DNA from: an uncultured Actinomycetes bacterium
Lineage (GTDB): Bacteria; Actinomycetota; Actinomycetes; Mycobacteriales; Jatrophihabitantaceae
Reading direction: 5' to 3'
DNA length: 64,000 nt
Assembly (NCBI GenBank): GCA_963708805.1
Contig: CAVPUA010000003.1
Location: 750,455-814,454 of the forward strand
Made by a program: the position numbers and the translations under genes. Positions 1 through 64,000 of the stretch are shown here, piece after piece. How positions within the stretch are numbered: position 1 is the stretch's first letter; each line of letters begins with the position of its first letter. Under the pieces are notes generated by a model. That model had not been told where the DNA came from and did no database searches. It worked only from the letters and a program-made list of their open reading frames with translations.

Positions 1-72
1 ACGATCTCGACGGCTGGGCTCACCTACTCATTCTTCCAGCTCAGCTCTTCCCACCGGGCCAAGTGGATCAGG

Positions 73-603
73 TCACGCGCCCACGTCGTGGGCGTGATGC
101 TCCACGTCGTGCAGGAAGTACTTGCCCAGCGTCTCGACGGTGAACCTCGAACCGTTCGAGCGCCGGCCCGGCCGAGTCCACGCCTGGTCGGGCACGCTGC
201 TGAACACGGCCGCGACCGTGGCGGCGGCGCGGTCGAGCTCGTCGGCGACCAGCGTCGGGTCCTGCGTCCAGTACCGCTCCTCGAGGGCGGTCGCGTCCTG
301 ATCCCAGTTCGCGAACTGCGGGTCGTCCTCGGTGAGCATCAGCGACGCCCTGGTTGCGAAGATCCGGCAGACGTCACGGACGTGCGCGCCGTACTCGAGC
401 GCCGACCAGGTGACGTCATCCGGACGATTCGCCGAACCGTCGGCCCGGACAGCGCCGGCCAGCCGCCCGGCCGCGTCGAGGGCGCGGGCGGGGATTTCGG
501 CCCGATCGATCGCGGCCGCGTCGTAGCCGCATTCGGCACAGGGCGCGTCGAGAACCCACGTCCAGTCCTTCTCGTCCGGTATCGGTGTTGTCGGGTCAGT
601 CAT
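73..603 (-). CDS. DinB-family (DinB_2 / MDMPI-like fold) protein
   Basis: Intact 176-aa track ORF with high third-position GC. WSALEYGAHVRDV and C-terminal FLHDVEHHAHD His motifs resemble DinB_2 four-helix-bundle proteins. Confidence 0.6.
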   Translation of the reverse strand: MTDPTTPIPDEKDWTWVLDAPCAECGYDAAAIDRAEIPARALDAAGRLAGAVRADGSANRPDDVTWSALEYGAHVRDVCRIFATRASLMLTEDDPQFANWDQDATALEERYWTQDPTLVADELDRAAATVAAVFSSVPDQAWTRPGRRSNGSRFTVETLGKYFLHDVEHHAHDVGA

Positions 604-681
604 CGGGCGCTCCTGCGGTCGTCGGAACGCAACAAGATCACGGGCGTCAACCCGATTCGGACGGCCGCGCCGGGAGCGCCG

Positions 682-981
682 TCAGTCGAGGTCGAACGCG
701 GCGTGAATGGCCCGCGACAGCGCAGTCTCCTGCTCGGGCAACAGCCGGCCGAGCTGCCGGCCCAGGTCAGTGACGGAAATGGTCACGATGTTGTCGAGGT
801 TGACAACCCAGGCATGATCCAGCCCGTTCGCGGCACCGAGCGGAACCTCGACGGAAAGTCCGCGCACGGTACTCGTGATGGGTGCGACGGTGACGAGGTT
901 GCGCCGCGGTCGCACCTGATCTCGCGTCAGCACCACAACGGGGCGCGTCTTGTCGAGTCTGGCGAGGTGAATAGGGCGCAT
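682..981 (-). CDS. mazF: type II toxin, PemK/MazF family
   Basis: 99-aa ORF with PemK/MazF-like pattern (RPVVVLTRD, VTVAPITST). Its ATG overlaps the stop of the upstream small ORF (TGATG). Confidence 0.75.
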   Translation of the reverse strand: MRPIHLARLDKTRPVVVLTRDQVRPRRNLVTVAPITSTVRGLSVEVPLGAANGLDHAWVVNLDNIVTISVTDLGRQLGRLLPEQETALSRAIHAAFDLD

Positions 982-1220
982 CAGTCGAGTTCGGCCAGGG
1001 GCACCCTGGCCGCGAGCCCGGCCAGACCGGCGAACTCGTCGTCCGCTGTGCTGATGGACGCGTAGATCGCGGCATCGCGTTCAGCGGCAAGCCGTCGCTG
1101 CTCACGCGTGATGGCGTGCCAGATGAAGTCGGCCCGGCTACGGGCGGCCCCGCTCGATACCTGCGCGTCCACGAACCTCACGAGCTCGTCGGGAAGGCGA
1201 ATGGCGATCTGAGTGCTCAT
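981..1220 (-). CDS. type II antitoxin, ribbon-helix-helix type (MazE-like)
   Basis: 79-aa ORF immediately upstream of and overlapping the toxin gene. The N-terminal MSTQIAIRLPDELV is an RHH-type beta-strand motif. Confidence 0.65.
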   Translation of the reverse strand: MSTQIAIRLPDELVRFVDAQVSSGAARSRADFIWHAITREQRRLAAERDAAIYASISTADDEFAGLAGLAARVPLAELD

Positions 1221-1271
1221 ACCAAAACGGTACCAGGGTGGGATTCAAGCTGTGCTCAGCGGCGCGACGGC

Positions 1272-2090
1272 TCAGTGCGAGACCTGATCTGCGGGCGGGG
1301 CAGCGATGGACACCGGCTGGTCGTAGTTGCTGACAGTGATCTTGGTCGACGCGTCCTGACCGCCCACGGTCAGGTCTTCGGTGAGCTGGACGAGCCGGTT
1401 CTGGCTGTCCAGCCAGGCTTCGAGGGGTAGCGTCGCGATCCCCGCCGCGCCCAGTGTGGTCGAGGCCGGGTTTCCGGGCGGCAGCTTCGCGACGTCGACC
1501 ACGATCGAATAGTGCGTCGTGGCCTGGCCGTCGATCGTGGCCGGCCCGTCGTCGGTGACGGTGGTGGCGGCCTGGGCGAGGGCGCTGTAGGAGCTGAGCG
1601 AGGACTGCGACAACAGCGATCCGGTCGTCGTGCCGAGCGTGCGGGCGAGAGGATTGCTGCTGGTGGCGTCGGCGAGCAGCCAGGGCTTTCCGGATGACTC
1701 GATGCCCGGCAGCTTGGCGTAGACCTGGGTGCCGATGACCCTCAGTTCGACCGAGCCGAAGCCGGGCAGCGCCTCGGTCACGTCCATCGCCGTCAGCTTG
1801 CCGCCGGAGATCGACTCGTCGCCGCTGGCGGTGATCTGCTGGCCGGCCACGCTGACCGACAGATCGAGATGCAGCGAGCTGGTCTGAGCCAGGCTCTGGG
1901 ACAGTAGGGCGGCGAGGGTAGGCCCGTTCGTCGCACTGCTGCCGGAGACGGGGGCCCCGGTGGCGCCGCCGCCGGCGCCCGCCGCGCCGGCTGGTGCGCC
2001 GTGGCCAGGAGTCACGTTCGCGCAGGCGGTCAGCAACAACGCCGCGCCGACGAAGCCGGCCGCAGCGGCCGGATATCGGACGCGATTCAT
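1272..2090 (-). CDS. putative lipoprotein (LppX/LprAFG-like, tentative)
   Basis: 272-aa ORF with a signal peptide ending in lipobox LLTAC followed by an Ala/Gly-rich linker. Family assignment rests on overall resemblance only. Confidence 0.6.
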   Translation of the reverse strand: MNRVRYPAAAAGFVGAALLLTACANVTPGHGAPAGAAGAGGGATGAPVSGSSATNGPTLAALLSQSLAQTSSLHLDLSVSVAGQQITASGDESISGGKLTAMDVTEALPGFGSVELRVIGTQVYAKLPGIESSGKPWLLADATSSNPLARTLGTTTGSLLSQSSLSSYSALAQAATTVTDDGPATIDGQATTHYSIVVDVAKLPPGNPASTTLGAAGIATLPLEAWLDSQNRLVQLTEDLTVGGQDASTKITVSNYDQPVSIAAPPADQVSH

Positions 2091-2234
2091 GAGCGCTAAG
2101 TTACGGCATTGACGGTCTGCTGTACATGAATTTCACGCCCCCGATCACTGCTGTGCAGTCCACTCGCGGGGTGGACCGAAGGCGGTTCGGGCTGTTCAAG
2201 ATCTGACGACGCGAGCCGCGGTCGGCACCTCAGG

Positions 2235-3884
2235 TCAGAGGGGCCTCAACAGGTCGTCGGCGTCGACGATCGTGTACGCGTAACCCTGCTCGGCCAGGAA
2301 CCGCTGCCGGTGCGCGGCGTACTCGGCGTCCAGGGTGTCGCGCGCGATCACCGTGTAGAAGTGGGCCTGACGGCCGTCCTTCTTGGGCCGTAGCACGCGT
2401 CCGAGCCGCTGCGCCTCTTCCTGGCGCGACCCGAACGTCCCGCTGATCTGGATCGCGACCGCCGCCTCGGGCAGGTCGATCGAGAAGTTCGCGACCTTGC
2501 TCACGACCAGCACGCGTGATTCGCCGCGACGGAACTCGTCGTAGAGGCGCTCGCGCTCCTTGTTCGTCGTCGATCCCTGGATGATCGGGGCGCCGTCCAG
2601 TTCGGCCGAGACGTCGTCGAGTTGGTCGAGGTACGCCCCGATCACGAGCACCTGGTCGTCCGGATGCTGGTCGACGATCGTCTTGATCACCGGCAACTTC
2701 GTCCGGGCGGTGGCCGCGAGCTTGTAGCGGTCCTCGGGCTCGGCCGTCGCATAGCTCATACGTTCGGCGTCGGTGAGCGTCACGCGCACCTCGGTGCAGT
2801 CGGCCGGCGCGATCCAGCCCTGGTTCTCGATGTCCTTCCACGGCGCGTCGTAGCGCTTGGGGCCGATCAGGCTGAAGACATCGCCCTCGCGGCCGTCCTC
2901 GCGGATCAGCGTCGCCGTAAGGCCGAGCCGGCGCCGCGACTGCAGGTCGGCAGTGAGCCGGAAGATCGGGGCGGGCAACAGGTGTACCTCGTCGTAGATG
3001 ATCAAGCCCCAGTCGCGCGAGTCGAACAGCTCGAGGTGGCGGTATTCACCCTTCCGGCGGGTCGTCATCACCTGGTAGGTGGCGATGGTGACCGGGCGGA
3101 TCTCCTTCTTCTCACCGCTGTACTCGCCGATCTCGTCCTCGGTGAGCGACGTGCGTGCGAGCAGTTCCCGCTTCCATTGGCGACCGCTGACGGTGTTGGT
3201 GACCAGGATCAACGTGGTCGCCTTGGCGTGCGCCATCGCCGCCGCGCCGACGAGTGTCTTGCCCGCGCCGCAGGGCAGCACGACCACGCCCGAGCCGCCG
3301 GCCCAGAACATGTCGACGGCCTGTTGCTGGTAGTCGCGCAGCACCCAACCGTCCTGATTCAGATCGATCTGGTGCGCCTCGCCGTCGACGTAGCCGGCGA
3401 GGTCTTCGGCCGGCCAGCCGACCTTCAGCAGCGCCTGCTTGAGCCGACCGCGCTCGGACGGGTGGACGAGCACCGTGTCGTCGTCGACGCGGGTGCCCAG
3501 CATCGGGGCGATCTTCTTCTGCCGCAGGATCTCTTCGAGCACGGCGCGGTCGAGGCTGATCAGGGCCAGGCCGTGCACGGGGTGCTTGACCAGCTGCAGC
3601 CGTCCGTAGCGATCCATCGTGTCGGCGACATCGACCAGCAGCGCGTGCGGCACCGAGTAGCGGCTGTAGCGCACCAGCGCGTCGACGACCTGCTCGGCGT
3701 CGTGGCCGGCCGCCCGCGCGTTCCACAGGCCCAGCGGCGTCAAACGATAGGTGTGGACGTGCTCGGGCGAGCGCTCGAGCTCGGCGAAGGGCGCGATGGC
3801 GGCGCGGGCCTCTTGCGCCATGGGGTGGTCGACTTCGAGTAGCAGGGTCTTGTCGGACTGGACGATCAGGGGTCCCTCGGTCAC
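2235..3884 (-). CDS. XPB/Ercc3-type DNA helicase (superfamily 2)
   Basis: Track ORF 2235..4025 carries helicase motifs VLPCGAGKT, DEVH, GLTAT and QRLGRVLRP, plus the N-terminal GPLIVQSDKTLLLEVDHP seen in mycobacterial XPB. I prefer GTG at 3884 (549 aa) because ATG 4025 would overlap the divergent gene start (CATG 4023-4026). Confidence 0.85.
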   Translation of the reverse strand: MTEGPLIVQSDKTLLLEVDHPMAQEARAAIAPFAELERSPEHVHTYRLTPLGLWNARAAGHDAEQVVDALVRYSRYSVPHALLVDVADTMDRYGRLQLVKHPVHGLALISLDRAVLEEILRQKKIAPMLGTRVDDDTVLVHPSERGRLKQALLKVGWPAEDLAGYVDGEAHQIDLNQDGWVLRDYQQQAVDMFWAGGSGVVVLPCGAGKTLVGAAAMAHAKATTLILVTNTVSGRQWKRELLARTSLTEDEIGEYSGEKKEIRPVTIATYQVMTTRRKGEYRHLELFDSRDWGLIIYDEVHLLPAPIFRLTADLQSRRRLGLTATLIREDGREGDVFSLIGPKRYDAPWKDIENQGWIAPADCTEVRVTLTDAERMSYATAEPEDRYKLAATARTKLPVIKTIVDQHPDDQVLVIGAYLDQLDDVSAELDGAPIIQGSTTNKERERLYDEFRRGESRVLVVSKVANFSIDLPEAAVAIQISGTFGSRQEEAQRLGRVLRPKKDGRQAHFYTVIARDTLDAEYAAHRQRFLAEQGYAYTIVDADDLLRPL

Positions 3885-4023
3885 CTGACCATTGTTCCAG
3901 GTACGGACGACATCGGGTGTCGCTCCAGAGATCCACCCCGTCTCCACCCCCAGGTTGATTCGCCTGGAGGCGCCGGCGGCGAGTCTTGAACCAAGCGAAA
4001 CGCCACCTCCCGAAGGAAACGAC

Positions 4024-4554
4024 ATGAGCCTGTCCGACTACATCCTCGATTCAGTACTGGTCCTGCTGGTGCTGCGCCAGATCAGGGTCGCCCGCTTCGA
4101 CCGGAAGGCGATGCTGCTGCCACTGGTCATCGTCGGCGTGGTCGCCCACAGCTACCTGAACACGATCCCGACCGCCGGCAACGACCTGGTGCTGATCGCC
4201 GCGCTGACCGGCCTGGGCGTCCTGCTCGGAACGCTGAGCGGGGTGACCACGCGAGTGTGGTCCGACGGCGGCAAGTACGCGCTGGTGCAGGCGGGCCCAG
4301 CTGCCGCGGGGCTCTGGGTGCTCGGCATGGGCTCGCGGTTCGCGTTCATCTTCTACTACACGCACTTCGGCTCGAGCGCCGTCACGAACTTCAGCATCGC
4401 CCACGACATCACCGGATCGACCGCCTGGACCGCCGCCCTCGTCCTGATGGCGCTCGGCGAGGTCCTGTCCCGGACGGGTCTGCTCTATGTCCGCAGCCAC
4501 CGGGCGGTGACCGGGACGCCCACCCCGTCCCTGCAGTTCGCCGGCGCCCGCTGA
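4024..4554 (+). CDS. integral membrane protein (DUF1453-like, tentative)
   Basis: ATG at 4024 inside track ORF 3892..4554 gives 176 aa with 4-5 hydrophobic helices. An intrinsic terminator follows. Confidence 0.6.
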   Translation: MSLSDYILDSVLVLLVLRQIRVARFDRKAMLLPLVIVGVVAHSYLNTIPTAGNDLVLIAALTGLGVLLGTLSGVTTRVWSDGGKYALVQAGPAAAGLWVLGMGSRFAFIFYYTHFGSSAVTNFSIAHDITGSTAWTAALVLMALGEVLSRTGLLYVRSHRAVTGTPTPSLQFAGAR

Positions 4555-4586
4555 CGGGTCGACGCCGGGCCGAGTGGCCGATTCTG

Positions 4587-4626
4587 CCGCGAGTGGTCGC
4601 CTACGGGCGGCCACTCGCGGTTTTTT
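4587..4626 (+). terminator. rho-independent terminator
   Basis: Perfect 10-bp stem CCGCGAGTGG / CCACTCGCGG with a 14-nt loop, followed by TTTTTT, 33 nt after the stop of the membrane-protein gene. Confidence 0.75.
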
Positions 4627-4653
4627 CGGCCACTCACGGTGAACTAGATCGAT

Positions 4654-5350
4654 TCAGTCACCGAGACCGTTGCGCCAGGCCCAGGCGACCAGCCCCGGAC
4701 GGCCGTCGACATCGAGCTTGGACAGCACGTGGTTGAGGTGCGTCTTCACCGTGGCCTCGCTGACCACCAGCCGCCGGGCGATCTGCTGATTGGTCAGCCC
4801 CTCGGCGACCAGCCGGACGACCTCCACCTCGCGCCGGGTCAGCCCGTCGGGCTCGTCGCCGGACGGATCGTGGCCCAGCGAGCCCGGCGAGCCGGCGAGC
4901 GGAGCCCGGCGAGCCCGCTGAGCCCGCCGGGGATGCAGGGCCCTCCCGCAGGAGTTCGACCAACCGCCGCTGGACCGTCTCGTCGAGCACCGTCCGCCCG
5001 GCAGCCACCTCGCCGATCGCCGCGGCGAGCGCCTCGCTCGAGGCGTCCTTGGTGAGATACCCGGCCGCGCCCGCCCGCAGAGCAGGCAGGATCGCGTCGT
5101 CGTCGGCGAACGTCGTCAAGATCAGCACGCGCGTCTCGCCGCCGACGGCGGCCGCGACCTGTGCCCCGTCCAGGCCGGGCATCCGCAGGTCGCACAACAG
5201 CACGTCGGGTCGCAGCGACCGGGTCAGCCGCACGGCCTCGTCGCCGTCGACCGCGGCGCCGACGACCTCGAGGCCGTCATGCGCCGACAACAGCAGGACG
5301 AGCCCGTCGCGCACGACCGCCTGGTCGTCGGCGACGAGGACGCGGATCAC
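4654..5350 (-). pseudogene. NarL/LuxR-family response regulator, frame interrupted in linker
   Basis: The receiver domain (VIRVLVADDQ, DVLLCDLRMPGLDG) lies in track ORF 4658..6451. The LuxR HTH (LTRREVEVVRLVAEGLTNQQIARRLVVSEATVKTHLNHVLSKL, stop 4654-4656) is in another frame. The 697-nt length is not a multiple of 3, and the shift lies in the GC-rich imperfect repeat at about 4875-4930. Confidence 0.8.
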
Positions 5351-6486
5351 GGGGTCACCACCGGAAGCGTCAACTCGACGAGCCAGCCGCCGCCTTCCTG
5401 AGGACCGGTGCGCACCTGACCGCCGCAGTCGGCCACGCGCTTGGCCATCCCGGCCAGCCCCGTGCCGCTGCCCTGTCCGGTGACCGGCGAGTGGCCGGCG
5501 GCCGGCCCGAGGTCGCCGATCCGCACAACGAGGCCGTCCGTCCAGTCCAGCGCGACGACGACGGGGGAGCCGGGCGCGTACCGGGCCGCGTTGGTCAGCG
5601 ACTCCTGGACGGCGCGGTAGGCCGCCTCGCCGCCGGCGTCGGACACTGCGCCGGGCGTTCCCGACACCTCGAACCGGGCGTTGCCGGGGTAGCGCTCGAC
5701 CAGCGCCGGGATCGCGTCGACGCCGAGGCCGCCAGGATCGCGCAGTGCCCCGACCGCCGAGCGCGCCTCGATCAGCCCGTCCCGCGCGAGTTCGGCGGCG
5801 CGATCGAGCGGGGCCAGCACCTCGGGGCCGACGTCGGCCTTGGCGGCGACGGCCCGGATGGCCTGCAGCTGGAGCGACAAGCCAGCCAGGCTGTGGGCGA
5901 GCACGTCGTGCATGTCGCGCGCGATCCGGCCGCGCTCCTGGGCCGCGGCGGCCCGCGCCTCGGCCGCCCGGCTGGCCTCCAACTCGATCAGCAGCGCGCG
6001 CGCCCGGTCGCGTTCGACCACGAGCTGCTGGCGTTCGGCCACCCGTTGATAGAGCACAGGCACGGCGAGTCCGGCCAGCAGTCCGGCGATGCTGTGCGAC
6101 GCCCAGCCGACCGTCGCGCCGAACAGGATCGCTGCGCCGATCATCAGGGCCCGGCTCAGCTGCTTGGACGGAATCGAGGCCAGCCGGCCGACCGCAATGA
6201 CGAACGGGACGTAGCCCAGCCCGTTCGGTGCGGCCAGGATCGCGCCGAGACCCGCTGCGCAGACGACCACGATCGCGGTTGTGCGCAGGCGGTCGTCGTC
6301 GGCCGCGGTGCGCCACATCGCCACGGAGGCGATCACCATGAGCGCTCCGGCGGTGATCCGCTGCGCGACGCCCTCCGCCTGGTAGACGGTCGCGCCGTCG
6401 ACGGCCACCCACGCGATGATCGACCACCACCAAGGCAACGAGGTGAGCCATCGATCGAAGCCCGGCTGGGTCGTCTCAGTCGTCAT
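5347..6486 (-). CDS. sensor histidine kinase (HisKA_3 / NarX-DesK type)
   Basis: H-box MHDVLAHSLAGL, ATPase boxes ESLTNAARYA and GSGTGLAGM, and several N-terminal TM helices. I chose the start at MTTETTQ (ATG 6486). Its TGA overlaps the GTG of the response regulator. Confidence 0.85.
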   Translation of the reverse strand: MTTETTQPGFDRWLTSLPWWWSIIAWVAVDGATVYQAEGVAQRITAGALMVIASVAMWRTAADDDRLRTTAIVVVCAAGLGAILAAPNGLGYVPFVIAVGRLASIPSKQLSRALMIGAAILFGATVGWASHSIAGLLAGLAVPVLYQRVAERQQLVVERDRARALLIELEASRAAEARAAAAQERGRIARDMHDVLAHSLAGLSLQLQAIRAVAAKADVGPEVLAPLDRAAELARDGLIEARSAVGALRDPGGLGVDAIPALVERYPGNARFEVSGTPGAVSDAGGEAAYRAVQESLTNAARYAPGSPVVVALDWTDGLVVRIGDLGPAAGHSPVTGQGSGTGLAGMAKRVADCGGQVRTGPQEGGGWLVELTLPVVTP

Positions 6487-8863
6487 CGTCGAGCACGCTG
6501 ACCGCGGTGATCCGGTGCAGCGGGTAGGACTGCAGCCGCGCCGTCGACTCCTCGTGCCCGCGAAGCACTCCGCCGGCCATCGAGATCGGGACGATCGTGT
6601 GCTGCGACGCCGTGCCGTCCGCGTCGACGAAGCCGAGCCAGATCCGGCTGCCGGCGCGAATCGCATCGCGCAGCAGGCCGAGCGTGGTGGCCGACGTGAC
6701 GCCCGGGATCTGCTGGCCTATCGGCTGCACGCGGCGGGCGATCTCGGCCAGCGAGTCACCGGAGCGGATCCGGCGGACCACCTCGGCCAGCTGGACGTCG
6801 CTGTCGACCGCCGGGCGGGGGCGCACGATGCGTGAGGTCGGCCGCGCGGGTGCCCGGGGCGAGTCGGCGTTGACGTTCACGACCGCGCCGTCCGGGTTCT
6901 CGGCGGCGGGCGCGTAGCCGGCCTCACGCAGCACGTCCAGTACCTGCGCGACCGGCGACGCGCTGACGACGACGGTCGGGGCGAGGCGGCGCAGGCCGAG
7001 TGACTCGGCGTTGCGATCGCTCATCACCCGATCGAGCAAGCTCTCGTCGTCGCAGCGTAGGTACGCCGACGCGACCCCGGTTCGGAGCACGCCGTGGCGG
7101 CGGCCGATGTCGTCGATCAGGTACGAGAGCGCCTGCGGGATCGGAGTGGTCGAGCGTGAGGCGAAGAAGTCGGCCAGCTCGGCGGCGCTCTGCCCGGCGT
7201 CCAGTCCGCGGCGGATCGTGGCCTCGGTGATCCGGAAGACGCTGGCGCCACCCGAGGACTCGAGGTTGGCGACCAGCTCGAGTTCGGCCGCGAGATCACT
7301 GGCCGGGGGGCCGGGCACGACCACGGTGAGATCGGGCTGGACCAGGAACGTGGTGACCGGTGCCGGCAGCGCGATCGTCAGGGCGTCCTCGGTGGCCTTC
7401 ACCGATCCGGCCAGCAGCGCGCGGGTGTAGCCGGTCAGGCCGCCCGCCGCGGTGAGCCCGAGTTGGTCCGCCTCGAGCAGGATCTGCTCGGCCAGCACGC
7501 GCTGCGCGTTGGCCCGGCGGGGCGACTCCCACGCCAGCCGGTCGAGGACGGCCTGGGCGTCGCGCGGTCGCTCGCCGGGCGTCATGGTGGCCAGGATGCC
7601 GAGCACGCTGCGCCGCAGTGAGGCGATCGTGCCGCGCTCGGCGTCCGGACTGAGCGCGTTGATCACCTTGTCGCGCTCGCCGCGCTGCCCCACGAGCCCG
7701 GGCTGCCGCGACATCCCGAGCCAGGCGCTGGCGAGCGGCACCCACCGTTCGGCCGGCTCGTGCCGACGCCACAGGTCGAACTCCGACGTCGGCAGGAACG
7801 CCGGGTCGATGCCGTTGGTCGAGGCCAGCAGTCCGGCCGCCACGGCGACCTCGACGAGCAGCGCCGCCGTGGGTTCGCTGACGTCCAGGACCCGCGCCGA
7901 GCGGCGCAGCTCGCGGATGCCGATGCCACCACCGCGCAGGACCGGCGCCGGATGGCGCGCCCAGTCCTCGCCCAGTGCGTCGACCAGCCGCAACGTCTCG
8001 AGCACCGCGGTGGTGCCGGCGCGGTCGGCCTCGACCGGTGTGCGCTCGATGGCGACGACCGCCGGCGCCTGGAAACTGACGCCACCCAGCGGGCGGTCGC
8101 CGCGAACCGCAAGCCCGACCTCGCGCGGCAGCTCGACCGTGCGCGTGTCGATCGGCACCAGCAGCCCGCGGGCCACCAGCCGGACCGCCGGCGAGGAATC
8201 GTCCGGCGCGGCGGGATTCTGCGCGTCGCGGATCAGCCCGGCCGGCGGACCCGCGGCGAGGCGGTCCAGCACGTCGCGCTCGTCCGGGTCGACCTCGGCC
8301 ACCAGCTGGCCGACGCGCGGCAGGAGTTCGGCCAGGACGGCGCGAGCCGATGTCGGCTGCGTCATCGGCGGTAGCCCGAACGCCCGCAGCATCGGCGCCA
8401 GGACCACATCGGAACTCTGGCGCAGCAGCAGGGCGGCCGGGCGTCCGAGGCCGGCGGGGTAGGCGCCGACCGCGTCGGAGACGCCGGTGACCAGGTGCAG
8501 CGCGTCGTCCTCGCCCCAGACCAGCGCGCGGCGACGCAACCCGTCCAGTTCGCCGCGCCGGTCGATCGGCGGTAGCAGCGCCGACGCGGCATCCAGGTCC
8601 ACCCGGTTGTCGGCGGCGGTGATCACCAACGCCTCGAGGGTGCGCAGTTGCCCGGCGTCCAGGGCGTCGACGGCCCGCAGCAGCGAGCTCCGGACGCTGA
8701 TGCGACTGGCCAGCGTCGCGAAATCGCCGGGCGCCGGCAGCGCGAGGTCGGGCCGCAGCCGGAGCAGCGTCGTCAGCTCGTCGTCCGAGCGTCGACGTAG
8801 CCAGTCGGCGAGCGAGGCCGGCCGTCCCGTCGTCGAGGCCGCGCGCGCCGCGGGTTGGGACAT
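6476..8863 (-). CDS. helicase-associated protein (Helicase_C_3-type, Rv0862c-like XPB partner)
   Basis: Intact 795-aa ORF. The region DLTVVVPGP...FRITEATIRRGLDAGQSAAELADFF...IPQALSYLIDD matches the family that accompanies XPB in actinobacteria. Confidence 0.7.
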   Translation of the reverse strand: MSQPAARAASTTGRPASLADWLRRRSDDELTTLLRLRPDLALPAPGDFATLASRISVRSSLLRAVDALDAGQLRTLEALVITAADNRVDLDAASALLPPIDRRGELDGLRRRALVWGEDDALHLVTGVSDAVGAYPAGLGRPAALLLRQSSDVVLAPMLRAFGLPPMTQPTSARAVLAELLPRVGQLVAEVDPDERDVLDRLAAGPPAGLIRDAQNPAAPDDSSPAVRLVARGLLVPIDTRTVELPREVGLAVRGDRPLGGVSFQAPAVVAIERTPVEADRAGTTAVLETLRLVDALGEDWARHPAPVLRGGGIGIRELRRSARVLDVSEPTAALLVEVAVAAGLLASTNGIDPAFLPTSEFDLWRRHEPAERWVPLASAWLGMSRQPGLVGQRGERDKVINALSPDAERGTIASLRRSVLGILATMTPGERPRDAQAVLDRLAWESPRRANAQRVLAEQILLEADQLGLTAAGGLTGYTRALLAGSVKATEDALTIALPAPVTTFLVQPDLTVVVPGPPASDLAAELELVANLESSGGASVFRITEATIRRGLDAGQSAAELADFFASRSTTPIPQALSYLIDDIGRRHGVLRTGVASAYLRCDDESLLDRVMSDRNAESLGLRRLAPTVVVSASPVAQVLDVLREAGYAPAAENPDGAVVNVNADSPRAPARPTSRIVRPRPAVDSDVQLAEVVRRIRSGDSLAEIARRVQPIGQQIPGVTSATTLGLLRDAIRAGSRIWLGFVDADGTASQHTIVPISMAGGVLRGHEESTARLQSYPLHRITAVSVLDDDD

Positions 8864-8870
8864 CAGGTGG

Positions 8871-9080
8871 CTAGTCGCCAGCGAGGTGCGGGCGGTCCTC
8901 GGGGCCGGGGTGTACGTAGCCCAATGACTCGACCGGCAGCGGGAACTCGATGTCGTCGCCGAACGGGGACATCGACCCGGCGTTCTCGGCCGCGAGTTCG
9001 GAGACGTGGAACTCCTCGGCGACGGGCCGGGTGCGGACGGGCGGAAGATACGGCTCGGGAAGGTTCGACTGGCCGGTCAT
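8871..9080 (-). CDS. small conserved hypothetical protein
   Basis: MTGQSNLPEPYLPP... (69 aa) preceded by the SD-like GAAGGGG. High GC3, in contrast with the low-GC3 stretch upstream in the same 235-aa track ORF. Ends 8 nt before the helicase-associated gene. Confidence 0.5.
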   Translation of the reverse strand: MTGQSNLPEPYLPPVRTRPVAEEFHVSELAAENAGSMSPFGDDIEFPLPVESLGYVHPGPEDRPHLAGD

Positions 9081-9157
9081 CGAGATGCCCCTTCGGTGAT
9101 CTGTGCGAACGACCAGTGTCCCACGTTGCTCATAGCGGGCCCAGACGAGGCGTGACG

Positions 9158-9392
9158 CTAGTGCGCTTCCAGATCGCGCAGCGCCTGCGCGCTGGGCCTC
9201 GCGCCCGTGGTGGAGGGCGGCCCACACGGCGATCGCGAATCCGATCGGAGCGGCCAGGCAGGCCAGGTTCAGCCACAGCGGGGAGTTGTGGTGGCCGTCG
9301 AAGAACGGCAGCACGTCGATGACGATGAAGACCAAACCGACGACGAAGAGGATGAGTCCCGACTCGCACCATGCGCATCCGACGAGTATCAC
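9158..9392 (-). pseudogene. small two-TM membrane protein, probable 1-nt frame break near 9195
   Basis: GTG 9392 (VILVGCAWCESGLILFVVGLVFIVIDVLPFF...) gives two TM helices. After HHGREAQR a shifted frame reads AQALRDLEAH-stop (TAG 9158-9160), whereas the in-frame continuation has non-coding-like GC3. An alternative start is ATG 9479. Confidence 0.35.
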
Positions 9393-9441
9393 CGAATCAT
9401 GGGTGCGTTGGTTGCCGTGGGTGAGTAGCCTTACACGGGTA

Positions 9442-9466
9442 GCACCGCGGTGTGCGGTGCTTTTTT
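9442..9466 (+). promoter_or_regulatory. terminator-like hairpin in the csp leader
   Basis: GCACCGC-GGTGT-GCGGTGC followed by TTTTTT, ending 25 nt upstream of the csp start codon. Confidence 0.5.
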
Positions 9467-9491
9467 CGTGTTCTGACATCAAGGAGTCTCG

Positions 9492-9869
9492 GTGCCCAGC
9501 GGCAAGGTGAAGTGGTTCAACGCGGAAAAGGGCTTCGGATTCCTGGCCGACGATGACGGCACCGACGTGTTCGTTCACAAGGACGCGCTGCCCAGCGGCG
9601 TCGAGGAACTCAAGCCCGGACAGCGCGTCGAGTTCGGGATCGTCCAGGGTCGCAAAGGCAGTCAGGCGCTGTCGGTGCGCGTGCTCGATCCGGTGCCGTC
9701 GGTGGCCCGGGCCGTCCGCAAGCCGGCCGACGAGATGGCGCCGCTGGTCGAGGACTTGATCAAGCTGCTCGACAACGCGTCGAACTCGCTGCGCCGTGGT
9801 CGCTACCCGGACGACTCACGCAAGATCGCCGGGCTGCTGCGCGCGTTCGCCGACAACCTGGACGCCTGA
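9492..9869 (+). CDS. cold-shock protein with C-terminal extension (CspB-like)
   Basis: GTG start 5 nt after AAGGAG. KVKWFNAEKGFGFL and DVFVH are the RNP1/RNP2 motifs, and a ~60-aa C-terminal tail resembles the 135-aa mycobacterial CspB. Confidence 0.9.
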   Translation: MPSGKVKWFNAEKGFGFLADDDGTDVFVHKDALPSGVEELKPGQRVEFGIVQGRKGSQALSVRVLDPVPSVARAVRKPADEMAPLVEDLIKLLDNASNSLRRGRYPDDSRKIAGLLRAFADNLDA

Positions 9870-9877
9870 CCGTCGCC

Positions 9878-10453
9878 TTACGCGAACGGCACCTGCTCGA
9901 CGATCGCGCTGTGCGTGCCGTCGGAGCTGTTGTAGGCCTCGACGAGGTAGTAGTCGTAGTCCTGGGCGCAGGCGAAGGGCACCGTCACCGATCCGCTCTT
10001 GGCCAGTGGACCCTTGCCGCCGCCTGACTTCGCGTCGGCTCCGACCAGGGCGCTCGCGACCTGGCCCTCGAGCACGTACACGCTGGTCGAGCCCTTGCTC
10101 GTCCAGCTGAGCTTGGCCGTGCCGGACGGGTCGGTGTGCGAGGTGCAGCTCACCGAGTAGGTGACGCTCAGCATCTGGGCCGGTCCGGCGACCGTGGCCG
10201 GCGACGACGACGCGGGCGCCGCCGTGGTGTGGTGCGTCGTCGCGACCGTGGTGTCGACGCGGGCCGCTTCGCTGCTCGACGGGGTGAGGGCCGGCGCCAC
10301 CGACGTCGACGAGTCGCTGGCCACGGCCGTCGAGCTGCTCGGGGTCGATACGGCGGAGGAGGAATGGCCGGCGGCGGCGCCCTTGGACGTGCAGGCGGCG
10401 AGGACGGGAAGCAGGACGGCGGTCAGCAGTCCGACGGCGGAGTTTCGTTTCAT
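9878..10453 (-). CDS. lipoprotein, Ser/Thr-rich linker
   Basis: Within track ORF 9878..10816 the ATG at 10453 gives MKRNSAVGLLTAVLLPVLAAC (lipobox LAAC), 191 aa. Confidence 0.65.
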   Translation of the reverse strand: MKRNSAVGLLTAVLLPVLAACTSKGAAAGHSSSAVSTPSSSTAVASDSSTSVAPALTPSSSEAARVDTTVATTHHTTAAPASSSPATVAGPAQMLSVTYSVSCTSHTDPSGTAKLSWTSKGSTSVYVLEGQVASALVGADAKSGGGKGPLAKSGSVTVPFACAQDYDYYLVEAYNSSDGTHSAIVEQVPFA

Positions 10454-10503
10454 ACCCCGCAGGAGCAGCACGGGGCCGGATAAGTACCCCGGCCGGGCGG
10501 GGG

Positions 10504-11322
10504 TCAACGCAGCTCGGGCGAGGACGGGGTGAGTCCTGCCTTGTAGGCGCGATCGAGCAGGGCCGAGGCCGCGGCGAATCCCTCGTCCCCCAGGTCGCGG
10601 GTGAACTCGTTGACGTAGAGCGCGATGTGCTGCGCCTGGACCTCGGGCGACATCTCGTCGGCGTGCGCGGCCACGTAGTCGCGGGAGTCGTCCGGGTGCG
10701 CCCAGGCGTGCTCGACCGAGGCGCGGATGGTCGCGGACAGCGCGTCGGCGTCGAGCGTGCGCCGGGCCAGGATCGCCCCGAGCGGGATCGGCAGTCCGGT
10801 GTCGGATTCCCACCACTCGCCGAGGTCGGCCAGCGCGTCCAGCCCGTAGGACGGGTAGGTGAAGCGCGCCTCGTGGATCACCAGCCCGGCGTCGTAACGG
10901 CCGTCACGGACAGCGGGCATGATCTCGGCGAACGGCACGACGTCGATGCGCGCGGGCCGCTGACCCTCGGACCAGAGCCGCATCAGCAGGTAGGCGGTCG
11001 AGCGCTCGCTCGGCACCGCCACGGTCATGCCGTCCAGTGAGTCGACGCCACCAGCGGTGAGGACGAGCGGGCCGCACCCGCGCCCGAGCGCACCGCCGCA
11101 GGGCAGCAGCCGGTAGTCCTCGAGCAGCCACGGCAGCGCCGCGTAGGACACCTTGGCGATGTCGTACGCGCCCCGCTCGGTGGCGCTGTTGGTGACGTCG
11201 ACGTCGGCGAACGTGACGTCGACGGCCGGCCCGTCGACCAGTCCGTGCGTCCAGGCGTGGAAGACGAACGTGTCGTTCGGGCAGGGCGAGAACGCAAGCG
11301 ACAGAGATCGGGTGTCAGTCAT
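10504..11322 (-). CDS. mqnD: 1,4-dihydroxy-6-naphthoate synthase (futalosine pathway)
   Basis: Intact 272 aa. The N-terminal LAFSPCPNDTFVFHAW motif is characteristic of MqnD rather than MqnA. Confidence 0.8.
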   Translation of the reverse strand: MTDTRSLSLAFSPCPNDTFVFHAWTHGLVDGPAVDVTFADVDVTNSATERGAYDIAKVSYAALPWLLEDYRLLPCGGALGRGCGPLVLTAGGVDSLDGMTVAVPSERSTAYLLMRLWSEGQRPARIDVVPFAEIMPAVRDGRYDAGLVIHEARFTYPSYGLDALADLGEWWESDTGLPIPLGAILARRTLDADALSATIRASVEHAWAHPDDSRDYVAAHADEMSPEVQAQHIALYVNEFTRDLGDEGFAAASALLDRAYKAGLTPSSPELR

Positions 11323-11920
11323 CGACGTCCATTCAACGCCACGAAAGTCGAGCTCAGGGCAGCCAGCGCCTGCGGGATGCGCCAGGCGTCGCGATCGCGC
11401 GGGCCGACGATGTTGCTGATCGCGCGCACCTCGCCGAACTGGACACCGGCCCCGCTGGCGGCCGCGGCCACTCCCGCGCCCTCCATCGCCTCGGCCACGG
11501 CGTCCGGGAACCGTTCGAGCAGGGCCTGGGCGGTGGACGCCCGGCCGGTGACCGTGCTCACGGTCAGGATCGTCCCGAGGCGCAGCCCGAACGCGGTTCC
11601 CAGCGTCGGCTCGTAGGCCGAGCGCGGCCGAAGCCGAGGGCCTCGAGCGGGACGAATCGATCGCCGTCCGCGGCTCCGAGGTCGGCGAACACGATCGAGG
11701 ACGCGGCGACGACCGACCCGATCTCGACGCCGGGGAACCCGCCGCCGATGCCGGCGCTGAGGACCCGGTCGTACGAGCCGGTGGACAGGGCCCGGGCGGT
11801 GGACGCGGCGGACTCGGCCGGTCCGACGCCGCCGATGATCACGTCGGCGTCGTTGCCGAGCGATGGCCCGATCGCGTCGCGTTCGGCCGCGACCGCGGTG
11901 ACGACCAGCAGCCGGCTCAC
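11319..11920 (-). pseudogene. mqnB: futalosine hydrolase MqnB, one frame break near 11616-11620
   Basis: The N-terminal part (LLVVTAVAAERDAI...SAGIGGGF) lies in ORF 11564..12385. The C-terminal part (TVTGRASTAQ...EAMEGAGVAAAA...GEVRAISNIVG) lies in ORF 11319..11561. The 602-nt length is not a multiple of 3. Confidence 0.75.
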
Positions 11921-12385
11921 GCGCGTAGACGGACGACCTTGGCGATCCAGGTCGCGGTGTCCTTGCCGCCCGACTCCTGGCGAACGATCAAGTAGTACTG
12001 AGCCGCTGGCGTAGGGCACGACGACCCGCGTGCTGTGCTCGTTGCTGATCGAGCCCGACGACGCGCCGTCGACCTGCAACTGGGTGAACTTCTGGTCGGT
12101 GTCCTTCGGTGGCGGCGACCACCGACCACGTCTCGGCCGCGACCTGGCGCGGGACGTCGACCAGCATGCTGGTGCCGGGCCTGGCCTTGATCGAGGACAC
12201 CGGGCTCGAGGTGTCGACGCGGCAGTGCTGGACGTCGAAGCAGTACGTCTGCGGGCGGACGACCGACGGTGGTGCTGCCGGACAGGAACGTGATGCTCGG
12301 GGGTCGGCTTGTCGCACGCGGTCAGGACGGTGGCGATCGCGGCGACGCCGAGGGCGGCTGCGGCCAGACGGACGGGGCGCGGCAT
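11917..12385 (-). pseudogene. exported lipoprotein (Rv0875c/DUF2771-like), at least 3 frame breaks
   Basis: The signal peptide with lipobox LTAC, the middle (PQTYCFDVQHCRVDTSSPVSSIKARPGTSMLVDVPRQVAAETW) and the C-terminus (YYLIVRQESGGKDTATWIAKVVRLRA) lie in three different frames. The stop overlaps the mqnB GTG (GTGA). Confidence 0.55.
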
Positions 12386-12421
12386 GAGGTTCCTTCGCTG
12401 TCGAGAACGGGCCGGAACTGT

Positions 12422-14169
12422 CTAGAACGGTGAGGGGCCGCTGGCGAGGTTACCGGGCGTATCGGGCCACTGCGGCGCCGATGTGGCACGGCTCATCGCG
12501 CGGTTGCGCAGGACCAGGAAGACCGCGACCGCGGCCCCGACGGCCCCACTGATCCAGAAGCCGAGGCTGCCGTTGTCGCGCCGGCAGCAGGCAGCCGATC
12601 GCCGCGCCCAGGACCCAGGCCAGCTGCAGGAACGTCTCGGACCGGGCGAACGCGCTCGAGCGCAGTGTCTCGGCGACGTCGCGCTGGATCACCGCGTCGA
12701 GAGCGATCTTGCCCAGCGCGTTGGCGGCGGCGACGAGCAGCATGCCGACGACCGCGAAGTCGATGCTGAAGACCAGACCGGTCAGCAGGGCGGCAACGCC
12801 GGCGATGCCGATCGAGAGACTGATCACCCGTTCGGGCCGCGAGAGTTTGAGGCGGGCGCCGATGGCGGTGCCGAGGAAGTTGCCGACGCCGGCCGCGCCG
12901 ACCACCGCGCCCGAGGGCCACCGCCGCCTCGACATCCGTGCCGGGTGGACTCGACCCAGAACGCCATGAAGATCGTCAGGAACCCGGACATGAACCGCAG
13001 CGCCGATTCGCCCTGCAGCGAGATGATCACCGGCGGCAGGTAGCCGCGCTGCGCCCAGGCCATGATCCGCGAGAACGGTGGGACCTTCTCCTGGACGCGT
13101 GGCCGGGCGGGTTCCTCGGGATGTCGCTCGGCCGGCTGGGCCGAGTCGACCTGCGCCGGCAGCTTGATCGCGAAGAATCCGCACGCCGCGAACGCGATGG
13201 CGGTGACCCACAGACCGGCTGGCGTCCGAACCGGTGAGCTTGATGACGATGCCGACGAAGCCGCCGCCGATCAGCGCGGCGCCGAGCCCGAAGATCGACA
13301 GTCGCGCGTTGGCCTCGACGAGCGTCATCCCGGGAGGCACCAGCCGAGGACCGGCCGCACTGCGCACCACGCTGTAGGCCTTGGAGAAGACGAGCGACCC
13401 GAGCGCGCACGGATACAGCACCAGCAGGTCGGTCGAGTGCCCGGCCATGATGACCGCCAGGACGGCGCGCCCGGCGGCCGAGCCCGCCATCGCCCACCGC
13501 CGGCCGTGCTGCACCCGATCGAGCGCGGGGCCGATGAACGGGGCGACGACCGCGAACGGGGCCATCGTCACCAGCAGGTAGAGCAGGACATTGCCGCGTT
13601 GGGCGTGCGTCGACGCGCCGAAGAAGACCGTGCTGGCCAGCGCGACGGTGATCATGGCGTCGGTGCCGTAGGACAGCACCTGGTTCCAGATCAGCGCCGT
13701 GAGCCCCGATTCGTGCGCGCCGTTGGCCTTGCTCGCCGCGATCACCTTGCGGGTGACGAGCTTGGCCGCTTTGCCCGTGCCGACCGCGGTCGCCTTGGCC
13801 GCGTGGGTCACGCGATGGGTCTCGCCGGCGGCGGGGGCGGTCGGCGGGGCAGACGTCCCCGCGTGATAGGTCGGCGCACCGAAGCCGTCGTCGGGGCGGG
13901 CCGGCGGGTAGCGGGGCTGGGCGTACTGCGGGGGCGGTGCGTAGGTCCCGGCCGGAGGGTAGGCGGCCGGAGCGGTAGGCAGTCGGCGGGACGTAGGCGG
14001 GTGGGATGTAGGGCGGCGGCGCCGCGTACCCCGGCGGTGGGGGTGCCTGGTACGGCGGCGGGACAGGTGGAGGGGGCGGCGGGACGGCCGGCTGAGCGGT
14101 CTGATGGCTGGTGTGGCCGGACTTGGAGAACCGCCTGCGCGGCGGTCCCTCCCGCTCGTCTCGTGCCAT
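12422..14169 (-). pseudogene. MFS-type membrane protein (Rv0876c-like) with Pro-rich N-terminus, at least 4 frame breaks
   Basis: Start MARDEREGPP (ATG 14169). TM-rich segments are readable in three frames, with switches near 14000, 13235, 12940 and 12570. The reconstructed C-terminus ...GNLASGPSPF ends at TAG 12422-12424. Confidence 0.65.
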
Positions 14170-14219
14170 GAAACCAATCCTGCCGTACGCGAGCCGGAAA
14201 GGTCCGTCACAATGGAAGG

Positions 14220-15115
14220 ATGAGTGCCTCCGATCTCGCGGTTTCCGTACCGATTGCGACCGACGACGTGGTGGCCGCCGCGATCGAGCTCGCCCGGGCG
14301 GCCGCCGTCGAGGTCGGGGGCGACACCGTGGGCGAGCATCTCGGCGTGACCGCCGAGGCCGAGCACCTGATGACCCACGCGTTCGCGACATCGCTCACCG
14401 GCTACCGAGGCTGGCACTGGGCGGTGACGCTGGTCCGGGCGAGCGAGTCCGACGAGGTGACCGTCGACGAGGTTGTGCTGCTGCCGGGTGCTTCCGCGCT
14501 GCTCGCGCCGCCGTGGGTCCCCTGGAACGAGCGGATGCGCCCCGGCGATCTGAGCCCGGGCGACCTCGTGCCGACCGCTCCCGACGACGTACGGCTCGCT
14601 CCCGCTTACCGCTGTCCGACGACCCGGCGGTCGAGGAGGTCGCCTTCGAACTCGGAATCGGTCGGGTACGGGTGCTGTCACGCGATGGCCGCCTCGACGC
14701 CGCCGACCGTTGGTACGCCGGCGAGGGCGGCCCCGACACCGCGATGGCCCGGCAAGCTCCGGCGCACTGTGGCACGTGCGGTTTCTACCTGCCGCTGGCC
14801 GGCTCGCTCCAGGCCGGCTTCGGCGCGTGTGGCAACGAACTGTCGAACTCCGACGGGCGCGTGGTCAGCGTCGAGCACGGCTGCGGGGCGCACTCCGAGG
14901 CGGTCGTCGAGGCGCCGTCGCTGGCCGAACTGGTCGGCGACGTCTACGACGACGGCGAGATCATCGAGCTGGCCGAGGTCCCGGACCTGGCCGAGCTGCC
15001 CGAGGTCGTCCAGCCGGACGTGGAACTTCACGTCGAACCAGAGGTCGAGCCGGCCGCCGAGCTGCCTCAGGCCGCAGATTCGGTCGAGGTCACCGAGGTA
15101 TCGGACGCTCCCTGA
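14220..15115 (+). pseudogene. DUF3027 protein (Rv0877-like), one frame break near 14600
   Basis: The N-terminal part is in ORF 14220..15335. The Cys-rich core CGTCGFYLPLAG...FGACGNE...EHGCGAHSE is in ORF 14111..15115. The 896-nt length is not a multiple of 3. Confidence 0.7.
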
Positions 15116-15166
15116 AGCAGGGGCCCTACCACCGAGGCAATCGTCGCTGAGGCACCAGTCAAGGGG

Positions 15167-15559
15167 TCAGGGAGTACCGCTGACGTGCTCGGCGTCGATC
15201 TTGACGATCAGCCGCACTTGTTCGCGGCCGCCGTACCACGCGTACGGTTCGCCGGTGTACTTCTGGGCCAACGCATTGATCGAGTCCACTCCACCCTCGC
15301 TGGTCAGCTCGACCACCCGACCGCGCACTTGGTAGAACTGCCCGGGGGTCGACGGATCCGAGATGGCCACGGCTACGCGTGGATCGCGCTCGAGATTTCG
15401 TGCCTTCTGCATGCCCTGCACGATGTTGACCACGACGTGCTCGCCGTCGGTGTCGACCCAGGTCTGGGTGATCTGCGGTGAACCGTCCGGCATCGTCGTC
15501 GCGACGTAGCACAACGCGGGACTGCGCAGCAGCGTGACGAGCTCCTCGGAAAGCGCCAT
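15167..15559 (-). CDS. PPOX-class (pyridoxamine 5'-phosphate oxidase fold) probable F420-dependent enzyme
   Basis: Intact 130 aa. CYVATTMPDGSPQITQTWV and NLERDPRVAVAI are typical of the PPOX split-barrel family. Confidence 0.7.
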   Translation of the reverse strand: MALSEELVTLLRSPALCYVATTMPDGSPQITQTWVDTDGEHVVVNIVQGMQKARNLERDPRVAVAISDPSTPGQFYQVRGRVVELTSEGGVDSINALAQKYTGEPYAWYGGREQVRLIVKIDAEHVSGTP

Positions 15560-15687
15560 GACTCCTCCGGCTACGAGTCGGTTGGGACCTCTGCCGGCAT
15601 CCTCGCCGGCATCGTCGACCCTACCGACGCAGAGTCAAGCGGGTGGTGGACCGTTCACGGTCGACCAGGAACTCGACGGCCGTGTCG

Positions 15688-15924
15688 TTAGATGGTGCGG
15701 CCCATCCGCCGGTGTCGGCGCATGAGCGAGTAACCGACGATCCCGAGGATCCAGCCACACAGACAGGTCCAGAGCCAGATGCGGTGATGATGCTCGCCCA
15801 GCCAGGTGTAGAAGGGCAGCATCACCACGAACAACACGAAGAAGATCGCGGTGCCCGTCGCGATGATCGGCACCGAGTTGATCTGGACCGGCGCCGGTGG
15901 CTCGCTGAGCTTGCCGTCGGCCAT
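15688..15924 (-). CDS. DUF2530-like small membrane protein
   Basis: ATG 15924 inside track ORF 15688..16218 gives 78 aa with two TM helices and the basic tail RRHRRMGRTI. Confidence 0.6.
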   Translation of the reverse strand: MADGKLSEPPAPVQINSVPIIATGTAIFFVLFVVMLPFYTWLGEHHHRIWLWTCLCGWILGIVGYSLMRRHRRMGRTI

Positions 15925-15957
15925 GATGCGCACGTTACCCGCGGATCGGAGGGAATC

Positions 15958-17876
15958 GTGGCGACCTCGCCAGCGCCGAGCGTGATCGAAATCGACGGCG
16001 TCGCGTCGCCCGGGGCGGTCCTGCGAGCGCTGGCCGGCGAACCCGGGCTGATCTGCTTCTGGGGCGACGGCTGGGGATCGGACGGCGGGGCGTCGGCGGT
16101 GATCACGAGCCGGCCGGCTGAGGTATCGGCGACACCCGATCGGCTGGGTGGGACCGGCGCGCCGTGGTTCGGCTGGCTCGGCTACGACCGGCCCCATCGC
16201 TTGGCCCGCCATGATCATCTGCTGCGCTACGCGGACGGCGGCTGGCGCATCGAGATGTGGCCGACCCCCGCGCGTGAGGCCGAACTGACCGCCGCGCGAG
16301 CACCGCTACCGTTCGGCGCTGCGAACCGCGGATCGAACCCGTCCGGCTGACTGGCAGGTCGGGCTGTTCGACGGTCCAGAACGCGACGAGCACCTACGCG
16401 CCGTCGAGGCGGCCGTCGGGCTGATCCGCGACGGGGAGCTCTACCAGGTGAACGTCTGCACGCGCCTGTCGGCGGCGTTCACCGGTGACCCAGTGTCGAT
16501 GTTCGTCCAGGCCGTCGAGGAGTTGCGTCCCGCGTTCGCGGCCTGCGTCGTCGACGGCGCGGACGCGGTCGTCAGCCTGAGTCCCGAGCTGTTCCTGCGC
16601 CGATCCGGTCGTGACGTGATCAGCTCGCCCATCAAGGGAACCCGGCCCCGTACGGAGATCGGACTCGGCCAACTGCGCGGGTCGGCCAAGGACGTCGCCG
16701 AGAACGTCATGATCGTCGACCTCGTGCGCAACGATCTTGGGCGGGTGGGCGAACCGGGCACGGTCGCCGCCCGAGAATTGCTTGAAATACAGGCACATCC
16801 GGGCGTCTGGCACCTCGCGTCGACGGTCGGTGCGACGTTGCGGCCCGACGTCTCGGACCGGAGCTGATCGCCGCGACGTTTCCGCCCGGTTCGGTGACCG
16901 GCGCGCCGAAGCTGCGGGCGATGCGCGCGATCAGCGAGCTCGAACCGTCCGCGCGCGGCGTCTACACCGGCGCGATCGGCTACTCGACGCCCGACGCGGC
17001 GGTCTTCAACGTTGCCATCCGGACGTTCGAGATCAGCCGTGGCCGCATCGAACTCGGCGTCGGCGGCGGCGTGACCGTCGACAGCGTGCCGATGCTCGAA
17101 TGGCACGAGACGAGACACAAGGCCGCTCCGTTGATCACCGCGATCGGGGGCTCGCTGGCTGCCTCCACCGAGGTCCGGCCAACCGATGATCAACTGGCCG
17201 GCGGTCTGCTCGAGACGATGTTGTCGGTCGACGGCGAGCTACGGCGATCGGCCGATCACCTGGCTCGGATCGACCTCTCGTGCCGCGAGCTCTACGGTGT
17301 TCCCGCTGCCGGGAGACGCCGCCGCACGGGTGCTGAGGGTGGCCGCCGCCGCGCCCGGACACACGACCGTGCGCCTCACCGTGATGCCGAACGCGGCCGT
17401 CTCGGTGACGGCGTCACCCGTCTCGCCGCCCCGGCCGGCGTTGGCGCTGACGACGTCGGTCCGGGCGGCCGGCTGCTGGCGCCACAAGTGGGCCGACCGA
17501 TCCTGGGCCACTGACCCTGACGCGATCTTCGCCGACGAGGACGGGACGTTGCTCGAGACGAGCTGGGGCAACGTATTCCTGTCTGGCTCGCGACGGCGGG
17601 ATCGTCACGCCGCCGTTGCGCGACGACCTGCTGCCGGGCGTCACCCGGCGCGCCGTTCTCGATCTGGCTCGCGACGACGGCCGGCGGGTCGAGTTGCGCG
17701 GCTTCGGGACGGACGAGGCTCGGACGGCGCGGGCGATGTTCAGTTCGAGCAGCATTTCGGGCCTGGTGCCGATCGCGTCGATCGACGGGGAGCGCCTGCC
17801 GCGCGGCGACGCTACTGTTCGTGCTCTGAGCGAACGCCTCGGTTTGGCTATGGCTCCGAGCGAGACCGTTAGCTAG
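15958..17876 (+). pseudogene. pabB: aminodeoxychorismate synthase component I fused to ADC-lyase-like (class IV aminotransferase) domain, at least 4 frame breaks
   Basis: GTG 15958 follows GGAGGG. Chorismate-binding motifs (GELYQVNVC, SPIKGTRPR, AENVMIVDLVRND, PGSVTGAPK, GVYTGAIGY) are followed by GLLETM, SWGNVFL, LLPGVTRRAV and SSSISGLVPIASIDG. The pieces are spread over ORFs 15643.., 16448.., 16894.., 17186.. and 17616... Confidence 0.75.
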
Positions 17877-17885
17877 GCTAAGGAG

Positions 17886-18321
17886 ATGGTATCCGTGTCG
17901 ACCGCCGATATCGAACTTGCCGCTGCGCTGCGGCCTTCACTGCTGCGGCTCGTGCGGCTGATCCGTCAGCAGCGGGCCGACATGTCCGTCACGCTCGGGC
18001 AGCTCTCGGCCCTGGCGACGCTGGAGAAGAGCGGCCCGATGAGTGCCGGCGAGCTGGCGTCCTGCGAGCGGGTTCAGCCGCCGACGATGTCGAAGGTGCT
18101 GGCCAGCCTCGAGGAGTCGGGCTACCTGCGGCGCGAGGCGCACCCCACCGACGGCCGGCAGGCGATCATCGTGTTGACCGACGTCCGGGCGCGAGTTGAT
18201 CGAGTCGGAGCGGCGAATCCGGGACGCGTGGTTCAACCAGCAGATCGCCAAGCTCGACACGGACGAGCGCGAGCTGCTGGCCAACGTCGTGCCGATCATC
18301 GACAAGCTGGCGGACCTGTAA
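17886..18321 (+). pseudogene. MarR-family transcriptional regulator, one frame break near 18185
   Basis: Winged-HTH LGQLSALATLEKSGPMSAGELASCERVQPPTMSKVLASLEESGYLRR is in frame 1. The C-terminus GRELIESERRIRDAWFNQQIAKL...IDKLADL ends at TAA 18319-18321 in another frame. Confidence 0.75.
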
Positions 18322-18336
18322 CGGCAGAATGGCCGG

Positions 18337-19115
18337 ATGCGCCTGGTCGAGATAGCTGATCCGGACGACCCGCGCCTCGACGACTTCCGCGGCCTCACCG
18401 ACTCCGACGTTCGGCCTGATCGCCGCGGCGTGGTGATCGCCGAGGGTGTGAACGTCGTCGAACGACTGGCGGCCTCGCCGTACCCGATCCGCGCCGTGGC
18501 GGCCGTGCCCGGTCGTGTGGACGCGCTCCGCTCCGCTCTCGAACCGCACGACGTGGACGTCTTCGTCCTCGACAAGTGGACGCTGTCCGAGGTGGCCGGC
18601 TTCCGGATCACCCGCGGCGTGCTGGCCTCGGCCGACCGTCCGCCGCCACCCGACGTCGACGAACTGCTGCAGCGGCGCCAGTCGGCTGGCGGTCCTCGAA
18701 GGGCTGAACGACTTCGAGAACCTCGGCGCCCTGTTTCGCAACGCGGCGGCCTTCGGCGTCGACGCGGTGCTGCTCGATCCGCAGACGGCCGACCCGCTGT
18801 ATCGGCGCAGCGTCCGGGTGTCGATGGGTCACGTGCTGCGCGTGCCGTTCGCGGTGCTGCCCGGCGCGTGGCCGGACTCGCTCGACGCGCTGGCCGGCTT
18901 CGAGTTGCTCGGCGCTGACCCCGCGGCATACGGCCGTCGATCTGCGGGCGATCGAACGCCCGGCGCGGTGGGCGGTGCTGCTGGGCGCCGAAGGGCCGGG
19001 GCTCACCGATGCCGCTCTGGCGCGGGCTCGGCCGGTGCGCATCCCGATGGCCGTGGGCGTCGACTCGCTCAACGTGGCGACGGCGGCCGCGGTGGCCTTC
19101 GCGCACCTCACCTGA
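18337..19115 (+). pseudogene. TrmH/SpoU-family RNA 2'-O-methyltransferase, 2 frame breaks
   Basis: LEGLNDFENLGALFRNAAAFG, YRRSVRVSMG and LLGAEGPGLT...VRIPMAVGVDSLNVATAAAVA are SpoU motifs distributed over three frames. The 779-nt length is not a multiple of 3. Confidence 0.75.
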
Positions 19116-19939
19116 GCTGACCGGATGTGGTGGCCAGCAACGTCACGTCGATCGCCGCCAGCCCCAAGATCAGGATGAACGACGACCGCGCGGCCGGTCG
19201 CCGCAGCCGAAACGGCAGGGCCCCGAGCACGACCGCCGCGACGACGCCCAGAGCCACGAAGTCGAACGGCCGTCGTGACGTCAGCGTGATCAAGGCAGTG
19301 GCCGCGACGAGCAGACCGGCCGCCAGGACCAGCGACGGACGGGCTCCCAGGCGATGCGGCAGTCCTCGCACGCCCGTGCGCAGGTCGTCGCCGATGTCGG
19401 GCAGCACGTTGGCCAGGTGCGCCGCGACGCCGAGGCAGGCGCCCCCGGCGAGCGCCCACCATCCCGCGATCCGGGGCGAGGGCAGGGCCAGGGTCGCGAT
19501 GGCCGGCAACGATCCGAAGGCGAGGGCGTACGGCAGCCACGACAAGATCGTCGCCTTGACGCCCAGGTTGTACGCCCACCCGCACGCGACAGCCGCCAGA
19601 TGGAGCAGACCGGCCCGCCAGCCGAGGGCCAGCGACAGACCGATCGTCGAGCAGCAGGGACGCGGCTATCGCGGCGTCGGTCACCCGCGGTGGTACCGCT
19701 CCGGCCGCCAGCGGCTTGTCGGTGCGACCGACGAGCGCGTCCCGGGCGGCGTCGATGCGGTCGTTCGACCAGCCGATGGAGAGCTGGCCGGTGAGCACGG
19801 CCGCGGCAAGCAGAACGCACGTCCCGGGCGAGTTGCCGGCAACCGCGCCGAGCACCGTCACGAACACGGTGACGGCGACGCACGGCGCCGGGTGGCACGA
19901 ACCGAGCAGCGCGATCGACTGACGCGCGACCCGGTTCAC
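19108..19939 (-). pseudogene. UbiA-family prenyltransferase, at least 2 frame breaks
   Basis: The N-terminal part with GQLSIGWSNDRIDAARD (NDxxD-type motif) is in ORF 18608..19939. The C-terminal TM part with ANVLPDIGDDLRTGVRGLP is in ORF 19108..19545. The substrate is unknown (MqnP-like is only a possibility). Confidence 0.65.
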
Positions 19940-19949
19940 CTCGCCGAGG

Positions 19950-21005
19950 CTACGGTCGAATGCTGACCGCCGCGGTCATCGCGGCCAGCCGTTCGCGCGG
20001 GCCGCACAGGATCACGTGTTCGGTGTTGCGGGTGTGGCTGACCGCCCCGACCTTCTCACCGGACGGATTGAAGATCCCGATCAGCGCGCCGACGTAGCGC
20101 TTCGAGTCGAACGACAACACCTCGACCGTCTCGCCCCGGGCCAGGCACATCTCGACGAGGGCGTCGAGTCCGACGAACCCCTCGTTCGAGAAGCTGACCA
20201 CCAGCACGTCGGCGTCCACGGTCTTGATCACCCGCGCCAGGGCGTCGGGCATCTCGCGGGTGGCGTTGAAGACGCTCTTGGTCTCGGCCTCGCGGCTGTC
20301 GGCCCGCTTGCAGGCGATGCCGTAGTACTCGGGCTCGTCCCAGCGGATCAGCGTCTCCCACACGTGGTAGTTCGTGAAGTACCGGTGCTGGTTGTACGGC
20401 GGGTCGAGATAGGCCAACCCGACGTGCGGCAACCGGTCGACGAGCGCGAGGGCATCCCCGCGGATGGCCGTGCCCGCCCCCGGCGTCAACACGGGGGACT
20501 TGAGGCGCAGTTCGCGGTTCGCCCGCGGCGCCCATTGCTTGAGGTAGGCCATCTGCAGCCCGACCGTCGAGTCGACGGCGTCGGCGGCCTCCATCAGCGA
20601 GGTCAGCAGCACCGGGCGCAGCCAGCTGTCGCCGTACAGCTCGTCGATGCCGTTGCGGATCGCGTCGACCCGCATGCCGTTCTTGGGCTGGAAGTAGCGG
20701 GCCTGCTCGCAGAACGTCCGGGTGAAGTAGCCCCGGACAGGTGGCAGCGCCTCGAGCCGCGCAAGGGCATCGTCGATCTCGCCGACATCGACAGTGTCGG
20801 CGTCCAGTTCGACGTAGCACTGGGCCAGCACCTCGCTGTACGTGGCGAGGTCGGTCGCGGTGACCTCGCCACCCTGCCGGCAGAACTCCTGCGCCACCCG
20901 CGTCGTGCCGGTGAACAGGTCGAGTGCGGTGGTGGCCCCGCTGGCCCGGAACAGCGCGCCGAGGGTGGGCACGAGCACGCGCTTGCTGCCGAGGTACTTG
21001 ATCAC
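19950..21005 (-). CDS. D12-class (Dam-like) N6-adenine DNA methyltransferase, solitary
   Basis: Intact 351 aa with N-terminal IKYLGSKR, SAM-binding DLFTGTTRV and catalytic LDPPY. No endonuclease-like ORF is adjacent. Confidence 0.8.
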   Translation of the reverse strand: MIKYLGSKRVLVPTLGALFRASGATTALDLFTGTTRVAQEFCRQGGEVTATDLATYSEVLAQCYVELDADTVDVGEIDDALARLEALPPVRGYFTRTFCEQARYFQPKNGMRVDAIRNGIDELYGDSWLRPVLLTSLMEAADAVDSTVGLQMAYLKQWAPRANRELRLKSPVLTPGAGTAIRGDALALVDRLPHVGLAYLDPPYNQHRYFTNYHVWETLIRWDEPEYYGIACKRADSREAETKSVFNATREMPDALARVIKTVDADVLVVSFSNEGFVGLDALVEMCLARGETVEVLSFDSKRYVGALIGIFNPSGEKVGAVSHTRNTEHVILCGPRERLAAMTAAVSIRP

Positions 21006-21051
21006 CGCCGACCACCCATCGCCCCATCATCGACCGCTCCGCTGCCCGGGG

Positions 21052-21080
21052 TTGACAGCACGCGCCCGAGCCGTCATATT
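21052..21080 (+). promoter_or_regulatory. candidate sigma70-type promoter of the arsR operon
   Basis: TTGACA (21052-21057), a 17-nt spacer, then CATATT (21075-21080), located 37 nt upstream of the arsR ATG. Confidence 0.45.
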
Positions 21081-21113
21081 TAACCCATCAGCTAAATAAC
21101 CAAGAGGTTAAAT
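21078..21113. promoter_or_regulatory. inverted repeat, candidate ArsR operator
   Basis: ATTTAACC (21078-21085) and GGTTAAAT (21106-21113) are perfect 8-bp inverted arms overlapping the -10 element and the RBS region in an AT-rich patch. Confidence 0.35.
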
Positions 21114-21116
21114 GCG

Positions 21117-21458
21117 ATGGCAGAAGATCGGCTCAGCGTCATCTTCGCGGCGTTGGCGGACCCCACCCGCCGGGCGATCCTGGCCCGGCTCTCCGAGGGC
21201 GACGCCACCGTCACCGAACTGGCCGAGCCGTTCTCGATCAGCCTGCCGGCGATCTCGCGGCACCTGAAGGTGCTCGAGCACGCGGGGCTGATCTCGCGCA
21301 GCCGCTCGGCCCAGTGGCGTTCGAGCCGGCTCGAGGCGGGGCCGTTGCGCGAGGCCGTCGGCTGGATGGAGCACTACCGGCAGTTCTGGGACACCAATCT
21401 CGACCGGCTCGACGCACATCTGCGCCGGCTCACCAACTCCGAAGGGACGACGAAATGA
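21117..21458 (+). CDS. ArsR/SmtB-family transcriptional regulator
   Basis: Intact 113 aa. FAALADPTRRAILARL...VTELAEPFSISLPAISRHLKVLEHAGLI is the canonical ArsR wHTH. Confidence 0.85.
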   Translation: MAEDRLSVIFAALADPTRRAILARLSEGDATVTELAEPFSISLPAISRHLKVLEHAGLISRSRSAQWRSSRLEAGPLREAVGWMEHYRQFWDTNLDRLDAHLRRLTNSEGTTK

Positions 21459-21906
21459 GCGATCAGGAACTGGTCATGACCCGCGTCTTCGACGCGCCGC
21501 GCGAACTCGTCTATCGCGCGTTCACCGACGAGGACCAGCTGGCCCAGTGGTTCGGTCCGGTCGGGTGGTCGGTGCCGCGCGACTCCGTGTCGGTCGACGC
21601 TCGCGTCGGGGGGCCTACAACTTCACGATGGTCAACGACTCTGATCCGTCGCAGGCCTCACCGGTCACCTCCACGTTCACCGAGGTGATCGAGAACGAGT
21701 TGCTGGTCGGGCGGGAGAACGTCGAAGGTATCCCCGGCTTCGAGGGCGTCGTCGAGATGTATCTGCGGCTGGAGTTTCACGACGAGGACGACGGCAAGAC
21801 CCGCCTCGAACTGCGTCAGGGCCCGTACTCGGCCGAGATGGAAGGCAACGCCCGTGAGGGTTGGGGCAGCTCGTTCACCAAGCTCGACGCGCTGCTGGCG
21901 GGCTGA
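21455..21906 (+). pseudogene. SRPBCC / AHSA1-domain protein, one frame break near 21610
   Basis: The ATG overlaps the arsR stop (ATGA). MTRVFDAPRELVYRAFTDEDQLAQWFGP is in one frame, and the rest (ORF 21547..21906) is in another. Confidence 0.7.
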
Positions 21907-21947
21907 GCGATGGCCAGGCGCGCCTGCCGTCCGCCTAAGGTGAGCGC

Positions 21948-22358
21948 ATGTTCAACGCCGCCGCGCGCGCTCTGCTCGAGTCGAGTGCCCTCGCCCAGCT
22001 GATCACGATCAACGCCGATGGCAGCCCGCAGGTCAGCGGTGTCTGGATCGGACTCGACGGTGACGAGCTGCTCGTCGGGTCACTGCCCAAGCGGGTCAAG
22101 GTCACCAATGTCGAGCGTGATCCGCGGGTGGTGGTCGTCGTCCAGTCGCCGACCAAGAGTGCCCGCAACCTGGACGAGTACCTGGTGGTTCACGGGCAGG
22201 CCCGCATCACCGAGGGGGGCGCCCCCGAACTCCTGCAAGAGCTGGCCCACGTCTACCTCGGTCCGGACGCCGTGTTCCCGGGCCCGGACGCGCCGCCCGG
22301 CTACATCTTCCGCATCACGCCCGAGAAGGTCCTCGGCGAAGGCGCCTGGACGAGCTAG
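21948..22358 (+). CDS. PPOX-class probable F420-dependent enzyme
   Basis: Intact 136 aa. LITINADGSPQVSGVWIG and VERDPRVVVVV are typical of the family. Confidence 0.7.
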   Translation: MFNAAARALLESSALAQLITINADGSPQVSGVWIGLDGDELLVGSLPKRVKVTNVERDPRVVVVVQSPTKSARNLDEYLVVHGQARITEGGAPELLQELAHVYLGPDAVFPGPDAPPGYIFRITPEKVLGEGAWTS

Positions 22359-22365
22359 GCCGGGG

Positions 22366-23184
22366 CTAGTCGGTCTTGCGGCGCACACCGAGCAGGATGT
22401 CGTCCCACGCCGGGATCTGCTGACGACCCGAGCGCTTCGCCGGCTCGGCCAGCCGCAACGGCAGCGGGGGCGCGTCGGTGAGCGAGTCGGCCTCCTGGTC
22501 GAAGACCTCCTCGACGACCGGATCGGGCAGCGGACCGGTGTCGCCCTCGCTCGTCGGCTCGATGGCCGGCACGGCGTGCACCACCGGCCGGATGGGACGG
22601 TCGGAGAGCAGGTCGCCCGCGGTCTCGTCCAGCGGGGTGACGAGGCGGTGGGTCAGCGAGACGGCCCAGCGGGCGATGCGTTCGGAGTCGCCGCCGAGCC
22701 AGCCGGCCGAGACGACCCACACCGAGTCCTCGCGGCGGTAGGAGTCCCACGTCACGGACTCCGGGTCGATGCCGTGGGCAAGGAACCGGCTGTCGACGGA
22801 CTCACCGAACGGGACGAGCTGACCTTCGGCGGTGCTGCGCCGGGCGCGGGCGCGCCGGGCCTCGACGGTGATGCGAGCGCGCTCGTCGATCACCGGACGG
22901 GCGAAGCGCATGACCTTGTCCAGCGCCATGCCGGAGCTCTCGGCGATCGACTCGGCGCTCTCGCCTCGCCGCGCACGAACCTGGATCTCGCGCGGCGGCA
23001 GCGAGGGCACCGACACGACCGGAACGGGCGGGACGGTGTCGGGGGTGGGATCGTCCGAGTCGCTGCCGTCCACCGCCCTCAACTCCTCCCCGATCTCCAG
23101 GCTGAACTGCTCGTCACCGTCGACGGTCTCGACTACGACGTGATCTGCATCGGCTCCCGGGCCGACGAAGCGCAGTTCTCGCAT
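22366..23184 (-). CDS. sepH: septation protein SepH (DUF3071, Rv0883c-like)
   Basis: I chose the start at MRELRFVG (ATG 23184). LPPREIQVRARRGESAESIAESSGMALDKVMRFARPV is the DUF3071 HTH region, and the C-terminus ends with the basic IPAWDDILLGVRR. Confidence 0.75.
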   Translation of the reverse strand: MRELRFVGPGADADHVVVETVDGDEQFSLEIGEELRAVDGSDSDDPTPDTVPPVPVVSVPSLPPREIQVRARRGESAESIAESSGMALDKVMRFARPVIDERARITVEARRARARRSTAEGQLVPFGESVDSRFLAHGIDPESVTWDSYRREDSVWVVSAGWLGGDSERIARWAVSLTHRLVTPLDETAGDLLSDRPIRPVVHAVPAIEPTSEGDTGPLPDPVVEEVFDQEADSLTDAPPLPLRLAEPAKRSGRQQIPAWDDILLGVRRKTD

Positions 23185-23252
23185 GTGCGAACGATAGGAG
23201 CCAGAACGTCTGATTCCGTGGAGCACACGCCGTCCGCGGCCGGGAGGAGCAG

Positions 23253-24364
<1,112 letters not shown>

Positions 24365-24396
24365 CCGCGGATTGTTTCACCCGCGGGCGAGGGAGT

Positions 24397-24678
24397 TCAG
24401 GCAGCGCTGCGCTTGCGGCCCTTCGGCGCGGTCGGGGCCGCTGGCTCGTCCGCGACGGCCACCATCGGCTTGGCCGCGCGGATGTCGTCCAGGCCGAGGC
24501 CGAGCATGTCGAGCAGGGTGCGCGCGTCCGAGGTGTCGCGCGCGGCGCCCGCGATCACCAGGACCGCGGCCCGGCGCTGGTCGGCATGCTGCTCCGCCTC
24601 GAGCTGCGCGCGGGCGGTCTCGTGCTCCGAGACCGAGGGCTCGGACCAGGGGCTGGAAAGTGTGGTGGCTGCTGTCAT
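24397..24678 (-). CDS. hypothetical small protein
   Basis: Intact 93-aa ORF with high GC3. No motif recognised. Confidence 0.4.
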   Translation of the reverse strand: MTAATTLSSPWSEPSVSEHETARAQLEAEQHADQRRAAVLVIAGAARDTSDARTLLDMLGLGLDDIRAAKPMVAVADEPAAPTAPKGRKRSAA

Positions 24679-24806
24679 GTCGCACCGTCTACCCAGTGGT
24701 TTCGGCGTTCAAACACGACACAGCGAAAACTTTCTTGATCCCAAGTTTTGCCTCGATGCGACGCCGTGGTCACGGGGCCGAAATGTGGTGGCGTCAGGGT
24801 GGCGTT

Positions 24807-25473
24807 ATGAAGTCATCTTCCGCGGCGTTCGCCGCCTGCCTGCCCTCGGTTCGGCCTCTGCCGGCGATCGTGTCGTCCGTTACCCGTGCGCCGAGCGAGG
24901 GCGGCTCGCGCCATCGCGCCCTGGCCGGTGCCGCCCAGCAGTCGTGGCGGCTGCGCGCCGGCGGCCGGTCGCTGCTCGTCCGCCAGGCGACGTCGCGCGA
25001 CCTCGAAGGGGTGGCCGGCCTGCACCGGCGGTCGTCGGCGGGCAGCCTGCTCGAGCGTTACCGCCTCGGCGGACGCGCGCCCTCGGTGATCGCGGTCGCA
25101 CAGTTGCTGCGCAGCCCGCTGGCGTTCGTCGCGGTCGAGCGTTCGCGGCGCCGTGATCGCGTTGGCGGTCGCGCAGGGCGACGCGCACCACGGGCCGAAC
25201 TCCGCCCAGGTCGGTGTGCTGGTCGAGGACGCCCACCAGGGACTCGGCATCGGCCGCGAGATGCTGGCGCAGGTGTCGGGTGCCGCGCTGGTGGCCGGCT
25301 ACGACGAACTGATCGCCTATCCGGGCGAGTCGGTGATCCCGGCGGCGGCGTTCATGGCCAAGACCGGCTCGACGCGCATCGTGTCCGACCCCGAGGTCGC
25401 CCACCTGCACACGCTCATCCCCGCGGTCGCCGCCCTGGGTATCGGCGCGGTTCGCGAGCGGCTGGCCGGCTGA
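24807..25473 (+). pseudogene. GNAT-family N-acetyltransferase, one frame break near 25145; start uncertain
   Basis: LLVRQATSRDLEGVAGLH is in the frame of ORF 23730..25484. VLVEDAHQGLGIGREML (the acetyl-CoA Q/RxxGxG motif) is in ORF 25153..25473. Confidence 0.55.
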
Positions 25474-25485
25474 TCACCGCGTAGG

Positions 25486-26302
25486 TCAGCTCGGCCGGAC
25501 GGCGTCCCAGTCGACGGTGAGTTCGCCGAGCCGCCATCGGGAGCGGCCACCGCGCACCGGCCAATCGGTTCGAAGGCGCTCGCACGTCGCGATCCAGCGT
25601 TGCCGCGGGCCGAACGGGCTCAGCGGGGCCGCGGCGTCCCAGGCGGCGTCGAGGTCGCGCAGCAGCCGGTTGACGGGCTGGCCGGCGACGTTGTGGTGGA
25701 TCAGCGCCTTCGGCAGTCGTTCGGCCAGCGCGCTCGGACGGGGCAGGTCGGTCAGCCGCGCGGCCAGGGTGACCGTGCGCGGGCCGGTCTCGTCCAACAG
25801 CACCCAGGCCGCCCGCCGGCCGATCTCGTCGCAGGTCCCCTCGACGAGCAGTCCGCCCGGCGCGAGGTGGCTGCACATCGTCACCCAGGCGTCGGCCGCG
25901 GCCGCCTCGTCGTACTGCCGCAGCACGTTGGCGGCCCGGACCAGGGCGGGCCGGTGCCCGGCGAACTCGAAGCCGCCATGGGCGAAGTTCAGCCTCGGCG
26001 GATCGGCACGGGGGCGGGCAGCCGCCACCCGGTCCGGATCGATCTCCAGGCCGAGCACCCGGACGTCCGGGCGAACCCGGCTCAACCGCTGCAGGAGCTC
26101 GACCGTCGTCACGGCCGACGCGCCGAAGCCGAGGTCGACGACCAGCGCGGCTGGCGGGCAGCGTCGGGCCGAGGGTGGCCGCGATCCAGCGATCCATGCG
26201 CCGCAGCCGGTTGGGGTTGGTCGTGCCGCGCGTCGCCACGCCGAGCGCGCGCGCCCGGCCGGCGGCCAGCCGCGGCGGGCGCGAACGCGACGGCTCGGGC
26301 AC
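25486..26302 (-). pseudogene. class I SAM-dependent methyltransferase, one frame break near 26170; start uncertain
   Basis: VVDLGFGASAVTT (motif I) and later motifs are in ORF 25486..27303. The N-terminal TRGTTNPNRLRRMDRWI is in ORF 25415..26557. Confidence 0.6.
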
Positions 26303-26326
26303 CGTCGAACGGTAGCCTCGCCCGTC

Positions 26327-27366
26327 ATGGACCTGCGGCTCTCCGACGTCACGACGCTGCGGCTGGGTGGCCCCGCCGCGCGCGTCGTCGAGGCCGCGTC
26401 CACCGACGAACTCGTCGATGCCGTCCGCACCGCCGATTCGCGCGCTGAACCGGCACTGATCGTCAGCGGCGGCAGCAACCTGCTGGTGGCCGACGACGGG
26501 TGGCCGGGCGTCGTCATCCTCGTCCGCACGCGAGGGGTCGAGGTGGCCGGAAGGCACGGGTGACGGCGGCGGCGGGCGAACCGTGGGACGAGCTGGTGGC
26601 GACCACCGTCGAGCGGGGCTGGTCCGGGCTGGCCGCGATGAGCGGCATCCCGGGGCTGACCGGTGCCACGCCGATCCAGAACGTCGGCGCCTACGGCAGC
26701 GAGGTCTCGGACTCGATCACCTCGCTCACCGTCCTCGACCGCGCGAGCGGGTCGGTCGAGACGTGGGATCCGGCCCGCTTCGGCTTCGGCTTCCGGACCA
26801 GCGCCTTCAAGCACACCGACCGGTTCGTGGTGCTGGACGTCAGCTTCGCGCTCGATCACTCCGAGCTCTCGGTGCCCGTCCGCTATCTCGAACTCGCGCG
26901 GCGGCTGGGCATCGGGCCGGGCGAACGAGCCCCGTCGGCCCGGGTGCGCGAGGTCGTCCTGGAGCTGCGGCGAAGCAAGGGCATGCTGCTCGACGCGTCC
27001 GATCACGACACCTGGAGCGTCGGGTCGTTCTTCGTCAACCCGTTCGTCGAGCCGGACCTCGTGCCTGCCGACAGCCCGCACTGGGAGGTCGACGGCCAGA
27101 TGAAGCTCTCGGCCGCCTGGCTCATCGAGCAGGCCGGCTTCACCCGGGGCTACGGCAACGACCGCGTGCGGGTGTCGACCAAGCACACCCTGGCGCTGAC
27201 GAACCGCGGGACGGCGACGACGGCCGATCTGCTGGAGCTGGCCGCCGAGATCCGCGCCGGGGTCGAGGCCCGCTTCGGCATCCGGCTGCGCCCCGAGGCG
27301 CACCTCGCCGGCGTCGACCTTCTGATGACGCTGATTTCGTTGCGCAACGCCGCAGATTCTTCGTAA
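26327..27366 (+). pseudogene. murB: UDP-N-acetylenolpyruvoylglucosamine reductase MurB, one frame break near 26555
   Basis: MDLRLSDVTTLRLGGPA...IVSGGSNLLVAD is in ORF 25517..26563. GIPGLTGATPIQNVGAYG...SVGSFFVNP...KLSAAWLIEQAGF is in ORF 26500..27366. Confidence 0.85.
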
Positions 27367-27441
27367 TCCGTTGTAGATGGACTAGTTTGCTGCGTGTAGC
27401 GTCTTCCTCAGATCAGCTGGTGACCAGACTTCGGCAGGAGC

Positions 27442-28882
27442 GTGCTCACGGTGCGGACGGTTCAGAACTTCATCAACGGCGAACTGGTCGACTCGGCCAG
27501 CGGCAGGCGCGCCGACCTCATCGACCCGTCCACGGGCGAGATCTTCGGATCGGCGCCGGTATCGGACGAGCACGACGTCGACCGTCGCCTACCGGGCCGC
27601 GTCCACTGCGTTCGAGGACTGGCGCGACACCACGCCCAGCGACCGTCAGCGGGCGCTGCTGAAGTTCGCCGACGCGCTCGAGGCCCGCAGCGAGGAGATC
27701 GTGGCGGCCGAGTGCGAGAACACCGGCAAGCCGATCGCGATGACGACGACGCGAGGAGATGCCGCCCGCGCTCGACCAGATCCGCTTCTTCGCCGGGCGC
27801 CGCTCGGCTGCTCGAAGGCCGCAGCGCCGGCGAGTACATGGCCGGCCACACGTCCTACGTCCGCCGCGAGCCGGTCGGTGTCGTCGGGCAGGTCGCGCCC
27901 TGGAACTACCCGATGATGATGGCGGTCTGGAAGTTCGCCCCGGCGCTCGCGGCCGGCAACTGCGTCGTGCTCAAGCCGTCGGACACCACGCCGGTGTCGA
28001 GCTCGCTGATGGCCGAGATCGCCGGCGAGTTCTTCCCGCCCGGCGTCTTCAACGTCGTCTGCGGCGACCGCGACACCGGCCGGGCCGTGGTCTCGCACCC
28101 GACGCCGGCGATGGTGTCGATCACCGGCTCGACGCGGGCCGGCTACGAGGTGGCGGCGGCCGCGGCCAAGGACCTCAAGCGCACCCACCTCGAACTGGGC
28201 GGCAAGGCGCCGGTGATCGTCTTCGACGACGCCGACATCGAGAACGCGGCCGAGAACATCGCCGTCGCCGGCTACTTCAACGCCGGGCAGGACTGCACCG
28301 CCGCCACCCGCGTGCTGGTCGCGCCGCGCATCGCGGCCGACTTCGCCGACGCGCTGGCCGACCAGGCCCGCAACACCAAGATCGGCGCCCCGGACGAGGA
28401 CGACATCCTCTACGGGCCGCTGAACAACGCCAGCCAGCTCGAGCGGGTCGGCGGCATGATCAGCCGACTGCCCGATCACGCCCGGGTGCTGGCCGGCGGC
28501 GCCCGCAAGGGCGACGCGCGGCTACTTCTGGGAGCCGACGGTCGTCTCGGACCTGCGCCAGGACGACGAGGTGATCCAGGACGAGATCTTCGGCCCGGTG
28601 ATCACGATCCAGCAGTTCACCGACGAGGACGAGGCGGTGGCCTGGGCCAACGGCGTCGAGTACGGCCTGGCGTCCAGCGTCTGGACGAAGGACCACGGCC
28701 GGGCGATGCGGGTGTCGCGGCGCCTGGACTTCGGCTGCGTCTGGGTCAACTGCCACATCCCGATCGTGGCCGAGATGCCGCACGGCGGGTTCAAGCACTC
28801 GGGCTACGGCAAGGACCTCTCGATCTACGGGCTCGAGGACTACACCCGGATCAAGCACGTCATGCACAACATCGACTTCTGA
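27442..28882 (+). pseudogene. NAD-dependent aldehyde dehydrogenase (aminobutyraldehyde / succinate-semialdehyde type), 4 frame breaks
   Basis: VAPWNYP, ELGGKAP and the catalytic FNAGQDCTAATR are in the main frame. Segments near 27590-27800 and the C-terminus (EIFGPV...[14 protein letters not shown] 28571..28882) are in other frames. Confidence 0.8.
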
Positions 28883-28923
28883 GCGACCCGATTCGGCCAC
28901 CGCCTACGAATAGCATTCGGCCC

Positions 28924-29163
28924 ATGAGTCACACCGTTGCCGCCGAGTTGGTCGCCAGCGTCTTCCAGGTCGTCGCGGCGGTCGGCCAGCGGGTCGAGCC
29001 GACCGACACGCTGGTGATCCTGGAGTCGATGAAGATGGAGATCCCGGTGCTGGCCGAGGTGTCCGGGCTGGTCGTCGAGATCGCCGTGCAGCAGGGCGAC
29101 AACATCAGCGAAGGCGACGTCATCGCGGTCATCGAACCCGGCGTGAGAAGAGGAGCAGCATGA
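28924..29163 (+). CDS. free-standing biotin/lipoyl-attachment domain protein (TB7.3-like)
   Basis: ATG 28924 gives 79 aa with LESMKMEIPV (the biotinyl-lysine MKM motif). Its TGA overlaps the gabT ATG (ATGA). Confidence 0.7.
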   Translation: MSHTVAAELVASVFQVVAAVGQRVEPTDTLVILESMKMEIPVLAEVSGLVVEIAVQQGDNISEGDVIAVIEPGVRRGAA

Positions 29164-30500
29164 CCGTTGAGCAGAAGCGCGTCCTGGCCACCGAGATCCC
29201 CGGCCCGCGCTCGAAGGAGCTGCACGCCGCGAAAGCTAGGTGCAGTAGCCAGCGGCGTCGGCACGACGCTGCCGATCTACGTCGAGCGGGCCGGCGGCGG
29301 CATCGTCGTCGACGTCGACGGCAACCAGCTGATCGACTTCGGCTCGGGCATCGCCGTCACCGGCGGTCGGCAACGCCGCGCCGCGGGTCGTCGAGCGCGT
29401 GCGCGAGCAGGTCGCCGACTTCACCCACACCTGCTTCATGGTCACGCCCTACGAGGAGTACGTCGCGGTCGCCGAGAAGCTCAACGAGCTGACGCCCGGG
29501 ACGCACGAGAAGCGTTCGGCCCTGTTCAACTCCGGCGCCGAGGCGGTCGAGAACGCGATCAAGATCGCCCGCCACCACACCGGACGCGCAGGCCGTGGTC
29601 GCGTTCGATCACGCCTACCACGGGCGCACCAACCTGACGATGGCACTGACCGCGAAGAACATGCCCTACAAGGACGGCTTCGGGCCGTTCGCGGGCGAGA
29701 TCTACCGCGTCCGATGGCCTACCCCTACCGCTGGCCGACCGGCCCGAGAACTGCGCGGACGAGGCCTTCGCGGCGTTCACGTCGCTGGTGCATGCGCAGG
29801 TCGGCGAGACGAACACGGCTGCGGTGATCATCGAGCCGATCCAGGGCGAGGGCGGGTTCATCGTGCCGCCGCCCGGCTTCCTGCGCCCGCGTGGCCGAGT
29901 GGTGCACCGAGAACGGCATCGTGTTCATCGCCGACGAGATCCAGACCGGGTTCTGCCGGACGGGCGACTGGTTCGCCTGCGATCACGAGGGGTTCGCCCC
30001 CGACCTGATCACCACCGCCAAGGGCATCGCCGGTGGCCTGCCGTTGGCCGGGGTCACCGGCCGGGCCGAGATGATGGACGCCGTCCACGTCGGGGGGCTC
30101 GGCGGCACGTACGGCGGCAACCCGGTGGCCTGCGCCGCCGCGCTCGGCTCGATCGAGACGATGCAGGAACTGACGACCTGCCCGCGGCGGCCCGGCGGAT
30201 CGAGTCGATCATGGTGCCGCGGCTGACGGCGCTGGCCGAGAAGTACGACGCCATCGGCGACATCCGCGGGCCGGGGCGCCATGATCGCCGTCGAGCTGGT
30301 GTCCGACCGGGCGACCAAGACGCCCGACGCCGTGCTCACCGGCGCTGGTGTCGTCGGCCTGCCACCGCGAAGGACTGATCACGCTGACCGCGGGCACGTT
30401 CGGCAACGTGCTGCGGTTCCTGCCGCCGCTGGTGATCGGCGAGGACTTGCTCAACGAGGGTCTCGACATCCTGGAAGACGCCTTCGCCGCTAACGTCTAG
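29160..30500 (+). pseudogene. gabT: 4-aminobutyrate aminotransferase GabT (class III PLP), about 9 frame breaks
   Basis: Conserved blocks (LIDFGSGIAV, FNSGAEAVENAIKIAR, AFDHAYHGRT, IIEPIQGEGGF, FIADEIQTGFCRTG, TTAKGIAGGLP, GGTYGGNP, GNVLRFLPPL) are readable only by hopping among about 8 track ORFs. The total of 1341 nt equals 447 codons, so the shifts cancel out. Confidence 0.85.
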
Positions 30501-30504
30501 TACT

Positions 30505-30747
30505 ATGGTTCGTGATCTCGCGGCGGTCGGCTGCCTCGGCGTGCTGACCGTCGCCACCCGCGGCGCGGACGGCCCGGGCGAGGTGCAGGTGACCATCCGG
30601 GGCGCCACCGAGATCCTGATCGCCTAGTCCGACCACCCCCTGGCGAAGGGTGCTCGCGTACTCATCGTCGACGTACGTAGCTCGCGGACGGTTGACGTCG
30701 TACCGTCGGACACGCTGTTCTCGTCAGAACCGCGCAGTTTGGACTGA
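30505..30747 (+). pseudogene. NfeD-like OB-fold protein with in-frame TAG at 30625-30627
   Basis: ATG 30505 gives GVLTVATRGADGPGEVQVTIRGATEILIA-stop-SDHPLAKGARVLIVDVRSSRTVDVVP, which is the NfeD C-terminal pattern. It lies immediately upstream of the flotillin gene. Confidence 0.5.
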
Positions 30748-30769
30748 TTGATCTAGCGGAAGGCGCGCC

Positions 30770-31923
30770 ATGTTCGGTTATCACGTCCCGGCCCCGGATG
30801 AGGCGATGCTGATCTCGGGCGGCAAGAGTGCGAAGAACTCGGCCGACACCCCGTTCCGCGTCGTCACCGGGCACGGCGCCTTCGTCCTGCCGTTCTTCCG
30901 CAAGGTGCGGTTCCTGACCCTGTCGATGGCCGAGGCCGAGGTCGAGGAGCGCTGCGTCACCAAGCAGGGCATCACCCTGAACGTCCGGGCCGTCATCGCC
31001 TTCAAGGTCGGCAACGACGCCGAGAGCATCGTCAACGCCGGCCAGCGCTTCCTGTCCGACCAGAACCAGATGTCGGTGCTGACCGGCCGGATCTTCGCCG
31101 GCCACCTGCGCTCGATCATCGGCTCGATGACGGTCGAAGAGATCGTCACCGAGCGGCAGAAGCTGGCCACCGAGGTCCTCGACGGTTCGAAGGAGGAGAT
31201 GGTCAAGATCGGCCTGATCGTCGACGCTCTGCAGATCCAGTCGATCGACGACGGCGACCTCGGCTACATCGCCAACATGGCCGCTGCCGCACAACGCCGC
31301 GATCCAGCGCCAGGCTCAGATCTCGCAGTCGCAGGCCCGCCAGCAGTCGGCCGAGGCCGAGCAGGAGTCCTTGCGCAAGCAGGCCGAGTACGCCCGGCGA
31401 GACGGCGATCGTCCAGGCGCAGTACAAGGCCGAGGTCGACCAGGCCCAGGCAGACGGCGGCCCAGGCCGGCCCGCTCGCCGCCGCCCAGGCCCAGCAGGC
31501 GGTGCTGGCCGAGCAGGCGCTCGTCGCCCAGAAGAACGCCGACCTGCGCCAGCAGCAGCTGGTCGCCGAGGTCATCAAGCCGGCCGAGGCCGAGGCCGAG
31601 CGGGTCCGCGTGCTGGCCAAGGCCGACGCCGAGCGCATCCGGATCCAGGCCGAGGCGGCCGCGTCGCACAACCGGGTGGCGCTCGACCGGATGCTCATCG
31701 ACCAGCTGCCGCAGATCGTGCGCGAGGCCTCGGCCGGGCTGCAGGGCGCGAACGTCAACATCCTCAACGGCGCTACCGGACTCGGCGAGATGGCGGCCAG
31801 CCTGGTCGGGCAGGGGCTGACGATCTTCGAGTCGATCCGCGGCAACCTGGGCCAGCCGGACGAGGACATCCCCGACGAGCCCGAGCACCCCGCGCTGGGC
31901 AGCGGCGCCCGGCGGAGGCCTGA
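30770..31923 (+). pseudogene. flotillin / SPFH (band 7) family protein, at least 3-4 frame breaks; 3' end approximate
   Basis: The N-terminal SPFH domain ([18 protein letters not shown]...) is followed by an Ala/Gln-rich coiled coil readable in three frames between 31285 and 31455. The probable end is AEA-TGA (31921-31923), out of frame with the N-terminus. Confidence 0.7.
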
Positions 31924-31996
31924 GCGGGTCGGCATATCGGCTCGTCCGGGCCGGTATCCTGGAGCCTCCGCGTTGGTTGGTGAAGGGATCAGGTCA

Positions 31997-34272
<2,276 letters not shown>

Positions 34273-34377
34273 GCTGGTCCGTGGACGGATGTGGCCACCA
34301 TCTGGCCATATCCGTCCAAGCGCGTCGCTGTGGACAACTCTCGGCATGGCTGGGCGCACTTCCGGCAGCCTTCGTGA

Positions 34378-35262
34378 ATGACCTGGCGCGAGATCTCAGC
34401 CGCGCAAGGGGGCGTGATCACCCGCCGGCAGTTGCGCGATTCGACCTGCAGCGACCGGACGATCTCGCGCATGATCCAGCGGGGTGCGCTGCAACGGATC
34501 ACTCGCGGCGGCGTCTACCTGGTCGGCGGAACGCCGTGGTCGGCCGCGGCCCGAACCTGGGCCGGTGTGCTGATGACGGACGGCGTCCTCGGCTTCACAT
34601 CGGCCGCTGTGCTCTGGGGCATGGAGGTGGAGGCGCCGCCGTTCGTGCAGGTGATCGTGCCTACTTCTCGCCGACCGCGGCCCCCGGATTGGGTGCGCGT
34701 TCACCGGTCGTTCGTGCCCTCGTCCGAGGTCGTGCGGCGCGATGGATTGCCGGTCACTTCGCGCGCCCGTACCGCGATCGATCTCATCGGTCATCTGCCA
34801 CGTCGCGACGCGATCCGCTTTGCTGATCGGGCGTTGCAGCGGTCGTGGGTCACCCGAAACCAGCTCGAGCGCCGGTTGGTCGACGAGTCCTTCAAACCGG
34901 GAAACCGCAACCTCCGGACCGTCCTGCATGCGTCGTCGGCCGCGGCGGCCTCCGAGGCGGAGCGGCGCCTACATCAGCTGCTCAGGCGTGCGCGTCTGGT
35001 CGGCTGGGCGGCCAATCACCCAGTGCGAGACGGCTCGCGCGTCGTCGCCGTCATCGACGTGGCGTTCGAGCAGTTGCGGCTGGCCATCGAGGTCGACGGC
35101 TGGGCGTTTCACAGTGACGTGGATCGATTCCGGCGCGACCGACAGCGCCAGAACGATCTCGTCGCGCTGGGCTGGACCGTCCTGCGCTTCACGTGGGCCG
35201 ACCTGAGTGAGCGCCCCGACTATGTGATCGCGCAGATCCGCCACGCGCTTGGACGAACGTAG
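34378..35262 (+). CDS. DUF559 (endonuclease-like) domain protein
   Basis: Intact 294 aa. The C-terminal IEVDGWAFHSD...DRQRQNDLVALGWTVLRFTW is the DUF559/Vsr-like fold signature common in actinobacteria. Confidence 0.65.
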   Translation: MTWREISAAQGGVITRRQLRDSTCSDRTISRMIQRGALQRITRGGVYLVGGTPWSAAARTWAGVLMTDGVLGFTSAAVLWGMEVEAPPFVQVIVPTSRRPRPPDWVRVHRSFVPSSEVVRRDGLPVTSRARTAIDLIGHLPRRDAIRFADRALQRSWVTRNQLERRLVDESFKPGNRNLRTVLHASSAAAASEAERRLHQLLRRARLVGWAANHPVRDGSRVVAVIDVAFEQLRLAIEVDGWAFHSDVDRFRRDRQRQNDLVALGWTVLRFTWADLSERPDYVIAQIRHALGRT

Positions 35263-35290
35263 CCACGGTGTGGCCAGATTCGTCCAGCAG

Positions 35291-35824
35291 CTAGGGGACG
35301 GGAGCGTTCCACTCGAACGGAACCATGTCGCGCAGCACTCGGCGGCGCTGGTTGCGGGGCAGGTGGTCGATGTAGAGGATGCCCTGCAGATGTTCGGTCT
35401 CGTGCACCAGGCAGCGGGCGAAGAATCCGGTTCCGGTGACCTCGATCGCCCGCCCGGTCTTGTCGACGCCGCGGACGGTCACCACCGACGGTCGCGACAG
35501 GGAGTGGTAGGGCCCCGGCACCGACAGGCAGCCCTCGTCGCCGGCGTCGACGGTGCCTCCGGTGGCCACGATCTGCGGATTGACGACGTGCCCGACGTGT
35601 TTGCGACCCGCGGCGTCGAAGCAGTCGTAGACGAACACGGCCCGGTCGTCGCCGACCTGCGTCGCGGCGAGCCCGACACCTTCGGCCACGTACATCGAGG
35701 CGAACATGTCGTCGATCAGCGTCGCGAGCTCGTCATCGAACGCCTCGACCGGGCGGGTCTTCGCGTGCAGCACGGGATCGCCGACGACGCGGATCTTGCG
35801 GGGAGTTCCTGCCACGGCGGGCAA
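35291..35824 (-). CDS. def: peptide deformylase
   Basis: Intact 177 aa with GVGLAATQVG, EGCLSVPG and HETEHLQG metal-site motifs. Confidence 0.9.
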   Translation of the reverse strand: MPAVAGTPRKIRVVGDPVLHAKTRPVEAFDDELATLIDDMFASMYVAEGVGLAATQVGDDRAVFVYDCFDAAGRKHVGHVVNPQIVATGGTVDAGDEGCLSVPGPYHSLSRPSVVTVRGVDKTGRAIEVTGTGFFARCLVHETEHLQGILYIDHLPRNQRRRVLRDMVPFEWNAPVP

Positions 35825-35867
35825 GTTTACCGGCGCCGCCGCCGGCCTCTCGACTCGTCACGACTCA

Positions 35868-37739
35868 GCCGCGTTCAGCACCGGTCGCAGCGCGTCGAGC
35901 ACAGCCGGGTCCTCGATCGTCGACGGGACGGTCGGCTCACGTCCATCGGCGATCTCGCGCATGGTCTTGCGCAGGATCTTGCCCGAGCGGGTCTTGGGCA
36001 GCCCGTTCACGATCGAGACGTCGCGAAACGCCGCGACCGGGCCGATCTCGCGGCGGACGGCGGCGACCAGCTCGCTCTGCAGGGTCGATCTCGTCGATGT
36101 CGGCGCCGAGCTTGAGCACCACGAGCGCGCGGGGCAGCTGTCCCTTGAGCGGGTCGGCGACGCCGATCACCGCGCACTCGGCTACCGCGGGATGGGCGGC
36201 GACGACCGCCTCGATCGAGCCGGTCGACAGGCGGTGTCCGGCCACGTTGATCACGTCGTCGGTGCGTCCCATGACGAACAGGTAGCCGTCCTCGTCGAAG
36301 TAGCCGCCGTCGCCGCTGAGGTAGAAGCCGGGGTATCGGTGCAGGTACGAGCTCTCGAACCACTCGTCGTCGCCCCACAGGGTGAGCAGCGTTCCGGGCG
36401 GCAGCGGCAGCTGTGATCGCGATCGCGCCGTCGGCACCCGGCGGCCGAGGTGCCGCCGGCGTCGTCGAGCACCTGGACGTCGTAGCCGGGCATCGGCACG
36501 GTCGGCGAGCCGGCCTTGATCGGCAGTGACTCGAGTCCGCGCGGGTTGGCGCAGATCGCCCAGCCGGTCTCGGTCTGCCACCAGTGATCGACGACCGGCA
36601 CGTCGCAGCAGGTCCGACGCCCAGTGGAACGTCTCGGGGTCGAGGCGCTCACCGGCCAGGAACAGCGTCCGCAGGCTCGAGGTCGGTCGACGACCAGCTC
36701 GCCCTGCGGGTCGAGCCGCTTGATCGCGCGCAGCGCGGTGGGAGCGGTGAACAGCGCCTTGACCCCGTGCTCGGCGACCACCCGCCAGAACGCACCCGCG
36801 TCGGGCGTGCCGACCGGCTTGCCCTCGTAGAGGACCGTCGTCGCGCCGGCGAGCAGCGGCGCGTAGACGATGTAGGAGTGCCCGACGACCCAGCCGATGT
36901 CCGAGGCCGTCCAGAACACGTCGTCGGGGCCGATGTCGTAGATGTTGCGCAGCGACCACAGCAGCGCCACCGCGTGCCCACCGTTGTCGCGCACGACGCC
37001 CTTCGGACGGCCGGTCGTCCCGGACGTGTAGAGGATGTAGAGCGGATCGGTCGCCGCGACCGGCAACGCAGTCGGCCGGTTCGGCGGCGGCCATCGCATC
37101 GCGCCAGTCGAGATCGCGCGGGCCCAGCTCGGCGGTCAGCTCCGGCCGCTGGAAGACGATCACCCGCCGCGGCTGATGCGTCGGTGATCGCCAGCGCCTC
37201 GTCGACGATCGGCTTGTAGGCGATCACCCGGCCCGGTTCGATGCCGCACGACGCGATCACCAGCACGGCCGGCCGGGCGTCCTCGATGCGGCTGGCCAGC
37301 TCCGGCGCGGCGAACCCACCGAACACGACCGAGTGGATCGCGCCGAGACGGGCACAGGCGAGCATCGCGATGATCGCCTCGGGAATCATCGGCATGTAGA
37401 TGATCACGCGGTCGCCGGGCTCGACGCCCTCGTTGCGCAGGGCACCGGCGAAGCGCTCGACCGCGGCCAGCAGCTCGGCGTAGGTCAGTGTGCGTGACGC
37501 CGGTGTAAGCGCTGTGATGGATCAACGCCCGATGATCACCGCGTCCGGCCTCGACGTGCCGGTCGAGTGCGTTGTAGGCGGTGTTCAGCCGGCCGTCCGG
37601 GAACCAGCGGTACAGCGGCGCGCGCGAGGGGTCCAGTGCGCGCGTCGGCTTGCGTCTCCCAATCGACCAGTTCGGCCGCCTCGAGCCAGAAGCCCTCGGG
37701 GTCGTCGAGGCTGCGCCGGAACGCCTCGCGATAGGTCAC
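35868..37739 (-). pseudogene. propionyl/acetyl-CoA synthetase-like (PrpE/Acs family) AMP-forming ligase, about 9 frame breaks
   Basis: Starts VTYREAFRRSLDDPEGFW (its GTG overlaps the upstream stop). YILYTSGTTGRPKG, WQTETG, YLSGDGGYFDEDGYLFVMGRTDDVINVAGHRLS and LPKTRSGKILR are readable only across ORFs 37536.., 37160.., 36649.., 36251.. and 35937... The stop is TGA 35868-35870. Confidence 0.8.
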
Positions 37740-39413
37740 GTCACGACCTCGGCGAAGTGCTCGGCGAACTGCTCCCGCAGCTTGAACTTCAGCACCTTGC
37801 CGCCCACGGTCTCGGGCAGGTTGTCGACGAACACGACGTCCTTCGGGCGTCTCGTAGCCGGCCAGTGACGCGCGGCAGTACGCGATCAGGTCGGCGGCGC
37901 TGGTCTCGTCGCCGTCGCGGCGGATCACGACCGCGGTCACGGCTTCGCCCCAGTACGAGTGCGGCAGGCCGATCACCACGGCCTTCTCGACGGCGGGGTG
38001 CAGGCCGAGCACGGCCTCGACGCGCAGGCTCGACACGTTCTCGCCGCCGGTCTTCACGATGTCCTTGTACCGATCGAGCATCACCCGCAGCCCGTCGTCG
38101 TCGTAGGCGCAGCTGTCGCCGGAGTGGAACCAGCCGAAGCGGAAGGCCTGTCGCGTCGCTGGTTCGTCGCGGTAGTAGCCCGACATCATCGACGGCGAGC
38201 GGTAGACGGCCTCACCGGCGACCCCCGGCGAGTCGATCAGGTCCTCGCCGAACGGATCGAGCACGGTCGAGGCGAGCAGCGGGCTCGGCACGCCGACGTA
38301 GTTCTGCTTGGGTGCGGTGCGCGCGTACAACTCGGGCCACCTGTCGGGCCAGAAGCGGTGGCAGGCGATCGACTCGGTCTGCCCGAAGATCTCGAACACC
38401 AAGAGATCCTCGCCGCAGTGCTGCTTCATCGAGGCCAGCACGGGCGGCGGCAGCGCGGCCCAGCCGTAGACGATCACCCCGAGACTGTGGGCGTCGAGTT
38501 CGGCCCGTTGGGTGAGGACGGCGTCGACGCCGGCCACCATTGCCGGCGCGCCCGCCCACCAGGCCGTGACCTTCTCGGCGTCGATCATCTCCGCGATGCC
38601 GGTGGCGTCGGGGCGGCGGCCGAGCACCAGCGTCCCGCCCGACAGGAACACCGAGTAGGTGAACGGCTGGTCGCCGACGTGATAGATCATCGGCAGGAAG
38701 GTGCCGACCCGCAGGTCGGCCTCGAGCTTCAGACCCCGCGTCAAGGACAGGGCGAAGCCGTACGCCGCCATGTAGCTGCAGGTGTGCGAGATCATCACGC
38801 CCTTGGGCATGGCGGTGGTGCCGGACGTGAAGAGGATCTCCCAGATGTCGTCGCCGTGGATCTCGACGTCGGGCTCGGTCGTCGGCTGATCGCGGACGAA
38901 GTCGGTGAACGAGGCGCTGCCGGGCACCGGGCCGCCACCGATCGTGATCGTCACCGCCACCTCGAGCCCGGTCGTGCCGAACGGACCTTCGGCGCGCGGC
39001 CACAGCTCGGCGTCGACGACGGCCAGCTTGGGCTCGACGAGTTCGATCATGGCCTGGACGAGGTCAGGCGCCATCATCGGATTGATCGGCGCGCAGACGA
39101 GCCCCGCCTTGGCCGCCCCCAGCTTGGTCAGGAATCCCTCGACCGAGTTCTCGCAGAACAGGAGCACCACGTCGCCGTGCTGCAGGCCGCGGGCGAGCAA
39201 CGCGTGTGCGATCTGGTTCGCGAGGTGGTCGGCTTCGCGGTAGGTCAGCCGGCGAAAACGCGGATCCCCGTACGCACCCTCGCGGGCCACGAACGCCTCT
39301 TTGTCGGGGAAGCTCCACGTCATCCGCTCGAGCAGGTCGCCGACGCTGGTGCGCTCCCACCGGTGGACGGCTCGGCGGTGGTGCAAGCTGGTGACATCGA
39401 GTTCGGCGTCCAT
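37736..39413 (-). pseudogene. fatty-acyl-CoA synthetase (FadD-like AMP-binding enzyme), one frame break near 37850
   Basis: I chose the start at MDAELDV (ATG 39413). ILFTSGTTAMPKG, GQTES and GWFHSGDSCAYDDDG are present. The C-terminus KDVVFVDNLPETVGGKVLKFKLRE...EVVT is in another frame with its stop at 37736-37738. Confidence 0.8.
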
Positions 39414-39458
39414 GGGCCTCGCACGTCCTCTCTGACAGTGCCGGCGGTCCGGCCGAAC

Positions 39459-39478
39459 TAGTGACCGGCCATTCACTA
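39459..39478. promoter_or_regulatory. inverted repeat TAGTGA-N8-TCACTA in divergent intergenic region (candidate operator)
   Basis: Perfect 6-bp arms sit in the 188-bp gap between the divergent fadD-like and carboxyltransferase genes. A TetR gene lies in the same cluster. Confidence 0.25.
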
Positions 39479-39601
39479 TGCCGCACACTTTAGGCACCAG
39501 GGAGCCCGCTGGAAAGGGCTGAGGCCGATGAGTAGCCAAAGAAGTGAATAGCGGTTAACGTCTGGACGTCGAGTGAGTCAACGCCACCCGAGGAGGCGCG
39601 C

Positions 39602-41200
39602 GTGTCCGTCCTGCGATCGTCGGTGGACACCTCCAGCGAGACCTACCGGGCCAACCGCGCCGGCCAGCTGGCCGCCATCGCCGCCCTCGACGAGCAACTG
39701 GAACTGGCCCGGGCCGGCGGCGGCGCTCAGTACGCCCAGCGCCACCGGGATCGCGGGAAGCTCTTGGCCCGTGAGCGGATCGAGCTACTCGTCGATCGCG
39801 ACTCGCCGCTGCTGGAGTTGTCGACGCTGGCCGCCTGGGGCACGGAGTTCACGGTCGGCGCGAGCATCGTCACCTGCATCGGAGTCGTGTCCGGCGTCGA
39901 GTGTGTGCTGGTCGCCCACGACCCGACGGTGCGGGGCGGCGCGATGAATCCCTACACGCTGCGCAAGTCGCTGCGCGCGCTCGAGATCGCGCGGCGCAAC
40001 CGGCTGCCGGTGATCAACCTCGTCGAGTCGGGCGGCGCCGATCTGCCGACGCAGTCGGATCTCTTCGTCCCGGCCGGCAAGATCTTTCACGACTTGACCG
40101 AGCTGTCGGCGATGGGCATCCCGACCATCGCGCTCGTGTTCGGCAACTCGACCGCGGGCGGGGCGTACGTCCCTGGCATGTGCGACTACTCGGTGCTCGT
40201 CGACCGGCAGGCCAAGGTCTTCCTCGGCGGCCCGCCGCTGGTGAAGATGGCCACCGGCGAGGAGTCCGACGACGAGTCGTTGGGCGGTGCTGACATGCAC
40301 TCGCGGATCTCGGGGGTGTCGGACTACTTCGCGGTCGACGAGCTCGACTGCATCCGCATCGGGCGCGAGATCCTCGAGACGGTCCGCTGGCGCAAGCTCG
40401 GGCCGGCGCCGAGCCTGCCCGCCGACGAGCCGCTCTACGACCCGGACGAGCTGCTCGGCATCACCTCGGCCGACTTCCGCGTGCCCTTCGATCCGCACGA
40501 GGTCCTGGCCCGGGTCGTGGACGGTTCGCGCTTCTCGGAATACAAGACGCGCTACGGCACGAGCCTGGTGACGGGGTGGGCATCGATCCACGGGTTCCCG
40601 GTCGGCGTGCTCGCCAACGCGCGCGGCGTCCTGTTCAGCGAGGAGGCGAAGAAGGCCAGCGAGTTCATCCTGCTGGCCAACCAGAGCGACACGCCGTTGG
40701 TCTTCCTGCAGAACACCACGGGCTACATGGTCGGCGCCGAATACGAACAGGGCGGCATCATCAAGGACGGCGCGAAGATGATCAACGCCGTGACCAACTC
40801 GGCCGTCCCGCACATCACCATGAACCTGGCCGCCTCCTTCGGCGCGGGTAACTACGGCATGTCCGGCCGTGCGTACGACCCTCGGTTCATGTTCGCCTGG
40901 GCCAACGCGAAGCTGGCGGTCATGGGAGCGGCCCAGCTGGCCGGCGTGATGTCGATCGTCGCCAAGCAATCGGCCGAGTCGAGCGGTCGCCCCTTCGACG
41001 CCGACGCCGACGAGCAGCGACGCCAGGCGATCCAGGCCCAGATCGAGCGGGAGTCGGACTCGTTCTTCGTGAGTGCCCGTCTCTACGACGACGGCGTGAT
41101 CGATCCTCGCGACACCCGTTCGGTGCTGGGGATGTCGTTGTCGGCCGCGCATTCCGCACCGGTCGAGGGGCGCCGCGGCTTCGGCGTCTTCCGGATGTAG
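39602..41200 (+). CDS. acyl-CoA carboxylase carboxyltransferase (beta) subunit, MccB/AtuC/AccD1-like
   Basis: Intact 532 aa. VAHDPTVRGGAM, NLVESGGADLPTQ, GNSTAGGAYVPGM and FLGGPPLVKMATGE match the methylcrotonyl/geranyl-CoA carboxylase beta pattern. Confidence 0.85.
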   Translation: MSVLRSSVDTSSETYRANRAGQLAAIAALDEQLELARAGGGAQYAQRHRDRGKLLARERIELLVDRDSPLLELSTLAAWGTEFTVGASIVTCIGVVSGVECVLVAHDPTVRGGAMNPYTLRKSLRALEIARRNRLPVINLVESGGADLPTQSDLFVPAGKIFHDLTELSAMGIPTIALVFGNSTAGGAYVPGMCDYSVLVDRQAKVFLGGPPLVKMATGEESDDESLGGADMHSRISGVSDYFAVDELDCIRIGREILETVRWRKLGPAPSLPADEPLYDPDELLGITSADFRVPFDPHEVLARVVDGSRFSEYKTRYGTSLVTGWASIHGFPVGVLANARGVLFSEEAKKASEFILLANQSDTPLVFLQNTTGYMVGAEYEQGGIIKDGAKMINAVTNSAVPHITMNLAASFGAGNYGMSGRAYDPRFMFAWANAKLAVMGAAQLAGVMSIVAKQSAESSGRPFDADADEQRRQAIQAQIERESDSFFVSARLYDDGVIDPRDTRSVLGMSLSAAHSAPVEGRRGFGVFRM

Positions 41201-41208
41201 GGGACGCG

Positions 41209-43191
41209 ATGACCGAGTTCACCACGCAGATCACCAAGCTGCTCGTCGCCAACCGCGGCGAGATCGCCTCGCGGGTCTTCCGCACGGCCCGGGCGATGGA
41301 CATCGCGACCGTCGCCGTGTTCTCCGACCCCGACGCGGGGCTGCCGTTCGTGACCGATGCCGACGAGGCGGTCCGGCTGCCGGGCTCGACGCCGGCCGAG
41401 ACCTACCTGCGCATCGACGCGATCCTGGCCGCCGCGGCGGCAACCGGCGCGGACGCGGTCCATCCCGGTTACGGCTTCCTGTCCGAGAACGCCGAGTTCG
41501 CCCGCGCCTGCGCCAAGGCCGGATTGATCTTCGTCGGCCCGACGCCGGAGGCGATCGAGGCGATGGGCTCGAAGATCGCCGCCAAGCGGCTGATGGCCGA
41601 GGCCGGCGTCCCCGTGCTCCCGGGGGCCGTCTTCGAGGACGAGCCCGACGCGGACGCGTTGGTCGAGGCGGCCGATGCCGTCGGGTACCCCGCGCTCGTC
41701 AAGGCGGCCTTCGGCGGTGGTGGTCGCGGGATGCGCATCGTCGCCGGTCCCGAAGCGATCGTCGAAGCGGTGGCCGGAGCCCGGCGCGAGGCCGCGTCGG
41801 CGTTCGGCAACGGCACGGTCTTCCTCGAACGGTTCGTCGAGTCCCCGCGGCACATCGAGGTGCAGATCATGGGCGACCAGCACGGGACGGTCGTCCACCT
41901 CTTCGAGCGTGAGTGCTCGATCCAGCGGCGCTACCAGAAGATCATCGAGGAGGCGCCGTCGCCGGCCGTCGATGATCGGCTCCGCGCCGAGCTGTGCCAG
42001 GCGGCCGTGGCGGCGGGCCGGGCCATCGGCTACGTCGGTGCCGGAACGGTCGAGTTCGTCCTCGACGCGTCGGGCCGGTTCTACTTCCTCGAGGTCAACA
42101 CCCGACTGCAGGTCGAGCACCCGGTCACCGAACTGATCACCGGGCTCGACCTGGTACGGCTGCAGCTCGACGTCGCCTCGGGCCGCCCGCTACCGCCCGA
42201 GGTCACCGGCGCGACGTTCTCGGGGCACGCGATCGAGGCGCGGCTCTACGCCGAGGACGTCCCCGGTGGCTACCTGCCGACCAGCGGCGACGTGATCACC
42301 TTCGACATCGAGGCCGCCGACGGCCTGCGCGTCGACGCCGGCTTCGCGTCGGGAACCCGGGTGAGCACGTTCTATGACTCGATGCTGGCCAAGGTCATCG
42401 GCTTCGGCCCCACCCGCGACGACGCCCGGCGCGTCCTGGCCGGGGCGCTGGACCGGGCTCGCCTGCACGGCGTGGTGACCAACCGCGACCTGCTCGTCGA
42501 GGTGCTGCGCGAGGCCGAGTTCGGTGAGGGACGCATCGACACCGGCTATCTCGAACGACATCCGTTCGCCGGTGGCGGCGACGCGAACGACGTTCACGTG
42601 CTGGCCGTCGCCCTGTCCGGCCAGGCCGAACGGCGACTGGTCGCGCCGGTGCTCTCGACGCTGCCCTCGGGGTGGCGCAACAACCCGAGCGGCCCGCAGC
42701 GCGCGAGCTACGACATCGCGGGCCGGACGGTCGAGGCGAGCTACCGGCTGATCGGCGACCGGGTCTCGGCCGCGGTCGACGGGCGTGAGCTCGAGGCGAC
42801 CGTACGGGCCGCGGCGGCCGATCGAGTCGATCTCGAGGTCGACGGGGTGCGCCGCGTGATCGAGGTGCGCCACGTGGGCAGCACGTTCTACGTCGACAGC
42901 TCGCTCGGGCACGACACCCTCGTCGAGGCCGAGCGCTTCCCCGACCCGTCGGCCGTGGCCCATGCCGGGTCGCTGCTGGCGCCGATGCCCGGGACCGTCG
43001 TCCGCGTCGACGTCGCGGTCGGCGACCACGTCGAGGCGGGTGCGGCTCTCCTGGCCATCGAGGCGATGAAGATGGAGCACTCGATCTTCGCGCCGACCCG
43101 GGGCATCGTCACCGAACTGCCGATCGCCGTCGGCGCCCAGGTCGACAGCGGCTCGGTGCTCGCGGTGCTCGAAGAGGAGGAGTCGCAATGA
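41209..43191 (+). CDS. acyl-CoA carboxylase alpha subunit (biotin carboxylase + BCCP domain)
   Basis: Intact 660 aa with an ATP-grasp biotin carboxylase (HPGYGFLSEN, EVNTRLQVEHPVTE) and a C-terminal LAIEAMKMEH biotinylation motif. Confidence 0.9.
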   Translation: MTEFTTQITKLLVANRGEIASRVFRTARAMDIATVAVFSDPDAGLPFVTDADEAVRLPGSTPAETYLRIDAILAAAAATGADAVHPGYGFLSENAEFARACAKAGLIFVGPTPEAIEAMGSKIAAKRLMAEAGVPVLPGAVFEDEPDADALVEAADAVGYPALVKAAFGGGGRGMRIVAGPEAIVEAVAGARREAASAFGNGTVFLERFVESPRHIEVQIMGDQHGTVVHLFERECSIQRRYQKIIEEAPSPAVDDRLRAELCQAAVAAGRAIGYVGAGTVEFVLDASGRFYFLEVNTRLQVEHPVTELITGLDLVRLQLDVASGRPLPPEVTGATFSGHAIEARLYAEDVPGGYLPTSGDVITFDIEAADGLRVDAGFASGTRVSTFYDSMLAKVIGFGPTRDDARRVLAGALDRARLHGVVTNRDLLVEVLREAEFGEGRIDTGYLERHPFAGGGDANDVHVLAVALSGQAERRLVAPVLSTLPSGWRNNPSGPQRASYDIAGRTVEASYRLIGDRVSAAVDGRELEATVRAAAADRVDLEVDGVRRVIEVRHVGSTFYVDSSLGHDTLVEAERFPDPSAVAHAGSLLAPMPGTVVRVDVAVGDHVEAGAALLAIEAMKMEHSIFAPTRGIVTELPIAVGAQVDSGSVLAVLEEEESQ

Positions 43192-43952
43192 CCGAACCCG
43201 TCCAGTACGACGTGGTCAACGGGGTCGCGTGGTTGACGATCAACCGCCCTGAGGCCCGCAACGCGCTCAGCCTGGCCGTCCGGGACGGCCTGTTCACCGG
43301 GGTGCGCCGCTTCAACGCCGACGACGAGGCGAAGGTGCTGGTACTGACCGGGGCCGGAGACCGGGCCTTCTGTGCCGGTGGTGACCTGAAGGAGATGGCC
43401 GACACCACGTTGCGGGTGCCGCCGATCGACTTCGTCCCGCAGTTCGGCCGCAACATCGAGGTCGAGAAGCCGACGATCGCCGCTGTCAACGGGATCGCCT
43501 ACGGCGGCGGGTTCCTGCTCGCCCAGGACTGCGATCTGTGCGTGGCCGGCGAATCGGCCCGTTTCGCGATCAGCGAGGTCAAGGTCGGGCGGGGTTCGCC
43601 GTGGGCGGCTCCGCTCTCGTGGCTGGTGCCGCCCCGCATCGCCATGGAGATCCTGCTGACCGGAGACCCGCTCACCGCCCAGCGGGCGTACGAGGTCGGC
43701 CTCGTCAACCGGGTGGTGCCCGACGCCGATCTGCGCGACACCGTCCAGGCGCTGGCCGAACGGATCGCCACCAACGCGCCGTTGTCGGTCCGCGCCGCCA
43801 AGCGGACGGCCTACCTGTCGGCCCACTTCGAGCTGACCGACGCCTACGACGAGGCCGAACGGATCTGGGAGCCGGTGTATCTCAGCGCCGACGCCCAGGA
43901 GGGCCCGGCCGCGTTCCGCGACAAACGCACGCCCGTCTGGACGGGCCGCTGA
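43188..43952 (+). CDS. enoyl-CoA hydratase/isomerase family protein
   Basis: Intact 254 aa with the crotonase signature FCAGGDLKE. Overlaps the upstream stop by 4 nt. Confidence 0.85.
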   Translation: MTEPVQYDVVNGVAWLTINRPEARNALSLAVRDGLFTGVRRFNADDEAKVLVLTGAGDRAFCAGGDLKEMADTTLRVPPIDFVPQFGRNIEVEKPTIAAVNGIAYGGGFLLAQDCDLCVAGESARFAISEVKVGRGSPWAAPLSWLVPPRIAMEILLTGDPLTAQRAYEVGLVNRVVPDADLRDTVQALAERIATNAPLSVRAAKRTAYLSAHFELTDAYDEAERIWEPVYLSADAQEGPAAFRDKRTPVWTGR

Positions 43953-44750
43953 TGGCCGCCGACCTGACCGCGCTGATCGACGACCTGGTCGCCGAGAGCG
44001 TCGTGATCGACGAGATCATCACACCGCTGAGCCCCGAGCAGTGGACGCTGGCCCACGCCGGCCGAGGGCTGGACGATCGCCGACCAGGTCAGCCACCTCG
44101 CCTTCTTCGACGAGACCACGCTGCTGTCGCTGACCGACCCGGACCGCTTCCGCATCGAGGCCGACGAGCTGATCGCCGGCGGCATGGACTTTCCCGACCG
44201 CGTCGCCGCCCAGCACCACGACCGGCCTGGCGCCGAGTTGCTGGCCTGGTTCGTCCGCGCGCGCCGCGAACTGATCGAGGGCTACCGGGCCGTCGATCCG
44301 GACGTCCGGCTGCCCTGGTACGGCCCGGGCATGGGGCCGGCCTCGTCGGTCACCGCGCGGATCATGGAGACGTGGGCGCACGGCCAGGACATCGCCGATG
44401 CGCTCGGGGTGACCCGGCCGGTGACGAACCGGCTGCGGCACGTCGCTCACCTCGGGGTGCGCAGCCTGCCCTACAGCTACCGCGTGAACGGGCTGGACGT
44501 GCCGTCCGAGCCGATCCGCGTCGAGGTGGCCGCACCCGACGGCGACACCTGGACGTGGGGTCCGGACGCCGCCGCCGATCGAGTGACGGGGGACGCCCTG
44601 GAGTTCTGCCTCGTCGTCACCCAACGGCGCCACCTCAGCGACACCGCGCTCGCGGTCAGCGGTCCGGTGGCCGAGCAGTGGATCGGCATCGCCCAGGCCT
44701 TCGCCGGCGCGGCCGGTACGGGCCGCAAGCCGAGGGGAGACGCGGGATGA
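43952..44750 (+). pseudogene. DinB/MDMPI-fold protein (TIGR03084-like, tentative), one frame break near 44048
   Basis: MAADLTALIDDLVAES...EQWTL is followed in another frame by PTPAEGWTIADQVSHLAFFDE...METWAHGQDIADALG (ORF 44184..44750). Confidence 0.6.
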
Positions 44751-46155
44751 GATCGGTGCGGATCGGCAACTCCTCCGGTTTCTACGGCGACCGCAACGCG
44801 GCCTCGCTCGAGATGGTCGAGGGTGGCCCGATCGACTTCCTGACCGGCGACTATCTGGCCGAGCTGACGATGTTGATCTTGTGGAAGGCCAGACAGAAGG
44901 ATCCATCGGCCGGCTACGCGCGCTCGGTGCTCGGTCAGCTCGAACAGGTGCTGGGCACCTGCCTCGATCGCGGGATCAAGATCGTCAACAACGCGGGTGG
45001 ACTCAATCCGGCCGGCCTGGCCGAGGAGCTGACCGCCCTGGCCGAACGGCTGGGTCTGCACCCCAAGATCGCCTACCTGACCGGTGACGACCTGCTGCCC
45101 GACCTCGACGCGCTCATCGCCGCCGGCCACGACCTGGCCCATCTCGACACCGGGCGGCCCCTCGCCGAGGCGGGCGGCAAGCCGGTGACGGCCAACGCGT
45201 ATCTGGGCGCGTGGGGCATCGTCGACGCGCTGGGCTCGGGAGCCGACATCGTCGATCTGCCCGCGGGTCACCGACGCCTCGCTCGTCGTCGGGCCGGCCG
45301 CCTGGTGGCACGGCTGGGCCCGCGACGACTTCGACCAGCTGGCCGGCGCCGTGCTGGCCGGCCACGTGATCGAGTGCGGACCGCAGGCCACCGGCGGCAA
45401 CTACTCCTACATCGACGAGATCGTCGATCGTCGCTATCCGGGCTTCCCGATCGCCGAGGTGGCCGGCGACGGCAGCTTCGTGATCACCAAGCACGACGAA
45501 CACCGGCGGTCTGGTCTCGGTCGGCACCGTCACCGCTCAACTGATGTACGAGATCGCCGAGCCGGCGTACGCGAACCCGGACGTCATCGCCCACTTCGAC
45601 ACCGCCCAGCTCGATCAGGTCGGCCCGGACCGCGTGCGGTGCTCGGCCACCATGGGCAGCCCGCCACCGGCCACCACCAAGGTCGCGATCAACTTCGTCG
45701 GCGGCTACCGCAACACGATGACGCTCGTCCTGACCGGTCTCGACATCGAGAAGAAGGCGGCGTGGGCGACCGAGGAACTGTTCGGCATCCTCGGTGGGCG
45801 CGACCAGTTCGGCGAGGTCGACGTGCGGCTGATCCGCTTCGACCGTCCGGACGCGCCGACCAACGAGCAGGCCACCGCGCATCTGCGGATCACGGTCAAG
45901 GACGCCGATCCGCGCAAGGTCGGACGGCGGTTCTCGAACGCGACGATGGAGCTCGCGCTCGGCGGCTACGCCGGGTTCCACACCACGACGCCGCCGTGCG
46001 GCGAGAGCGCGTACGGCGTCTACTGGCCGGCCCTCGTCCCCGCCGACGCGCCCCGGCACACGGTCGTGCGGCCGGACGGCAGCACGAAGTTGATCGCGCC
46101 GACGCCGTCCGGTCCGGTGCGGTACTCGGCGATCGTCCGGCCCGATCGACTATGA
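44747..46155 (+). pseudogene. AtuA-family (DUF1446) acyclic-terpene-utilisation-like protein, 2 frame breaks (about 45255 and about 45505)
   Basis: MRSVRIGNSSGFYGDR...DFLTGDYLAELTM is followed by LAGHVIECGPQATGGNY (ORF 45351..) and then LMYEIAEPAYANPDV... (ORF 45544..46155). The start overlaps the upstream stop (ATGA). Confidence 0.7.
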
Positions 46156-46156
46156 C

Positions 46157-46504
46157 TTGACGATCGAGACACAGCGACTCCCGCTCGGGTCGGTCTGCGC
46201 CGCCCGGTCGGGCGACAAGGGCGGCAACGCCAACATCGGGGTCTGGACGCGAGATGCGGCCGGCTACGAGTGGTTGCGTACGTACCTCACCGTCGATCGC
46301 CTGCGCGAGCTGATCCCCGAGGCGGCCGATCGTCCAGTGCGTCGGTACGAACTGGCGAACCTGAACGCGCTCAACTTCGTCATCGTCGGGCTGCTCGGCG
46401 AGGGGGTCGCCGCCTCGACCCGCTCCGACCCGCAGGCCAAGGGGCTGGGCGAGTACCTGCGGTCGCGACTGGTCGACATCCCCGCGGTACTGGTCAGAGG
46501 CTGA
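46157..46504 (+). CDS. AtuA-associated small protein (DUF4387-like, tentative)
   Basis: Intact 115 aa from TTG 46157, 1 nt after the DUF1446 stop. Carries an AARSGDKGGNANIGVW motif. Confidence 0.55.
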   Translation: MTIETQRLPLGSVCAARSGDKGGNANIGVWTRDAAGYEWLRTYLTVDRLRELIPEAADRPVRRYELANLNALNFVIVGLLGEGVAASTRSDPQAKGLGEYLRSRLVDIPAVLVRG

Positions 46505-46506
46505 AC

Positions 46507-47107
46507 GTGGTCACCCCGACCGAACCGGCGCGCCGGCGCGACCCCGAGCGCCGCCAGCGAATACTGACCGCCGCGGCCGATCTGGTCGCCGAGCGGGGCT
46601 ACCACGACGTCGGCATGATCGAGATCGGCGCCGCGGCGGGCATCACCGGCTCGGCGATCTACCGGCACTTCGGCGGCAAGTCGGCCGTCCTCGTCGCGAT
46701 GTTCGACCGGGTCATCGACAATCTCGGGCGCGAGGCCGAGGAGATCGTGGCGGCCGAGACCGAACCCCGCGAGACACTGCGCCGGCTCGTACAGACGCAG
46801 GTGCAGTTCGTCCTGGACGAACGGACGCTGGCGCAGGTCTATCACCACGAGATCGCCAACCTGCCCGAGGAAGACCGCCACCGGTTGCGACGCAAGCAGC
46901 GGCTCTACATCGAGGAGTGGGTGCACGTCCTCGCCGTGCTGCGCCCGGACGTCAACGACGGGCAGCTTGCGCGCGCTCGTGCACGCATCGATCGGCGCGA
47001 TCCAGTCGCAGTTGTTCTACGAGAGCGGCTTGCCCCGAGGGCAACTCGAGCGGCTCATGTCGTCGGTGGCCGAAGAGGCACTGTTCGTACCGGCGGACGA
47101 AGCGTGA
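46507..47107 (+). pseudogene. TetR/AcrR-family regulator, one frame break near 46970
   Basis: HTH ILTAAADLVAERGYHDVGMIEIGAAAGITGSAIYRHFGGK is in the main frame. The C-terminus ALVHASIGAIQSQLFYESGLPRGQLERLMSSVAEEALFVPADEA is in another frame, and its TGA overlaps the next GTG. Confidence 0.75.
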
Positions 47108-48093
47108 CCGCGCGCCTGGACTTCTACACCGGCAACGGGCTGCGTCTGGCCGACGCCGTGACGGTCGCGTCGATCACCGAGGCGGCCGGGCTCGGCGGGT
47201 TGTGGACGCTCGAGGCCCACACCGAGCCGTTCCTGCCGCTCGCTCTGGCCGCCGAGCACACCTCGCGCATCCGGCTCGGCACGTCCGTGGCCGTCGCGCT
47301 GGCCCGCAACCCGATGGTCGTCGCCCATCTGGCCCACGAACTCAATCGATTCGCCGCGGGCCGCTTCGAACTCGGGCTGGGGCCGCAGGTGGGCGCGCAC
47401 ATCGTGCGTCGATACGGCGAGAAGTTCGATCACCCGGCCGAACGGATGGCCGAGTTCGTCGAGGCGCTGCGAGCGATCTGGAGCACCTGGAACGACGGAT
47501 CGCCACTGCGGTTCGAGGGGCGGTTCTACCGGCACACGCTGATGACACCCGCCTTCGATCCCGGGCCGTCGGGCTTCGGCTCGCCGCGGGTGCACCTCGC
47601 CGCCGTCGGCCCGCGCATGGTCGACGTCGCGTGCCGGCTGGCCGACGGCCTCATCGCCCATCCGTTGTCGTCGCCGCGGGTGATCACCGAGCGGCTGCGT
47701 CCGGCCGTCGCCGATGCCGCCCGGCCGGACTTCCAGCTCTCGTGTCCGGTGCTCGTGATCACTGGACGCACCGACGACGAGATCGCCTCGGCCCGGCGGC
47801 AGGTGCGCAAGCAGCTGGCCTTCTACGCCTCGACGCCGTCGTATCGCTCAGTGCTCGAGCTCCACGGGGCGGGCGATGTCGCCGATCGCCTGCGCGAGTT
47901 GTCGAGGACCGGCCAATGGGACGCGATGACCGAGTTGATCAGCGACGAGTTGCTGGCCGAGTTCAGCGTCGAAGCGCCGATCGCGTCACTGGTCGCCCGT
48001 CTGCACGAGCGCTTCGACGACCTGCTCGACGTCGTCCTGATCTATGCGCCGTACGAAGTCGATCATGAGCTCTGGCTCGATCTGAACGTCTAG
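47104..48093 (+). CDS. LLM-class (luciferase-like) probable F420-dependent oxidoreductase
   Basis: 329 aa from GTG 47104 within track ORF 46270..48093. TIM-barrel LLM pattern (GRFELGLGPQVGAHIVRRYG, FEGRFYRH). The stop TAG lies inside the IS481 target duplication. Confidence 0.7.
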   Translation: MTARLDFYTGNGLRLADAVTVASITEAAGLGGLWTLEAHTEPFLPLALAAEHTSRIRLGTSVAVALARNPMVVAHLAHELNRFAAGRFELGLGPQVGAHIVRRYGEKFDHPAERMAEFVEALRAIWSTWNDGSPLRFEGRFYRHTLMTPAFDPGPSGFGSPRVHLAAVGPRMVDVACRLADGLIAHPLSSPRVITERLRPAVADAARPDFQLSCPVLVITGRTDDEIASARRQVRKQLAFYASTPSYRSVLELHGAGDVADRLRELSRTGQWDAMTELISDELLAEFSVEAPIASLVARLHERFDDLLDVVLIYAPYEVDHELWLDLNV

Positions 48094-48094
48094 C
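48089..48094. repeat. target-site duplication TCTAGC (left copy)
   Basis: Identical hexamer at 49189-49194. Contains the TAG stop of the LLM gene. Confidence 0.8.
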
Positions 48095-48115
48095 TGTTGT
48101 GACCTGACACGTTGT
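48095..48115. repeat. IS481 terminal inverted repeat (left)
   Basis: TGTTGTGACCTGACACGTTGT matches the reverse complement of 49168-49188. Confidence 0.8.
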
Positions 48116-48116
48116 G

Positions 48117-49088
48117 TCAGGTTGCGAGCCGGCTGGTGGGTGGGTGTCCGCCGAGGGCGGAGTGGCCGCGTCGAGTGTTGTAGTAGTGCAGGAAGCGGTC
48201 AAGGCCTTGGCGGCGGAGGTTGTTGCTGGTCCAGGGTCGGGCGTAGGCCCATTCGGTGAGCAGGGTGCGGTTGAATCGTTCGGCTTTGCCGTTGGTCCAG
48301 GGGCAGCCGGGTTTGGTGAAGCGGCGTTTGATTTGCCAGGCCGAGCAGACCCAACCCCAGTCGGTGCCGTGGCGATAGACCAGGGCGTTGTCGGTCAGAA
48401 CACGGCGCACGCGGATGCCGTGGCTGGCGAACCAGGCCAGGGCGCGGTGCAGGAACCCGGCGCTGGTCGGGTCTTTCTCGTCGGCCAGCACTTCGGAGTA
48501 GGCCAGGCGGGTGTGGTCGTCGATGGCGGTGTGGACGTAGTCGTAGCCGATCTTCGTTTTCTTGTGCCGGTTCGTGACCGACACTGCGGCGTCACGGCCG
48601 TGCAGGCGCCACCCGCCGCCGGTGGGGATCTTGCCCAGCTTCTTGACGTCGACGTGGATCATCGCGCCGGGACTGGGATGCTCGTAGCGGTTTTCGCTGC
48701 GCCGGGAGGCCCGGACCCGCTCGCCGGTGATCGGGTCGATCGCCGCCAGATGCGGTACCTGGTGGCGGGCCAGGATCCGGCCGACCGTCGAGGCGTTCAG
48801 GCCGAGCTCGGCCGCGAGCACGACCGCTCCTCGCTTGCGTCGCCGCCGCGCGCTCAGAACACGCTGCTCGATCCGTTTTGGGGTACGAGCCGGCATCCGC
48901 CGCGGCCGCGAAGAACGATCGCGCAGCCCACCATCACCGCCCTCAGCGAAGCGACGAACCCACTTGTTCACGGTGGCGCGTGAGACGCCCAGTTGCTCGG
49001 CGACATGAGCTGGCGGCCAACCCGCCGCCACACGATCGACCATCAACCTGCGCGAGAACGGCGTCGTACGAGCGTTAGCGTGAGCCAT
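48117..49088 (-). CDS. IS481-family transposase (HTH + rve/DDE integrase core)
   Basis: Intact 323 aa with an N-terminal HTH (VAEQLGVSRATVNKWVRRF) and an integrase core (IHVDVKKLG...VLTDNA...PWTNGKAERFNRTL). Confidence 0.9.
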   Translation of the reverse strand: MAHANARTTPFSRRLMVDRVAAGWPPAHVAEQLGVSRATVNKWVRRFAEGGDGGLRDRSSRPRRMPARTPKRIEQRVLSARRRRKRGAVVLAAELGLNASTVGRILARHQVPHLAAIDPITGERVRASRRSENRYEHPSPGAMIHVDVKKLGKIPTGGGWRLHGRDAAVSVTNRHKKTKIGYDYVHTAIDDHTRLAYSEVLADEKDPTSAGFLHRALAWFASHGIRVRRVLTDNALVYRHGTDWGWVCSAWQIKRRFTKPGCPWTNGKAERFNRTLLTEWAYARPWTSNNLRRQGLDRFLHYYNTRRGHSALGGHPPTSRLAT

Positions 49089-49167
49089 AGAGGACCTCCT
49101 GCGGGTGAATGCCTAGACACATCCACTCCGTCAGGAGGTCCTCCCACGATCAAGCAGGCTCGCCGTA

Positions 49168-49188
49168 ACAACCTCTCGGGTCACGACA
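49168..49188. repeat. IS481 terminal inverted repeat (right)
   Basis: The reverse complement is TGTCGTGACCCGAGAGGTTGT. Confidence 0.8.
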
Positions 49189-49194
49189 TCTAGC
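49189..49194. repeat. target-site duplication TCTAGC (right copy)
   Basis: Identical hexamer at 48089-48094. Contains the stop (CTA on the + strand) of the WhiB-like gene. Confidence 0.8.
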
Positions 49195-49960
49195 CCCGCC
49201 ACTTCGGGCCGCGTCCGAGCCGGATCGGTCCGGTCGCGGCGGCGAGTTCGATCGGCTGGCCGCGCTGGGTGATGCGCAGGACGCCCGCGACCCGCAGCGC
49301 TTCGGCGACCGAGCGCGACTGCTCCATCGCCTCGCGCCCCGACACTCCGAAGACGACGCGGGCGGCGTCACTCGGGCAGATCGTCGCCTCGGCCGGTCGG
49401 TGGCGCAGCAGAGCGCGCATGGCTGCCGCCAGGCGAGTTCGCCGCCCGTCGGCCGTCGACGGTTCCCACCACGGTTCGCCCCGTTCTCCGAGAGCGGTTG
49501 CCGCGTCGTCCACGCGCGTCGTCGCGCTGAGGTCCCCGTGGTCGATCGCGCGCCGCGCGCTGGCCAGCTCCGCGAGCAACTCCCCGCGCAGTTGCTTGGG
49601 GATGCCGGGATCGCCACCGGCGTCGGGGGGTTCGAGTGGGCCGACGTCCACGCACGGCTCCGCGGTGGCCCGGCTCGCATCGATCACCGGTCGGCGCAGT
49701 CGGCGACGCTCGTCGTCGTCGAGTCCGCCCCAGACGCCTTCGTAGCCGTTGGCGAGCGCGCTCTCCCGGCAGCGATCGATCACCGGGCAGCGCGCGCAGA
49801 TCGCCTTGGCGGCCGCGACCTGAGCCAGCGCCAGCCGACCCGACCCGACGGGGAAGAACAGCTCGGGGTCCTCGTCGAGACAAGCGGCCCGCCCACGCCA
49901 GTTGCCGCGCAGTTCGTCGACATCGCGAGAGCGGGCCCGAGTGCCCAGTGGTCGGGTCAT
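49190..49960 (-). CDS. WhiB-like Fe-S transcription factor fused to a DUF3253-like C-terminal domain
   Basis: ATG 49960 inside track ORF 49190..50287 gives 256 aa. Four-Cys pattern AAC...CARCPVIDRC plus GVWGG and an ERRRL basic patch. The C-terminal ICPSDAARVV...GVLRITQRGQPIE...GPIRLGRG resembles DUF3253. Confidence 0.7.
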   Translation of the reverse strand: MTRPLGTRARSRDVDELRGNWRGRAACLDEDPELFFPVGSGRLALAQVAAAKAICARCPVIDRCRESALANGYEGVWGGLDDDERRRLRRPVIDASRATAEPCVDVGPLEPPDAGGDPGIPKQLRGELLAELASARRAIDHGDLSATTRVDDAATALGERGEPWWEPSTADGRRTRLAAAMRALLRHRPAEATICPSDAARVVFGVSGREAMEQSRSVAEALRVAGVLRITQRGQPIELAAATGPIRLGRGPKWRG

Positions 49961-50412
49961 GGCTCGAGCGCCCGCGCCCGGAGACGACGGACTCCGACCA
50001 GGACTAGCACCGCCGACCCGACGCCCAGGAGCAGGCGGCGAGGCAGCGAGGTGAGCACGGCCGACCCGATTGCGATCGGGTGGCCGAACTCGACGTGGGG
50101 GCTGCCGGTGGCGATCCGCCCGCTGGTGGAGCCGCGACCGCGTCCGAGCTGAACGACGGTCCCGCGTGAGCCGGTGACCTCGACGGACAAGCCGGCGCCA
50201 TCGAGCGCGGTGGCGGCCTGGGTGATCACGGTCCGGGCCGACGCCCGGGACCCGACGGACCGCACCGCTCGCGCGGTCTCCGCCCACAGCGCCGACGCGT
50301 CGTCGGTGACGAGCCGCAGGTGGGTGCCGTCGGCGAGCAGGCGGGCATGGTGCGCGCCCACCTGGATGTCCAGGTCTGAGCTCACCTCGAACTCGCCGCC
50401 GGTGTCGCTCAC
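49957..50412 (-). CDS. hypothetical protein with C-terminal TM anchor
   Basis: GTG 50412 (VSDTGGEFEV...) gives 151 aa. Its start overlaps the upstream stop (GTGA) and its stop overlaps the WhiB-like ATG (ATGA). C-terminal hydrophobic LLLGVGSAVLVLVGV. Confidence 0.5.
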   Translation of the reverse strand: MSDTGGEFEVSSDLDIQVGAHHARLLADGTHLRLVTDDASALWAETARAVRSVGSRASARTVITQAATALDGAGLSVEVTGSRGTVVQLGRGRGSTSGRIATGSPHVEFGHPIAIGSAVLTSLPRRLLLGVGSAVLVLVGVRRLRARALEP

Positions 50413-50645
50413 CCTCGGGCTGCGCCTTCGGACGTGGTGATGCGGAGCGTGCCGTTGAGCTTCCAGGTGGCGCGGGGCGAGTCCGGGCCGGTTTCGCGCG
50501 GCACCTCGACCGACATGTCGACGAACTGGTAGTCGATGGCGGCGCCCTTTCCGGTCAGGTAGGCCCACATCTCCTTGCCAAAGTCGGCGAAGCTGCTGCT
50601 GTCGTGGTTCTTGACGTCGCGGGCACCGGTTGCGGTGTCGGTCAT
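50409..50645 (-). CDS. hypothetical small protein (first gene of a 3-gene overlapping operon)
   Basis: ATG 50645 (MTDTATGARDVKNHD...) gives 78 aa with high GC3. No motif recognised. Confidence 0.5.
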   Translation of the reverse strand: MTDTATGARDVKNHDSSSFADFGKEMWAYLTGKGAAIDYQFVDMSVEVPRETGPDSPRATWKLNGTLRITTSEGAARG

Positions 50646-50756
50646 GATTGATCTCCTTCTCCTGGGTGGTTCGGCGGCCGCCAGCCGGATGGTCGGCGGC
50701 CGCCGACACACCCTTGCTACCCATGATGAATCAGAATCAAGCATGAACGCGCTAAT

Positions 50757-51572
50757 GTGAGCAAAAATGAGCAGGAGCGAGCGTTGTTGATCCCGGACCG
50801 GCACCGACTGCTGCTCGATCAGTTGCGCGCGACCGGATCGGGCGAGGTGAGCGAGCTGGCCGTCCGGCTGGGCGTCAGCCCGTCGACGGTGCGGCGCGAC
50901 CTGACCGAGCTGGAAGCCGAGGGCCGGCTCAAGCGGACGCAAGGCGGCGCGTATCTGGACGATCGCGAACCGGGCCGGCCATCCAGCGACGCCAACGCCA
51001 ACTCCAACTCCAACGCCAACGCGGACGCCAATGCCAACGCGGACGCCAAGCTACGCATCGGCGCCGCCGCGTCCGCCCTCATCGGTGACGGCGCGACGGT
51101 GATGATCTTGGCGGGCTCGACGACGGCAGCGATGTTGCCCCACCTGGCCGACCGATCCATCACCGTCGTCACCAACGGACTGGACATCGCATATGCCCTG
51201 GCCGCCTATCCGCGTATCTCCTTGGTGATGCTGGGCGGCGTGCTCCACCGCGAGCAGATGACGTTGCTCGGTGCGATGACCGAGCAGAACATGGCCGACT
51301 TCCAGGTCGACCTGATGTTCGCCGGCGCCTACGGGGTGCACCCCCGGGCCGGTGTGACCGGAAGCAAGCCGATCGCCGCCTCGTATCACCATTCGATGCT
51401 CGAGCACACCGAGAAGCTGGTCGTACTGGCCGATTCGAGCAAGTTGGGACGACGCGGCCCGACCCGGCTGGCCACGGTCGACCAGGTCGATCGGTTGATC
51501 ACCGACGCGGCCGCCCCGGCGGCCCTGATCGAGCGGTTGCGGGACGCCGGCGCTCGCGTCGAGGTCTGCTGA
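50757..51572 (+). CDS. DeoR/GlpR-family transcriptional regulator
   Basis: Intact 271 aa with HTH VSELAVRLGVSPSTVRRDLTELE and a C-terminal sugar-phosphate-sensor domain. The linker carries an Asn/Ala/Asp repeat. Confidence 0.85.
   Translation: MSKNEQERALLIPDRHRLLLDQLRATGSGEVSELAVRLGVSPSTVRRDLTELEAEGRLKRTQGGAYLDDREPGRPSSDANANSNSNANADANANADAKLRIGAAASALIGDGATVMILAGSTTAAMLPHLADRSITVVTNGLDIAYALAAYPRISLVMLGGVLHREQMTLLGAMTEQNMADFQVDLMFAGAYGVHPRAGVTGSKPIAASYHHSMLEHTEKLVVLADSSKLGRRGPTRLATVDQVDRLITDAAAPAALIERLRDAGARVEVC
50988..51050 (+). repeat. imperfect hexanucleotide tandem repeat (GCCAAC-like, about 10 units) inside the DeoR linker
   Basis: gac gcc aac gcc aac tcc aac tcc aac gcc aac gcg gac gcc aat gcc aac gcg gac gcc aag encodes DANANSNSNANADANANADAK. 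Confidence 0.8.
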
Positions 51573-51584
51573 GCCGATCGGGCG

Positions 51585-51863
51585 TTACTTCGTCAGACGC
51601 AGTTTGGGGCACACCTCGCGGCCGCACGTCCGGCAGTGCGATCCGCGGCCGTAGTGCTCGTGGGTGCGCCGTCGGCAGCCACACGTGCACCGGCCCTCGT
51701 CGGACTGGTCCGTTTCGCGATTCGGCGTGCGCGAGGGGGCCGAGCGACCGTCGGTGGAGACTTCGAGCACTACCAGTGAGCAGAACAGCCACAGCACCGT
51801 AAAAACGGCAAACGACATCCAACCTACTTCCGCGATGTCCGGAAGGACGGAGAATGTGTGCAT
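51585..51863 (-). CDS. small membrane protein with Cys/His-rich C-terminus
   Basis: 92-aa ORF with an N-terminal TM (WMSFAVFTVLWLFCSLVVL) and a C-terminal CTCGC...H.H.....HCRTCG...C, possibly metal binding. Followed upstream by a 50%-GC region. Confidence 0.45.
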   Translation of the reverse strand: MHTFSVLPDIAEVGWMSFAVFTVLWLFCSLVVLEVSTDGRSAPSRTPNRETDQSDEGRCTCGCRRRTHEHYGRGSHCRTCGREVCPKLRLTK

Positions 51864-52061
51864 GGCGGTTCCCCTCTGTTACTTCACGTGTGCTATGTGT
51901 TAAGATATGCTAGACAGACACAGCAAGGCAATACAGCAATAAGCCTGAAGTCCGACGTGAAATACGTGCTAGAAAATTTCCACAAAGACGTTCAGTCGGC
52001 GTCAGATGTGGGAAGACCGCTTCGTGGAGGGACGGCGGCCTGAATCCGGGTCGCTACCACC

Positions 52062-52523
52062 GTGACCGGCAGCCATGGCGCCGCCGGGTCGCAGCCATCC
52101 AGCTGGAGGTCGATCGTGCCCGTGTCATGCCCCCCGTCACGCCCGGCCAGCCGCCTGGCGGTCGGCGATCGCGTGATCATCGGCGATGGCCCCGCCTCGG
52201 GGATGGTCGGTGAGCTCGCGGGCGTCGACTTCGACACCGACTTCGCCCAGGTCCGCGTGATGATCCCCGTTCCCTGGGGTCTGCGACCGGGCACGGCCGT
52301 CGTCACGGCCGGCGCACTGCGTCCAGCCCGTCCTCGGCTCGACGAGCTGATCGAGCCGGTTGCCATGCCCCGGCGGGGACGCCCGCGGGTCATCAGCGAG
52401 GAGACCGTCGAGAAGATCGAGCGGCTGTACGAGACCGGGATCTACTCGCACGCCGACATCGCCGGCATCGTCGGCGTCAGCAAGAGCAGCGTGACGTCCT
52501 ACCTCAAGCGGCGCAGCGACTGA
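52062..52523 (+). CDS. hypothetical protein with C-terminal helix-turn-helix; start uncertain
   Basis: 153-aa ORF. The C-terminal GRPRVISEETVEKIERLYETGIYSHADIAGIVGVSKSSVTSYLKRR resembles resolvase/Hin-type HTH. Confidence 0.5.
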   Translation: MTGSHGAAGSQPSSWRSIVPVSCPPSRPASRLAVGDRVIIGDGPASGMVGELAGVDFDTDFAQVRVMIPVPWGLRPGTAVVTAGALRPARPRLDELIEPVAMPRRGRPRVISEETVEKIERLYETGIYSHADIAGIVGVSKSSVTSYLKRRSD

Positions 52524-52547
52524 TCTCGAGGCGTTCCGGGCGTCCGC

Positions 52548-52985
52548 TCACCGAGGCGGTTCGCCGACGCTCCGGCCGCCCCACTCCTCGGGAGCGATGT
52601 CGGCCAGTGTCTCGGAGAACGTCCACCGATGGCCGGCGAGATCGAGCGCGCCGTACTGGCGCTCGCCGTAGGGAAAATCGGTCGGCTCCATGACGATGCG
52701 CGCGCCGAAGTCCTGGGCCCGCCGGTAGTGGGAGGCGACATCGGCGACCCGCACCATGACCGACGCCGACACGTCGCCCGCAGACGGCGCCACGCGTTCG
52801 CCGCCGACATCCGCCACGATGATCGCCCCGTCGGCGAACGACAACTGGGCCCGGTGATCGTCGCCGATGCGCACCCGTTCGGTGAACCCGAACGCACCCT
52901 CGAGCCACCTGACCGCGGCACGGACGTCCGGATAGGTCAGCACCGGGATCACCGTCGCTGACGGGATCGAGCGATTGCTCTTCAC
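52548..52985 (-). CDS. VOC-family (glyoxalase/bleomycin-resistance fold) protein
   Basis: Intact 145 aa. IPVLTYPDVRAAVRWLEGAFGF and DLAGHRWTF are typical VOC patterns. Confidence 0.7.
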   Translation of the reverse strand: MKSNRSIPSATVIPVLTYPDVRAAVRWLEGAFGFTERVRIGDDHRAQLSFADGAIIVADVGGERVAPSAGDVSASVMVRVADVASHYRRAQDFGARIVMEPTDFPYGERQYGALDLAGHRWTFSETLADIAPEEWGGRSVGEPPR

Positions 52986-53036
52986 GACTCCACCCTCTTC
53001 ACGGCTCCAACCTAGGCCGAGCGGACGGCGGCCACA

Positions 53037-53291
53037 TCACTTCCAGCGGAAGTGGACGAAGACCCGTCCGAAGTTGTCCGAGTCCTTCTCGACGCGGTGA
53101 TAGAGGGCCTTCACCTCTTTACGATCGAGGAAGCGGAGAACGCGCTTCTTCAACTGGCCCGAGCCCTTGCCGGGGATGATCTCGACCAGCGGGGCCTTCT
53201 TGGCCACCGCTTCGTCGATGATCGACTTCAGTGCGCGCTCGATGTCGTCACCGCGGTTGTAGATGTCGTGCAGGTCCAGCTTGAGCTTCAC
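53037..53291 (-). CDS. stand-alone Smr-domain protein; start uncertain
   Basis: GTG 53291 gives VKLKLDLHDIYNRGDDIERAL...PLVEIIPGKGSGQLKKRVLRFL, the Smr LDLHG-type and GKG signatures. GC is lower than in the neighbours. Confidence 0.6.
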   Translation of the reverse strand: MKLKLDLHDIYNRGDDIERALKSIIDEAVAKKAPLVEIIPGKGSGQLKKRVLRFLDRKEVKALYHRVEKDSDNFGRVFVHFRWK

Positions 53292-53339
53292 GCCGTCATC
53301 GTCCTCCGGGGCCGCGACGGCGCTCGCGGCAGGAGCAAG

Positions 53340-54038
53340 ATGATCGAGTCGGCCCGGCTCGAGAGGATCAGGCGCGTGGAGATGTTGGCGATGACCGACA
53401 GCGTGTGCGGGGATTTCTTGCGACTCGCTCTGGACGCCGACTCGGGCAAGCTCCGGCACACGGGAGTATTGGCCGAGGCGATGCGCGGCGCGCTGCTCAT
53501 CGACCTCGCTCGAGCGGGGCGGCTGAACGAGAACGGCCCCGGCGCCCAGGTCGACACCACGCCCACTGGGTTCGGCCTGGCCGACGAGCTGATCCGTGCC
53601 GTCGAGGAGCACCCGACTCGCAACCTGCGGATCTGGATGCAGCGCGGGGTGCCGCACCTGCACGAGTTCATCGCCGAGCTCGTGGCCGACGGCTTCTGGA
53701 CGGTCGAGCGGCGAGATCTGACGCTGGCCGCCCACTACCGCGACAGCAGCGCGGCGCGGTACCAAGCGCTCTTCGAGGCGATCGCCGCGGTCGTCCGCGG
53801 TGAGCACGCGCCGGCCGACCCACGGCAGGCGGCGCTGGCCGCACTCGCCACCGTCACCAGCCTCGTCGATCCCGGTCCGAGCCTGCAGCATCCGAGCCCA
53901 GCACTGCTCGAAGCCAGCGGTGACCTGCGCTGGATCACCACCCAGGTCACCGACTTCCTGCTCGACGCCCAGGCCGAGGACGGCGCGGCGGGAGCCGCGA
54001 ACACGATCACGACGGGGATTCAGCTCGGCTCGATCTGA
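53340..54038 (+). CDS. GPP34/GOLPH3-family protein
   Basis: ATG 53340 lies 4 nt after AGGAGC. GDFLRLALDADSGKL...MRGALLIDLARAGRL is the GPP34 pattern seen in actinobacteria. Confidence 0.6.
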   Translation: MIESARLERIRRVEMLAMTDSVCGDFLRLALDADSGKLRHTGVLAEAMRGALLIDLARAGRLNENGPGAQVDTTPTGFGLADELIRAVEEHPTRNLRIWMQRGVPHLHEFIAELVADGFWTVERRDLTLAAHYRDSSAARYQALFEAIAAVVRGEHAPADPRQAALAALATVTSLVDPGPSLQHPSPALLEASGDLRWITTQVTDFLLDAQAEDGAAGAANTITTGIQLGSI

Positions 54039-54247
54039 CTCGTTCCCCGGTGTTCATCCAGTCGTTCGAGGGTCAGCGCCATGGGCGACGACCCGTTTGC
54101 GGGGCTGTTGCGCGATCCCGACCTCGGAGTGCTGAAGGCGATGCCCGTGCAGGAATCCGGTCCGCCGCGCCGGGCGCTGCGCGGGATGGGCCGCTGACGG
54201 GACGACGTCCTGACCGATCTCGTCGGCGGCACGGCATAGTTGGGGTC

Positions 54248-55651
54248 ATGGCTCTTCGTGGTGGTGCCGTCCCTTCTCGTTCGCCCCGAGCTCCACGGGA
54301 GACCGACCCGTTCGCGGGCATGGCCAACCCGGCGCTCGAACGCGAGATCAATCCGCCGATGCGTGCTCTGGCCCACGATGCCGTGCCGCCCGACGTGGCC
54401 TACCAGTTGGTGCACGACGAACTCCTGCTCGACGGCAGCGCCCGGCTGAACCTCGCGACCTTCGTCACCACGTGGATGGAGCCGCAGGCGGCCCAGTTGA
54501 TGGCCGAGTCGCTCGACAAGAACATGATCGACAAGGACGAGTACCCGCAGACGGCGGCGATCGAGAACCGGTGCGTGGCGATCCTGTCGAACCTGTGGCA
54601 CGCGCCTGACCCCGAGGTCGCGACCGGTTGTTCGACGACCGGGTCCAGCGAAGCCTGCATGCTGGCCGGCATGGCCCTCAAGCACCGCTGGGCCGCTCGG
54701 GTCGGCGCCGACTCGGGCCGCAAGCCCAACCTGGTGATGGGTGCGAACGTCCAGGTCTGCTGGGAGAAGTTCTGCCGATACTGGGACGTCGAACCGCGTC
54801 TGGTACCCGTCGAGGGCGATCGGCTGCACCTGGGCGCCGAGCAGGCAGTGGCCCGGTGCGACGAGAACACCATCGGCGTCGTCGCCATCCTCGGCTCGAC
54901 CTTCGACGGTAGTTACGAGCCGGTCGCCGAGATCTCGGCCGCTCTGGACGAGCTGGTCGCGCGGGGCGGACCCGACATCCCGATCCATGTCGACGCGGCA
55001 TCGGGCGGCATGATCGCCCCGTTCCTCGACCCCGATCTCGTGTGGGACTTCCGGCTGCCGCGTGTCGCGTCGATCAACACGTCCGGACACAAGTACGGAC
55101 TGGTCTACCCGGGCGTCGGCTGGGCCGTCTGGCGTGACGCCGAGGCGCTGCCGCAGGAGCTCGTGTTCGACGTCAACTACCTGGGCGGCAACATGCCGAC
55201 GTTCGCGTTGAACTTCTCGCGTCCGGGCTCCGAGATCATCGCGCAGTACTACACGTTCTTCCGCCTCGGCCGCGCCGGCTATGTCGCTGTCCAACAGGCG
55301 TGCCGGGACGTGGCGACCTCACTGGCCGAGCAGATCGCGAACCTCGGCCCGTACCGGTTGATCACCCGCGGCGACCAGTTGCCGGTCTTCGCGTTCACCA
55401 CCGATCCGGACGTGCAGGCCTGGGACGTCTTCGCGGTGTCGCGGGGGTTGCGCGAGCACGGGTGGCAGGTCCCGGCCTACACGTTCCCCGCCGAGCGAAC
55501 CGATCTCGCCGTGCTGCGAATAGTGTGCCGCAACGGCTTCTCGCGCGACCTGGCCGACCTCTTCCTGCGTGACCTGATCGCCGTCACCGACACGTTGCAG
55601 ACCGACGTCGCCAAGGTCGGGAGCAGCGGCCCGCCGTCGTTTCATCACTGA
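54248..55651 (+). CDS. gadB: glutamate decarboxylase
   Basis: ATG 54248 within track ORF 54050..55651 gives 467 aa. LLLDGSARLNLATFVTTWME and the PLP-lysine motif SINTSGHKYGLVYPGVGW are present. Confidence 0.9.
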   Translation: MALRGGAVPSRSPRAPRETDPFAGMANPALEREINPPMRALAHDAVPPDVAYQLVHDELLLDGSARLNLATFVTTWMEPQAAQLMAESLDKNMIDKDEYPQTAAIENRCVAILSNLWHAPDPEVATGCSTTGSSEACMLAGMALKHRWAARVGADSGRKPNLVMGANVQVCWEKFCRYWDVEPRLVPVEGDRLHLGAEQAVARCDENTIGVVAILGSTFDGSYEPVAEISAALDELVARGGPDIPIHVDAASGGMIAPFLDPDLVWDFRLPRVASINTSGHKYGLVYPGVGWAVWRDAEALPQELVFDVNYLGGNMPTFALNFSRPGSEIIAQYYTFFRLGRAGYVAVQQACRDVATSLAEQIANLGPYRLITRGDQLPVFAFTTDPDVQAWDVFAVSRGLREHGWQVPAYTFPAERTDLAVLRIVCRNGFSRDLADLFLRDLIAVTDTLQTDVAKVGSSGPPSFHH

Positions 55652-55667
55652 CCAGTCAGTGACCCCA

Positions 55668-55922
55668 TCAGCGGATGAGCTGCGCTCGGTGCTCGACCTG
55701 CGGGAAGCCCGGCGCCCAGGCCAGGTTCACGAGCCACTTGGTGACCGAGTGGCTCCGCGGCCAGCGGTGGACCTCGGTGTCGTCCCACAGCAGCACCGCG
55801 TCTTCGACCTGGGCGGCGTGCCGTCCCGGGTGCCGTTCCAGCAGCTGGCAGCGACCGCCGTCCACGTCGATGTCCGCGCATCGGCGGCGCGGTCCTGGCG
55901 GTGTGAGTTGGGGAATGCCCAT
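55668..55922 (-). CDS. hypothetical small protein
   Basis: 84-aa ORF with reasonable GC3. No motif recognised. Confidence 0.35.
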   Translation of the reverse strand: MGIPQLTPPGPRRRCADIDVDGGRCQLLERHPGRHAAQVEDAVLLWDDTEVHRWPRSHSVTKWLVNLAWAPGFPQVEHRAQLIR

Positions 55923-56157
55923 GGCGAGAACACTGCCCGCGCGGCGTTAACGGCCGGCGAAGCTGCGGTTGTCGGTCAACGGCGGGGATCGGACGAGGTG
56001 GCGTCGCGCCGGATTGTCCGCCCACGATGAACGGCGCCTCAACTACGTCTTAAGGACGCACGCAATCACCATCATCGATAGCCGCCGGAGTCGATCGCCT
56101 TCTACGCTTATCGGACTCGGCCGGGGGGGCCGCGCCGGCTGAGCGAGTGGGATCGAC

Positions 56158-57258
56158 GTGGACTGTACGAGGGCGCTCGCGCAGACGGGCGTGGCTGTGT
56201 CGGGCATCGCCCTGGCCGGTCTGGTCGTGCTCGTGGTCGGCGTCGCCCTGACCGTTGCCGCTCGCCACCGAACCACCGGGCGAGCACACCATGCGCTGGT
56301 GATCGGGATCATCCTCGTGCTGTTGCTGGCCCTCGACCCGCGATCCAGCGGCGCGGCGACATCCGCGTCCTGTGCCCAGTCTCCGGCGTCCCCGCCCGCG
56401 TACGCGGTGACCCGGCCGGTGTCGAGCTGTGACCGTGTCACGCTCAGCGCCGACCGCGCCAGTGCCGAACTGGGCTCGCCGATCACGTTCGTCGCCTCGG
56501 CGCCGACCGGTCTGGCGCCCGGCGTGGTGACGTTCTGGGACGGGACCCGGACGCTGGGGACGGTCGGCGTCCAGGCGGGGTCGGCCGTCCTGTCGATCGA
56601 TGGCCTCGGTGTCGGCGCGCACCGCGTGTTCGCGACGTTCACTCCGGTGGTCACGGCCAGCTGCGTACCCGATGGCTCGGTCGCGCTGATCGTGATCGTC
56701 AATGGCACCACGGCGGGCTCGGGCGGTAGCTCCGACGGCGGAGACGTACAAGCGATCCAGGCCAGGATCGGCGCGGGGATTCTTCTCCTGCGCAGTCCCT
56801 ATGACGCCGAGCATCCGCTGGACCTCGGTGTCTTGCGATTGGCCGGATCGGCTGATCAGTACGTCGGGAGGGCTCAGTTCGGAGACGGCTCCGTCTCCGG
56901 CAGTCTCTCGATCATCGACACCCGCGGTGGTGACGCCGGGTGGACGGTGTGCGTCCAGGGCGGCGACCTCGGCGATCCAGCCGGCGACCTCGTGTCCGGA
57001 TCCAACTTCGGCTTCATCAACGTCGCAGCCATCAGTTGGCCCGGTGGTCCTCGGGTGACAGTGGGTGACCGGGCAGGGCCGACGACGGCTGTGGCACCGG
57101 GTACCGCCATCGGCCTCGGTGCCGGCCCGCAGGTGATCGCGCGCTCGGTCGGCTCGGGGGCGGGCACGGTCGGGCTGAGCGGTCTTGTCACCCTGGTCGC
57201 CCCGCTTAGCAGCGCGCCCGGGACGTACTCGGGAACGCTCACGTTCACCGTCGGATGA
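56158..57258 (+). CDS. secreted/surface protein with Ig-like domain and WxL-like C-terminal domain (tentative)
   Basis: 366 aa with N-terminal hydrophobic segments. VVTFWDGTRTLGTVGVQAGSAVLSIDGLGVGAHRVFATFT resembles a bacterial Ig-like repeat. IIDTRGGDAGWTV and the terminal GTYSGTLTFTVG resemble the WxL domain. Confidence 0.45.
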   Translation: MDCTRALAQTGVAVSGIALAGLVVLVVGVALTVAARHRTTGRAHHALVIGIILVLLLALDPRSSGAATSASCAQSPASPPAYAVTRPVSSCDRVTLSADRASAELGSPITFVASAPTGLAPGVVTFWDGTRTLGTVGVQAGSAVLSIDGLGVGAHRVFATFTPVVTASCVPDGSVALIVIVNGTTAGSGGSSDGGDVQAIQARIGAGILLLRSPYDAEHPLDLGVLRLAGSADQYVGRAQFGDGSVSGSLSIIDTRGGDAGWTVCVQGGDLGDPAGDLVSGSNFGFINVAAISWPGGPRVTVGDRAGPTTAVAPGTAIGLGAGPQVIARSVGSGAGTVGLSGLVTLVAPLSSAPGTYSGTLTFTVG

Positions 57259-57319
57259 CCGAACGTGTAGCTTGATCATCAAGACGCCTGGTCATGTTTG
57301 ACGAGCCGCTTGGCTGCTT

Positions 57320-58453
57320 TCAGCCGCGCCGGATCGCGGCCTGCTCGGGCGTGCGGGCGACGAACTGTGGGCCGGTGACCTCGGTGTCGTAGTAGCGGTG
57401 GAACACCGGCGTCAGCGCGCCGCTGATCGGCGGGACGATCCAGCTCCAGTCCGCGGGGCACCGCCGACCGGCCCGCTCCTCCTTCTCGACGTGGGTCAGG
57501 AAGCGGCGCGACTCGGTGTGGTGATCGGCGATCGTCACCCCGGCCTGCGCGAACGAGTGCAGTACGGCCCGGTTGAGCTCGATCACCGCGCGGTCACGCC
57601 ACAAGGTCTGCTCGGATGACGTGTCGAGGTGCAGCCGCTCGGCGATCGTCGCCGTCAGGTTGTAGCGGTCGTGGTCGGCCAGATTGCGGGCGCCGATCTC
57701 GGTGCCCATGTACCAGCCGTTGAACGGCGCCGAGGAATAGGTGACGCCCCCGATGCGCAGCGCCATGTTGCTGATGGCGGGCACGGCGTGCCACTTGAGT
57801 CCCAGTTCGGCGAACCACGCGTGATCGGGGTGCGACAGGTGCACCTCGAGGATGTCGGCGTCCGACAGCTCGAACAACGTCGGCGGTTCGTCGCCCGTCT
57901 CGATGACGAGGGGCAGCACGTCGAAGGCCGAGCGGACCTCGGGGGCCCGCCACCCCAGTTGCTGCACCCGCTCGGTGAACCGCGCATACCGGGGATCGCC
58001 CAGCGGGCCGGCGTCCTCGGTGGGGTAGCCCGCATAGCGGATCAGCTGCTCGTTCCAGATCGTCGGTCCGGGCTGCCCCGGTTCGTCCGGCGCGAAGACG
58101 CTGACCACCGGTCGGATCCGGCCGCCGTTGGCCGCGATCCGCAGGTGGGCCCGGCAGTGATCGGCGATGCCTTCCGCGCTTGTGACATTGCGCAGGTCGC
58201 GCACGTACAGGCTGTTCCAGTAGAGCCGGCCGATGCAGCGCGCGCTGTTGCGCCAGGCCACCCGGCAACCCCAGATCAGTTCGGAGTTGGTGTGCCGGTA
58301 GGTACCGGTCTCGAGGATGGACGTGGCCACCTCGGCGGTGCGCACGACCCGGTCTCCGGCGGTCGGGTTCTCGGCATGGAACTGGTCGACGAACTCGAGC
58401 GCTTCGTGGAGGTCGACCCCGGACGATCGTTCGGTTGCTGCCTCTGCGTGCAC
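57320..58453 (-). CDS. nos: nitric-oxide synthase oxygenase (bacterial NOS)
   Basis: Haem-thiolate motif WRNSARCIGRLYW, plus GWYMGTEIG, ADHHT and WIVPPISG blocks. GTG 58453 (377 aa) lies 2 nt after the upstream stop. The track ORF extends to 58846 over the upstream gene. Confidence 0.9.
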   Translation of the reverse strand: MHAEAATERSSGVDLHEALEFVDQFHAENPTAGDRVVRTAEVATSILETGTYRHTNSELIWGCRVAWRNSARCIGRLYWNSLYVRDLRNVTSAEGIADHCRAHLRIAANGGRIRPVVSVFAPDEPGQPGPTIWNEQLIRYAGYPTEDAGPLGDPRYARFTERVQQLGWRAPEVRSAFDVLPLVIETGDEPPTLFELSDADILEVHLSHPDHAWFAELGLKWHAVPAISNMALRIGGVTYSSAPFNGWYMGTEIGARNLADHDRYNLTATIAERLHLDTSSEQTLWRDRAVIELNRAVLHSFAQAGVTIADHHTESRRFLTHVEKEERAGRRCPADWSWIVPPISGALTPVFHRYYDTEVTGPQFVARTPEQAAIRRG

Positions 58454-58455
58454 GA

Positions 58456-60045
58456 TCAGCCGACCATCTCGAATTTGTCGAAGTGGATCTTGGCACGCGG
58501 AACGCCGCTGTGGACCAGCTTGCTGACCGTCGTCGAGATCATCGGATCCGGCCCCGAGACGAGCACATCGACCCCCATCGTCGCCCAGTCCCGCAGTCCG
58601 GGCACGATCTCCTCGACCCGTCCGTGATAGCCCTCGTAGGCCGGATCGTCGGACAGCACGGCGTGCACTTCGGCGTTCAACCAGTAACCCCCGGCGTGGA
58701 TCAGCTTGGCCAGCTTGTCGACGGAATAGGTGTCGTCTCGAGATCGGCCCCCGACGAACGTGTACAGCTGCGGTGCGTCGGGCCAGCCGAGGATCGACTC
58801 GACGACGGCCGTGATCGGTGCGGCCCCGGTGCCCGACGCGACGCACAACAGGCCGCCCGGAACGGTGCCGGGTTCGACCACGAGATCGTTGCCCCTCGGC
58901 GGCCCGAGCGTGAGACGGTCACCCGGCTGGGTGTGGGCGACCAGCGCCGACGAGACGCCGGACCCACCGAGCGCGCGGACTTGGATGTCGAAGGTGTTGT
59001 CGGCGCGCGGCGCGCTCGCGATCGACATCGAGCGCCACTCCCGGCGGAACGCGGGCACCTCGAGCGTGAGGTACTGGCCGGCCTTGTACGGGTACGGCGC
59101 GTCGGGCTGGATGCGAAGGACGGCGAAATCGCGCGAGAGTCGCTGATGATCGAGGACCTGCGCGCCCCACGACGTGGGCTCGCCCGCGTGCTGCATGGCG
59201 CCGTCGATCATGATCGTGGCGAGCCGCGTGTAGCTGCCGACGATGGCCGCCTCGTGTTCATCGGTCCACTTGTTGCCGGCCAGCCGCTTCCAGGCGCTGA
59301 TCATGGCGGCGCCCGCGACCTCGTAGTGCCGGGGTTCGACGTCGAACTTCCGGTGATCGGCCCCGAGCTGTTCCAGGTGCGCGGTCAGGCCCTGAGGATC
59401 GTCGGCGACCACCCACTGGACGACGGCCCGGCCGAACTCCTGACGCTGCCGGGTCATGCTCGACGGGAACATGAACGGAGCCTCGGGCACGCGCAGGAAC
59501 AGCTCGGCGTAGAAGTCCGAGATCAGCCGGTCGGCCCGGTCGCTGACGAACGAGAACGCTTCGCGCACCAGCGCCGGATCGAAGTCGCGCTGGTTGGCCG
59601 GGAAGACGGGCTTGGGCGGGGGCGGCGGTGTCTGGGCGACATAGAACTCGGGCAGGTTCGGAGGCGGAAGGCGTCGTTGCGCATTGCCGACGACCAGCTC
59701 GCCCGGGGCGGCGATCGGCGGGGCCGGGGCAGCCGGTACCGGCGCCGGTGCGACGGCGGCGGGCGGTGCAGGTAGCTCGGTGTCCGCGTGGGGTGGGCCG
59801 GGCACCTCGGCTTCGAACGACTCCGGCCTCGGGTGCGCGCTAAGCGACGTCGTCCAGCTCGTCGACCCGTCCGGCGACGGTGAATCGGTGGGCGGTTGGC
59901 CCGCCCCGCGTTCGTGTCCGTGCTGCGGCGCCGAGTAGTCGTCGTCGAGGAGCCATCGCCGTAGTGCACCGCGCAATCCCACCGGACACCCCCTGTTCAG
60001 GACCGCGCGCAACGCACTTGGCCTCATACCACGCGTGTCGGCCAC
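58456..60045 (-). CDS. globin-domain / FNR-type FAD-NAD(P)H oxidoreductase fusion (flavohaemoglobin-like) with Pro-rich N-terminal extension; start uncertain
   Basis: Globin-like FYAELFLRVPEAPFMFP and LGADHRKFDVEPRHYEVAGAAMISAW. FNR motifs RSMSIAS (RxYS-type), GGSGVSSAL, the NAD(P)H loop ASGTGAAP, and SGPDPM. The first ~170 aa are Pro/Ala rich. Confidence 0.75.
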   Translation of the reverse strand: MADTRGMRPSALRAVLNRGCPVGLRGALRRWLLDDDYSAPQHGHERGAGQPPTDSPSPDGSTSWTTSLSAHPRPESFEAEVPGPPHADTELPAPPAAVAPAPVPAAPAPPIAAPGELVVGNAQRRLPPPNLPEFYVAQTPPPPPKPVFPANQRDFDPALVREAFSFVSDRADRLISDFYAELFLRVPEAPFMFPSSMTRQRQEFGRAVVQWVVADDPQGLTAHLEQLGADHRKFDVEPRHYEVAGAAMISAWKRLAGNKWTDEHEAAIVGSYTRLATIMIDGAMQHAGEPTSWGAQVLDHQRLSRDFAVLRIQPDAPYPYKAGQYLTLEVPAFRREWRSMSIASAPRADNTFDIQVRALGGSGVSSALVAHTQPGDRLTLGPPRGNDLVVEPGTVPGGLLCVASGTGAAPITAVVESILGWPDAPQLYTFVGGRSRDDTYSVDKLAKLIHAGGYWLNAEVHAVLSDDPAYEGYHGRVEEIVPGLRDWATMGVDVLVSGPDPMISTTVSKLVHSGVPRAKIHFDKFEMVG

Positions 60046-60225
60046 AGACGGTAAGACACGCGCACCAGTGAGTAACAGGTTACAGGCGAATAACGAGAAG
60101 AAGGAAGATCAACAGCTGAACTGTGCGGACCGGACCAAGATCAACTCTCCGGAGCGGTCCGCGCTGCCAGTTTCCGACATGTTAGATTCGAGTTAAGTCG
60201 GGGGCCGTCGACCGAACGGACTTCC

Positions 60226-60771
60226 ATGCGCTCGACCACCCTGCGCGCCTTGCTCGCTCTGAGCGTGACGGCTGGCGTCGTCGCCATCGGCTTCGTCGCG
60301 AACGGCTTCGTCGCGAACGGCGTCGTCGCCCGCTCACCGCACTCCGCTCCCGCGAACGCCCCCGCCGCTGTCGCGACGCCGGTCAACGGCGAGACGGTGG
60401 GCGTGGATCCGCTCGTGAGCGAGGGCCAACTGATCGCGTTCAGCGTGGACGGGTTCGCACCCGGGGCGGTGGCGACACTGACGCTGGAATGCCAACCGCT
60501 CGCCGCGACCTCCATTCGGGTCGACGCCGCCGGTACGGTGCGAGTCAGCTTCACGGTGCCGGCGCTGGCGCCCGCCGGATATCTCCTCGCGGTCACTGGG
60601 CCGTCCGCCGCGGTGCCGGGCGGCACGTCGGCGGGCGTGGTCGACGCGACGATCCCCCGTGCGGCGTTCTATCCGTTCGAGGTCACCGCGACCTCGACCC
60701 GCGGCTCGTCCGCCGGTCACCAGAACGGTTCATCAGTTCACGGCCGTTGCACCGGTGTCGTTCTAAAGTAG
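60226..60771 (+). CDS. secreted hypothetical protein
   Basis: 181 aa with a signal-peptide-like N-terminus carrying the short repeat GFVANGFVANGVVA and a beta-rich body. Confidence 0.45.
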   Translation: MRSTTLRALLALSVTAGVVAIGFVANGFVANGVVARSPHSAPANAPAAVATPVNGETVGVDPLVSEGQLIAFSVDGFAPGAVATLTLECQPLAATSIRVDAAGTVRVSFTVPALAPAGYLLAVTGPSAAVPGGTSAGVVDATIPRAAFYPFEVTATSTRGSSAGHQNGSSVHGRCTGVVLK

Positions 60772-60929
60772 GCGCCGTCACCGCGGCCACCTCCTCCGAA
60801 ACTGTCCGGTGATTCCCCCAGCGGCGCGTTCCCGTTCACCTGCGGGGGTTGGCGGGGACGCGCTGTGGTGGGTTCCGCGAAGAGGGTGTCGCCGGGCGGC
60901 ACCCGGCATCGGGCCGCGTCGGCCGAGCG

Positions 60930-62243
60930 TCAGGCCGCGTCGGCCGACGCGGTTGCGATCCGGTTGCGGCCGTCGCTCTTGGCTCGATACAGCGCGGCGT
61001 CGGCTGCGTGCATCAGCTCGGTCACCGTCCCGCCGCCATGCGGGTAGGTGGCGATGCCGATCGAGACCGAGAGATCGTTGATCAACCGCGGTCCGTCCGG
61101 GTGCTCGGCGTAGGTGTCGAGCACGGTCACGCCGTGTCGGATCCGCTCGGCGACCGTGTGCGCCTCGGACTCGCGGGCGCGCGAGAGGAGCACCACGAAC
61201 TCCTCGCCGCCGAACCGCCCGACGGCGTCGTTGTCGCGGACTTCGCCGGTGATGCAGTTGGCCACCGCGCGCAGCACTTCGTCGCCGTTGAGGTGACCGT
61301 GCTGGTCGTTGATCCGCTTGAAGTGGTCGAGGTCGATCATCAGCACGCTCAGGGTCGCGTCGGCGCGGTTGGCAGCTTTGGCCAGCTCGCGACTCGCGCG
61401 ATAGTGCCAGCTCGCCGCGTTGAGGACGCCCGTCTTGTGGTCGAGGATCGCGGTCGTCTCGAGCTCCCGGTTGAGCAGGCCGCGGTGCAAGATCATCAGC
61501 GGCGGGAGGATCGCGATCGACACCGCGGGCAGGGTCACCATGACGAGCGCGACGATCACCGCGAGGCAGAGGGTCGCGACCTCGAGGAAGTTGTCCGGCC
61601 AGCTGCCGATCACCTCGTGCACCGAATGCGTACGGGCCCAGATGGTGGGGACGACGAGTACGGCACCGATGAGGAAGTAGACCGCCAGCGAGGCGGACAG
61701 GGCCAGTATCCCGTCGGTTCCGCGGTCGGTCGCCTGCTTGATGCCGCTGACGCCGAACAGGTTCAGGACGGCTCGCGCGAGATAACACGTCAGGATCACG
61801 AAGCAGGTGTTCATGATCGAGCGGTACAGCGTGATCTCGCGCAATCGGTACCAGCTGCGCACACTCAACTGCAGGTACAGGAGGACGACCAGAGCGGCGA
61901 CGAGGATCGGCGGCAGCAGCAGTACGCCGGCGAATGTCCAGACCGACGTCAAGTTGATGTGTGCGGTGTCGGTGAGTTGTCGCCGCATGCGTTCGGTCTG
62001 TCGACCGATCTCGGCCTGGGCGATGCCCAGCGCCGTCAGGCCGGCGAGCACCACGAGATCGTGCCATTGGACTGTGGTGTCCCTCGCAATGACCAAAGTC
62101 GACGCGACAACGGTGGCTTCGACCAGAAGAATATAAGCGACTATCGACCGCGGTTGCGCCCATAACGCCCACGAAAATCGTCGGCGCACCACAGAAGAGG
62201 GCCAAGGGCCCTCGCTCGCGGAACTTAAATCAGTAATACTCAT
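60930..62243 (-). CDS. membrane-bound diguanylate cyclase (GGDEF domain)
   Basis: Intact 437 aa with about 7 N-terminal TM helices. The GGDEF domain has DHFKRIND and the active site RFGGEEF. Confidence 0.9.
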   Translation of the reverse strand: MSITDLSSASEGPWPSSVVRRRFSWALWAQPRSIVAYILLVEATVVASTLVIARDTTVQWHDLVVLAGLTALGIAQAEIGRQTERMRRQLTDTAHINLTSVWTFAGVLLLPPILVAALVVLLYLQLSVRSWYRLREITLYRSIMNTCFVILTCYLARAVLNLFGVSGIKQATDRGTDGILALSASLAVYFLIGAVLVVPTIWARTHSVHEVIGSWPDNFLEVATLCLAVIVALVMVTLPAVSIAILPPLMILHRGLLNRELETTAILDHKTGVLNAASWHYRASRELAKAANRADATLSVLMIDLDHFKRINDQHGHLNGDEVLRAVANCITGEVRDNDAVGRFGGEEFVVLLSRARESEAHTVAERIRHGVTVLDTYAEHPDGPRLINDLSVSIGIATYPHGGGTVTELMHAADAALYRAKSDGRNRIATASADAA

Positions 62244-62346
62244 AGGGTCTCACCGAACGGGCGAGATCGAAATAGGCGCGCGCCCACATTGCGCCACATT
62301 GCTCGCGATCCTGACCGACCGCGAATTACCCCCGAAAGGGTGCAAC

Positions 62347-62367
62347 ATGTCCAACCGCGAAGGCTGA
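62347..62367 (+). CDS. candidate mini-ORF 1 (MSNREG)
   Basis: ATG TCC AAC CGC GAA GGC TGA, with GAAAGGG ending 6 nt upstream. Confidence 0.35.
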   Translation: MSNREG

Positions 62368-62408
62368 CCCTCGCACTCGTCACGTCCCACCTACTTGAAG
62401 GAGCAGTT

Positions 62409-62426
62409 GTGAACCGCGAAGGCTGA
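62409..62426 (+). CDS. candidate mini-ORF 2 (fM-NREG)
   Basis: GTG AAC CGC GAA GGC TGA, with GAAGGAG (62397-62403) 5 nt upstream. Confidence 0.4.
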   Translation: MNREG

Positions 62427-62466
62427 TCGTCCCTCAGTTCCGTCCCGGCTACCCGAAGGAGCAGTT

Positions 62467-62484
62467 GTGAACCGCGAAGGCTGA
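62467..62484 (+). CDS. candidate mini-ORF 3 (fM-NREG)
   Basis: GTG AAC CGC GAA GGC TGA, with GAAGGAG (62455-62461) 5 nt upstream. Confidence 0.4.
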   Translation: MNREG

Positions 62485-62539
62485 ACCAAACCACGCAGTA
62501 CCGCTAGACCGTGCTACACCACCCCCGCTAGGAGTAATC

Positions 62540-62560
62540 ATGTCCAACCGCGAAGGCTGA
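62540..62560 (+). CDS. candidate mini-ORF 4 (MSNREG)
   Basis: ATG TCC AAC CGC GAA GGC TGA, with AGGAG (62530-62534) 5 nt upstream. Confidence 0.4.
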   Translation: MSNREG

Positions 62561-62702
62561 ACTCACGCTAGCTTAACACCTAACTGGTCGATGCGACACC
62601 TGGGATTTGCGTCGGTCGAGTTCGGTGCGGTCGAACCCCTATCCCGCGCCGTTTCGACACGATCCAGATGTCGGTCGGCCCGAGGCCCAGTTGCCTCCAC
62701 GA

Positions 62703-63980
62703 TCAATCGCCGGCGCCGTGCCTGGCGTTCGTGCGCGGACTGCTGAGCGCGATCCAAATCGCGATCACGGCGCCTGCTGCCCCGGCGAGCGCGACCGTGT
62801 TGCGGGTGCCGATCTGATCGGCCAGCAAGCCGGCGGCGAGTGCCCCGATGCCTTGAACGGCGACGAGCCCGGAAGTCAGCAATCCGGATCCCTGCGCCCG
62901 CATCGAGTTGGGTAGCCGGCGTACATACGCGGCCGTGCTCTGGATGTTGTACCCGGTGGCGACCAGGCCCGACATCGCGAACAGGGCCATCGAGACGACC
63001 AGGTTCGGGTGCATGACGCAGACGGTCAGTGGCAGGCCGGCGACCACGCCCAGCAGGGCGAGCGTGCGGATCGGCAACGACGCCGGCACCCACTTGCCGA
63101 ACACGATCCCGCCGAGCACGCTCCCGGCGGGATCGCTCGCCATCAACAGCCCGACGGCGCCGGCGCCCGCCCCCAGCGCGGCCGCGTACGGGGCCGCCAG
63201 CGCTTCGGGGACCACGTAGAACCCGGCCAGCCACGACAGGCACAGCAGCGAACGAAGGGTGGGGTCTCGCCAGACCAGCTGCGCGCCGGCGGATGTGGAC
63301 GCGAAGAACGACAGGCGCTCGGTCGGTTGCACGGTGTGCGGGTGCACGCCGATCCGCAGGATCAGCGCTGAAGCGAGGAACGTCGCCGCGTCGAGGGCCA
63401 GACCGGTCGAGGAATCCAACCCGGCGACGATGGCCCCGCCGCCGGCGAAACCGACCAGCTGGGCACCCTGGATCGTGATGTTGCGGACCGCCATTCCAGC
63501 GGTGTAGGTGTCGCCTTCGAGGACGTCGGGAAGAACCGCCTGCTGAGCCCCACGAAACGGCCCGCCCAGCAGCGCCATCAACGCCACCAGCAATCCGACG
63601 AGCCACAACGGACAGCCGTGGATCGCCGCTGCGCCGATGAAGGCGGCCCGAGCCAGGTCGAGTGCCACCATCACCCCGCGACGTGGGTAGCGATCACCCA
63701 GACCGCCGAGCAGCGTCCCGCCGATGAAGGCGGGTACGAACGTGAGGGCGTACGCCAGGCCCGTCCATGCCGCCGACCGAGTGTGGTCGAACACGAGGAC
63801 CGCGAGCGCCACCCGAGCCAGCTGATCGCCGGCGATCGAGAGCGTCTCGGCCGACCACAGAGCACGGAACTCGGCGATGGCGAACGGAGCGAGCAGGCCG
63901 CCTCTTGTCGGCCGCTCGGCACTCGAGTGCCTGCCTTGCTCTAGCCGAAGATCCCGGTCGTCGCGACGAGGCACCGACAT
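62703..63980 (-). CDS. MFS transporter (EntS/MFS_3-like)
   Basis: Intact 425 aa with 12 predicted TM helices and the loop motif GGLGDRYPRRGVM between TM2 and TM3. Confidence 0.8.
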   Translation of the reverse strand: MSVPRRDDRDLRLEQGRHSSAERPTRGGLLAPFAIAEFRALWSAETLSIAGDQLARVALAVLVFDHTRSAAWTGLAYALTFVPAFIGGTLLGGLGDRYPRRGVMVALDLARAAFIGAAAIHGCPLWLVGLLVALMALLGGPFRGAQQAVLPDVLEGDTYTAGMAVRNITIQGAQLVGFAGGGAIVAGLDSSTGLALDAATFLASALILRIGVHPHTVQPTERLSFFASTSAGAQLVWRDPTLRSLLCLSWLAGFYVVPEALAAPYAAALGAGAGAVGLLMASDPAGSVLGGIVFGKWVPASLPIRTLALLGVVAGLPLTVCVMHPNLVVSMALFAMSGLVATGYNIQSTAAYVRRLPNSMRAQGSGLLTSGLVAVQGIGALAAGLLADQIGTRNTVALAGAAGAVIAIWIALSSPRTNARHGAGD

Positions 63981-64000
63981 GCCTTCGTCACCTCCGAGAT

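Follow-up and report, generated by a model that had tools for sequence, protein, structure and literature searches.

The stretch of DNA analysed here (64,000 nucleotides, hereafter the window) carries a long series of conserved genes with interrupted reading frames. The question raised by this locus is whether the genes are truly broken in the organism or whether the breaks entered the sequence while it was being produced. On the basis of the sequence comparisons described below, we consider it very probable that the breaks are consensus errors in a deposited metagenome-assembled genome (MAG) and do not reflect gene decay. The initial annotation had likewise preferred base-calling or assembly error over decay, and this preference is backed by independent contigs that lack the extra bases, by the absence of other lesions, by the spectrum of events and by the essential genes that are hit.

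Census of the frame breaks

Frame breaks were called with our own protein-to-DNA aligner, which allows frameshifts and was run against intact orthologues of syntenic relatives (L001-L005, L007, L010, L011, L014, L026, L170 and P0253-P0255). All orthologues are encoded in a single frame, and this comparison, for which the initial annotation had asked, confirmed the breaks. We find approximately 59 of them in 24 genes between window positions 4,867 and 46,969, in keeping with the earlier estimate of about 25 conserved genes broken by 1-nt indels, and every event is exactly 1 nt in size. A GC3 frame model, which is reference-free, gives the same picture. Extra bases outnumber missing bases by 50 to 9 (~85% versus ~15%; p = 5e-8 against 1:1), where each of two pairs of same-direction shifts (33853/33888 in asd and 36413/36454 in prpE) may represent one event of opposite sign. 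The frame shifts in both directions across the breaks. There are no larger indels, and the sole in-frame stop codon is the one in the NfeD-like gene, as originally noted. The affected genes and the evidence for each event are as follows.

4657 to 5350, minus strand: response regulator; extra base at 4867-4868; alignment with the L002 orthologue spans 1-218/218 and needs a single +1 shift
11334 to 11920, minus strand: mqnB (PNP_UDP_1); missing base at 11615-11617; intact 198-aa orthologues of L001, L002 and L170 agree
11935 to 12385, minus strand: DUF2771 lipoprotein (Rv0875c-like); extra bases at 11998-99, 12107-09, 12247-62 and 12296-303
12428 to 14169, minus strand: MFS transporter (Rv0876c-like); extra bases at 12577, 12909-13, 12933, 13219 and 13973; L001, L002 and L170 agree
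14220 to 14986, plus strand: DUF3027 gene; missing base at 14610-14612; L001 and L002 orthologues
15982 to 17867, plus strand: pabB-pabC fusion; extra bases at 16298, 17300-05 and 17581-91, missing base at 16859-64; intact L001 and L002 orthologues (637 and 629 aa)
17886 to 18318, plus strand: MarR gene; extra base at 18183-84; L001 and L002
18337 to 19112, plus strand: TrmH/SpoU methylase; extra bases at 18669-70 and 18910-12; L002
19114 to 19912, minus strand: UbiA prenyltransferase; one extra base at 19651-52; L002
21443 to 21906, plus strand: SRPBCC/AHSA1 gene; single break near 21608, where the frame moves as for a missing base
23256 to 24364, minus strand: serC; extra G at 23467 and extra C at 24327 (plus-strand letters), read off directly by comparison with contigs L087 and L088
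24715, intergenic: extra A, missing from both L087 and L088
24807 to 25470, plus strand: GNAT acetyltransferase; extra C at 25146, a base missing from L087, in which the gene is intact (221 aa)
25489 to 26281, minus strand: SAM-dependent methyltransferase; extra base at 26148; L003 and L005
26333 to 27321, plus strand: murB; missing base at 26543-45; L003 and L005
27445 to 28879, plus strand: aldehyde dehydrogenase; extra bases at 27585-86, 27750, 27793-98 and 28516
29160 to 30497, plus strand: gabT; extra bases at 29227-29, 29364-66, 29587-88, 29883-84, 30267-72 and 30346-48, missing bases at 29709-11, 29747-48 and 30167-72; identical events with six references
30505 to 30750, plus strand: NfeD-like small gene; in-frame TAG at 30625-30627, where relatives carry TAT or TTC
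30770 to 31906, plus strand: flotillin/Band_7 gene; extra bases at 31285-86, 31399 and 31449-50; L003 and L005
31997 to 33263, plus strand: ask (aspartate kinase); extra base at 33183; repaired product identical to that of L004 at 416/422 positions
33263 to 34269, plus strand: asd; two extra bases or one missing base within 33853-33891; L003 orthologue
35876 to 37800, minus strand: prpE/acs-like acyl-CoA synthetase; extra bases at 36092, 36413, 36453-55, 36605-06, 37064-66, 37180, 37498-99 and 37655-56, missing base at 36692-94; references L010 (a Streptomyces isolate) and L011
37754 to 39413, minus strand: fadD-like ligase; extra base at 37844-48; 15 references agree
43940 to 44730, plus strand: DinB/MDMPI-fold gene; extra base at 44050-51; 8 references agree
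44720 to 46501, plus strand: atuA; extra bases at 45253-55 and 45498-500 (13 references); a third shift at 46121-23 is doubtful
46505 to 47092, plus strand: TetR regulator; extra base at 46966-69; 9 references agree

Most of the per-gene counts first proposed are reproduced, including approximately nine breaks each in gabT and the prpE-like gene (nine, and eight or nine, respectively). The exceptions are UbiA with one break instead of two, the DUF2771 lipoprotein with four instead of three, and the MFS transporter with five instead of four. The DUF2771 gene is the least certain of the set owing to its weak similarity (81/145), and L001 and L170 give identical sets of four +1 shifts. For the SRPBCC/AHSA1 gene, two overlapping ORFs match Pfam AHSA1 positions 1-38 and 33-124, and the GC3 model switches frame at 21608/9. 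The third atuA shift, which lies at a domain boundary, was not counted as certain because a natural gene split occurs there in close relatives: the C-terminal domain is a separate ORF in L012 and L027, and a frame change at this position is seen in several relatives.

Preservation of coding information between breaks

Repair by single-base edits was carried out for 23 genes, 22 of which could be restored fully, such that essentially the complete orthologue is aligned with no in-frame stops. The remaining gene, encoding the MFS transporter, aligns without a stop and with 464/574 identical residues, and its greedy repair is incomplete, with the break at 12577 left in place and one or two shifts remaining. 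The repaired aldehyde dehydrogenase is identical to its L003 orthologue at 454/477 positions and contains zero stops. Pfam matches are similarly restored. The repaired gabT product matches Aminotran_3 over positions 8-402/403 with 432 bits, whereas the raw ORFs match slices of the domain only. Likewise, the repaired prpE-like protein matches ACAS_N, AMP-binding (6-375/384) and AMP-binding_C, the DinB-fold protein matches MDMPI_N (7-140/140), the atuA product matches AtuA (1-435/437) plus AtuA_ferredoxin, and flotillin matches Band_7 (12-174/176).

The earlier observation that conserved motifs are kept intact between breaks also holds at the level of individual columns. Despite nine breaks, the repaired gabT product shows no deviation at 252 columns that are invariant in 120 homologues, and the same is true of ask at 283 invariant columns, so that the excess of substitution errors expected in broken genes was not found in either. 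For gabT, this outcome has a probability of ~1e-8 or less if substitutions are at least five times as numerous as indels, as for neutral decay. In serC, 45 sites differ from L088, of which 36 are at codon position 3, and the changes are synonymous in 34 cases and non-synonymous in 11. In these comparisons, purifying selection is visible in the broken genes.

Independent contigs and the public record

The breaks are present in the deposit itself. The frameshifted flotillin-ask read-through ORF (30770-33232) has its exact 820-aa product on record as P0250, and the truncated 40-aa NfeD product is on record as P0378. Both derive from a 3,032,181-bp contig in NCBI and ENA.

Two independently assembled contigs, from this population or one close to it, permit direct comparison. 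A k-mer-based Logan contig from run ERR11523676 (L087) is 99.1% identical over window positions 24115-25843, and a JGI contig (L088) is 96.4% identical over 23093-25103. Gaps between the window and these contigs occur only at 25146, 24715, 24327 and 23467, and in each case the extra base is in the window. Three of these positions (25146, 24327 and 23467) coincide with predicted breaks. The remaining one lies between genes, which shows that the extra bases are not restricted to coding DNA. The extra C at 24327 is absent from both contigs and the extra G at 23467 is absent from L088, which encodes an intact 369-aa serC product. Direct confirmation by these contigs covers three to four of the ~59 breaks and one intergenic base.

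Among the window, L087 and L088, 9/12 single-base differences are at third codon positions. Because the differences from the window are mostly at synonymous sites, L087 and L088 are taken to represent other strains and not the very same genome. A three-way comparison with L088 assigns 11 private sites (9 of them substitutions) to the window versus one to L087. We considered whether the window-private substitutions could be sequencing errors and rejected this, since they are mostly synonymous and thus reflect strain differences.

For gabT and prpE, no conspecific contig close enough for base-level comparison was found. The best match to the repaired gabT protein is 92%, a scan of JGI metagenome contigs for conspecific gabT and prpE gave at best 82% identity among the matches listed, and contigs L169-L172 are only 77-88% identical to the window, which is too distant for this purpose.

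Sequence context of the breaks

The suggested placement of the indels at short G/C runs did not survive closer localisation. There is no enrichment in base runs: of the 49 extra-base intervals that could be localised, 23 touch a run of at least two identical bases, compared with 29.4 +/- 3.3 expected for random intervals, and three of the four extra bases seen directly are flanked by unlike bases. Of the two sites on which the suggestion was based, the serC indel had been assigned to GGG at 23470-23472, whereas the extra G is actually at 23467 between two C's. The mqnB break, which had been assigned to GGCC at 11616-11619, is placed as a missing base at 11615-17. The hint of a link to G/C runs is a matter of chance. 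This result weakens an explanation by typical Nanopore homopolymer error, although it does not weaken the case for an artefact as such.

A gene for a Dam-like methyltransferase is encoded at 19950-21005, and GATC was for this reason looked for at the break sites. Neither this nor any other common motif is evident from the contexts, which were inspected by eye only.

Clustering of breaks and clean stretches

The uneven density noted at the outset is statistically pronounced, with an index of dispersion of 4.0 in 2-kb bins (p = 5e-13). The affected parts comprise a zone of ~26 kb at 11.6-37.9 kb, a patch of ~3 kb at 44.05-46.97 kb and a lone site at 4867. Within 11.6-37.9 kb the density is ~2 breaks per kb and the distribution is near Poisson (index 1.6, p = 0.046). 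No breaks are present in 4.9-11.6, 37.85-44.05 and 47-64 kb, and the longest event-free stretches measure 17.0, 6.7, 6.2 and 4.9 kb. Two clean stretches deserve separate listing.

37850 to 44049: clean stretch inside the affected span, with most of fadD, acyl-CoA carboxylase beta and alpha, and enoyl-CoA hydratase; no robust shift against 15 references
47107 to 64000: clean right-hand part, with no split domains and Pfam matches in single ORFs

The exact products of the first of these stretches are present in the public record. Comparison with L001 and L002 orthologues shows that 0-4.87 kb and 5.35-11.3 kb are clean, and 37.85-44.05 kb and 47.1-48.1 kb are clean against accB-syntenic relatives. 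The region from 48 to 64 kb is called clean from Pfam domain matches in the listed ORFs only. These matches are mostly near end to end, with partial ones for a globin (51-114/117), GPP34 (4-163/201), MFS_1 and Big_3_5. A luciferase-like gene in the right-hand part is intact against five references. An IS481-family transposase gene (48117-49088) adjoins the start of this part.

The initial annotation had held that such unevenness is not what uniform error would give. However, consensus error rates vary locally along a metagenome contig, and unevenness is therefore no argument against error.

Origin of the breaks

Our favoured reading is as follows. The window belongs to a deposited single-contig genome of 3.03 Mb from an uncultured Jatrophihabitans-like (Jatrophihabitantaceae/Pseudonocardiales-like) actinobacterium, whose real genes are almost certainly intact. 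Its consensus in 11.6-37.9 kb, in 44.05-46.97 kb and at 4867 would carry single-base errors at ~2 per kb, ~85% of them spurious extra bases and ~15% dropped bases. Since each error in a gene shifts the frame, gene callers see fragments or fusions. The patchiness would reflect local differences in consensus support, which could stem from sequencing depth, from co-occurring strains that were mixed or from stretches left unpolished.

The source contig is most likely from a long-read MAG. It is a single contig in NCBI and ENA without protein names, like related Nanopore MAG contigs of the Microflora Danica collection, whose MAGs were produced from Nanopore data only, with Flye assembly and one round of Medaka polishing (PMC12313526). 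At 80 syntenic loci, the Microflora Danica contigs carry 24 frameshifts in 161 kb (17 without the natural gene split), compared with 4 in 373 kb for short-read and isolate contigs, such that frameshift damage is ~10 times more common in the related long-read MAG contigs. Indels that cause frameshifts are documented in such assemblies below about 40x coverage (PMC9262707). More generally, the IDEEL full-length-protein test is used to quantify indel errors in long-read (Nanopore or PacBio) assemblies and MAGs, and tools such as proovframe or Homopolish correct them (PMC9262707). The window resembles such cases in that 1-nt indels fragment or fuse otherwise conserved genes, that their density is tied to local support, that short-read contigs of relatives are free of the damage, and that related Nanopore MAG contigs are damaged likewise.

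The profile is nevertheless not that of textbook Nanopore data. Documented Nanopore errors are centred on homopolymers and include many deletions, whereas here 85% of the events are insertions, these lie outside runs and very few substitution errors accompany them. The insertion bias (50:9) also departs from the balanced 9:8 ratio that related Nanopore MAG contigs show (Fisher p = 0.017). The breaks themselves are observed, whereas any statement on the sequencing platform, or on why insertions prevail and what sets the patch boundaries, is inferred.

Consensus corruption by a strain mixture would be a sub-case of consensus error and would explain the patchiness. Here, strains diverged by 0.3-0.8% would have been collapsed, with the polisher adding spurious bases where they differ. 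A second strain is indeed present in run ERR11523676, and the divergence of L087 from the window is 0.75% in a break-rich stretch, compared with only 0.26% for L086 in the break-free stretch 34206-35379. However, these are only two data points, and the link between the window's genome and this run is an assumption. Moreover, the idea that extra bases fall at strain-variant sites was rejected, because the nearest strain difference is at least 11 nt from each of the four directly observed extra bases. We regard this mechanism as possible but doubtful.

Real and recent pseudogenisation, by which one strain truly gained ~59 frameshifts in ~25 neighbouring genes through reductive evolution or in a redundant or dead tract, is very improbable. 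The breaks are present in the deposited sequence, the window represents a strain distinct from L087 and L088, with which strain-private mutations are compatible, and clustering in a contiguous zone could suit a locally relaxed tract. Accumulation of pseudogenes of the Mycobacterium leprae type likewise disrupts many neighbouring conserved genes, and some of those affected here have mycobacterial counterparts (Rv0875c- and Rv0876c-like). Such decay, however, brings stops, varied deletions and relaxed substitutions and spares essential genes, whereas the window shows 1-nt events, one nonsense codon, no larger indels and no change at the invariant gabT columns. Most natural 1-nt indels are products of slippage in base runs, and in bacteria the bias is towards deletion, so that the predominance of insertions without run enrichment is the opposite of natural spectra. 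The broken genes also include murB, asd, ask, serC and pabBC, which are normally essential, and for the first four no second copy was seen in the window; the same type of extra base is found in intergenic DNA at 24715. Also very improbable is a reading in which the extra bases are real in one strain: a contiguous ~30-kb tract of a free-living actinobacterium would have received, very recently and through a localised, insertion-biased mutational process, 1-nt insertions outside homopolymers, or would be a dead or redundant copy, with no substitutions accumulated yet.

Programmed recoding, whereby ribosomal frameshifting, transcriptional slippage or RNA editing bypasses the breaks in vivo, has a negligible probability: the coding information is fully kept between breaks, as in +1/-1 frameshifting of prfB, dnaX and IS elements where an intact protein is encoded across the frame change, but such sites are conserved in orthologues and carry slippery or stop motifs, whereas these breaks are private to one contig, conserved in no orthologue including the 99.1%-identical contig, associated by inspection with no common slippery motif or stop codon, shifted in both directions, and accompanied by an extra base of the same type in non-coding DNA. 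That L087 and L088 lack the breaks effectively refutes it already.

Consequences for annotation

Since the organism almost certainly has these genes intact, the finding is an ordinary one of no biological consequence, but it serves as an annotation warning for this genome, a public single contig of 3 Mb with ~2 frame-breaking errors per kb over tens of kb. Automatic annotation will yield fused or fragmented proteins, as exemplified by the flotillin-ask chimera already in protein collections. False pseudogenes are to be expected in the pathways for lysine and threonine (ask, asd), serine (serC), folate (pabBC), menaquinone (mqnB) and the cell wall (murB). Because the errors are clustered, genome-wide quality metrics could in principle miss bad patches at the kb scale. 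Finally, given the insertion-biased profile outside base runs, polishers that focus on homopolymers would not repair these errors.

Frame breaks in the deposited sequence

The frame breaks in the window are very probably a consensus artefact in the deposited metagenome-assembled genome, with errors that are almost all insertions and very few substitutions. The initial annotation had read them as base-calling or assembly error and not as decay. That reading is upheld by independent contigs, the undamaged condition of the genes and the spectrum of events, and only its hint of a link to homopolymers is lost.

Frame changes were sought without references, by modelling G+C content at each codon position, and many same-strand changes emerged at 11.3-37.8 kb and 43.9-47.1 kb. 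With a purpose-written frameshift-tolerant protein-to-DNA aligner and orthologues from relatives, approximately 59 events were located in 24 genes, from position 4,867 to 46,969. Each is exactly 1 nt in size, with 50 bases extra and nine missing in the window, which bears out the original description of about 25 conserved genes carrying only 1-nt breaks. Per-gene counts also agree closely, except for UbiA (one, not two), the lipoprotein (four, not three) and the MFS gene (five, not four). Events in mqnB, DUF2771 and MFS were reproduced with a further reference locus (L170), and those in gabT with further protein references (P0253-P0255). Pfam detects the SRPBCC break as two overlapping ORFs matching positions 1-38 and 33-124 of the AHSA1 profile. 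As first noted, the sole in-frame stop is in the NfeD-like gene (TAG, 30625-30627), where relatives carry TAT or TTC.

A third shift in atuA is doubtful, as it coincides with a domain boundary where close relatives have a natural split between genes. The AtuA ferredoxin-like C-terminal domain (46121-46504) has its own ORF in the window and its closest relatives (L012, L027), and in more distant relatives (L010, L011, L007) it is joined to AtuA. The frame change at this point is therefore probably such a split and not an error.

The exact 820-aa product of ORF 30770-33232, which arises solely from the single ask shift together with the three in flotillin, is present in the protein collection, from a contig of 3,032,181 bp. 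The truncated NfeD product (40 aa) is likewise present. Because these products are on public record, the breaks were not introduced after deposition. The intact helicase-associated protein (795 aa, 6476-8863) has a counterpart with 100% identity on this NCBI/ENA contig; the next relatives of the protein reach 76-81%, and farther named matches are from Jatrophihabitantaceae/Pseudonocardiales-type actinobacteria.

Independent contigs of the same or a close population

Relatives on ENA metagenome contigs with Flye-style names, L001 (201 kb) and L002/L003 (1.33 Mb), are syntenic with 0-20 kb and 22-34 kb of the window, and every gene in question is intact there. The intact gene at 34378-35262 has a product that recurs exactly in the Logan assembly of ENA run ERR11523676, in which contig L086 matches window 34206-35379 with three mismatches and no gaps. 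A second contig of that run, L087 (1,726 bp), shares 99.1% identity with window 24115-25843; for the JGI contig L088 (2,008 bp) the figure is 96.4% over window 23093-25103. All gaps relative to L087 and L088 are single bases that the window has and the other contig lacks.

Extra bases in the window relative to L087 and L088
25146, GNAT break
24327, serC break
23467, serC break
24715, intergenic

L087 encodes an intact GNAT protein (221 aa) and L088 an intact serC product (369 aa). Three of these four extra bases are flanked by two unlike bases.

Of the 12 single-base differences that separate the window from L087, nine fall at codon position 3 and most are synonymous, and in serC 36 of the 45 sites that differ from L088 are at position 3. 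L087 and L088 therefore belong to different strains of this population or of one closely related to it. Judged from these substitutions, the broken genes are evolving under purifying selection. In a three-way comparison over 24115-25103, 11 sites are private to the window and one to L087, and the window's private substitutions are mostly synonymous. A mosaic Logan contig or recombination may account for this asymmetry.

Condition of the genes between breaks

Genes were repaired greedily by successive single-base edits. After repair, 22 of the 23 processed genes match their orthologues along essentially the full length and are free of in-frame stops; the MFS run ended early, leaving one or two shifts. 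Identities of repaired genes (454/477 for the aldehyde dehydrogenase, 394/444 for gabT, 416/422 for ask) equal or exceed those of intact neighbours, of which the helicase-associated protein reaches 76-79%. Repaired gabT matches Pfam Aminotran_3 in one piece (8-402 of 403), compared with slices of 30-60 residues in the raw ORFs, and the repaired prpE, atuA and DinB-fold products give near end-to-end domain matches.

Neutral decay of gabT, with substitutions at least five times the nine indels, would be expected to leave approximately 18 or more deviations at conserved columns. In an alignment with 120 homologues, none occurs at the 252 columns invariant in all others (probability approximately 1e-8 or less). 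Similarly, ask has none at 283 invariant columns, nor does the intact helicase-associated control.

Error spectrum and related assemblies

The 50:9 insertion excess departs strongly from 1:1 (p = 5e-8). Runs of at least two identical bases are touched by 23 of the 49 localised extra-base intervals, versus 29.4 ± 3.3 for random intervals, and thus these intervals exhibit no homopolymer association. The window is approximately 70% G+C, and the two indels originally placed at short G/C runs are at chance level in such DNA. Natural 1-nt indels arise mostly by slippage in runs, and bacterial genomes are deletion-biased. The spectrum thus speaks against real mutations, and it also differs from the textbook Nanopore profile.

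Scanning genomes with the carboxylase beta subunit yielded at least 80 loci, many syntenic with window 35.9-48 kb, on Microflora Danica Nanopore MAG contigs, short-read MAG contigs and isolates. As a control, six conserved proteins were aligned to 80 listed loci of relatives. The count is 24 frameshifts in 161 kb for Nanopore MAG contigs (17 without the natural atuA split) and four in 373 kb for short-read and isolate contigs, a difference of approximately tenfold. One Nanopore contig, L035, has seven in about 4 kb. Among these contigs, L035, L019, L029 and L012 show frameshifts affecting fadD, atuA and the gene for the carboxylase alpha subunit. The Microflora Danica MAGs were assembled with Flye from Nanopore data alone and polished by a single round of Medaka (PMC12313526), and frameshift-causing indels are documented in such assemblies below approximately 40x coverage (PMC9262707). 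However, extra and missing bases are balanced in the Nanopore MAG relatives (9:8), unlike the window (50:9; Fisher p = 0.017), and therefore the same pipeline cannot be asserted for the window.

Clustering along the window

The uneven density of breaks reported initially is evident in 2-kb bins (index of dispersion 4.0, p = 5e-13), and the clean regions were confirmed with orthologues or, at 48-64 kb, by Pfam matches in single ORFs (several partial, most near end-to-end). Event-free stretches span 17.0 kb (47-64 kb), 6.7 kb (4.9-11.6 kb), 6.2 kb (37.85-44.05 kb) and 4.9 kb (0-4.87 kb). Within 11.6-37.9 kb, the 54 events (2.05 per kb) are only mildly over-dispersed (index 1.6, p = 0.046). The breaks thus occupy one bad zone of some 26 kb and another patch of some 3 kb, with a single site lying apart, and do not form gene-specific hot spots.

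An IS481-family transposase gene (rve_3, HTH_23, LZ_Tnp_IS481; 48117-49088, minus strand) located about 1 kb right of the last break is a possible marker of an assembly-graph junction or of a switch in the supporting reads. The Logan contigs diverge from the window by 0.75% in one stretch rich in breaks and by 0.26% in another free of them, two data points that hint at a role for strain mixture.

Other features of the region

A Dam-like N6-adenine methyltransferase gene (MethyltransfD12; 19950-21005, minus strand) is intact amid the bad zone and has the same position in L002. Its neighbours are UbiA and ArsR, and no adjoining restriction partner was identified. The JGI contig L004 carries the closest relative of ask (99% protein identity) directly after gabT, without the NfeD-flotillin pair found in the window, L003 and L005. 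A DUF559/AbiEi-like gene (34378-35262, plus strand) sits between asd and def in the window, whereas in L003 def directly follows asd. A 365-aa ORF (49190-50287, minus strand), which may be one gene or two, has WhiB (residues 130-197) and DUF3253 (284-359) in one frame. The interval 57320-60045 (minus strand) contains a gene for a bacterial nitric-oxide synthase oxygenase (Pfam NO_synthase, 7-358 of 362, 491 bits) and a flavohaemoglobin-like gene (globin, FAD_binding_6, NAD_binding_1) directly upstream of it. These two genes may represent a pairing of nitric-oxide synthase and partner reductase in an uncultured actinobacterium.

Follow-up and report, generated by a model that had tools for sequence, protein, structure and literature searches.

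A widely conserved atu-like acyl-CoA carboxylase operon of Actinomycetota with a proposed role in beta-methyl excision

The window analyzed here is a 64-kb (64,000-nucleotide) stretch of DNA from an uncultured Actinomycetes bacterium. Profile searches with Pfam and NCBIfam located the genes of an acyl-CoA carboxylase operon at about 35858-48093, and, apart from one small ORF discussed below, the matches confirmed both the gene content and the gene order proposed in an earlier sequence-only reading. The features are as follows.

35858..37739, minus strand: Lig1, an ACS/PrpE-like short-chain acyl-CoA synthetase (ACAS_N, AMP-binding, AMP-binding_C)
37736..39413, minus strand: Lig2, a medium/long-chain-type acyl-CoA ligase (AMP-binding 9.8e-62, AMP-binding_C)
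39459..39480, no strand: candidate TetR site 1, an operator-like inverted repeat read from the sequence
39541..39560, no strand: candidate TetR site 2, an operator-like pseudo-palindrome from the intergenic alignment
39602..41200, plus strand: carboxyltransferase (beta) subunit, CT, intact (Carboxyl_trans 1.9e-131)
41209..43191, plus strand: alpha subunit, BC-BT-BCCP, intact (Biotin_carb_N, CPSase_L_D2, Biotin_carb_C, BT_MCC_alpha, Biotin_lipoyl)
43188..43952, plus strand: crotonase-family enoyl-CoA hydratase, ECH, intact (ECH_1 4.9e-52)
43952..44750, plus strand: TIGR03084 DinB/MDMPI-fold protein with a C-terminal domain (metal-binding protein family)
44747..46504, plus strand: AtuA, a DUF1446/PF07287 body with a C-terminal PF23544 ferredoxin-like domain
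46507..47107, plus strand: TetR-family regulator (TetR_N 2.9e-13, partial TetR_C_24)
47104..48093, plus strand: TIGR03617 (MSMEG_2256-type) F420-dependent LLM oxidoreductase (Bac_luciferase 1.7e-57)
48117..49088, minus strand: IS481-type transposase, bounding the cluster and outside the pathway (rve_3, HTH_23, LZ_Tnp_IS481)

As had been claimed, most overlaps are of 4 nt (Lig2/Lig1, BC/ECH, DinB/AtuA and TetR/LLM); that between ECH and the DinB-fold gene is 1 nt.

Frame changes in the cluster were placed against an intact relative, L084, for example by tblastn with the 627-aa Lig1 ortholog. Lig1 contains at least six, with tblastn pieces in frames -3/-1/-2/-3/-1/-3/-1 and Pfam matches spread over pieces in three frames. 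Lig2 is 88% identical to its L084 ortholog over residues 1-524 and then meets one +1 frameshift (~37844-37847), where a G-run is one base longer than in L007 and L010; this severs the last ~35 residues. There is one +1 frameshift in the DinB-fold gene (~44052), three frame changes in AtuA (~45255, ~45497 and 46131-46181), and one +1 frameshift in the TetR gene (~46960-46967), whose two-frame pieces align to the L084 TetR. The last of these removes the TetR stop codon and is the sole reason that TetR and LLM share a 607-aa ORF (46270-48093).

In total, about 12-14 frame changes fall in five genes, whereas CT, BC and ECH have none in 4.35 kb. This contrast could reflect true decay, with the ligases, the DinB-fold gene, AtuA and TetR as pseudogenes and the carboxylase and hydratase retained under selection, possibly in a different function; the concentration of changes in Lig1 and the IS481-type transposase adjoining the cluster would fit such a history. 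We nevertheless regard decay as unlikely. Frameshifts of a like kind break murB, asd, a serC-like gene, gabT, pabB and an aldehyde dehydrogenase gene elsewhere in the window, and single Pfam domains continue across the frame junctions (MurB, Asd, SerC-like aminotransferase, GabT, aldehyde dehydrogenase and PabB). Density is similar inside the cluster (about 0.95 per kb; about 12 indels per 12.6 kb of coding sequence) and outside it (0.72 per kb; about 30 per 41.8 kb). The very uneven spread along the window speaks against assembly error. The clean 4.35 kb is unremarkable, since frameshifts are likewise missing from other long stretches, such as 5357-8871 and most of 50-64 kb. In the closest relative, L081 (94% CT identity), it is BC, ECH and AtuA that are broken instead. 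The supposed pseudogenes retain 76-90% identity to intact orthologs and have no in-frame stops or large deletions. Each cluster indel that could be pinned to a position adds a single base, in two cases within a G or C run, and the nearest relatives are long-read MAGs. Because the frameshifts occur window-wide, housekeeping genes included, at similar density, and because L081 is broken elsewhere, they are most likely consensus errors of long-read metagenome assembly rather than pseudogenization. Thus the indels pointed out earlier are real in the sequence, but the division into intact and damaged genes probably carries no biological meaning.

The frame changes also altered the apparent gene count. 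A 115-aa ORF (46157-46504), previously read as a separate small partner with an RSGDKG motif, is in fact the PF23544 domain from the C-terminus of AtuA, severed by the third AtuA frame change and holding the motif RSGDKGGNAN. Body and domain form a single ORF in 58 of 66 related loci, and all 120 best homologs (564-652 aa) are fused, so the separate partner gene is withdrawn.

Synteny was compared across 53 species-representative loci whose 10-kb flanks are complete. Of these, 52 encode BC, 50 TIGR03084, 48 AtuA, 47 ECH, 42 TetR, 38 Lig2, 35 an acyl-CoA dehydrogenase (ACAD) and 7 LLM. The core CT-BC-ECH-TIGR03084-AtuA is kept in about 50 of the 53 throughout Actinomycetota, in Pseudonocardiaceae, Streptosporangiaceae, Streptomyces, Mycobacterium, Frankia, Klenkia, Amycolatopsis, Prauserella and others; L084, L082 (S. 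muensis) and L085 are intact annotated examples. The DinB-fold gene, present in 50 of the 53 complete loci, is therefore a true conserved actinobacterial addition, as had been suggested. The reported lack of an ACAD stands for the 64-kb window, which has none, but not for the system, since 35 of the 53 loci carry an orthologous one. We conclude that the operon is widely conserved, uncharacterized and common to many soil actinobacteria, and that it is probably the counterpart of the Pseudomonas atu module; we found no paper on this actinobacterial cluster or on TIGR03084.

The carboxylase lineage and gene content support the assignment to an atu/liu-type branched acyl-CoA carboxylase cluster, and the selectivity region of CT distinguishes between the two types. 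Over its full length, CT is slightly nearer to MCC-beta (about 530 bits; human 531.7, P. aeruginosa 529, M. tuberculosis AccD1 508) than to GCC-beta (451 bits) in a PDB sequence search, both alignments beginning at residue 1-4. Among PDB sequences, the alpha subunit likewise matches MCC-alpha-type chains best (9yx0_D and 3u9s_A, 527 bits). MCC-beta is defined by Phe191 and a preceding 3-residue insertion, and the cis isomer is the form used by GCC (Jurado et al. 2015, PMC4673880). Every MCC-beta that we aligned, including AccD1 (4q0g), a true actinobacterial MCC-beta, has the insertion followed by Phe. CT has neither: its alignment to GCC-beta 5ikl_B is gap-free in this region, and it carries Ala158 within 'FVPAGKIF', where GCC has Gly. 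'AGKIF' is invariant in 120 CT homologs. Homologs 85-94% identical to CT occur in many actinobacterial MAGs. Judged from its full-length alignments and these residues, CT is an MCC/GCC-lineage (gamma-carboxylating) beta subunit with a GCC-like open pocket. Because the pocket lacks the MCC insertion and Ala replaces the blocking Phe, substrates larger than 3-methylcrotonyl-CoA are predicted. For the same reasons, of the two resemblances first proposed, that to atu holds and that to liu does not, the AtuA core also speaking for atu.

The likeness to Pseudomonas atuR-atuABCDEFGH, the geranyl-CoA carboxylase pathway, extends to AtuA with its ferredoxin-like C-terminal domain, the beta (AtuC-like) and alpha (AtuF-like) subunits, a crotonase in an AtuE-like position, an AMP-forming ligase and a TetR in AtuH- and AtuR-like roles, and, in most related actinobacterial loci though not in the window, an ACAD in an AtuD-like role. 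For the crotonase and ligases, the likeness is one of position or role rather than established orthology; the crotonase reaches no NCBIfam cutoff, the PDB sequences closest to it come from structural genomics of mycobacteria (EchA1-like/'carnitinyl-CoA dehydratase' entries), and these comparisons do not demonstrate orthology to AtuE or LiuC. It is presumed to be the hydratase for the carboxylated enoyl-CoA. The systems also differ. The AtuB/AtuG short-chain dehydrogenases of Pseudomonas are absent here, about 94% of actinobacterial loci place a TIGR03084 gene between the hydratase and AtuA, and an ACS/PrpE-like ligase, an F420-type LLM and a second crotonase are optional members. AtuA, first in Pseudomonas atu, comes last in the order CT-BC-ECH-DinB-AtuA.

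AtuA has no PDB match at the sequence level. Its structure model (pLDDT 73.8, moderate confidence) matches strongly in fold to a two-subunit 'citramalate lyase' (PDB 9ERQ/9EVF; CmlAB of Raoultella planticola), the body and C-terminal domain corresponding to an AtuA-family chain and a DUF4387 chain, at an identity of only 15-16%. The two chains are separate in citramalate lyase and fused here in one ~590-aa protein. Citramalate lyase splits acetate off a tertiary beta-hydroxy acid; its known substrate is a free acid, citramalate, whereas the substrate presumed here is a CoA thioester bearing a long alkyl group, and its genomic context is the methylaspartate pathway rather than a carboxylase operon. 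In Pseudomonas, it is LiuE that is credited with the lyase step, a point against assigning it to AtuA. Pfam searches over +/-10 kb in L082, L084 and L085 yielded neither an HMGL- nor an HpcH/CitE-type family. Because of this fold match and the lack of an HMG-CoA-lyase/CitE-type gene in the clusters, we infer that AtuA may be a retro-aldol lyase releasing acetate.

The best structural match of the TIGR03084 protein is mycothiol-dependent maleylpyruvate isomerase (MDMPI), and the C-terminal part of its model resembles SCP2 lipid-binding folds. By fold analogy, it might be an isomerase. Compared with MDMPI of C. glutamicum (PDB 2NSF/2NSG) and the TIGR03083 DinB superfamily, the protein shares 14% identity with MDMPI and belongs to a separate NCBIfam family; MDMPI serves gentisate degradation, whereas the TIGR03084 gene lies in a context of acyl-CoA metabolism.

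We propose that the operon probably encodes a 'beta-methyl excision' route for 3-methyl-branched, isoprenoid-like acyl chains, the copy here containing probable sequencing errors. Such chains block ordinary beta-oxidation, and the route would bypass the block via carboxylation, hydration and cleavage. Lig2, a ligase by family, would convert a branched acid to its CoA ester, and an ACAD would then yield 3-methyl-2-enoyl-CoA; here the ACAD would be encoded outside the window, or the substrate would already be unsaturated. The alpha/beta biotin carboxylase, of the MCC/GCC lineage, would carboxylate the 3-methyl group, and the crotonase would hydrate the product to 3-hydroxy-3-alkylglutaryl-CoA. 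Retro-aldol cleavage by AtuA would give acetate and a 3-oxoacyl-CoA that re-enters beta-oxidation, and the acetate could be re-activated by Lig1 where that ligase is present.

Like chemistry could instead act on non-monoterpene substrates, such as C24-methyl or C24-ethyl sterol side chains, phytol- or farnesol-derived acids, or products of polyisoprenoid (rubber) breakdown. In mycobacterial sitosterol degradation, C24 branches are removed by carboxylation-dependent chemistry. The hosts are soil actinomycetes, and the SCP2-like C-terminus of the TIGR03084 model would suit a lipid substrate. Lig2 resembles medium/long-chain ligases (best NCBIfam match PRK08316 fatty acyl-CoA synthetase, below cutoff). 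Stitched Lig1 scores highest against propionate-CoA ligase models (NF007815, 709.8 bits, cutoff 955), with 633 bits against an acetate-CoA ligase model (cutoff 657); it is an accessory, found besides the window only in L081, L084, L078 and S. muensis among related loci. However, the flanks examined (L082, L084, L085) contain no steroid-catabolic, Lcp or P450 genes, and we consider these substrates improbable. They would refine beta-methyl excision rather than contradict it. With an ethyl-branched substrate, the released acid would be propionate.

An ordinary leucine/isovalerate (liu-type) 3-methylcrotonyl-CoA carboxylase operon, with the extra genes as passengers, would explain the full-length scores of CT and BC and the BT_MCC_alpha domain in the alpha subunit. 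Indeed, liuRABCDE and mycobacterial AccA1/AccD1 share the carboxylase lineage, the subunit architecture and a hydratase after the carboxylase. This explanation seems quite doubtful, given the CT pocket described above and the lack of an isovaleryl-CoA dehydrogenase or HMG-CoA lyase/CitE-type gene in the window, L082, L084 and L085. Moreover, AtuA and TIGR03084, both unlike liu, accompany the carboxylase in about 90% of loci, and in many of them stop and start codons overlap; they are therefore not passengers.

Stitched TetR scores 167.8 bits, short of the cutoff of 250, against NF050111 'SACE_7040 family', named after a regulator affecting morphogenesis in Saccharopolyspora erythraea. This relation, and the wide use of acyl-CoA carboxylases in actinobacterial biosynthesis, might suggest that the carboxylase serves polyketide or lipid synthesis by providing unusual carboxylated extender or starter units, but such a role is highly improbable, as the enzyme is of the gamma-carboxylating MCC/GCC lineage whereas extender units come from the alpha-carboxylating PCC/ACC lineage, the flanks examined (L082, L084, L085) hold no PKS, NRPS or FAS genes, and the partners (ligase, ACAD, hydratase and AtuA) are of catabolic type.

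The LLM, in which no frameshift was detected, is F420-type by TIGR03617 (391.8 bits, cutoff 278.15), in agreement with the suggested F420 dependence. It comes after TetR in the nearest subclade (L007, L010, L011, L014, L022, L023) and in S. muensis. With its presence in only 7 of 53 complete loci, core membership is not supported, and it is an occasional accessory with no assigned step.

TetR is likely a repressor of the divergent promoters, and would act on both via two conserved palindromes. Site 1, AGTGAC-N8-TTCACTA, lies in the Lig2|CT divergent intergenic region; the motif is kept in eight loci (L084, L007, L008, L011, L014, L015, L002, L085), where the surrounding spacer is poorly conserved. 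Site 2, AAGTGAAT-N4-GTTAAC, precedes the CT start by about 45 nt; no other block of the intergenic alignment is as well conserved, and it includes invariant columns. Its consensus over 13 loci, including S. muensis and Trebonia, is AGTnAAT-N4-(A/G)TT(C/A)AC(T), and both sites are candidate TetR operators.

The cluster at 35.8-48.1 kb is real, and the sequence-only reading of it as a branched acyl-CoA carboxylase cluster is right in kind; what needs correction is its account of the indels, of a small partner of AtuA and of a missing acyl-CoA dehydrogenase. The window holds one error-riddled copy, not otherwise special, of a widespread and uncharacterised actinobacterial variant of the Pseudomonas acyclic terpene utilisation (atu) module. 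A literature search found no paper on the actinobacterial cluster.

Because the window has a G+C content of ~70%, long spurious ORFs are common, and genes were defined by codon-position GC, Pfam, NCBIfam and comparison with intact relatives. The gene list, order and coordinates of the earlier reading proved essentially correct by Pfam, NCBIfam and these relatives:

Genes of the cluster and its immediate neighbours
35291-35824: peptide deformylase, preceding the cluster (Pfam)
35858-37739, minus: ACS/PrpE-like ligase (Lig1)
37736-39413, minus: AMP-binding ligase (Lig2), followed by a divergent spacer of 188 nt
39602-41200, plus: carboxyltransferase (CT)
41209-43191, plus: BC-BT-BCCP subunit (BC)
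43188-43952, plus: crotonase (ECH)
43952-44750, plus: TIGR03084 DinB/MDMPI-fold protein
44747-46504, plus: AtuA
46507-47107, plus: TetR
47104-48093, plus: TIGR03617 F420-type luciferase-like oxidoreductase (LLM)
48117-49088, minus: intact IS481-type transposase, directly after the LLM gene

Neighbouring cluster genes share 4-nt and 1-nt overlaps. The LLM scores 391.8 bits with TIGR03617 (NCBIfam cutoff 278.15), and the DinB-fold protein matches the whole TIGR03084 profile at 339.7 bits (cutoff 247.95). Two competing ORFs, a 220-aa one on the minus strand at 46264-46926 and another at 46917-48068, were rejected as spurious high-GC ORFs, having no Pfam match and the wrong codon-position GC pattern. 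A TetR-LLM fusion protein was likewise rejected: the two share the single ORF 46270-48093 because the TetR frameshift deletes the TetR stop, and the C-terminal half of TetR runs on in another frame, where its GTGA end overlaps the start of the LLM.

With the CT as query, we scanned GTDB genomes, one for each species, and obtained 80 loci at 77-90% identity. Carriers include Pseudonocardiaceae, Streptosporangiaceae, Streptomyces, Mycobacterium/Mycolicibacterium, Frankia, Klenkia, Amycolatopsis, Prauserella, Actinomycetospora, Sciscionella and others, with Streptomyces muensis, Sciscionella marina, Klenkia and Prauserella among the cultured ones. The top CT matches are two ENA metagenome contigs, L081 (94%) and L084 (92%), while no GTDB species representative exceeds 90%. 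The window proteins were then mapped onto the 53 loci with complete flanks:

Occurrence of cluster genes in 53 related loci with complete flanks
BC: 52
TIGR03084: 50
AtuA: 48
ECH: 47
TetR: 42
Lig2: 38
orthologous acyl-CoA dehydrogenase: 35
LLM: 7
ACS-like Lig1: 1 (additionally in the window, L081 and L084)

Three relatives are intact and annotated. L084 reads Lig1-Lig2 / CT-BC-ECH-DinB-AtuA-TetR; the S. muensis locus reads BioY-Lig1-Lig2 / CT-BC-ECH-DinB-AtuA-TetR-ACAD-ECH2-LLM and then a short-chain dehydrogenase (SDR), where ACAD is acyl-CoA dehydrogenase; and L085, from an MFD MAG, continues AtuA-TetR-ACAD. Since the DinB-fold gene occurs in 50 of the 53 loci, it is a true core addition; the sequence-only reading had listed it among the additions. 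The LLM, by contrast with these frequent genes, is found now and then as an accessory, placed after TetR in the subclade to which the window belongs. That the LLM substitutes for the absent dehydrogenase is unsupported, as S. muensis carries both. In S. muensis the dehydrogenase and a second crotonase sit between TetR and the LLM; in the window the IS481-type transposase lies directly after the LLM. A BioY biotin transporter gene adjoins the S. muensis cluster (L082 5416-6003), which fits a biotin-dependent pathway; this is the only such case among the 53 complete loci.

The carboxylase was compared with 3-methylcrotonyl-CoA carboxylase (MCC), geranyl-CoA carboxylase (GCC) and PCC. The alpha subunit carries Biotin_carb_N, CPSase_L_D2, Biotin_carb_C, BT_MCC_alpha (1.1e-11) and Biotin_lipoyl domains, and thus the BC, BT and BCCP parts together. 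An extended N-terminal segment of ~30 residues in the beta subunit is absent from PCC-beta (Jurado et al. 2015, PMC4673880). From residue 1-4 onward the CT aligns with P. aeruginosa MCC-beta (3u9r_B) and GCC-beta (5ikl_B), beginning at their N-termini, while PCC-beta chains align with it only from about residue 26-34. By these alignments, the CT belongs to the MCC/GCC lineage.

Within this lineage, MCC-beta has Phe191 after a 3-residue insertion, while GCC-beta has Gly162 and no insertion, leaving the pocket open for a second isoprene unit (Jurado et al., PMC4673880). The MCC chains of P. aeruginosa, human, M. tuberculosis (AccD1) and 9tps read P-D-R-(E/D)-H-F-G or equivalent and carry three inserted residues compared with the window CT. 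Aligned with these four chains, the CT reads FVPAGKIF, with neither the insertion nor a Phe at the Phe191 site. In contrast, it aligns to 5ikl_B without a gap over 119 residues spanning the alpha3-alpha5 pocket region. Ala158 of the CT aligns with Gly162 of GCC-beta; it is small but not Gly, and the register may be off by one residue in either direction. The residue before Ala158 varies in the family (Gly in 71 of 120 homologs), and the following AGKIF is invariant among the 120 CT homologs. The lack of insertion and Phe, together with the small residue, suggests an acyl group larger than 3-methylcrotonyl, so that the predicted pocket favours a role of the atu type over one of the liu (leucine/isovalerate utilisation) type. 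Of the two resemblances first noticed, that to atu is the likelier, with a GCC-like pocket and a linked AtuA.

Acyclic terpene degradation has its textbook route in the atu pathway of Pseudomonas. As in the Pseudomonas cluster, an AtuA-family gene is linked to the carboxylase genes; in the window PF07287 and PF23544 lie directly downstream of them, and the linkage holds in 48 of the 53 related loci. Unlike it, the whole 64-kb window contains no acyl-CoA dehydrogenase homolog, including any of the AtuD (citronellyl-CoA dehydrogenase) type, and no AtuB/AtuG short-chain dehydrogenases occur within 35.8-48.1 kb; an SDR adjoins the cluster only in S. muensis. The earlier statement that the cluster lacks an acyl-CoA dehydrogenase therefore holds for the window but not for the system: an ortholog is usual in related loci, and its absence here is local.

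AtuA itself is a two-domain protein. Both profiles exceed their cutoffs, PF07287 at 190.5 bits (cutoff 22.8, on a fragment) and PF23544 at 74.6 bits (cutoff 27). The 115-aa ORF first described as a separate small partner with an RSGDKG motif matches PF23544, the AtuA ferredoxin-like domain in Pfam. This domain is in frame with the AtuA ORF, as part of the same gene, in 58 of 66 related loci; all 120 best AtuA homologs are 564-652 aa long with both domains present, and the 601-aa S. muensis AtuA aligns over its full length to the two pieces in the window. Hence the small ORF is not a gene of its own but the AtuA tail, severed by the third frame change. Nearly all of the 8 loci with a 'separate' PF23544 ORF are MFD or ENA contigs, which we take to be of the long-read assembly type. 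A TIGR03084-AtuA fusion, if true, would be strong evidence of a physical complex. The one instance, a single 886-aa call at L085 14371-17031, is a probable indel artefact, its length being unmatched in the 120 best AtuA homologs.

Searches of the PDB at the sequence level, with a single sequence and with a profile, found no relative of AtuA; relatives came by fold comparison only. A structure model of the intact L084 ortholog (pLDDT 73.8, pTM 0.77) gave one significant PDB match in Foldseek, 9evf_A, 'Citramalate lyase-ADP-pyruvate complex' (E 3.6e-15), and citramalate lyase (PDB 9ERQ/9EVF) shares the fold in both of its chains, the catalytic and the small one. According to these PDB entries of 2025, an AtuA-family protein acts as citramalate lyase; a DUF1446 gene beside enterobacterial methylaspartate-pathway genes had already been noted in a 2015 paper. 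When citramalate is cleaved, a tertiary 3-hydroxy acid loses acetate, and this is the chemistry that the atu route needs: the atu pathway after carboxylation and hydration converts 3-hydroxy-3-alkylglutaryl-CoA to 3-oxoacyl-CoA and acetate (review). In the annotated relatives L082 (S. muensis), L084 and L085, no HMG-CoA-lyase or CitE-type gene was found up to 10 kb away. We infer that AtuA may supply the lyase step, releasing acetate and 3-oxoacyl-CoA from 3-hydroxy-3-alkylglutaryl-CoA, because the fold and chemistry of citramalate lyase match what the atu route needs and no conventional lyase gene lies nearby. Citramalate lyase and AtuA are only ~16% identical, the known citramalate lyase takes the free acid, and in Pseudomonas the lyase step has been credited to LiuE (review). 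The searchable literature yielded no biochemical function for AtuA in the Pseudomonas atu pathway.

For TIGR03084, a sequence-level PDB search gave no match, relatives were again found by fold comparison only, and the literature search returned no paper; the family is a candidate auxiliary metalloenzyme. A GCC-type carboxylase, a hydratase, AtuA and this MDMPI-like metalloprotein co-occur in dozens of actinobacterial lineages without a conventional lyase. This co-occurrence, together with the AtuA-family citramalate lyase, gives both AtuA and the uncharacterised TIGR03084 family a concrete function that can be tested, and the value of the finding lies in these two assignments, AtuA as lyase and TIGR03084 as auxiliary metalloenzyme. 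The operon points to a probably widespread breakdown route for methyl-branched isoprenoid acids in soil actinomycetes.

In a cross-species alignment, the Lig2-CT spacer shows little conservation outside two palindromic blocks:

39459-39480: palindrome AGTGAC-N8-TTCACTA
39541-39560: palindrome AAGTGAAT-N4-GTTAAC

A repeat search of the intergenic region by itself found weak palindromes only. Both blocks are plausible candidate sites for the cluster TetR. This regulator scores 167.8 bits against the SACE_7040 family (NF050111, cutoff 250) and is related to the family, not a member.

Frame changes were placed by three-frame translation and tblastn with the intact L084 proteins. Lig1 has at least six, distributed along the gene; Lig2 (~37844), the DinB-fold gene (~44052) and TetR (~46960) have one each, AtuA has three (~45255, ~45497 and 46131-46181), and CT, BC and ECH have none. 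The indels first reported are thus present in the genes named, but they are no peculiarity of the cluster. Run over the whole window, a frame-aware HMM gave many frame switches on one strand; with gene boundaries excluded, ~12 fell within the 12.6 kb of coding sequence in the cluster and ~30 within 41.8 kb outside it. Their spread is very uneven, with ~1 in 1-9.8 kb, ~28 in 9.8-34.3 kb, ~12 in 35.3-48.1 kb and ~1 in 48.1-64 kb. That the 4.35 kb of CT-BC-ECH are clean is unremarkable, as frame changes are likewise absent from other stretches of about this length.

Single-base frame changes also split housekeeping genes: pabB (~16384-17295), serC-like (~23142-24335), murB (~26309-27352), an aldehyde dehydrogenase gene (~27427-28879), gabT (~29245-30168) and asd (~33250-34269). 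After stitching, one Pfam domain runs continuously over the junctions in MurB, aspartate-semialdehyde dehydrogenase, the SerC-like aminotransferase and PabB, and a single domain bridges each of the 4 junctions of GabT and the 3 of the aldehyde dehydrogenase. murB and asd are normally indispensable for cell-wall synthesis, and truly frameshifted copies of both are very unlikely in a free-living actinomycete. Among GTDB species representatives, the nearest are MAGs labelled 'MFD' whose contigs are named contig_N, presumably long-read Microflora Danica assemblies. L081 (ENA ERZ25039594 contig_128495), whose CT is 94% identical to that of the window, is even more error-rich and is broken in BC (at least three called genes), ECH and AtuA (two) instead; ~100 single-base gaps separate it from the window. 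Each cluster indel that can be placed exactly is one extra base in the window, and two of these bases lie within G or C runs. We conclude that the indels are most likely consensus errors of a long-read metagenome assembly, and the frameshift pattern, which mirrors assembly quality, is not to be taken as gene decay.

Several observations concern other parts of the window. At 9880-11600 (minus), stitched translations in several frames resemble, by eye, futalosine-pathway menaquinone genes (MqnA/MqnB-like). An AbiEi-antitoxin/DUF559 (REase_MTES_1575) ORF lies at 34378-35262 (plus), just upstream of the peptide deformylase. A single 365-aa ORF at 49190-50287 (minus) joins WhiB and DUF3253 domains and may be two genes merged by another indel. 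Finally, the segment 57332-59659 (minus) holds a flavohaemoglobin-like gene (globin plus FAD/NAD reductase) and, directly downstream, a gene for a bacterial nitric-oxide synthase oxygenase (PF02898, 1e-147); both appear intact.

Follow-up and report, generated by a model that had tools for sequence, protein, structure and literature searches.

Within the window, the 64,000-nucleotide stretch of DNA that was analyzed, a single reading frame joins a WhiB-like (Wbl) domain, apparently of the WhiB1 type, to a DUF3253 winged-helix domain. The fusion is real and selected, it is derived from two formerly adjacent genes, and it is the third cistron, translationally coupled, behind two genes that are here called small and mid. 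The reading that we favor, with a probability of about 0.55, is that a sigma-A-docking Fe-S head is combined with a DNA-targeting winged helix in a way analogous to the AT-hook of WhiB7. This mechanism is drawn from sequence, a structural model and analogy.

Organization of the locus

The sequence-only reading had described three ORFs that encode 78, 151 and 256 aa and are joined by GTGA and ATGA overlaps, and both the coordinates and the overlaps were verified (Table 1). Read off the sequence, the small/mid junction is GGG-TGA/GTG-AGC and the mid/fusion junction is CCA-TGA/ATG-ACC; the latter ATGA overlap is also present in the related loci L003 and L165. An AAGGAG Shine-Dalgarno sequence precedes small.

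Table 1. Features of the operon and its flank, in positions of the window
Feature	Positions	Strand	Description	Basis
small (gene 1)	50409-50645	minus	78-aa acidic soluble protein	ORF and translation
mid (gene 2)	49957-50412	minus	151 aa, GTG start	ORF and translation
Wbl-DUF3253 fusion (gene 3)	49190-49960	minus	256 aa	ORF and Pfam
WhiB domain, WhiB1 type	49697-49900	minus	fusion residues 21-88	Pfam Whib
Linker	49613-49690	minus	fusion residues 91-116; acidic, Pro-rich	modeled as disordered
Helical hairpin	49451-49612	minus	fusion residues 117-170, DPGIPKQLRGELLAEL...ALGERGEPWWE	alignments
DUF3253 winged-helix domain	49211-49438	minus	fusion residues 175-250	Pfam DUF3253
deoR/operon intergenic region	50646-50756		111 nt, between divergent genes	alignment of fusion-clade loci
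DeoR-family regulator	50757-51572	plus	271 aa, divergent	Pfam HTH_DeoR and DeoRC

The intergenic region between the operon and the divergent deoR gene is conserved in the alignment of all four fusion-clade loci. Directly upstream of the Shine-Dalgarno sequence, RNA folding predicted a GC-rich and very stable leader hairpin (-42.9 kcal/mol, z -5.5). Such a hairpin is not general to small genes: over 67 loci, z had a median of +0.35. It is therefore specific to the fusion clade. Consensus scanning detected no sigma-70-like site in the intergenic region, the consensus promoter and terminator scan gave no match, and Rfam had no significant match across positions 48000-53000. The deoR gene also lies divergently upstream of the operon in L002, L003, L017, L028, L030, L033, L035 and L036. 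At the same place, L165 has a 230-aa divergent ORF, clipped by the contig end, as a candidate for this regulator.

The WhiB head resembles WhiB1

That the third gene is a Wbl-DUF3253 fusion, as had been proposed, was borne out by an HMM scan in which both domains scored above the Pfam thresholds. Whib (PF02467) matched with an E value of 4.4e-22 and 78.8 bits (cutoff 23.6), and DUF3253 (PF11625) with an E value of 2.1e-19 and 70 bits (cutoff 22.1), the latter match spanning positions 2-80 of the 81-position profile.

In the alignment with WhiB1, cysteines C27, C55, C58 and C64 of the fusion correspond to C9, C37, C40 and C46, and these four residues are predicted to ligate a [4Fe-4S] cluster. 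A GVWGG turn at residues 75-79 is followed by ERRRLRR; a G[V/I]WGG turn after the last cysteine is a Wbl motif (PMC6282962). Residues W21, F35, F36 and W77 take the places of W3, F17, F18 and W60 of WhiB1, and these aromatic patch positions (AP1-4) form the patch that binds region 4 of sigma-A (PMC13013590). The best solved relatives of the head are the Mycobacterium tuberculosis WhiB1 structures 5oay and 6ono (E 1e-22 over 72 residues, fusion residues 20-91), whereas structures of WhiB, WhiB3 and WhiB4 were matched with E values of only 2e-12 to 2e-8. The scores of the head against PDB sequences were 83.9 bits for WhiB1, 50.3 for Streptomyces venezuelae WhiB, 45.1 for WhiB3 and 37.3 for WhiB4. 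By such pairwise scores, rather than by a tree, the head appears nearer to WhiB1/WblE than to the other Wbl classes.

WhiB1 is NO-responsive (PMC5741622). Because the cysteine spacing, the aromatic patch and the GVWGG turn match those of WhiB1 at an E value of 1e-22, the same cluster-dependent docking to sigma-A region 4 and the same NO sensitivity would be expected of the fusion. The basic stretch is kept up to R90, the counterpart of WhiB1 R73; the linker then begins, with P91 at the place of WhiB1 R74. In WhiB1, the short basic C-terminal helix that binds DNA includes R73/R74 (PMC5741622). The AlphaFold2 (AF2) model has low confidence in the WhiB part, with pLDDT values of about 45-70.

The C-terminal half is a nearly complete DUF3253 protein

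Residues 117-254 of the fusion share about 60% identity with hundreds of standalone DUF3253 proteins, and all 38 residues that are invariant in the family are retained. The standalone parent has about 160 aa, in which an Arg-rich hairpin motif is followed by a helical hairpin and then by the DUF3253 winged helix. Judged from the alignments, the C-terminal half of the window copy amounts to this whole protein minus the N-terminal hairpin motif.

The helical hairpin has its homologue in the N-terminal half of the standalone proteins. It was modeled with pLDDT above 92 (helices 122-140 and 144-157), is acidic (pI 4.6) and packs on the winged helix in the AF2 model. The remainder of the module was modeled, also with pLDDT above 92, as a winged helix, the fold of the solved DUF3253 member 2ns0. 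This domain has a pI of 11.8 and carries the invariant residues Cys195 (in the ICPSD motif), R201, R209, R216, R247 and R250. The invariant arginines map to helix 3, which is the recognition helix, and to the wing. All 56 of the aligned sequences have Cys195, which lies where helix 2 starts. No relevant paper on DUF3253, PF11625 or RHA04536 was found in the literature searched, which assigns no function to DUF3253.

The linker was modeled with pLDDT below 50, and its dN/dS of about 0.35-2 indicates much faster evolution than that of the folded parts. In the window copy, a compensated frameshift in the linker has erased the HFIVVNGRRWRAT motif of the ancestor. When the DNA of this copy was aligned with that of L003 and L002, the frameshift resolved into an 8-nt deletion after CGCCGGTGGC together with upstream indels. 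The near-invariant GRRWRA motif is thus absent from the window copy and kept in the other three fusion proteins (P0002-P0004). An RRRWRS string in an alternative frame was considered as a chance match; the same DNA alignment showed that it is what is left of the ancestral GRRWRA codons. Two further residues that are near-invariant in the family, W208 and K154, are altered in the window copy. Since the window copy lacks GRRWRA, parts of the module are dispensable or decaying in the fusion clade.

Rarity, selection and origin of the fusion

Both domains occur together in only four sequences (P0001-P0004) among 5.8 billion clusters, and one of 1.84 billion representatives spans Whib and DUF3253. 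When metagenomes were scanned with the DUF3253/fusion alignment, 80 loci were retrieved, all of them standalone, and no further fusion turned up. The fusion family thus comprises four sequences, and general claims about it rest on few data.

Such rarity calls for care with the reading frame itself. A lost stop codon or a long-read indel might have produced the fused ORF as an assembly or sequencing artefact, and it fits this explanation that several of the related contigs are metagenomic and that indels separate the window linker from its relatives. However, the explanation is effectively refuted: the one-frame fusion recurs on four independent contigs from different samples, positions 49189-50579 of the window (1391 nt) are identical in a separate Logan assembly (run ERR11523676), and the substitution pattern is codon-aware.

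The four copies have diverged to 64-70% identity, with dS values of 0.4-1.3. Over the six pairwise comparisons, dN/dS was 0.10-0.25 for the WhiB part, 0.08-0.28 for the helical part and 0.12-0.39 for the winged helix, and all four fusions are under purifying selection. A check for poor conservation of the C-terminal region therefore gave the opposite result, with DUF3253 similarity present, the invariant residues kept and dN/dS at 0.1-0.4. We accordingly consider it very unlikely that the fusion merely reflects nearly neutral read-through between neighboring genes, with a C-terminal half that decays and a WhiB part that alone matters. The extreme rarity of the fusion, the frameshift that destroys GRRWRA, the changes at W208 and K154 and a truncated DUF3253-like copy in L017 would suit this explanation. 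On the other hand, it has to contend with a C-terminal dN/dS of 0.08-0.39 that resembles that of the WhiB part, with the full set of invariant family residues, and with a frame that stays open in four diverged lineages.

The gene order in related genomes points to the origin of the fusion. In L017, deoR is followed divergently by small, mid and a whiB gene of 89 aa, and then, in a different frame, by a 130-aa DUF3253-like gene that is separate from whiB and stops before the recognition helix. L030 has the same gene order, and L036 has small-mid-whiB only. Because whiB and the DUF3253-like gene are adjacent but separate in Jatrophihabitans genomes, the fusion arose by the joining of neighbors. 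The gene neighborhoods of the 80 metagenome loci revealed no general linkage between whiB and DUF3253, with a whiB gene within 5 kb of the standalone DUF3253 gene in only two. The partnership may therefore be lineage-specific.

The small-mid module is widespread and independent of the fusion

The product of small belongs to a very highly conserved actinobacterial family. It has 972 homologues, the best 120 of which show 74-97% identity; the mean column identity is 77%, and the nearest homologues come from Nakamurella, Jatrophihabitans and Geodermatophilaceae. Its AF2 model, at a pLDDT of 69, has one helix and a beta-hairpin. No Pfam or NCBIfam match was obtained, and Foldseek returned no fold match for this model of moderate confidence.

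The mid protein evolves fast. It has a conserved N-terminal domain of about 110 aa and a C-terminal hydrophobic helix followed by arginine. A word-based search retrieved only three relatives; tblastn with positional analysis located a mid homologue 3' of small, with the 4-nt overlap retained, in most of 76 related genome loci. No Pfam or NCBIfam family was assigned (the sole match, Pepco, was below threshold at E 0.097), and a profile search against PDB sequences gave no relative. The C-terminal transmembrane anchor that had been claimed for mid stood in part. The hydrophobic stretch exists, with 15 residues (LLLGVGSAVLVLVGV), arginine on both sides and a Kyte-Doolittle value of 1.81 over 17 residues, and membrane anchoring by it is plausible. 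Some mid homologues have no hydrophobic tail, and Nocardioides versions have an FHA domain in its place.

Together, small and mid form an autonomous, widespread two-gene module: no whiB gene was present within 6 kb in 70 of the 76 genome loci, and the neighbors vary (three annotated contexts). A whiB gene adjoins the pair in at least three arrangements, against roughly 0.4 adjacencies estimated by chance. It follows mid in L017, L030, L036 and L076, precedes small in L077 and L078, and is fused in the fusion clade; in Jatrophihabitans-type genomes with the order small-mid-whiB, it is a separate gene. In L002, small-mid has been deleted: the promoter, the ribosome-binding site and six initial codons of small remain and run straight into the fusion, which is still under purifying selection. 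A check on co-occurrence thus had a mixed outcome: the three genes stand together in three of the four fusion loci, whereas most small-mid loci have no whiB. We infer that small and mid are co-expressed with the fusion and are not obligatory partners.

These data also bear on the suggestion that the operon encodes a membrane-tethered redox- or NO-sensing module, which did not survive. In a fuller form of this idea, the three proteins act as one tethered unit in which tail-anchored mid, with small, sequesters or releases the fusion at the membrane, with a link to a nitric oxide synthase (NOS). The overlapping stop and start codons, which imply co-translation, the repeated placement of whiB beside small-mid and the NO-responsive WhiB1 type of the head (PMC5741622) speak for such a unit, as does the presence of NOS oxygenase and flavohaemoglobin-like genes 7-9 kb away. 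The NOS genes had been mentioned as a matter of proximity only; they are real, but no linkage was apparent, as NOS and the flavohaemoglobin-like gene are absent from the 12.8-kb neighborhoods of L002 and L003. Given also the many small-mid loci without whiB and their variable neighbors, the loss of small-mid from L002 with the fusion conserved, the tailless and FHA-containing mid homologues, and a hydrophobic stretch of only 15 residues between arginines, we regard a tethered unit as quite unlikely.

Proposed mechanism and significance

In the favored reading, a flexible linker of about 25-45 residues would carry the strongly basic winged helix, which would contact DNA near the -35 element and give promoter selectivity to the sigma-bound complex. 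The principle would be that of the C-terminal AT-hook of WhiB7, with a folded winged helix in place of the hook. If its cluster were lost or nitrosylated, the factor would be turned off or directed to other targets, as happens with WhiB1. Against this reading stand the low model confidence in the WhiB part, the scarcity of whiB near standalone DUF3253 genes, the DUF3253-like gene of L017 that ends before the recognition helix, the loss of GRRWRA from the window copy and a family of only four sequences.

The winged-helix module might instead serve protein interaction or regulation, for example by contacting RNA polymerase, or act as a one-cysteine redox switch through ICPSD, so that the fusion would fix the stoichiometry of a Wbl protein and its partner. 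The invariance of Cys195, the acidic helical hairpin packed on the winged helix and a literature that gives DUF3253 no function are compatible with this. The high pI of the winged helix and the invariant arginines in its recognition helix and wing argue against it, and we hold it to be unlikely.

A canonical DNA-binding motif is missing from most Wbl proteins, and their promoter selection is an acknowledged gap (PMC13013590). So far, promoter choice has been explained by partner proteins or by small additions to the Wbl protein, for instance the AT-hook of WhiB7. With a WhiB1-type head and a complete winged-helix protein joined under selection, the fusion adds a concrete, testable candidate partner. 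It also provides a first functional lead for DUF3253, which has had a crystal structure since 2006 and is unmentioned in the literature searched.

A single gene that joins WhiB to a winged-helix protein hints that the two families work together. Read most broadly, as a Rosetta stone, the fusion would reveal that the widespread standalone DUF3253 proteins are the partners that WhiB1-type Wbl proteins have so far lacked: they would target DNA in trans and give promoter specificity to Wbl:sigma-A complexes, and the ICPSD cysteine might add a second redox input. We consider this generalization unlikely. When a promiscuous fold such as the winged helix takes part in a rare fusion, this often reflects a local accident and not a general partnership. 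If it were true, the operon would also tie Wbl signaling to the conserved 78-aa protein and its tail-anchored companion. Because standalone DUF3253 genes occur in many cultivable actinobacteria, the partnership can be tested without the uncultured carriers of the fusion.

Comparison with known systems

Wbl proteins usually have 81-139 aa, with WblM, WblO and WblP as exceptions (Bush 2018, PMC6282962). At 256 aa and with a second folded module, the fusion is outside this range, as the earlier description of its architecture as atypical had it; small size is a typical feature of Wbl proteins and not a strict requirement. Multi-domain Wbl proteins are rare exceptions to the size rule (PMC6282962), and the review by Chandra and Chater contains nothing on them. 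The WblP type is a multi-domain precedent for the fusion. Its partner domain is a sigma factor, whereas that of the fusion is a DUF3253 winged helix, and Pfam detected no sigma-70 region 2 or region 4 domain in the fusion. A further difference is genomic: the fusion is part of a conserved operon in a chromosomal core context.

Hundreds of actinobacterial DUF3253 proteins of the standalone kind share about 60% identity with the C-terminal module, which retains all invariant residues of the family; the solved family member is PDB 2ns0 (Rhodococcus RHA04536, 85 aa). The standalone proteins differ in that their genes normally do not stand beside whiB, whereas the module of the fusion is part of the same polypeptide as a Wbl head. 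The window copy has lost their N-terminal DGRxxVVxGRRWRA(T)DP motif, which is present in the three other fusions.

M. tuberculosis WhiB1 (5oay, 6ono) shares with the head identical cysteine spacing, the W/FF/W patch and GVWGG followed by ERRxLRR. Whereas WhiB1 has 84 aa and ends in a short basic tail, the fusion continues after R90 with the linker and a helical/winged-helix module of 140 aa.

The closest functional analogy to the proposed mechanism would be WhiB7/WblC, which likewise combines a Wbl head with a C-terminal nucleic-acid-binding appendage, a role that is predicted in the case of the fusion. The fusion sequence contains no RGRP-type AT-hook, and WhiB7 structures were not among its PDB sequence matches at E<=0.01; its head is of the WhiB1 rather than the WhiB7 type. 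In WhiB7, the AT-hook binds DNA just upstream of the -35 element and the head holds sigma-A region 4 (PMC3905903). Its appendage is a short AT-hook peptide, whereas that of the fusion is a folded winged helix from an independent gene.

Domain architecture of the fusion protein

Gene 3 encodes a protein in which a Whib domain (residues 21-88, E 4.4e-22) precedes a DUF3253 domain (residues 175-250, E 2.1e-19). Both Pfam matches lie far over the curated cutoffs, in agreement with the sequence-only reading, which had proposed such a fusion. The best PDB-sequence match of the N-terminal part is M. tuberculosis WhiB1 (5oay, 6ono; E 1e-22), and WhiB, WhiB3 and WhiB4 sequences match more weakly (E 2e-12 to 2e-8). 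Alignment with WhiB1 also bore out the four-cysteine pattern: C27, C55, C58 and C64 align with the WhiB1 cluster ligands, and W21, F35, F36 and W77 with its W3, F17, F18 and W60. The GVWGG motif occupies residues 75-79. Judged by this alignment, the cluster ligands and the predicted sigma-binding patch are conserved. Wbl proteins are usually small and single-domain (Bush 2018, PMC6282962); apart from this size, gene 3 agrees with the family in every sequence criterion.

The structure was modeled with AlphaFold2 from a 56-sequence alignment. Residues 115-256, modeled at pLDDT > 92, form two long helices (122-140, 144-157) and a winged helix. Low confidence for the WhiB part and the linker is expected, because only four sequences cover them and the model contains no cluster. 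The winged-helix (DUF3253) domain, which is carried on a variable linker, is basic (pI 11.8, 16 Lys and Arg vs 7 Asp and Glu), and the helical hairpin preceding it is acidic. Across the 56 sequences, R209 and R216 in helix 3, R247 and R250 in the wing, and one cysteine (C195 of ICPSD) are invariant. While the anatomy of the fusion is nearly certain, the chance that the C-terminal module targets DNA is about even; the leading alternative is a winged helix that serves as a protein-interaction or redox module.

The C-terminal half and its standalone relatives

Among 5.8 billion protein clusters, residues 117-254 are matched at about 60% identity by hundreds of proteins of about 160 residues. In alignment these standalone DUF3253 proteins comprise, from the N-terminus, a DGRxxVVxGRRWRA(T)DP motif, a helical stretch with ALGERGEPWWE at its end, and the DUF3253 domain. 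In the three other fusion proteins (P0002-P0004) the WhiB domain and a variable linker are followed by all of these parts. All 38 columns that are invariant over the 56 sequences are kept by the window's protein (P0001). The C-terminal half thus corresponds to almost an entire other protein.

The window's copy differs from the other fusion-clade loci L003 and L002 by an 8-nt deletion directly 3' of CGCCGGTGGC (the ancestral RRW codons) and by small indels 5' of it, so that about a dozen codons are read in another frame. The near-invariant HFIVVNGRRWRAT segment has become VGPLEPPDAGG, and the frame is restored ahead of DPGIPKQL. The ancestral codons of the GRRWRA hairpin motif can still be read in another frame, as RRRWRS. 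Since the motif was replaced through a frameshift, the window's copy is a derived variant even inside the fusion clade.

Rarity, selection and origin

Both domains occur together in only four proteins (P0001-P0004) in the search of 5.8 billion clusters, and an exhaustive HMMER search over 1.84 billion representatives turned up a single one spanning both. The 80 loci from a metagenome scan are all standalone and add no fusion, and the cluster search listed a UniRef or nr source for none of the four sequences. The four proteins are 64-70% identical to each other, with pairwise dS of 0.4-1.3. Pairwise dN/dS is 0.10-0.25 in the WhiB region, 0.08-0.28 in the helical part, 0.12-0.39 in the winged helix and 0.35-2 in the linker. 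The fusion is real and under selection, and simple decay of its C-terminal half is unlikely. An artefactual fused ORF was also considered and is excluded by the four diverged genes, the dN/dS pattern and the Logan assembly of run ERR11523676, which is identical over window 49189-50579.

The origin was traced in 76 loci from a genome scan with the small protein as query (one genome per species). An uncultured Jatrophihabitans (L017) has the order deoR<>small-mid-whiB, with an 89-aa whiB product ending at its own stop codon; downstream, in a different frame, comes a separate DUF3253-like gene (130 aa) that is truncated ahead of the recognition helix. Gene order is the same in L030, where part of the region is masked. 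In L036 small-mid-whiB is followed by an unrelated hydrolase, and the WhiB of this locus shares 69% identity with the window's WhiB domain. As L017 and L030 hold adjacent separate genes, the fusion arose from neighboring genes in this lineage. Outside it, standalone DUF3253 genes are not linked to whiB, which lies within 5 kb in 2 of the 80 metagenome loci and is adjacent in neither. Standalone DUF3253 genes about 1.5 kb from an opposite-strand whiB were seen in Friedmanniella luteola (L004, 5001-7395), where a RarA/MgsA-type ATPase lies in between and the location is between alaS and aspS, and in L121; these are too few cases for a linkage call.

Operon, small-mid pair and surroundings

The three overlapping minus-strand ORFs described from sequence were confirmed by their coordinates and by the GTGA (small stop, mid start) and ATGA (mid stop, gene 3 start) overlaps. 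They run head to tail behind a strong AAGGAG Shine-Dalgarno sequence 5' of small, and gene 3 is co-translated with small and mid. GC3 is 0.84-0.89 in all three, which fits the 70% GC host.

Genes and sequence elements at the locus (window coordinates)
Feature	Position	Strand	Remarks
AMP-binding enzyme			low-coordinate side, gene order 1
Carboxyltransferase and biotin carboxylase			low-coordinate side, 2
Enoyl-CoA hydratase			low-coordinate side, 3
AtuA genes			low-coordinate side, 4
TetR regulator and luciferase-like monooxygenase	46270-48093	plus	low-coordinate side, 5; 607-aa ORF, TetR_N/TetR_C (residues 98-222), monooxygenase (289-581)
IS481-family transposase	48117-49088	minus	low-coordinate side, 6; rve_3, LZ_Tnp_IS481
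12-nt inverted repeat	49090-49143		GAGGACCTCCTG / CAGGAGGTCCTC, perfect, 30 nt apart
Gene 3 (fusion)	49190-49960	minus	256-aa ORF
Compensated frameshift	49613-49690	minus	within gene 3
mid	49957-50412	minus	151-aa ORF, GTG start
small	50409-50645	minus	78-aa ORF
Leader hairpin	50670-50707	minus	two copies of GGCGGCCGCC pair
deoR			other side
Small HTH_7 protein	52062-52520	plus	other side
Smr-domain protein			other side
PLP decarboxylase			other side
Ig-like protein			other side
NOS oxygenase	57320-58843	minus	other side; Pfam NO_synthase, E 3e-147
Flavohaemoglobin-like gene	58456-60042	minus	other side; globin, FAD-binding and NAD-binding domains

The small protein is unusually well conserved: of at least 972 relatives, the top 120 share 74-97% identity with it (Geodermatophilaceae, Nakamurella, Jatrophihabitans), and more divergent ones at about 55-75% came from the genome scan, in Nocardioides, Pseudonocardia, Actinoplanes and further genera. 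Most of the 76 loci have a gene with a 4-nt overlap after small, encoding a fast-evolving product of 115-175 aa. In these mid-type proteins the N-terminal domain, of about 110 aa, is conserved, and the C-terminus is usually a hydrophobic helix ending in RRR, which an FHA domain replaces in three Nocardioides versions. No Pfam model matches small, and for neither protein did Pfam, PDB sequences or known folds yield a relative. Homologues of small and its partner also occur in records labelled Deinococcota (L072, a Trueperaceae MAG) and Alphaproteobacteria (L046, 'Jannaschia sp. R86511'), though small is actinobacterial, pointing to horizontal transfer, contamination or mislabelling. Because its neighbors differ between genera, the small-mid pair is an autonomous module; it looks like a two-gene system not yet characterized and worth its own study.

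The order small-mid-fusion recurs in L003 and L165. The window and L003 have a divergent deoR gene upstream; in L165 a divergent ORF of 230 aa, truncated at the contig end, is a putative equivalent in that position. The DeoR regulator is linked to the operon. L002 has deoR<>fusion only: its fusion gene starts with ATGACTGACACTGCGACG, codons 1-6 of small (MTDTAT; L002 6001-6018, corresponding to window 50628-50645), and its upstream non-coding region can be aligned with those of the other loci. Small and mid were therefore lost by a deletion that kept promoter, RBS and start codon. With an L003-L002 dN/dS of 0.16, the L002 fusion is still under purifying selection and is thus independent of the two proteins encoded upstream.

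The sequence-only reading had suggested that small, mid and the fusion may form a membrane-tethered redox- or NO-sensing module, with a nearby NOS operon linked by proximity only. A bacterial NOS oxygenase gene is indeed present, but neither it nor the flavohaemoglobin-like gene is found in the fusion neighborhoods of L002 and L003. Likewise, the three genes co-occur in the window, L003 and L165 and not in L002, and whiB adjoins the pair in only 6/76 loci (after mid in L017, L030, L036 and L076; before small in L077 and L078), above a rough chance expectation of about 0.4, yet far from obligatory. Given the autonomous pair and the fusion persisting alone in L002, a tethered module is the less likely explanation.

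The leader hairpin, formed by GC-rich palindromes just 5' of the Shine-Dalgarno sequence (-42.9 kcal/mol, z -5.5, 0/200 shuffles equally stable), is kept in L003 and L165. Such stability is not general at small genes elsewhere (median z +0.35, 67 loci). The hairpin could act in the control of translation or transcription, or serve as a protein operator.

Further observations concern the flanks. The transposase lies directly 3' of the fusion gene, ending about 100 nt from its stop codon; the inverted repeat between transposase start and fusion stop may be an IS end or the operon terminator. The 607-aa ORF probably represents two genes or, alternatively, a TetR gene that runs on into the frame of the monooxygenase; in Jatrophihabitans fulvus (L164) a luciferase-like gene also adjoins the small-mid pair. 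As listed, the NOS and flavohaemoglobin-like ORFs share about 390 nt, so one of the two probably starts further downstream. The HTH_7 protein (resolvase-type motif) lies about 0.5 kb past deoR, and in L003 a weak HTH_7 match comes from a 137-aa protein (345-758) about 5 kb from the fusion.

Proposed mode of action and comparison with known Wbl proteins

By analogy with the WhiB1 and WhiB7 literature, the holo-fusion protein would dock on sigma-A region 4, with the C-terminal module giving DNA contacts near the -35 element; cluster loss or nitrosylation would free it from sigma-A, as WhiB1 suggests (PMC5741622). We give the overall picture of anatomy, sigma-A docking and DNA targeting a probability of about 0.55. 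DUF3253 is not mentioned in the literature searched. The fusion is a good lead, inexpensive to test, on partners of Wbl proteins and on the function of DUF3253, one that we infer from gene fusion in four sequences. Its head is of the WhiB1 type. The combination of a head with a putative DNA-binding appendage follows a logic like that of WhiB7, and, like WblP, the fusion is a rare multi-domain Wbl protein, but its partner domain differs from those of both.

Follow-up and report, generated by a model that had tools for sequence, protein, structure and literature searches.

Bacterial NOS functions in vivo with non-dedicated reductases, flavodoxins among them. The bacterial NOS of Sorangium cellulosum is covalently joined to its reductase, an FNR-type FAD/NAD(P)H module that carries an Fe-S centre. 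A fusion of globin, NOS oxygenase and diflavin reductase constitutes syNOS of Synechococcus PCC 7335 (PMC12922734; PMC6104048), whose globin and FNR domains together resemble Hmp and oxidise the enzyme's own NO to nitrate (PMC12922734; PMC9500659). In the TxtD/TxtE-type pairs of NOS and P450 found in actinomycete biosynthetic clusters, the NOS gene adjoins that of an NO-consuming haem enzyme (PMC10831120). Actinobacteria also possess two-domain globin-reductases distinct from Hmp, the type II flavohaemoglobins (M. tuberculosis Rv0385, M. smegmatis MSMEG_0719), reported to act as D-lactate or disulfide oxidoreductases with a hexacoordinate haem and not as NO dioxygenases (PMC8883573).

Here we describe a cassette in which a NOS oxygenase, a flavohaemoglobin-type globin and an NAD(P)H-flavin reductase are all encoded within 2.7 kb on one strand of the window (the whole 64,000-nucleotide stretch of DNA analysed). 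On the minus strand, a gene for a globin joined to an FNR-type reductase (58456..59982), hereafter the partner, is followed by a gene for a bacterial NOS oxygenase (57320..58453). The cassette thus combines the three module types of syNOS, but as two separate polypeptides from adjacent genes of an uncultured actinobacterium; its reductase is a single-flavin FNR on the globin, whereas that of syNOS is a diflavin reductase on the NOS, and it lacks the C2 module (Ca2+-regulated in syNOS) and the pseudoglobin module. Unlike in Sorangium, the FNR module sits on a separate protein with a predicted globin haem. The cassette shares with TxtD/TxtE the placing of NOS beside a haem enzyme, of predicted NO use in our case, yet the neighbour is a globin-reductase and not a nitrating P450, and no biosynthetic genes lie near the window cassette or the related cassettes surveyed. 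We found no published description of a NOS and globin-FNR pair in the literature, which agrees with the view, taken in an earlier sequence-only reading of this DNA, that a two-gene version was uncharacterised.

Results

The 377-aa product of the downstream gene (57320..58453, minus strand) matches PF02898 NO_synthase with 492 bits over model positions 6-358 of 362, and the protein database contains, from a separate gene prediction, the identical 377-aa NOS (P0121, 100% identity). It carries the haem-thiolate motif WRNSARCIGR at aa 67-76, PAISNM at aa 225-230 and the further NOS motifs PFNGWYMGTEIG and CPADWSW. The Ile of PAISNM is of the bacterial type, a literature summary giving Ile next to the haem pocket for bacterial NOS and Val for mammalian NOS. 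The protein consists of a single Pfam domain, without a fused reductase or calmodulin-binding region, and judged by its sequence the gene is a reductase-less bacterial NOS (PF02898). Neither a flavodoxin nor a C2 domain was detected by Pfam in the two ORFs, and the window holds no second copy of either gene.

The two genes, which lie in different frames, meet at TGA-tc-GTG (58451..58458, minus strand; read from the sequence as ...GGC TGA tc GTG CAC...), so that 2 nt separate the partner stop at 58458-58456 from the NOS GTG start at 58453. By its sequence this layout is compatible with translational coupling, and we infer that the pair is co-transcribed and translationally coupled. The 2-nt spacing had been correctly given in the sequence-only reading, as had the ORFs and their motifs (a Pro-rich extension, globin and FNR reductase, then a reductase-less NOS), which Pfam bears out; the coupling that it proposed needs qualifying: a gap this tight occurs only in the window and at one related locus (L108, TGA-ac-GTG), the genes of other cassettes being 8 to ~180 nt apart. 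A search of 56900-60900 found no sigma-70-like promoters or intrinsic terminators, and in an actinobacterium of 70% GC such a search carries no information.

The partner ORF extends upstream as far as a GTG at 60045 (529 aa), the start adopted in the earlier reading. On sequence grounds the most likely start is instead the GTG at 59982, yielding 508 aa, since 97 homologues begin with MGLRxALxRWL, equivalent to V22 of the 529-aa ORF, and since a Shine-Dalgarno-like GGGGG run (59989..59993, minus strand, read from the sequence) lies 7-11 nt upstream; the former start was thus over-called by 21 codons. Pfam and NCBIfam matches, the homologue N-termini and an AlphaFold2 model together define the 508-aa product (58456..59982, minus strand) as an N-terminal extension followed by a globin and an FNR-type FAD/NAD(P)H reductase. 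In the coordinates of the longer ORF (58456..60045), Pfam reports Globin with 27.1 bits (aa 213-276), FAD_binding_6 and NAD_binding_1. The model has a pLDDT of 80 overall, above 85 for residues 135-503 and below 50 for residues 15-116, with a helix at 3-12.

The extension (aa 1-135; 59578..59982, minus strand) contains 23% Pro and is predicted to be disordered save for the short N-terminal helix; it is clade-specific and conserved across the 97 homologues. Two short motifs stand out within it. The first, MGLRGALRRWLL, lies at the very N-terminus (59947..59982, minus strand; family consensus MGLRxALxRWL), with G2, R4 and W10 nearly invariant in alignment A1. The second, GELVVGNAQRRLPPPNLPEFY (59641..59703, minus strand; consensus GGLVVGxAERRxPxxxLPxFY), has V97, G99, R104, P111 and Y114 invariant or nearly so in the same alignment.

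The globin domain (aa 136-264; 59191..59577, minus strand) was placed by alignment to R. eutropha FHP (1CQX) and E. coli Hmp and corresponds to helices at 136-264 in the model. It contains TyrB10 (DFYAELF), PheCD1, GlnE7 (TRQRQEF), HisF8 (GADHRKF) and TyrG5 (PRHY), all five of which are kept in every NOS-linked clade. In established Hmp biochemistry TyrB10 and GlnE7 serve O2 binding and NO dioxygenation; type II proteins also keep both residues, and their presence is therefore no proof of NO dioxygenase activity. Next comes an FAD-binding beta-barrel (aa 272-365; 58888..59169, minus strand; Pfam FAD_binding_6) with RSMSIAS and GGSGVSS, in which Met takes the place of the Tyr or Phe of the FNR superfamily; this residue, M319, is invariant in A1, and the FAD-motif Met is invariant in 46 clade members. 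The NAD(P)H-binding domain (aa 378-503; 58474..58851, minus strand; Pfam NAD_binding_1) has ASGTGAAP, a GxGxxP motif, and SGPDPM. GxGxxP and the GxxS flavin motif are thus both retained. The partner is predicted to bind haem and FAD.

The best fold matches of the partner model are flavohaemoglobins (1GVH, TM 0.78; 6O0A, 0.77; also 1CQX and 4G1B), with ~400 columns aligned to each of the four. The partner shares with type I Hmp/FHP proteins the domain order globin, FAD, NAD(P)H, the fold (TM 0.63-0.78) and TyrB10, PheCD1, GlnE7, HisF8, TyrG5 and GxGxxP, but is only 19-21% identical to them. It has RxMS for RxYS, without the flavin-stacking aromatic, Asp for Lys F7, a CD-E region shorter by 3 residues, the 135-aa N-terminal extension and a gene linked to NOS. 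The partner residue aligned with Glu H23 is Asp in the HMMER alignment and Ala in the MAFFT alignment. Assignment to canonical Hmp (NCBIfam NF009805) was rejected at 89.4 bits against an equivalog cut-off of 432, together with the RxMS motif. The label 'flavohaemoglobin-like' given in the sequence-only reading accordingly holds for the fold and sits less well with a score below the Hmp cut-off and an FAD motif of R-x-M-S in place of R-x-Y-S.

Membership of the type II flavohaemoglobins was likewise rejected, judged by published motifs: D(x)8GxxP, the LDH-type motifs and the Cys pair are absent. Type II proteins are described as having D(x)8GxxP without exception, along with two conserved cysteines (Cys289 and Cys360 of MtbFHb) (PMC8883573). 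The motif does not occur in the partner, in P0001 or in P0100 and is present in the Mycobacterium sp. JS623 homologue P0398; the partner has a single Cys (C380), and where the mycobacterial protein has the cysteine of CGG, the partner has the Ser of SGPDPM. P0398 can be aligned to the partner from end to end with 30% identity, has FP..M..QR and DHRK in common with it and outscores Hmp and FHP against it. The N-terminal extension and the adjoining NOS set the partner apart from type II proteins.

The co-occurrence survey that the sequence-only reading had proposed, with uniqueness to this genome in the absence of co-transcription as the outcome that would have counted against it, revealed a recurrent pairing. 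The same two-gene cassette occurs at six related loci (L001-L003, L108, L114 and L115), a globin-FNR gene lies upstream of NOS on the same strand in 24/80 of the nearest NOS loci in genomes, and NOS is flanked by related globin-FNR genes in ~30 further loci. In metagenomes, globin-FNR then NOS within ~25 nt is found at six loci and NOS then globin-FNR at six more. Other clades of the globin-FNR family, which comprises 272 clusters at E <= 1e-30, adjoin NOS in four other layouts, so that the linkage spans five globin-FNR clades, four separate NOS lineages and three gene orders. The six same-cassette loci and the ~30 further flanking loci lead us to conclude that the adjacency of partner and NOS is not due to chance.

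The cassette also keeps together in unrelated surroundings, being the only element common to the window, L108, L114 and L115, and the earlier proposal that the pair forms a functional unit is strengthened by this. In the window its neighbours are a GGDEF membrane protein gene upstream on the same strand, a secreted Ig-like protein gene and a glutamate decarboxylase-like gene; a conserved wider neighbourhood of these three was considered and rejected, as they are not common to related cassettes. The cassette is present in the cultured genera Kribbella, Nocardioides and Aeromicrobium, carriers being Kribbella sindirgiensis DSM 27082, Kribbella soli KCTC 29219, Nocardioides gansuensis WSJ-1 and Aeromicrobium panaciterrae JCM 16926.

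The pairing is not obligatory from either side. Most surveyed NOS loci have no globin-FNR neighbour; around 51 assessable ones, from Pseudonocardiaceae and others, such a gene is absent over several kb. Conversely, a rule that the partner always lies beside NOS was discarded, since L081, L107, L109, L110/L111, L112 and L116 have no NOS nearby. These six stand-alone family members are 52-67% identical to the partner, and five of them adjoin a PNPOx-like gene; in calling the partner 'dedicated' the sequence-only reading therefore went too far. A Rosetta-stone search covering 120 NOS homologues and 10 long family members turned up no protein in which NOS is fused to globin-FNR.

The phylogenies of NOS and of the partner conflict. 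For NOS, groups A and B1 come out as sister clades, while the globin-FNR proteins paired with them have only 33-35% identity and belong to separate clades of their family. The conflict suggests a swap of the partner, another member of the family having taken over the place upstream of NOS. The globin-FNR tree puts the NOS-linked subclade among stand-alone members, whose genes lie next to a divergent PNPOx-like gene within conserved housekeeping surroundings.

As a separate observation, in a sister clade (L082-L089 type, NOS then partner) the coding sequence for the partner's N-terminal extension apparently lies within the 3' end of NOS, read in a different frame, with an apparent gene overlap of roughly 450-480 nt, or about 150 codons; the predicted protein start there is MVPRALRWL. 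The signal was seen with trimmed peptides and had been missed by an earlier three-frame search. A NOS C-terminal HMM detected no NOS-frame relic in the extension DNA of the partner's own clade, a DNA profile of the extension found nothing in NOS genes, and synonymous-codon identity in the putative overlap was not significantly above controls (+0.062 versus +0.026, sd 0.064). This long overlap, if real, would be a rare case of bacterial overprinting.

Discussion

We favour, with roughly even confidence, the reading that the cassette is a split counterpart of the cyanobacterial enzyme syNOS, with the NO made by NOS being dioxygenated to nitrate by the partner. The two genes would form an operon from which the flavohaemoglobin-like protein and the bacterial NOS oxygenase are made together. 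NOS would produce NO from arginine, its electrons being supplied either by the partner or by general donors of the cell, and the partner would pass electrons from NAD(P)H through FAD to the globin haem, bind O2 and convert NO to nitrate. Arginine nitrogen would thereby be routed to nitrate, or free NO capped, sparing the producer from poisoning. The cassette itself displays the domain content, fold, haem-pocket and nucleotide-binding residues, same-strand linkage and recurrence reported above, from which NO dioxygenase activity of the partner and nitrate as end product are predicted. We base this reading on the flavohaemoglobin fold and kept residues, the tight linkage, the recurrence, the partner swapping and the syNOS precedent. 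Counted against it are an Hmp score far below the cut-off, Met for the Tyr of RxYS, Asp for Lys F7, the lack of a clear Glu H23, the nearer type II-like P0398 and the unpaired six members and 51 loci.

The partner could instead be a dedicated electron donor, passing electrons from NAD(P)H via FAD to the NOS haem, directly or through the globin haem, so that the cassette would be a two-component self-sufficient NOS comparable to that of Sorangium with NO dioxygenation secondary or absent. A NOS without a reductase domain beside a gene bringing a complete FAD/NAD(P)H module invites this explanation, as does spacing near zero or overlapping, which suits equimolar subunits of a complex; the clade-specific disordered extension with its two conserved short motifs has the typical layout of a docking peptide, and partner replacement at the same position fits a required subunit. 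However, bacterial NOS operates in vivo with non-dedicated reductases such as flavodoxins, and the FAD and haem potentials of flavohaemoglobins are less reducing than the NOS haem, so that transfer would be uphill. Moreover, the distal TyrB10/GlnE7 pair, kept in all linked clades, would be needless for a mere electron wire, the fusion search among 120 NOS homologues and 10 long family members came back empty, and a globin-FNR neighbour is absent at most surveyed NOS loci. We consider a donor role unlikely.

Rather improbable, in our judgement, is a redox role unrelated to NO, such as has been proposed for mycobacterial type II proteins, with NOS having landed downstream in one sublineage; the partner would then act in oxidative-stress defence or in the reduction of disulfides or other substrates, and co-expression would entail no direct biochemical interplay. 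The position of the NOS-linked subclade among stand-alone members beside a PNPOx-like gene is in keeping with this, as is the placing of the family nearer to type II-like proteins, reported as not primarily NO dioxygenases (PMC8883573), than to Hmp. Yet accidental insertion is hard to argue for a linkage that involves five globin-FNR clades, four NOS lineages and three orders, the two genes travel together between flanks that are unrelated, and the partner lacks the type II motifs (D(x)8GxxP and the Cys pair).

We give a small chance to a composite scheme, in which partner and NOS make up a split self-sufficient arginine-to-nitrate synthase, the partner both feeding electrons and dioxygenating NO, and the extension arose from the 3' third of a NOS gene in a different frame and now serves as a NOS docking element. 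That the globin is a gas sensor or buffer, sensing NO or O2 and regulating NOS via the reductase domain or the N-terminal extension, or delivering O2, without bulk NO removal, is highly improbable: the conserved disordered extension could use its short motifs for regulated binding, the haem centres of the globin and the NOS in syNOS are alternately regulated (PMC12922734) and a GGDEF membrane protein is encoded upstream on the same strand, but neither the GGDEF gene nor any other neighbour is conserved in related cassettes, a full FAD/NAD(P)H reductase typifies catalytic flavohaemoglobins and not globin-coupled sensors, and an output domain is absent.

The cassette offers a concrete candidate for the in vivo electron source of a bacterial NOS and for the fate of its NO, and its presence in cultured genera makes it genetically testable. 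For the large actinobacterial flavohaemoglobin-like family of 272 clusters, the linkage to NOS is the first genomic clue to function. If, as in the split syNOS reading, the partner is an NO dioxygenase, Actinobacteria would have built the arginine-to-nitrate logic of syNOS from separate parts, and their 'NOS' may, instead of emitting NO, be a system that produces nitrate or is buffered for NO.

A NOS gene directly downstream of a globin-FNR gene

On the minus strand of the window, where GC content is ~70% throughout, the NOS ORF (57320..58453, 377 aa) matches the entire PF02898 NO_synthase model at 492 bits, and an identical 377-aa protein has been called independently in the database, on a contig of 3.03 Mb (P0121). 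The adjoining partner ORF, also on the minus strand, was first called at 58456..60045 (529 aa) and carries Pfam Globin, FAD_binding_6 and NAD_binding_1 matches. These ORFs and matches bear out the partner-then-NOS pair proposed in the sequence-only reading, whose quoted motifs were all found in the translations, and the junction GGC TGA tc GTG (partner stop, two bases, NOS start) confirms the 2-nt spacing claimed there. The partner start that it placed at 60045 needs revision, as homologue N-termini point to a GTG at 59982. Because 97 partner homologues begin with MGLRxALxRWL, corresponding to V22 of the 529-aa ORF, and the GTG at V22 is preceded, at 7-11 nt, by a GGGGG run, the real partner gene is most likely 58456..59982, encoding 508 aa.

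Within the 240-nt region 5' of the partner gene, GTTGATCTT occurs twice on the minus strand, 23 nt apart (60105-60113 and 60137-60145), and is possibly a regulator-binding site. The surroundings include a membrane GGDEF diguanylate cyclase upstream of the operon on the same strand (60930-62243, minus), a PLP-dependent (glutamate-decarboxylase-like) decarboxylase (54050-55651, plus) and a small ORF encoding an HTH_7 domain of the resolvase type (52062-52523, plus), none of which is kept beside the related cassettes examined.

Recurrence of the NOS and globin-FNR pairing

The pairing is real and recurrent, and the two-gene cassette is a conserved unit. We scanned genomes with the window NOS and searched the flanks of the 80 closest NOS loci by tblastn with the partner. 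Directly 5' of NOS lie a partner homologue of 72-80% identity, ~100 nt away, in three MAGs (L001-L003; one labelled Acidobacteriota, two Pseudonocardiales) and, in group B1 (L004-L007; three Jatrophihabitantaceae MAGs and one uncultured Actinomycetota MAG), a different globin-FNR protein of 33-35% identity that lacks the N-terminal extension. Spacing at further partner homologues is 2 nt in L108 (75% identity; TGA-ac-GTG), 8 nt in L114 (71%) and 177 nt in L115 (73%); the MAGs of the partner's closest relatives are labelled Jatrophihabitans, Jatrophihabitantaceae or Pseudonocardiales. The 17 loci of group C, from Nocardioides, Aeromicrobium, Kribbella and related MAGs (L022, L024, L026, L032, L050, L066 and 11 others; for example L026:5807-9149), carry a globin-FNR gene (30-35% identity), a gene for a coiled-coil DivIVA-domain protein of ~200 aa (PF05103 at 44-56 bits), then NOS. 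Six metagenome loci (group B2, 31-37% identity) have NOS within ~25 nt after the globin-FNR gene, and three related loci lack NOS; six others (group A') have the reverse order, NOS then globin-FNR, with a globin-FNR core 54-58% identical. The flanks of the cassettes in L108, L114, L115 and L001-L003 are unrelated to one another and to those in the window. No globin-FNR gene was found in the fetched flanks of 56 of the 80 closest NOS loci, 51 of which had at least ~3.7 kb of upstream flank; these include Lentzea, Kutzneria, Amycolatopsis, Actinokineospora and Rhodococcus rhodnii, among others.

The NOS N-termini themselves vary. Of the 80 close NOS homologues amenable to checking, 16 (P0124, P0127, P0129, P0130, P0141, P0148, P0154, P0155 and others) have a short C-P-(V/A)-x-H motif ~25-40 residues before the oxygenase domain, and so do the N-termini of the L001-L003 NOS; the motif might bind metal or mediate dimer formation. 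It is missing from the window and L108 NOS because their gene begins right after the partner stop codon. A NOS N-terminal extension of ~120 aa in L022, L026 and L066, absent in L024, contains hydrophobic segments resembling membrane anchors.

Neighbour joining of the globin-FNR cores places every one of these proteins far from E. coli Hmp; the window's NOS-linked subclade groups with stand-alone members, A' is sister to both together, and B1, B2 and C stand apart. NOS genes of groups A and B1 form sister clades in the NOS tree, and those of C, A' and B2 form separate lineages. Given this mismatch between distance trees that are only indicative, the same upstream position appears to be occupied by non-orthologous partners next to closely related NOS genes, and related partners to accompany distant ones. 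The pairing thus seems to have formed, or been refilled, on several occasions, a pattern that points to selection for the combination.

No NOS was found near six stand-alone members of 52-67% identity to the partner (L081, L107, L109, L110/L111 from J. endophyticus, L112 and L116). In five of the six, the gene immediately upstream is instead a divergently transcribed PNPOx_N (FMN-binding split-barrel) gene, partly within conserved housekeeping surroundings (L107:7179-7889, L109:5152-5832, L110:5176-5826, L112:5210-5812, L116:4212-4721), a recurrence that suggests a second conserved functional pairing of this family.

Anatomy and family placement of the partner

An AlphaFold2 prediction from 46 homologues gives pLDDT >85 for partner residues 135-503, with residues 15-116 disordered. 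Its top solved-structure matches are flavohaemoglobins, among them E. coli Hmp (1GVH) and a Malassezia protein (6O0A) at target-normalised TM of 0.78 and 0.77, together with R. eutropha 1CQX and yeast 4G1B. Aligned to FHP and E. coli Hmp, the partner keeps TyrB10, PheCD1, GlnE7, HisF8 and TyrG5, whereas E11 is Phe rather than Leu, F7 Asp rather than Lys, H23 Asp in one alignment and Ala in the other rather than Glu, and three residues are missing from the CD-E region. The reductase has GxGxxP (ASGTGAAP) and GxxS (GGSGVSS) motifs, and RSMSIAS, its Met invariant within the clade, in place of the RxYS flavin motif. The N-terminal extension (135 residues, 23% proline) has two conserved short motifs: MGLRxALxRWL forms its very start, and GGLVVGxAERRxPxxxLPxFY follows ~90 residues later.

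The Hmp equivalog model aligns to the partner end to end at only 89 bits (cut-off 432), and we therefore reject its assignment as a canonical Hmp. A clade profile, searched against 1.84 billion representatives, matches 272 clusters (50% identity) at E <= 1e-30, a number that rises to 2851 with a threshold of E <= 1e-10. One of them includes a protein of 388 aa from Mycobacterium sp. JS623, 30% identical to the partner over its full length, that shares its FP..M..QR and DHRK motifs and has D(x)8GxxP, reported to be conserved in type II flavohaemoglobins (PMC8883573). We looked in the window partner for D(x)8GxxP, LDH-type motifs and a Cys pair and found none; type II was accordingly also rejected. 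By its sequence features the partner thus falls in a broad actinobacterial flavohaemoglobin-like radiation that also includes type II-like proteins, and is neither type I nor type II by published definitions.

Elsewhere among the database homologues, P0241 (2461 aa), P0247 (2352 aa), P0298 (1029 aa) and P0382 (910 aa), with 5-14 tandem globin-profile matches each, are apparently giant multi-globin repeat proteins. In the wider globin-FNR family, many representatives have predicted N-terminal regions of 200-320 aa without a Pfam match (P0249, P0253, P0258, P0265, P0267, P0275, P0278, P0289 and P0291), which may reflect start codons placed too far upstream in high-GC DNA or else additional long extensions.

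Possible overlap of the extension with NOS in group A'

In the A' loci, the reading frame of the globin-FNR gene continues without a stop far into NOS, and the interval from the NOS stop codon to the globin domain contains no start codon. This apparent +2 overlap of the NOS 3' end was noted at L082:3476-4118, L084:871-1339, L086:1428-1881, L087:1686-2172, L089:949-1411 and L083:1-250. In all five A' loci examined, a GTG stands two codons before PRALRWL (the NOS motif VPFGGWY read in the +2 frame). Some 100 codons further on, GERGLVVGEP overlies CPADWSW. On that frame, an HMM built from the extension of the window clade reaches 12-17 bits only in A', against -5.0 +/- 3.1 (maximum 2.5) for the same frame and position in 86 other NOS genes and about -5 +/- 2 for shuffles. 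Excess synonymous constraint in the A' overlap was not significant, a DNA profile of the extension had no match in NOS genes, and no NOS-frame relic was detectable in the extension DNA of the window clade. We tentatively suggest, at somewhat less than even chances, that in A' the final 450-480 nt of NOS also encode a homologous extension; since the NOS C-terminal domain is ancient, overprinting would then be the origin of the extension.

Proposed function

We propose, as the best-supported reading and at about even odds, that the cassette would co-express NOS with an NO-dioxygenase-type flavohaemoglobin, the partner converting NOS-made NO from arginine to nitrate or holding NO low. It would be an analogue of syNOS, whose globin and FNR together are reported to resemble Hmp and to oxidise NO to nitrate (PMC12922734, PMC9500659); both place globin and FNR beside NOS, but the window cassette is split into separate proteins. 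The flavohaemoglobin fold of the model, the distal and proximal haem residues kept in every NOS-linked clade, and the tight linkage and recurrent pairing of the genes favour a dioxygenase, while the partner's divergence from Hmp, its altered flavin motif and its kinship with type II-like proteins, reportedly not primarily NO dioxygenases (PMC8883573), count against it.

The main rival, that the partner is a dedicated reductase for NOS, is consistent with a NOS that itself lacks a reductase, the near-zero gene spacing and the motif-bearing extension. However, NOS reduction is promiscuous and flavohaemoglobin potentials disfavour such a role, and NOS/globin-FNR fusions were absent from 120 NOS homologues and 10 long family members; we consider this rival unlikely. 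Dioxygenase and NOS reductase roles could coexist in one partner.

In open-access papers and preprints we found no description of an actinobacterial operon of NOS and a flavohaemoglobin-like gene, although earlier mention elsewhere is possible; the related work found deals with syNOS, type II flavohaemoglobins and NOS-P450 clusters or consists of general reviews (PMC12922734, PMC10831120, PMC8883573). The pairing would belong with systems in which NOS is coupled to a globin NO sink or to a reductase, its function here being putative.
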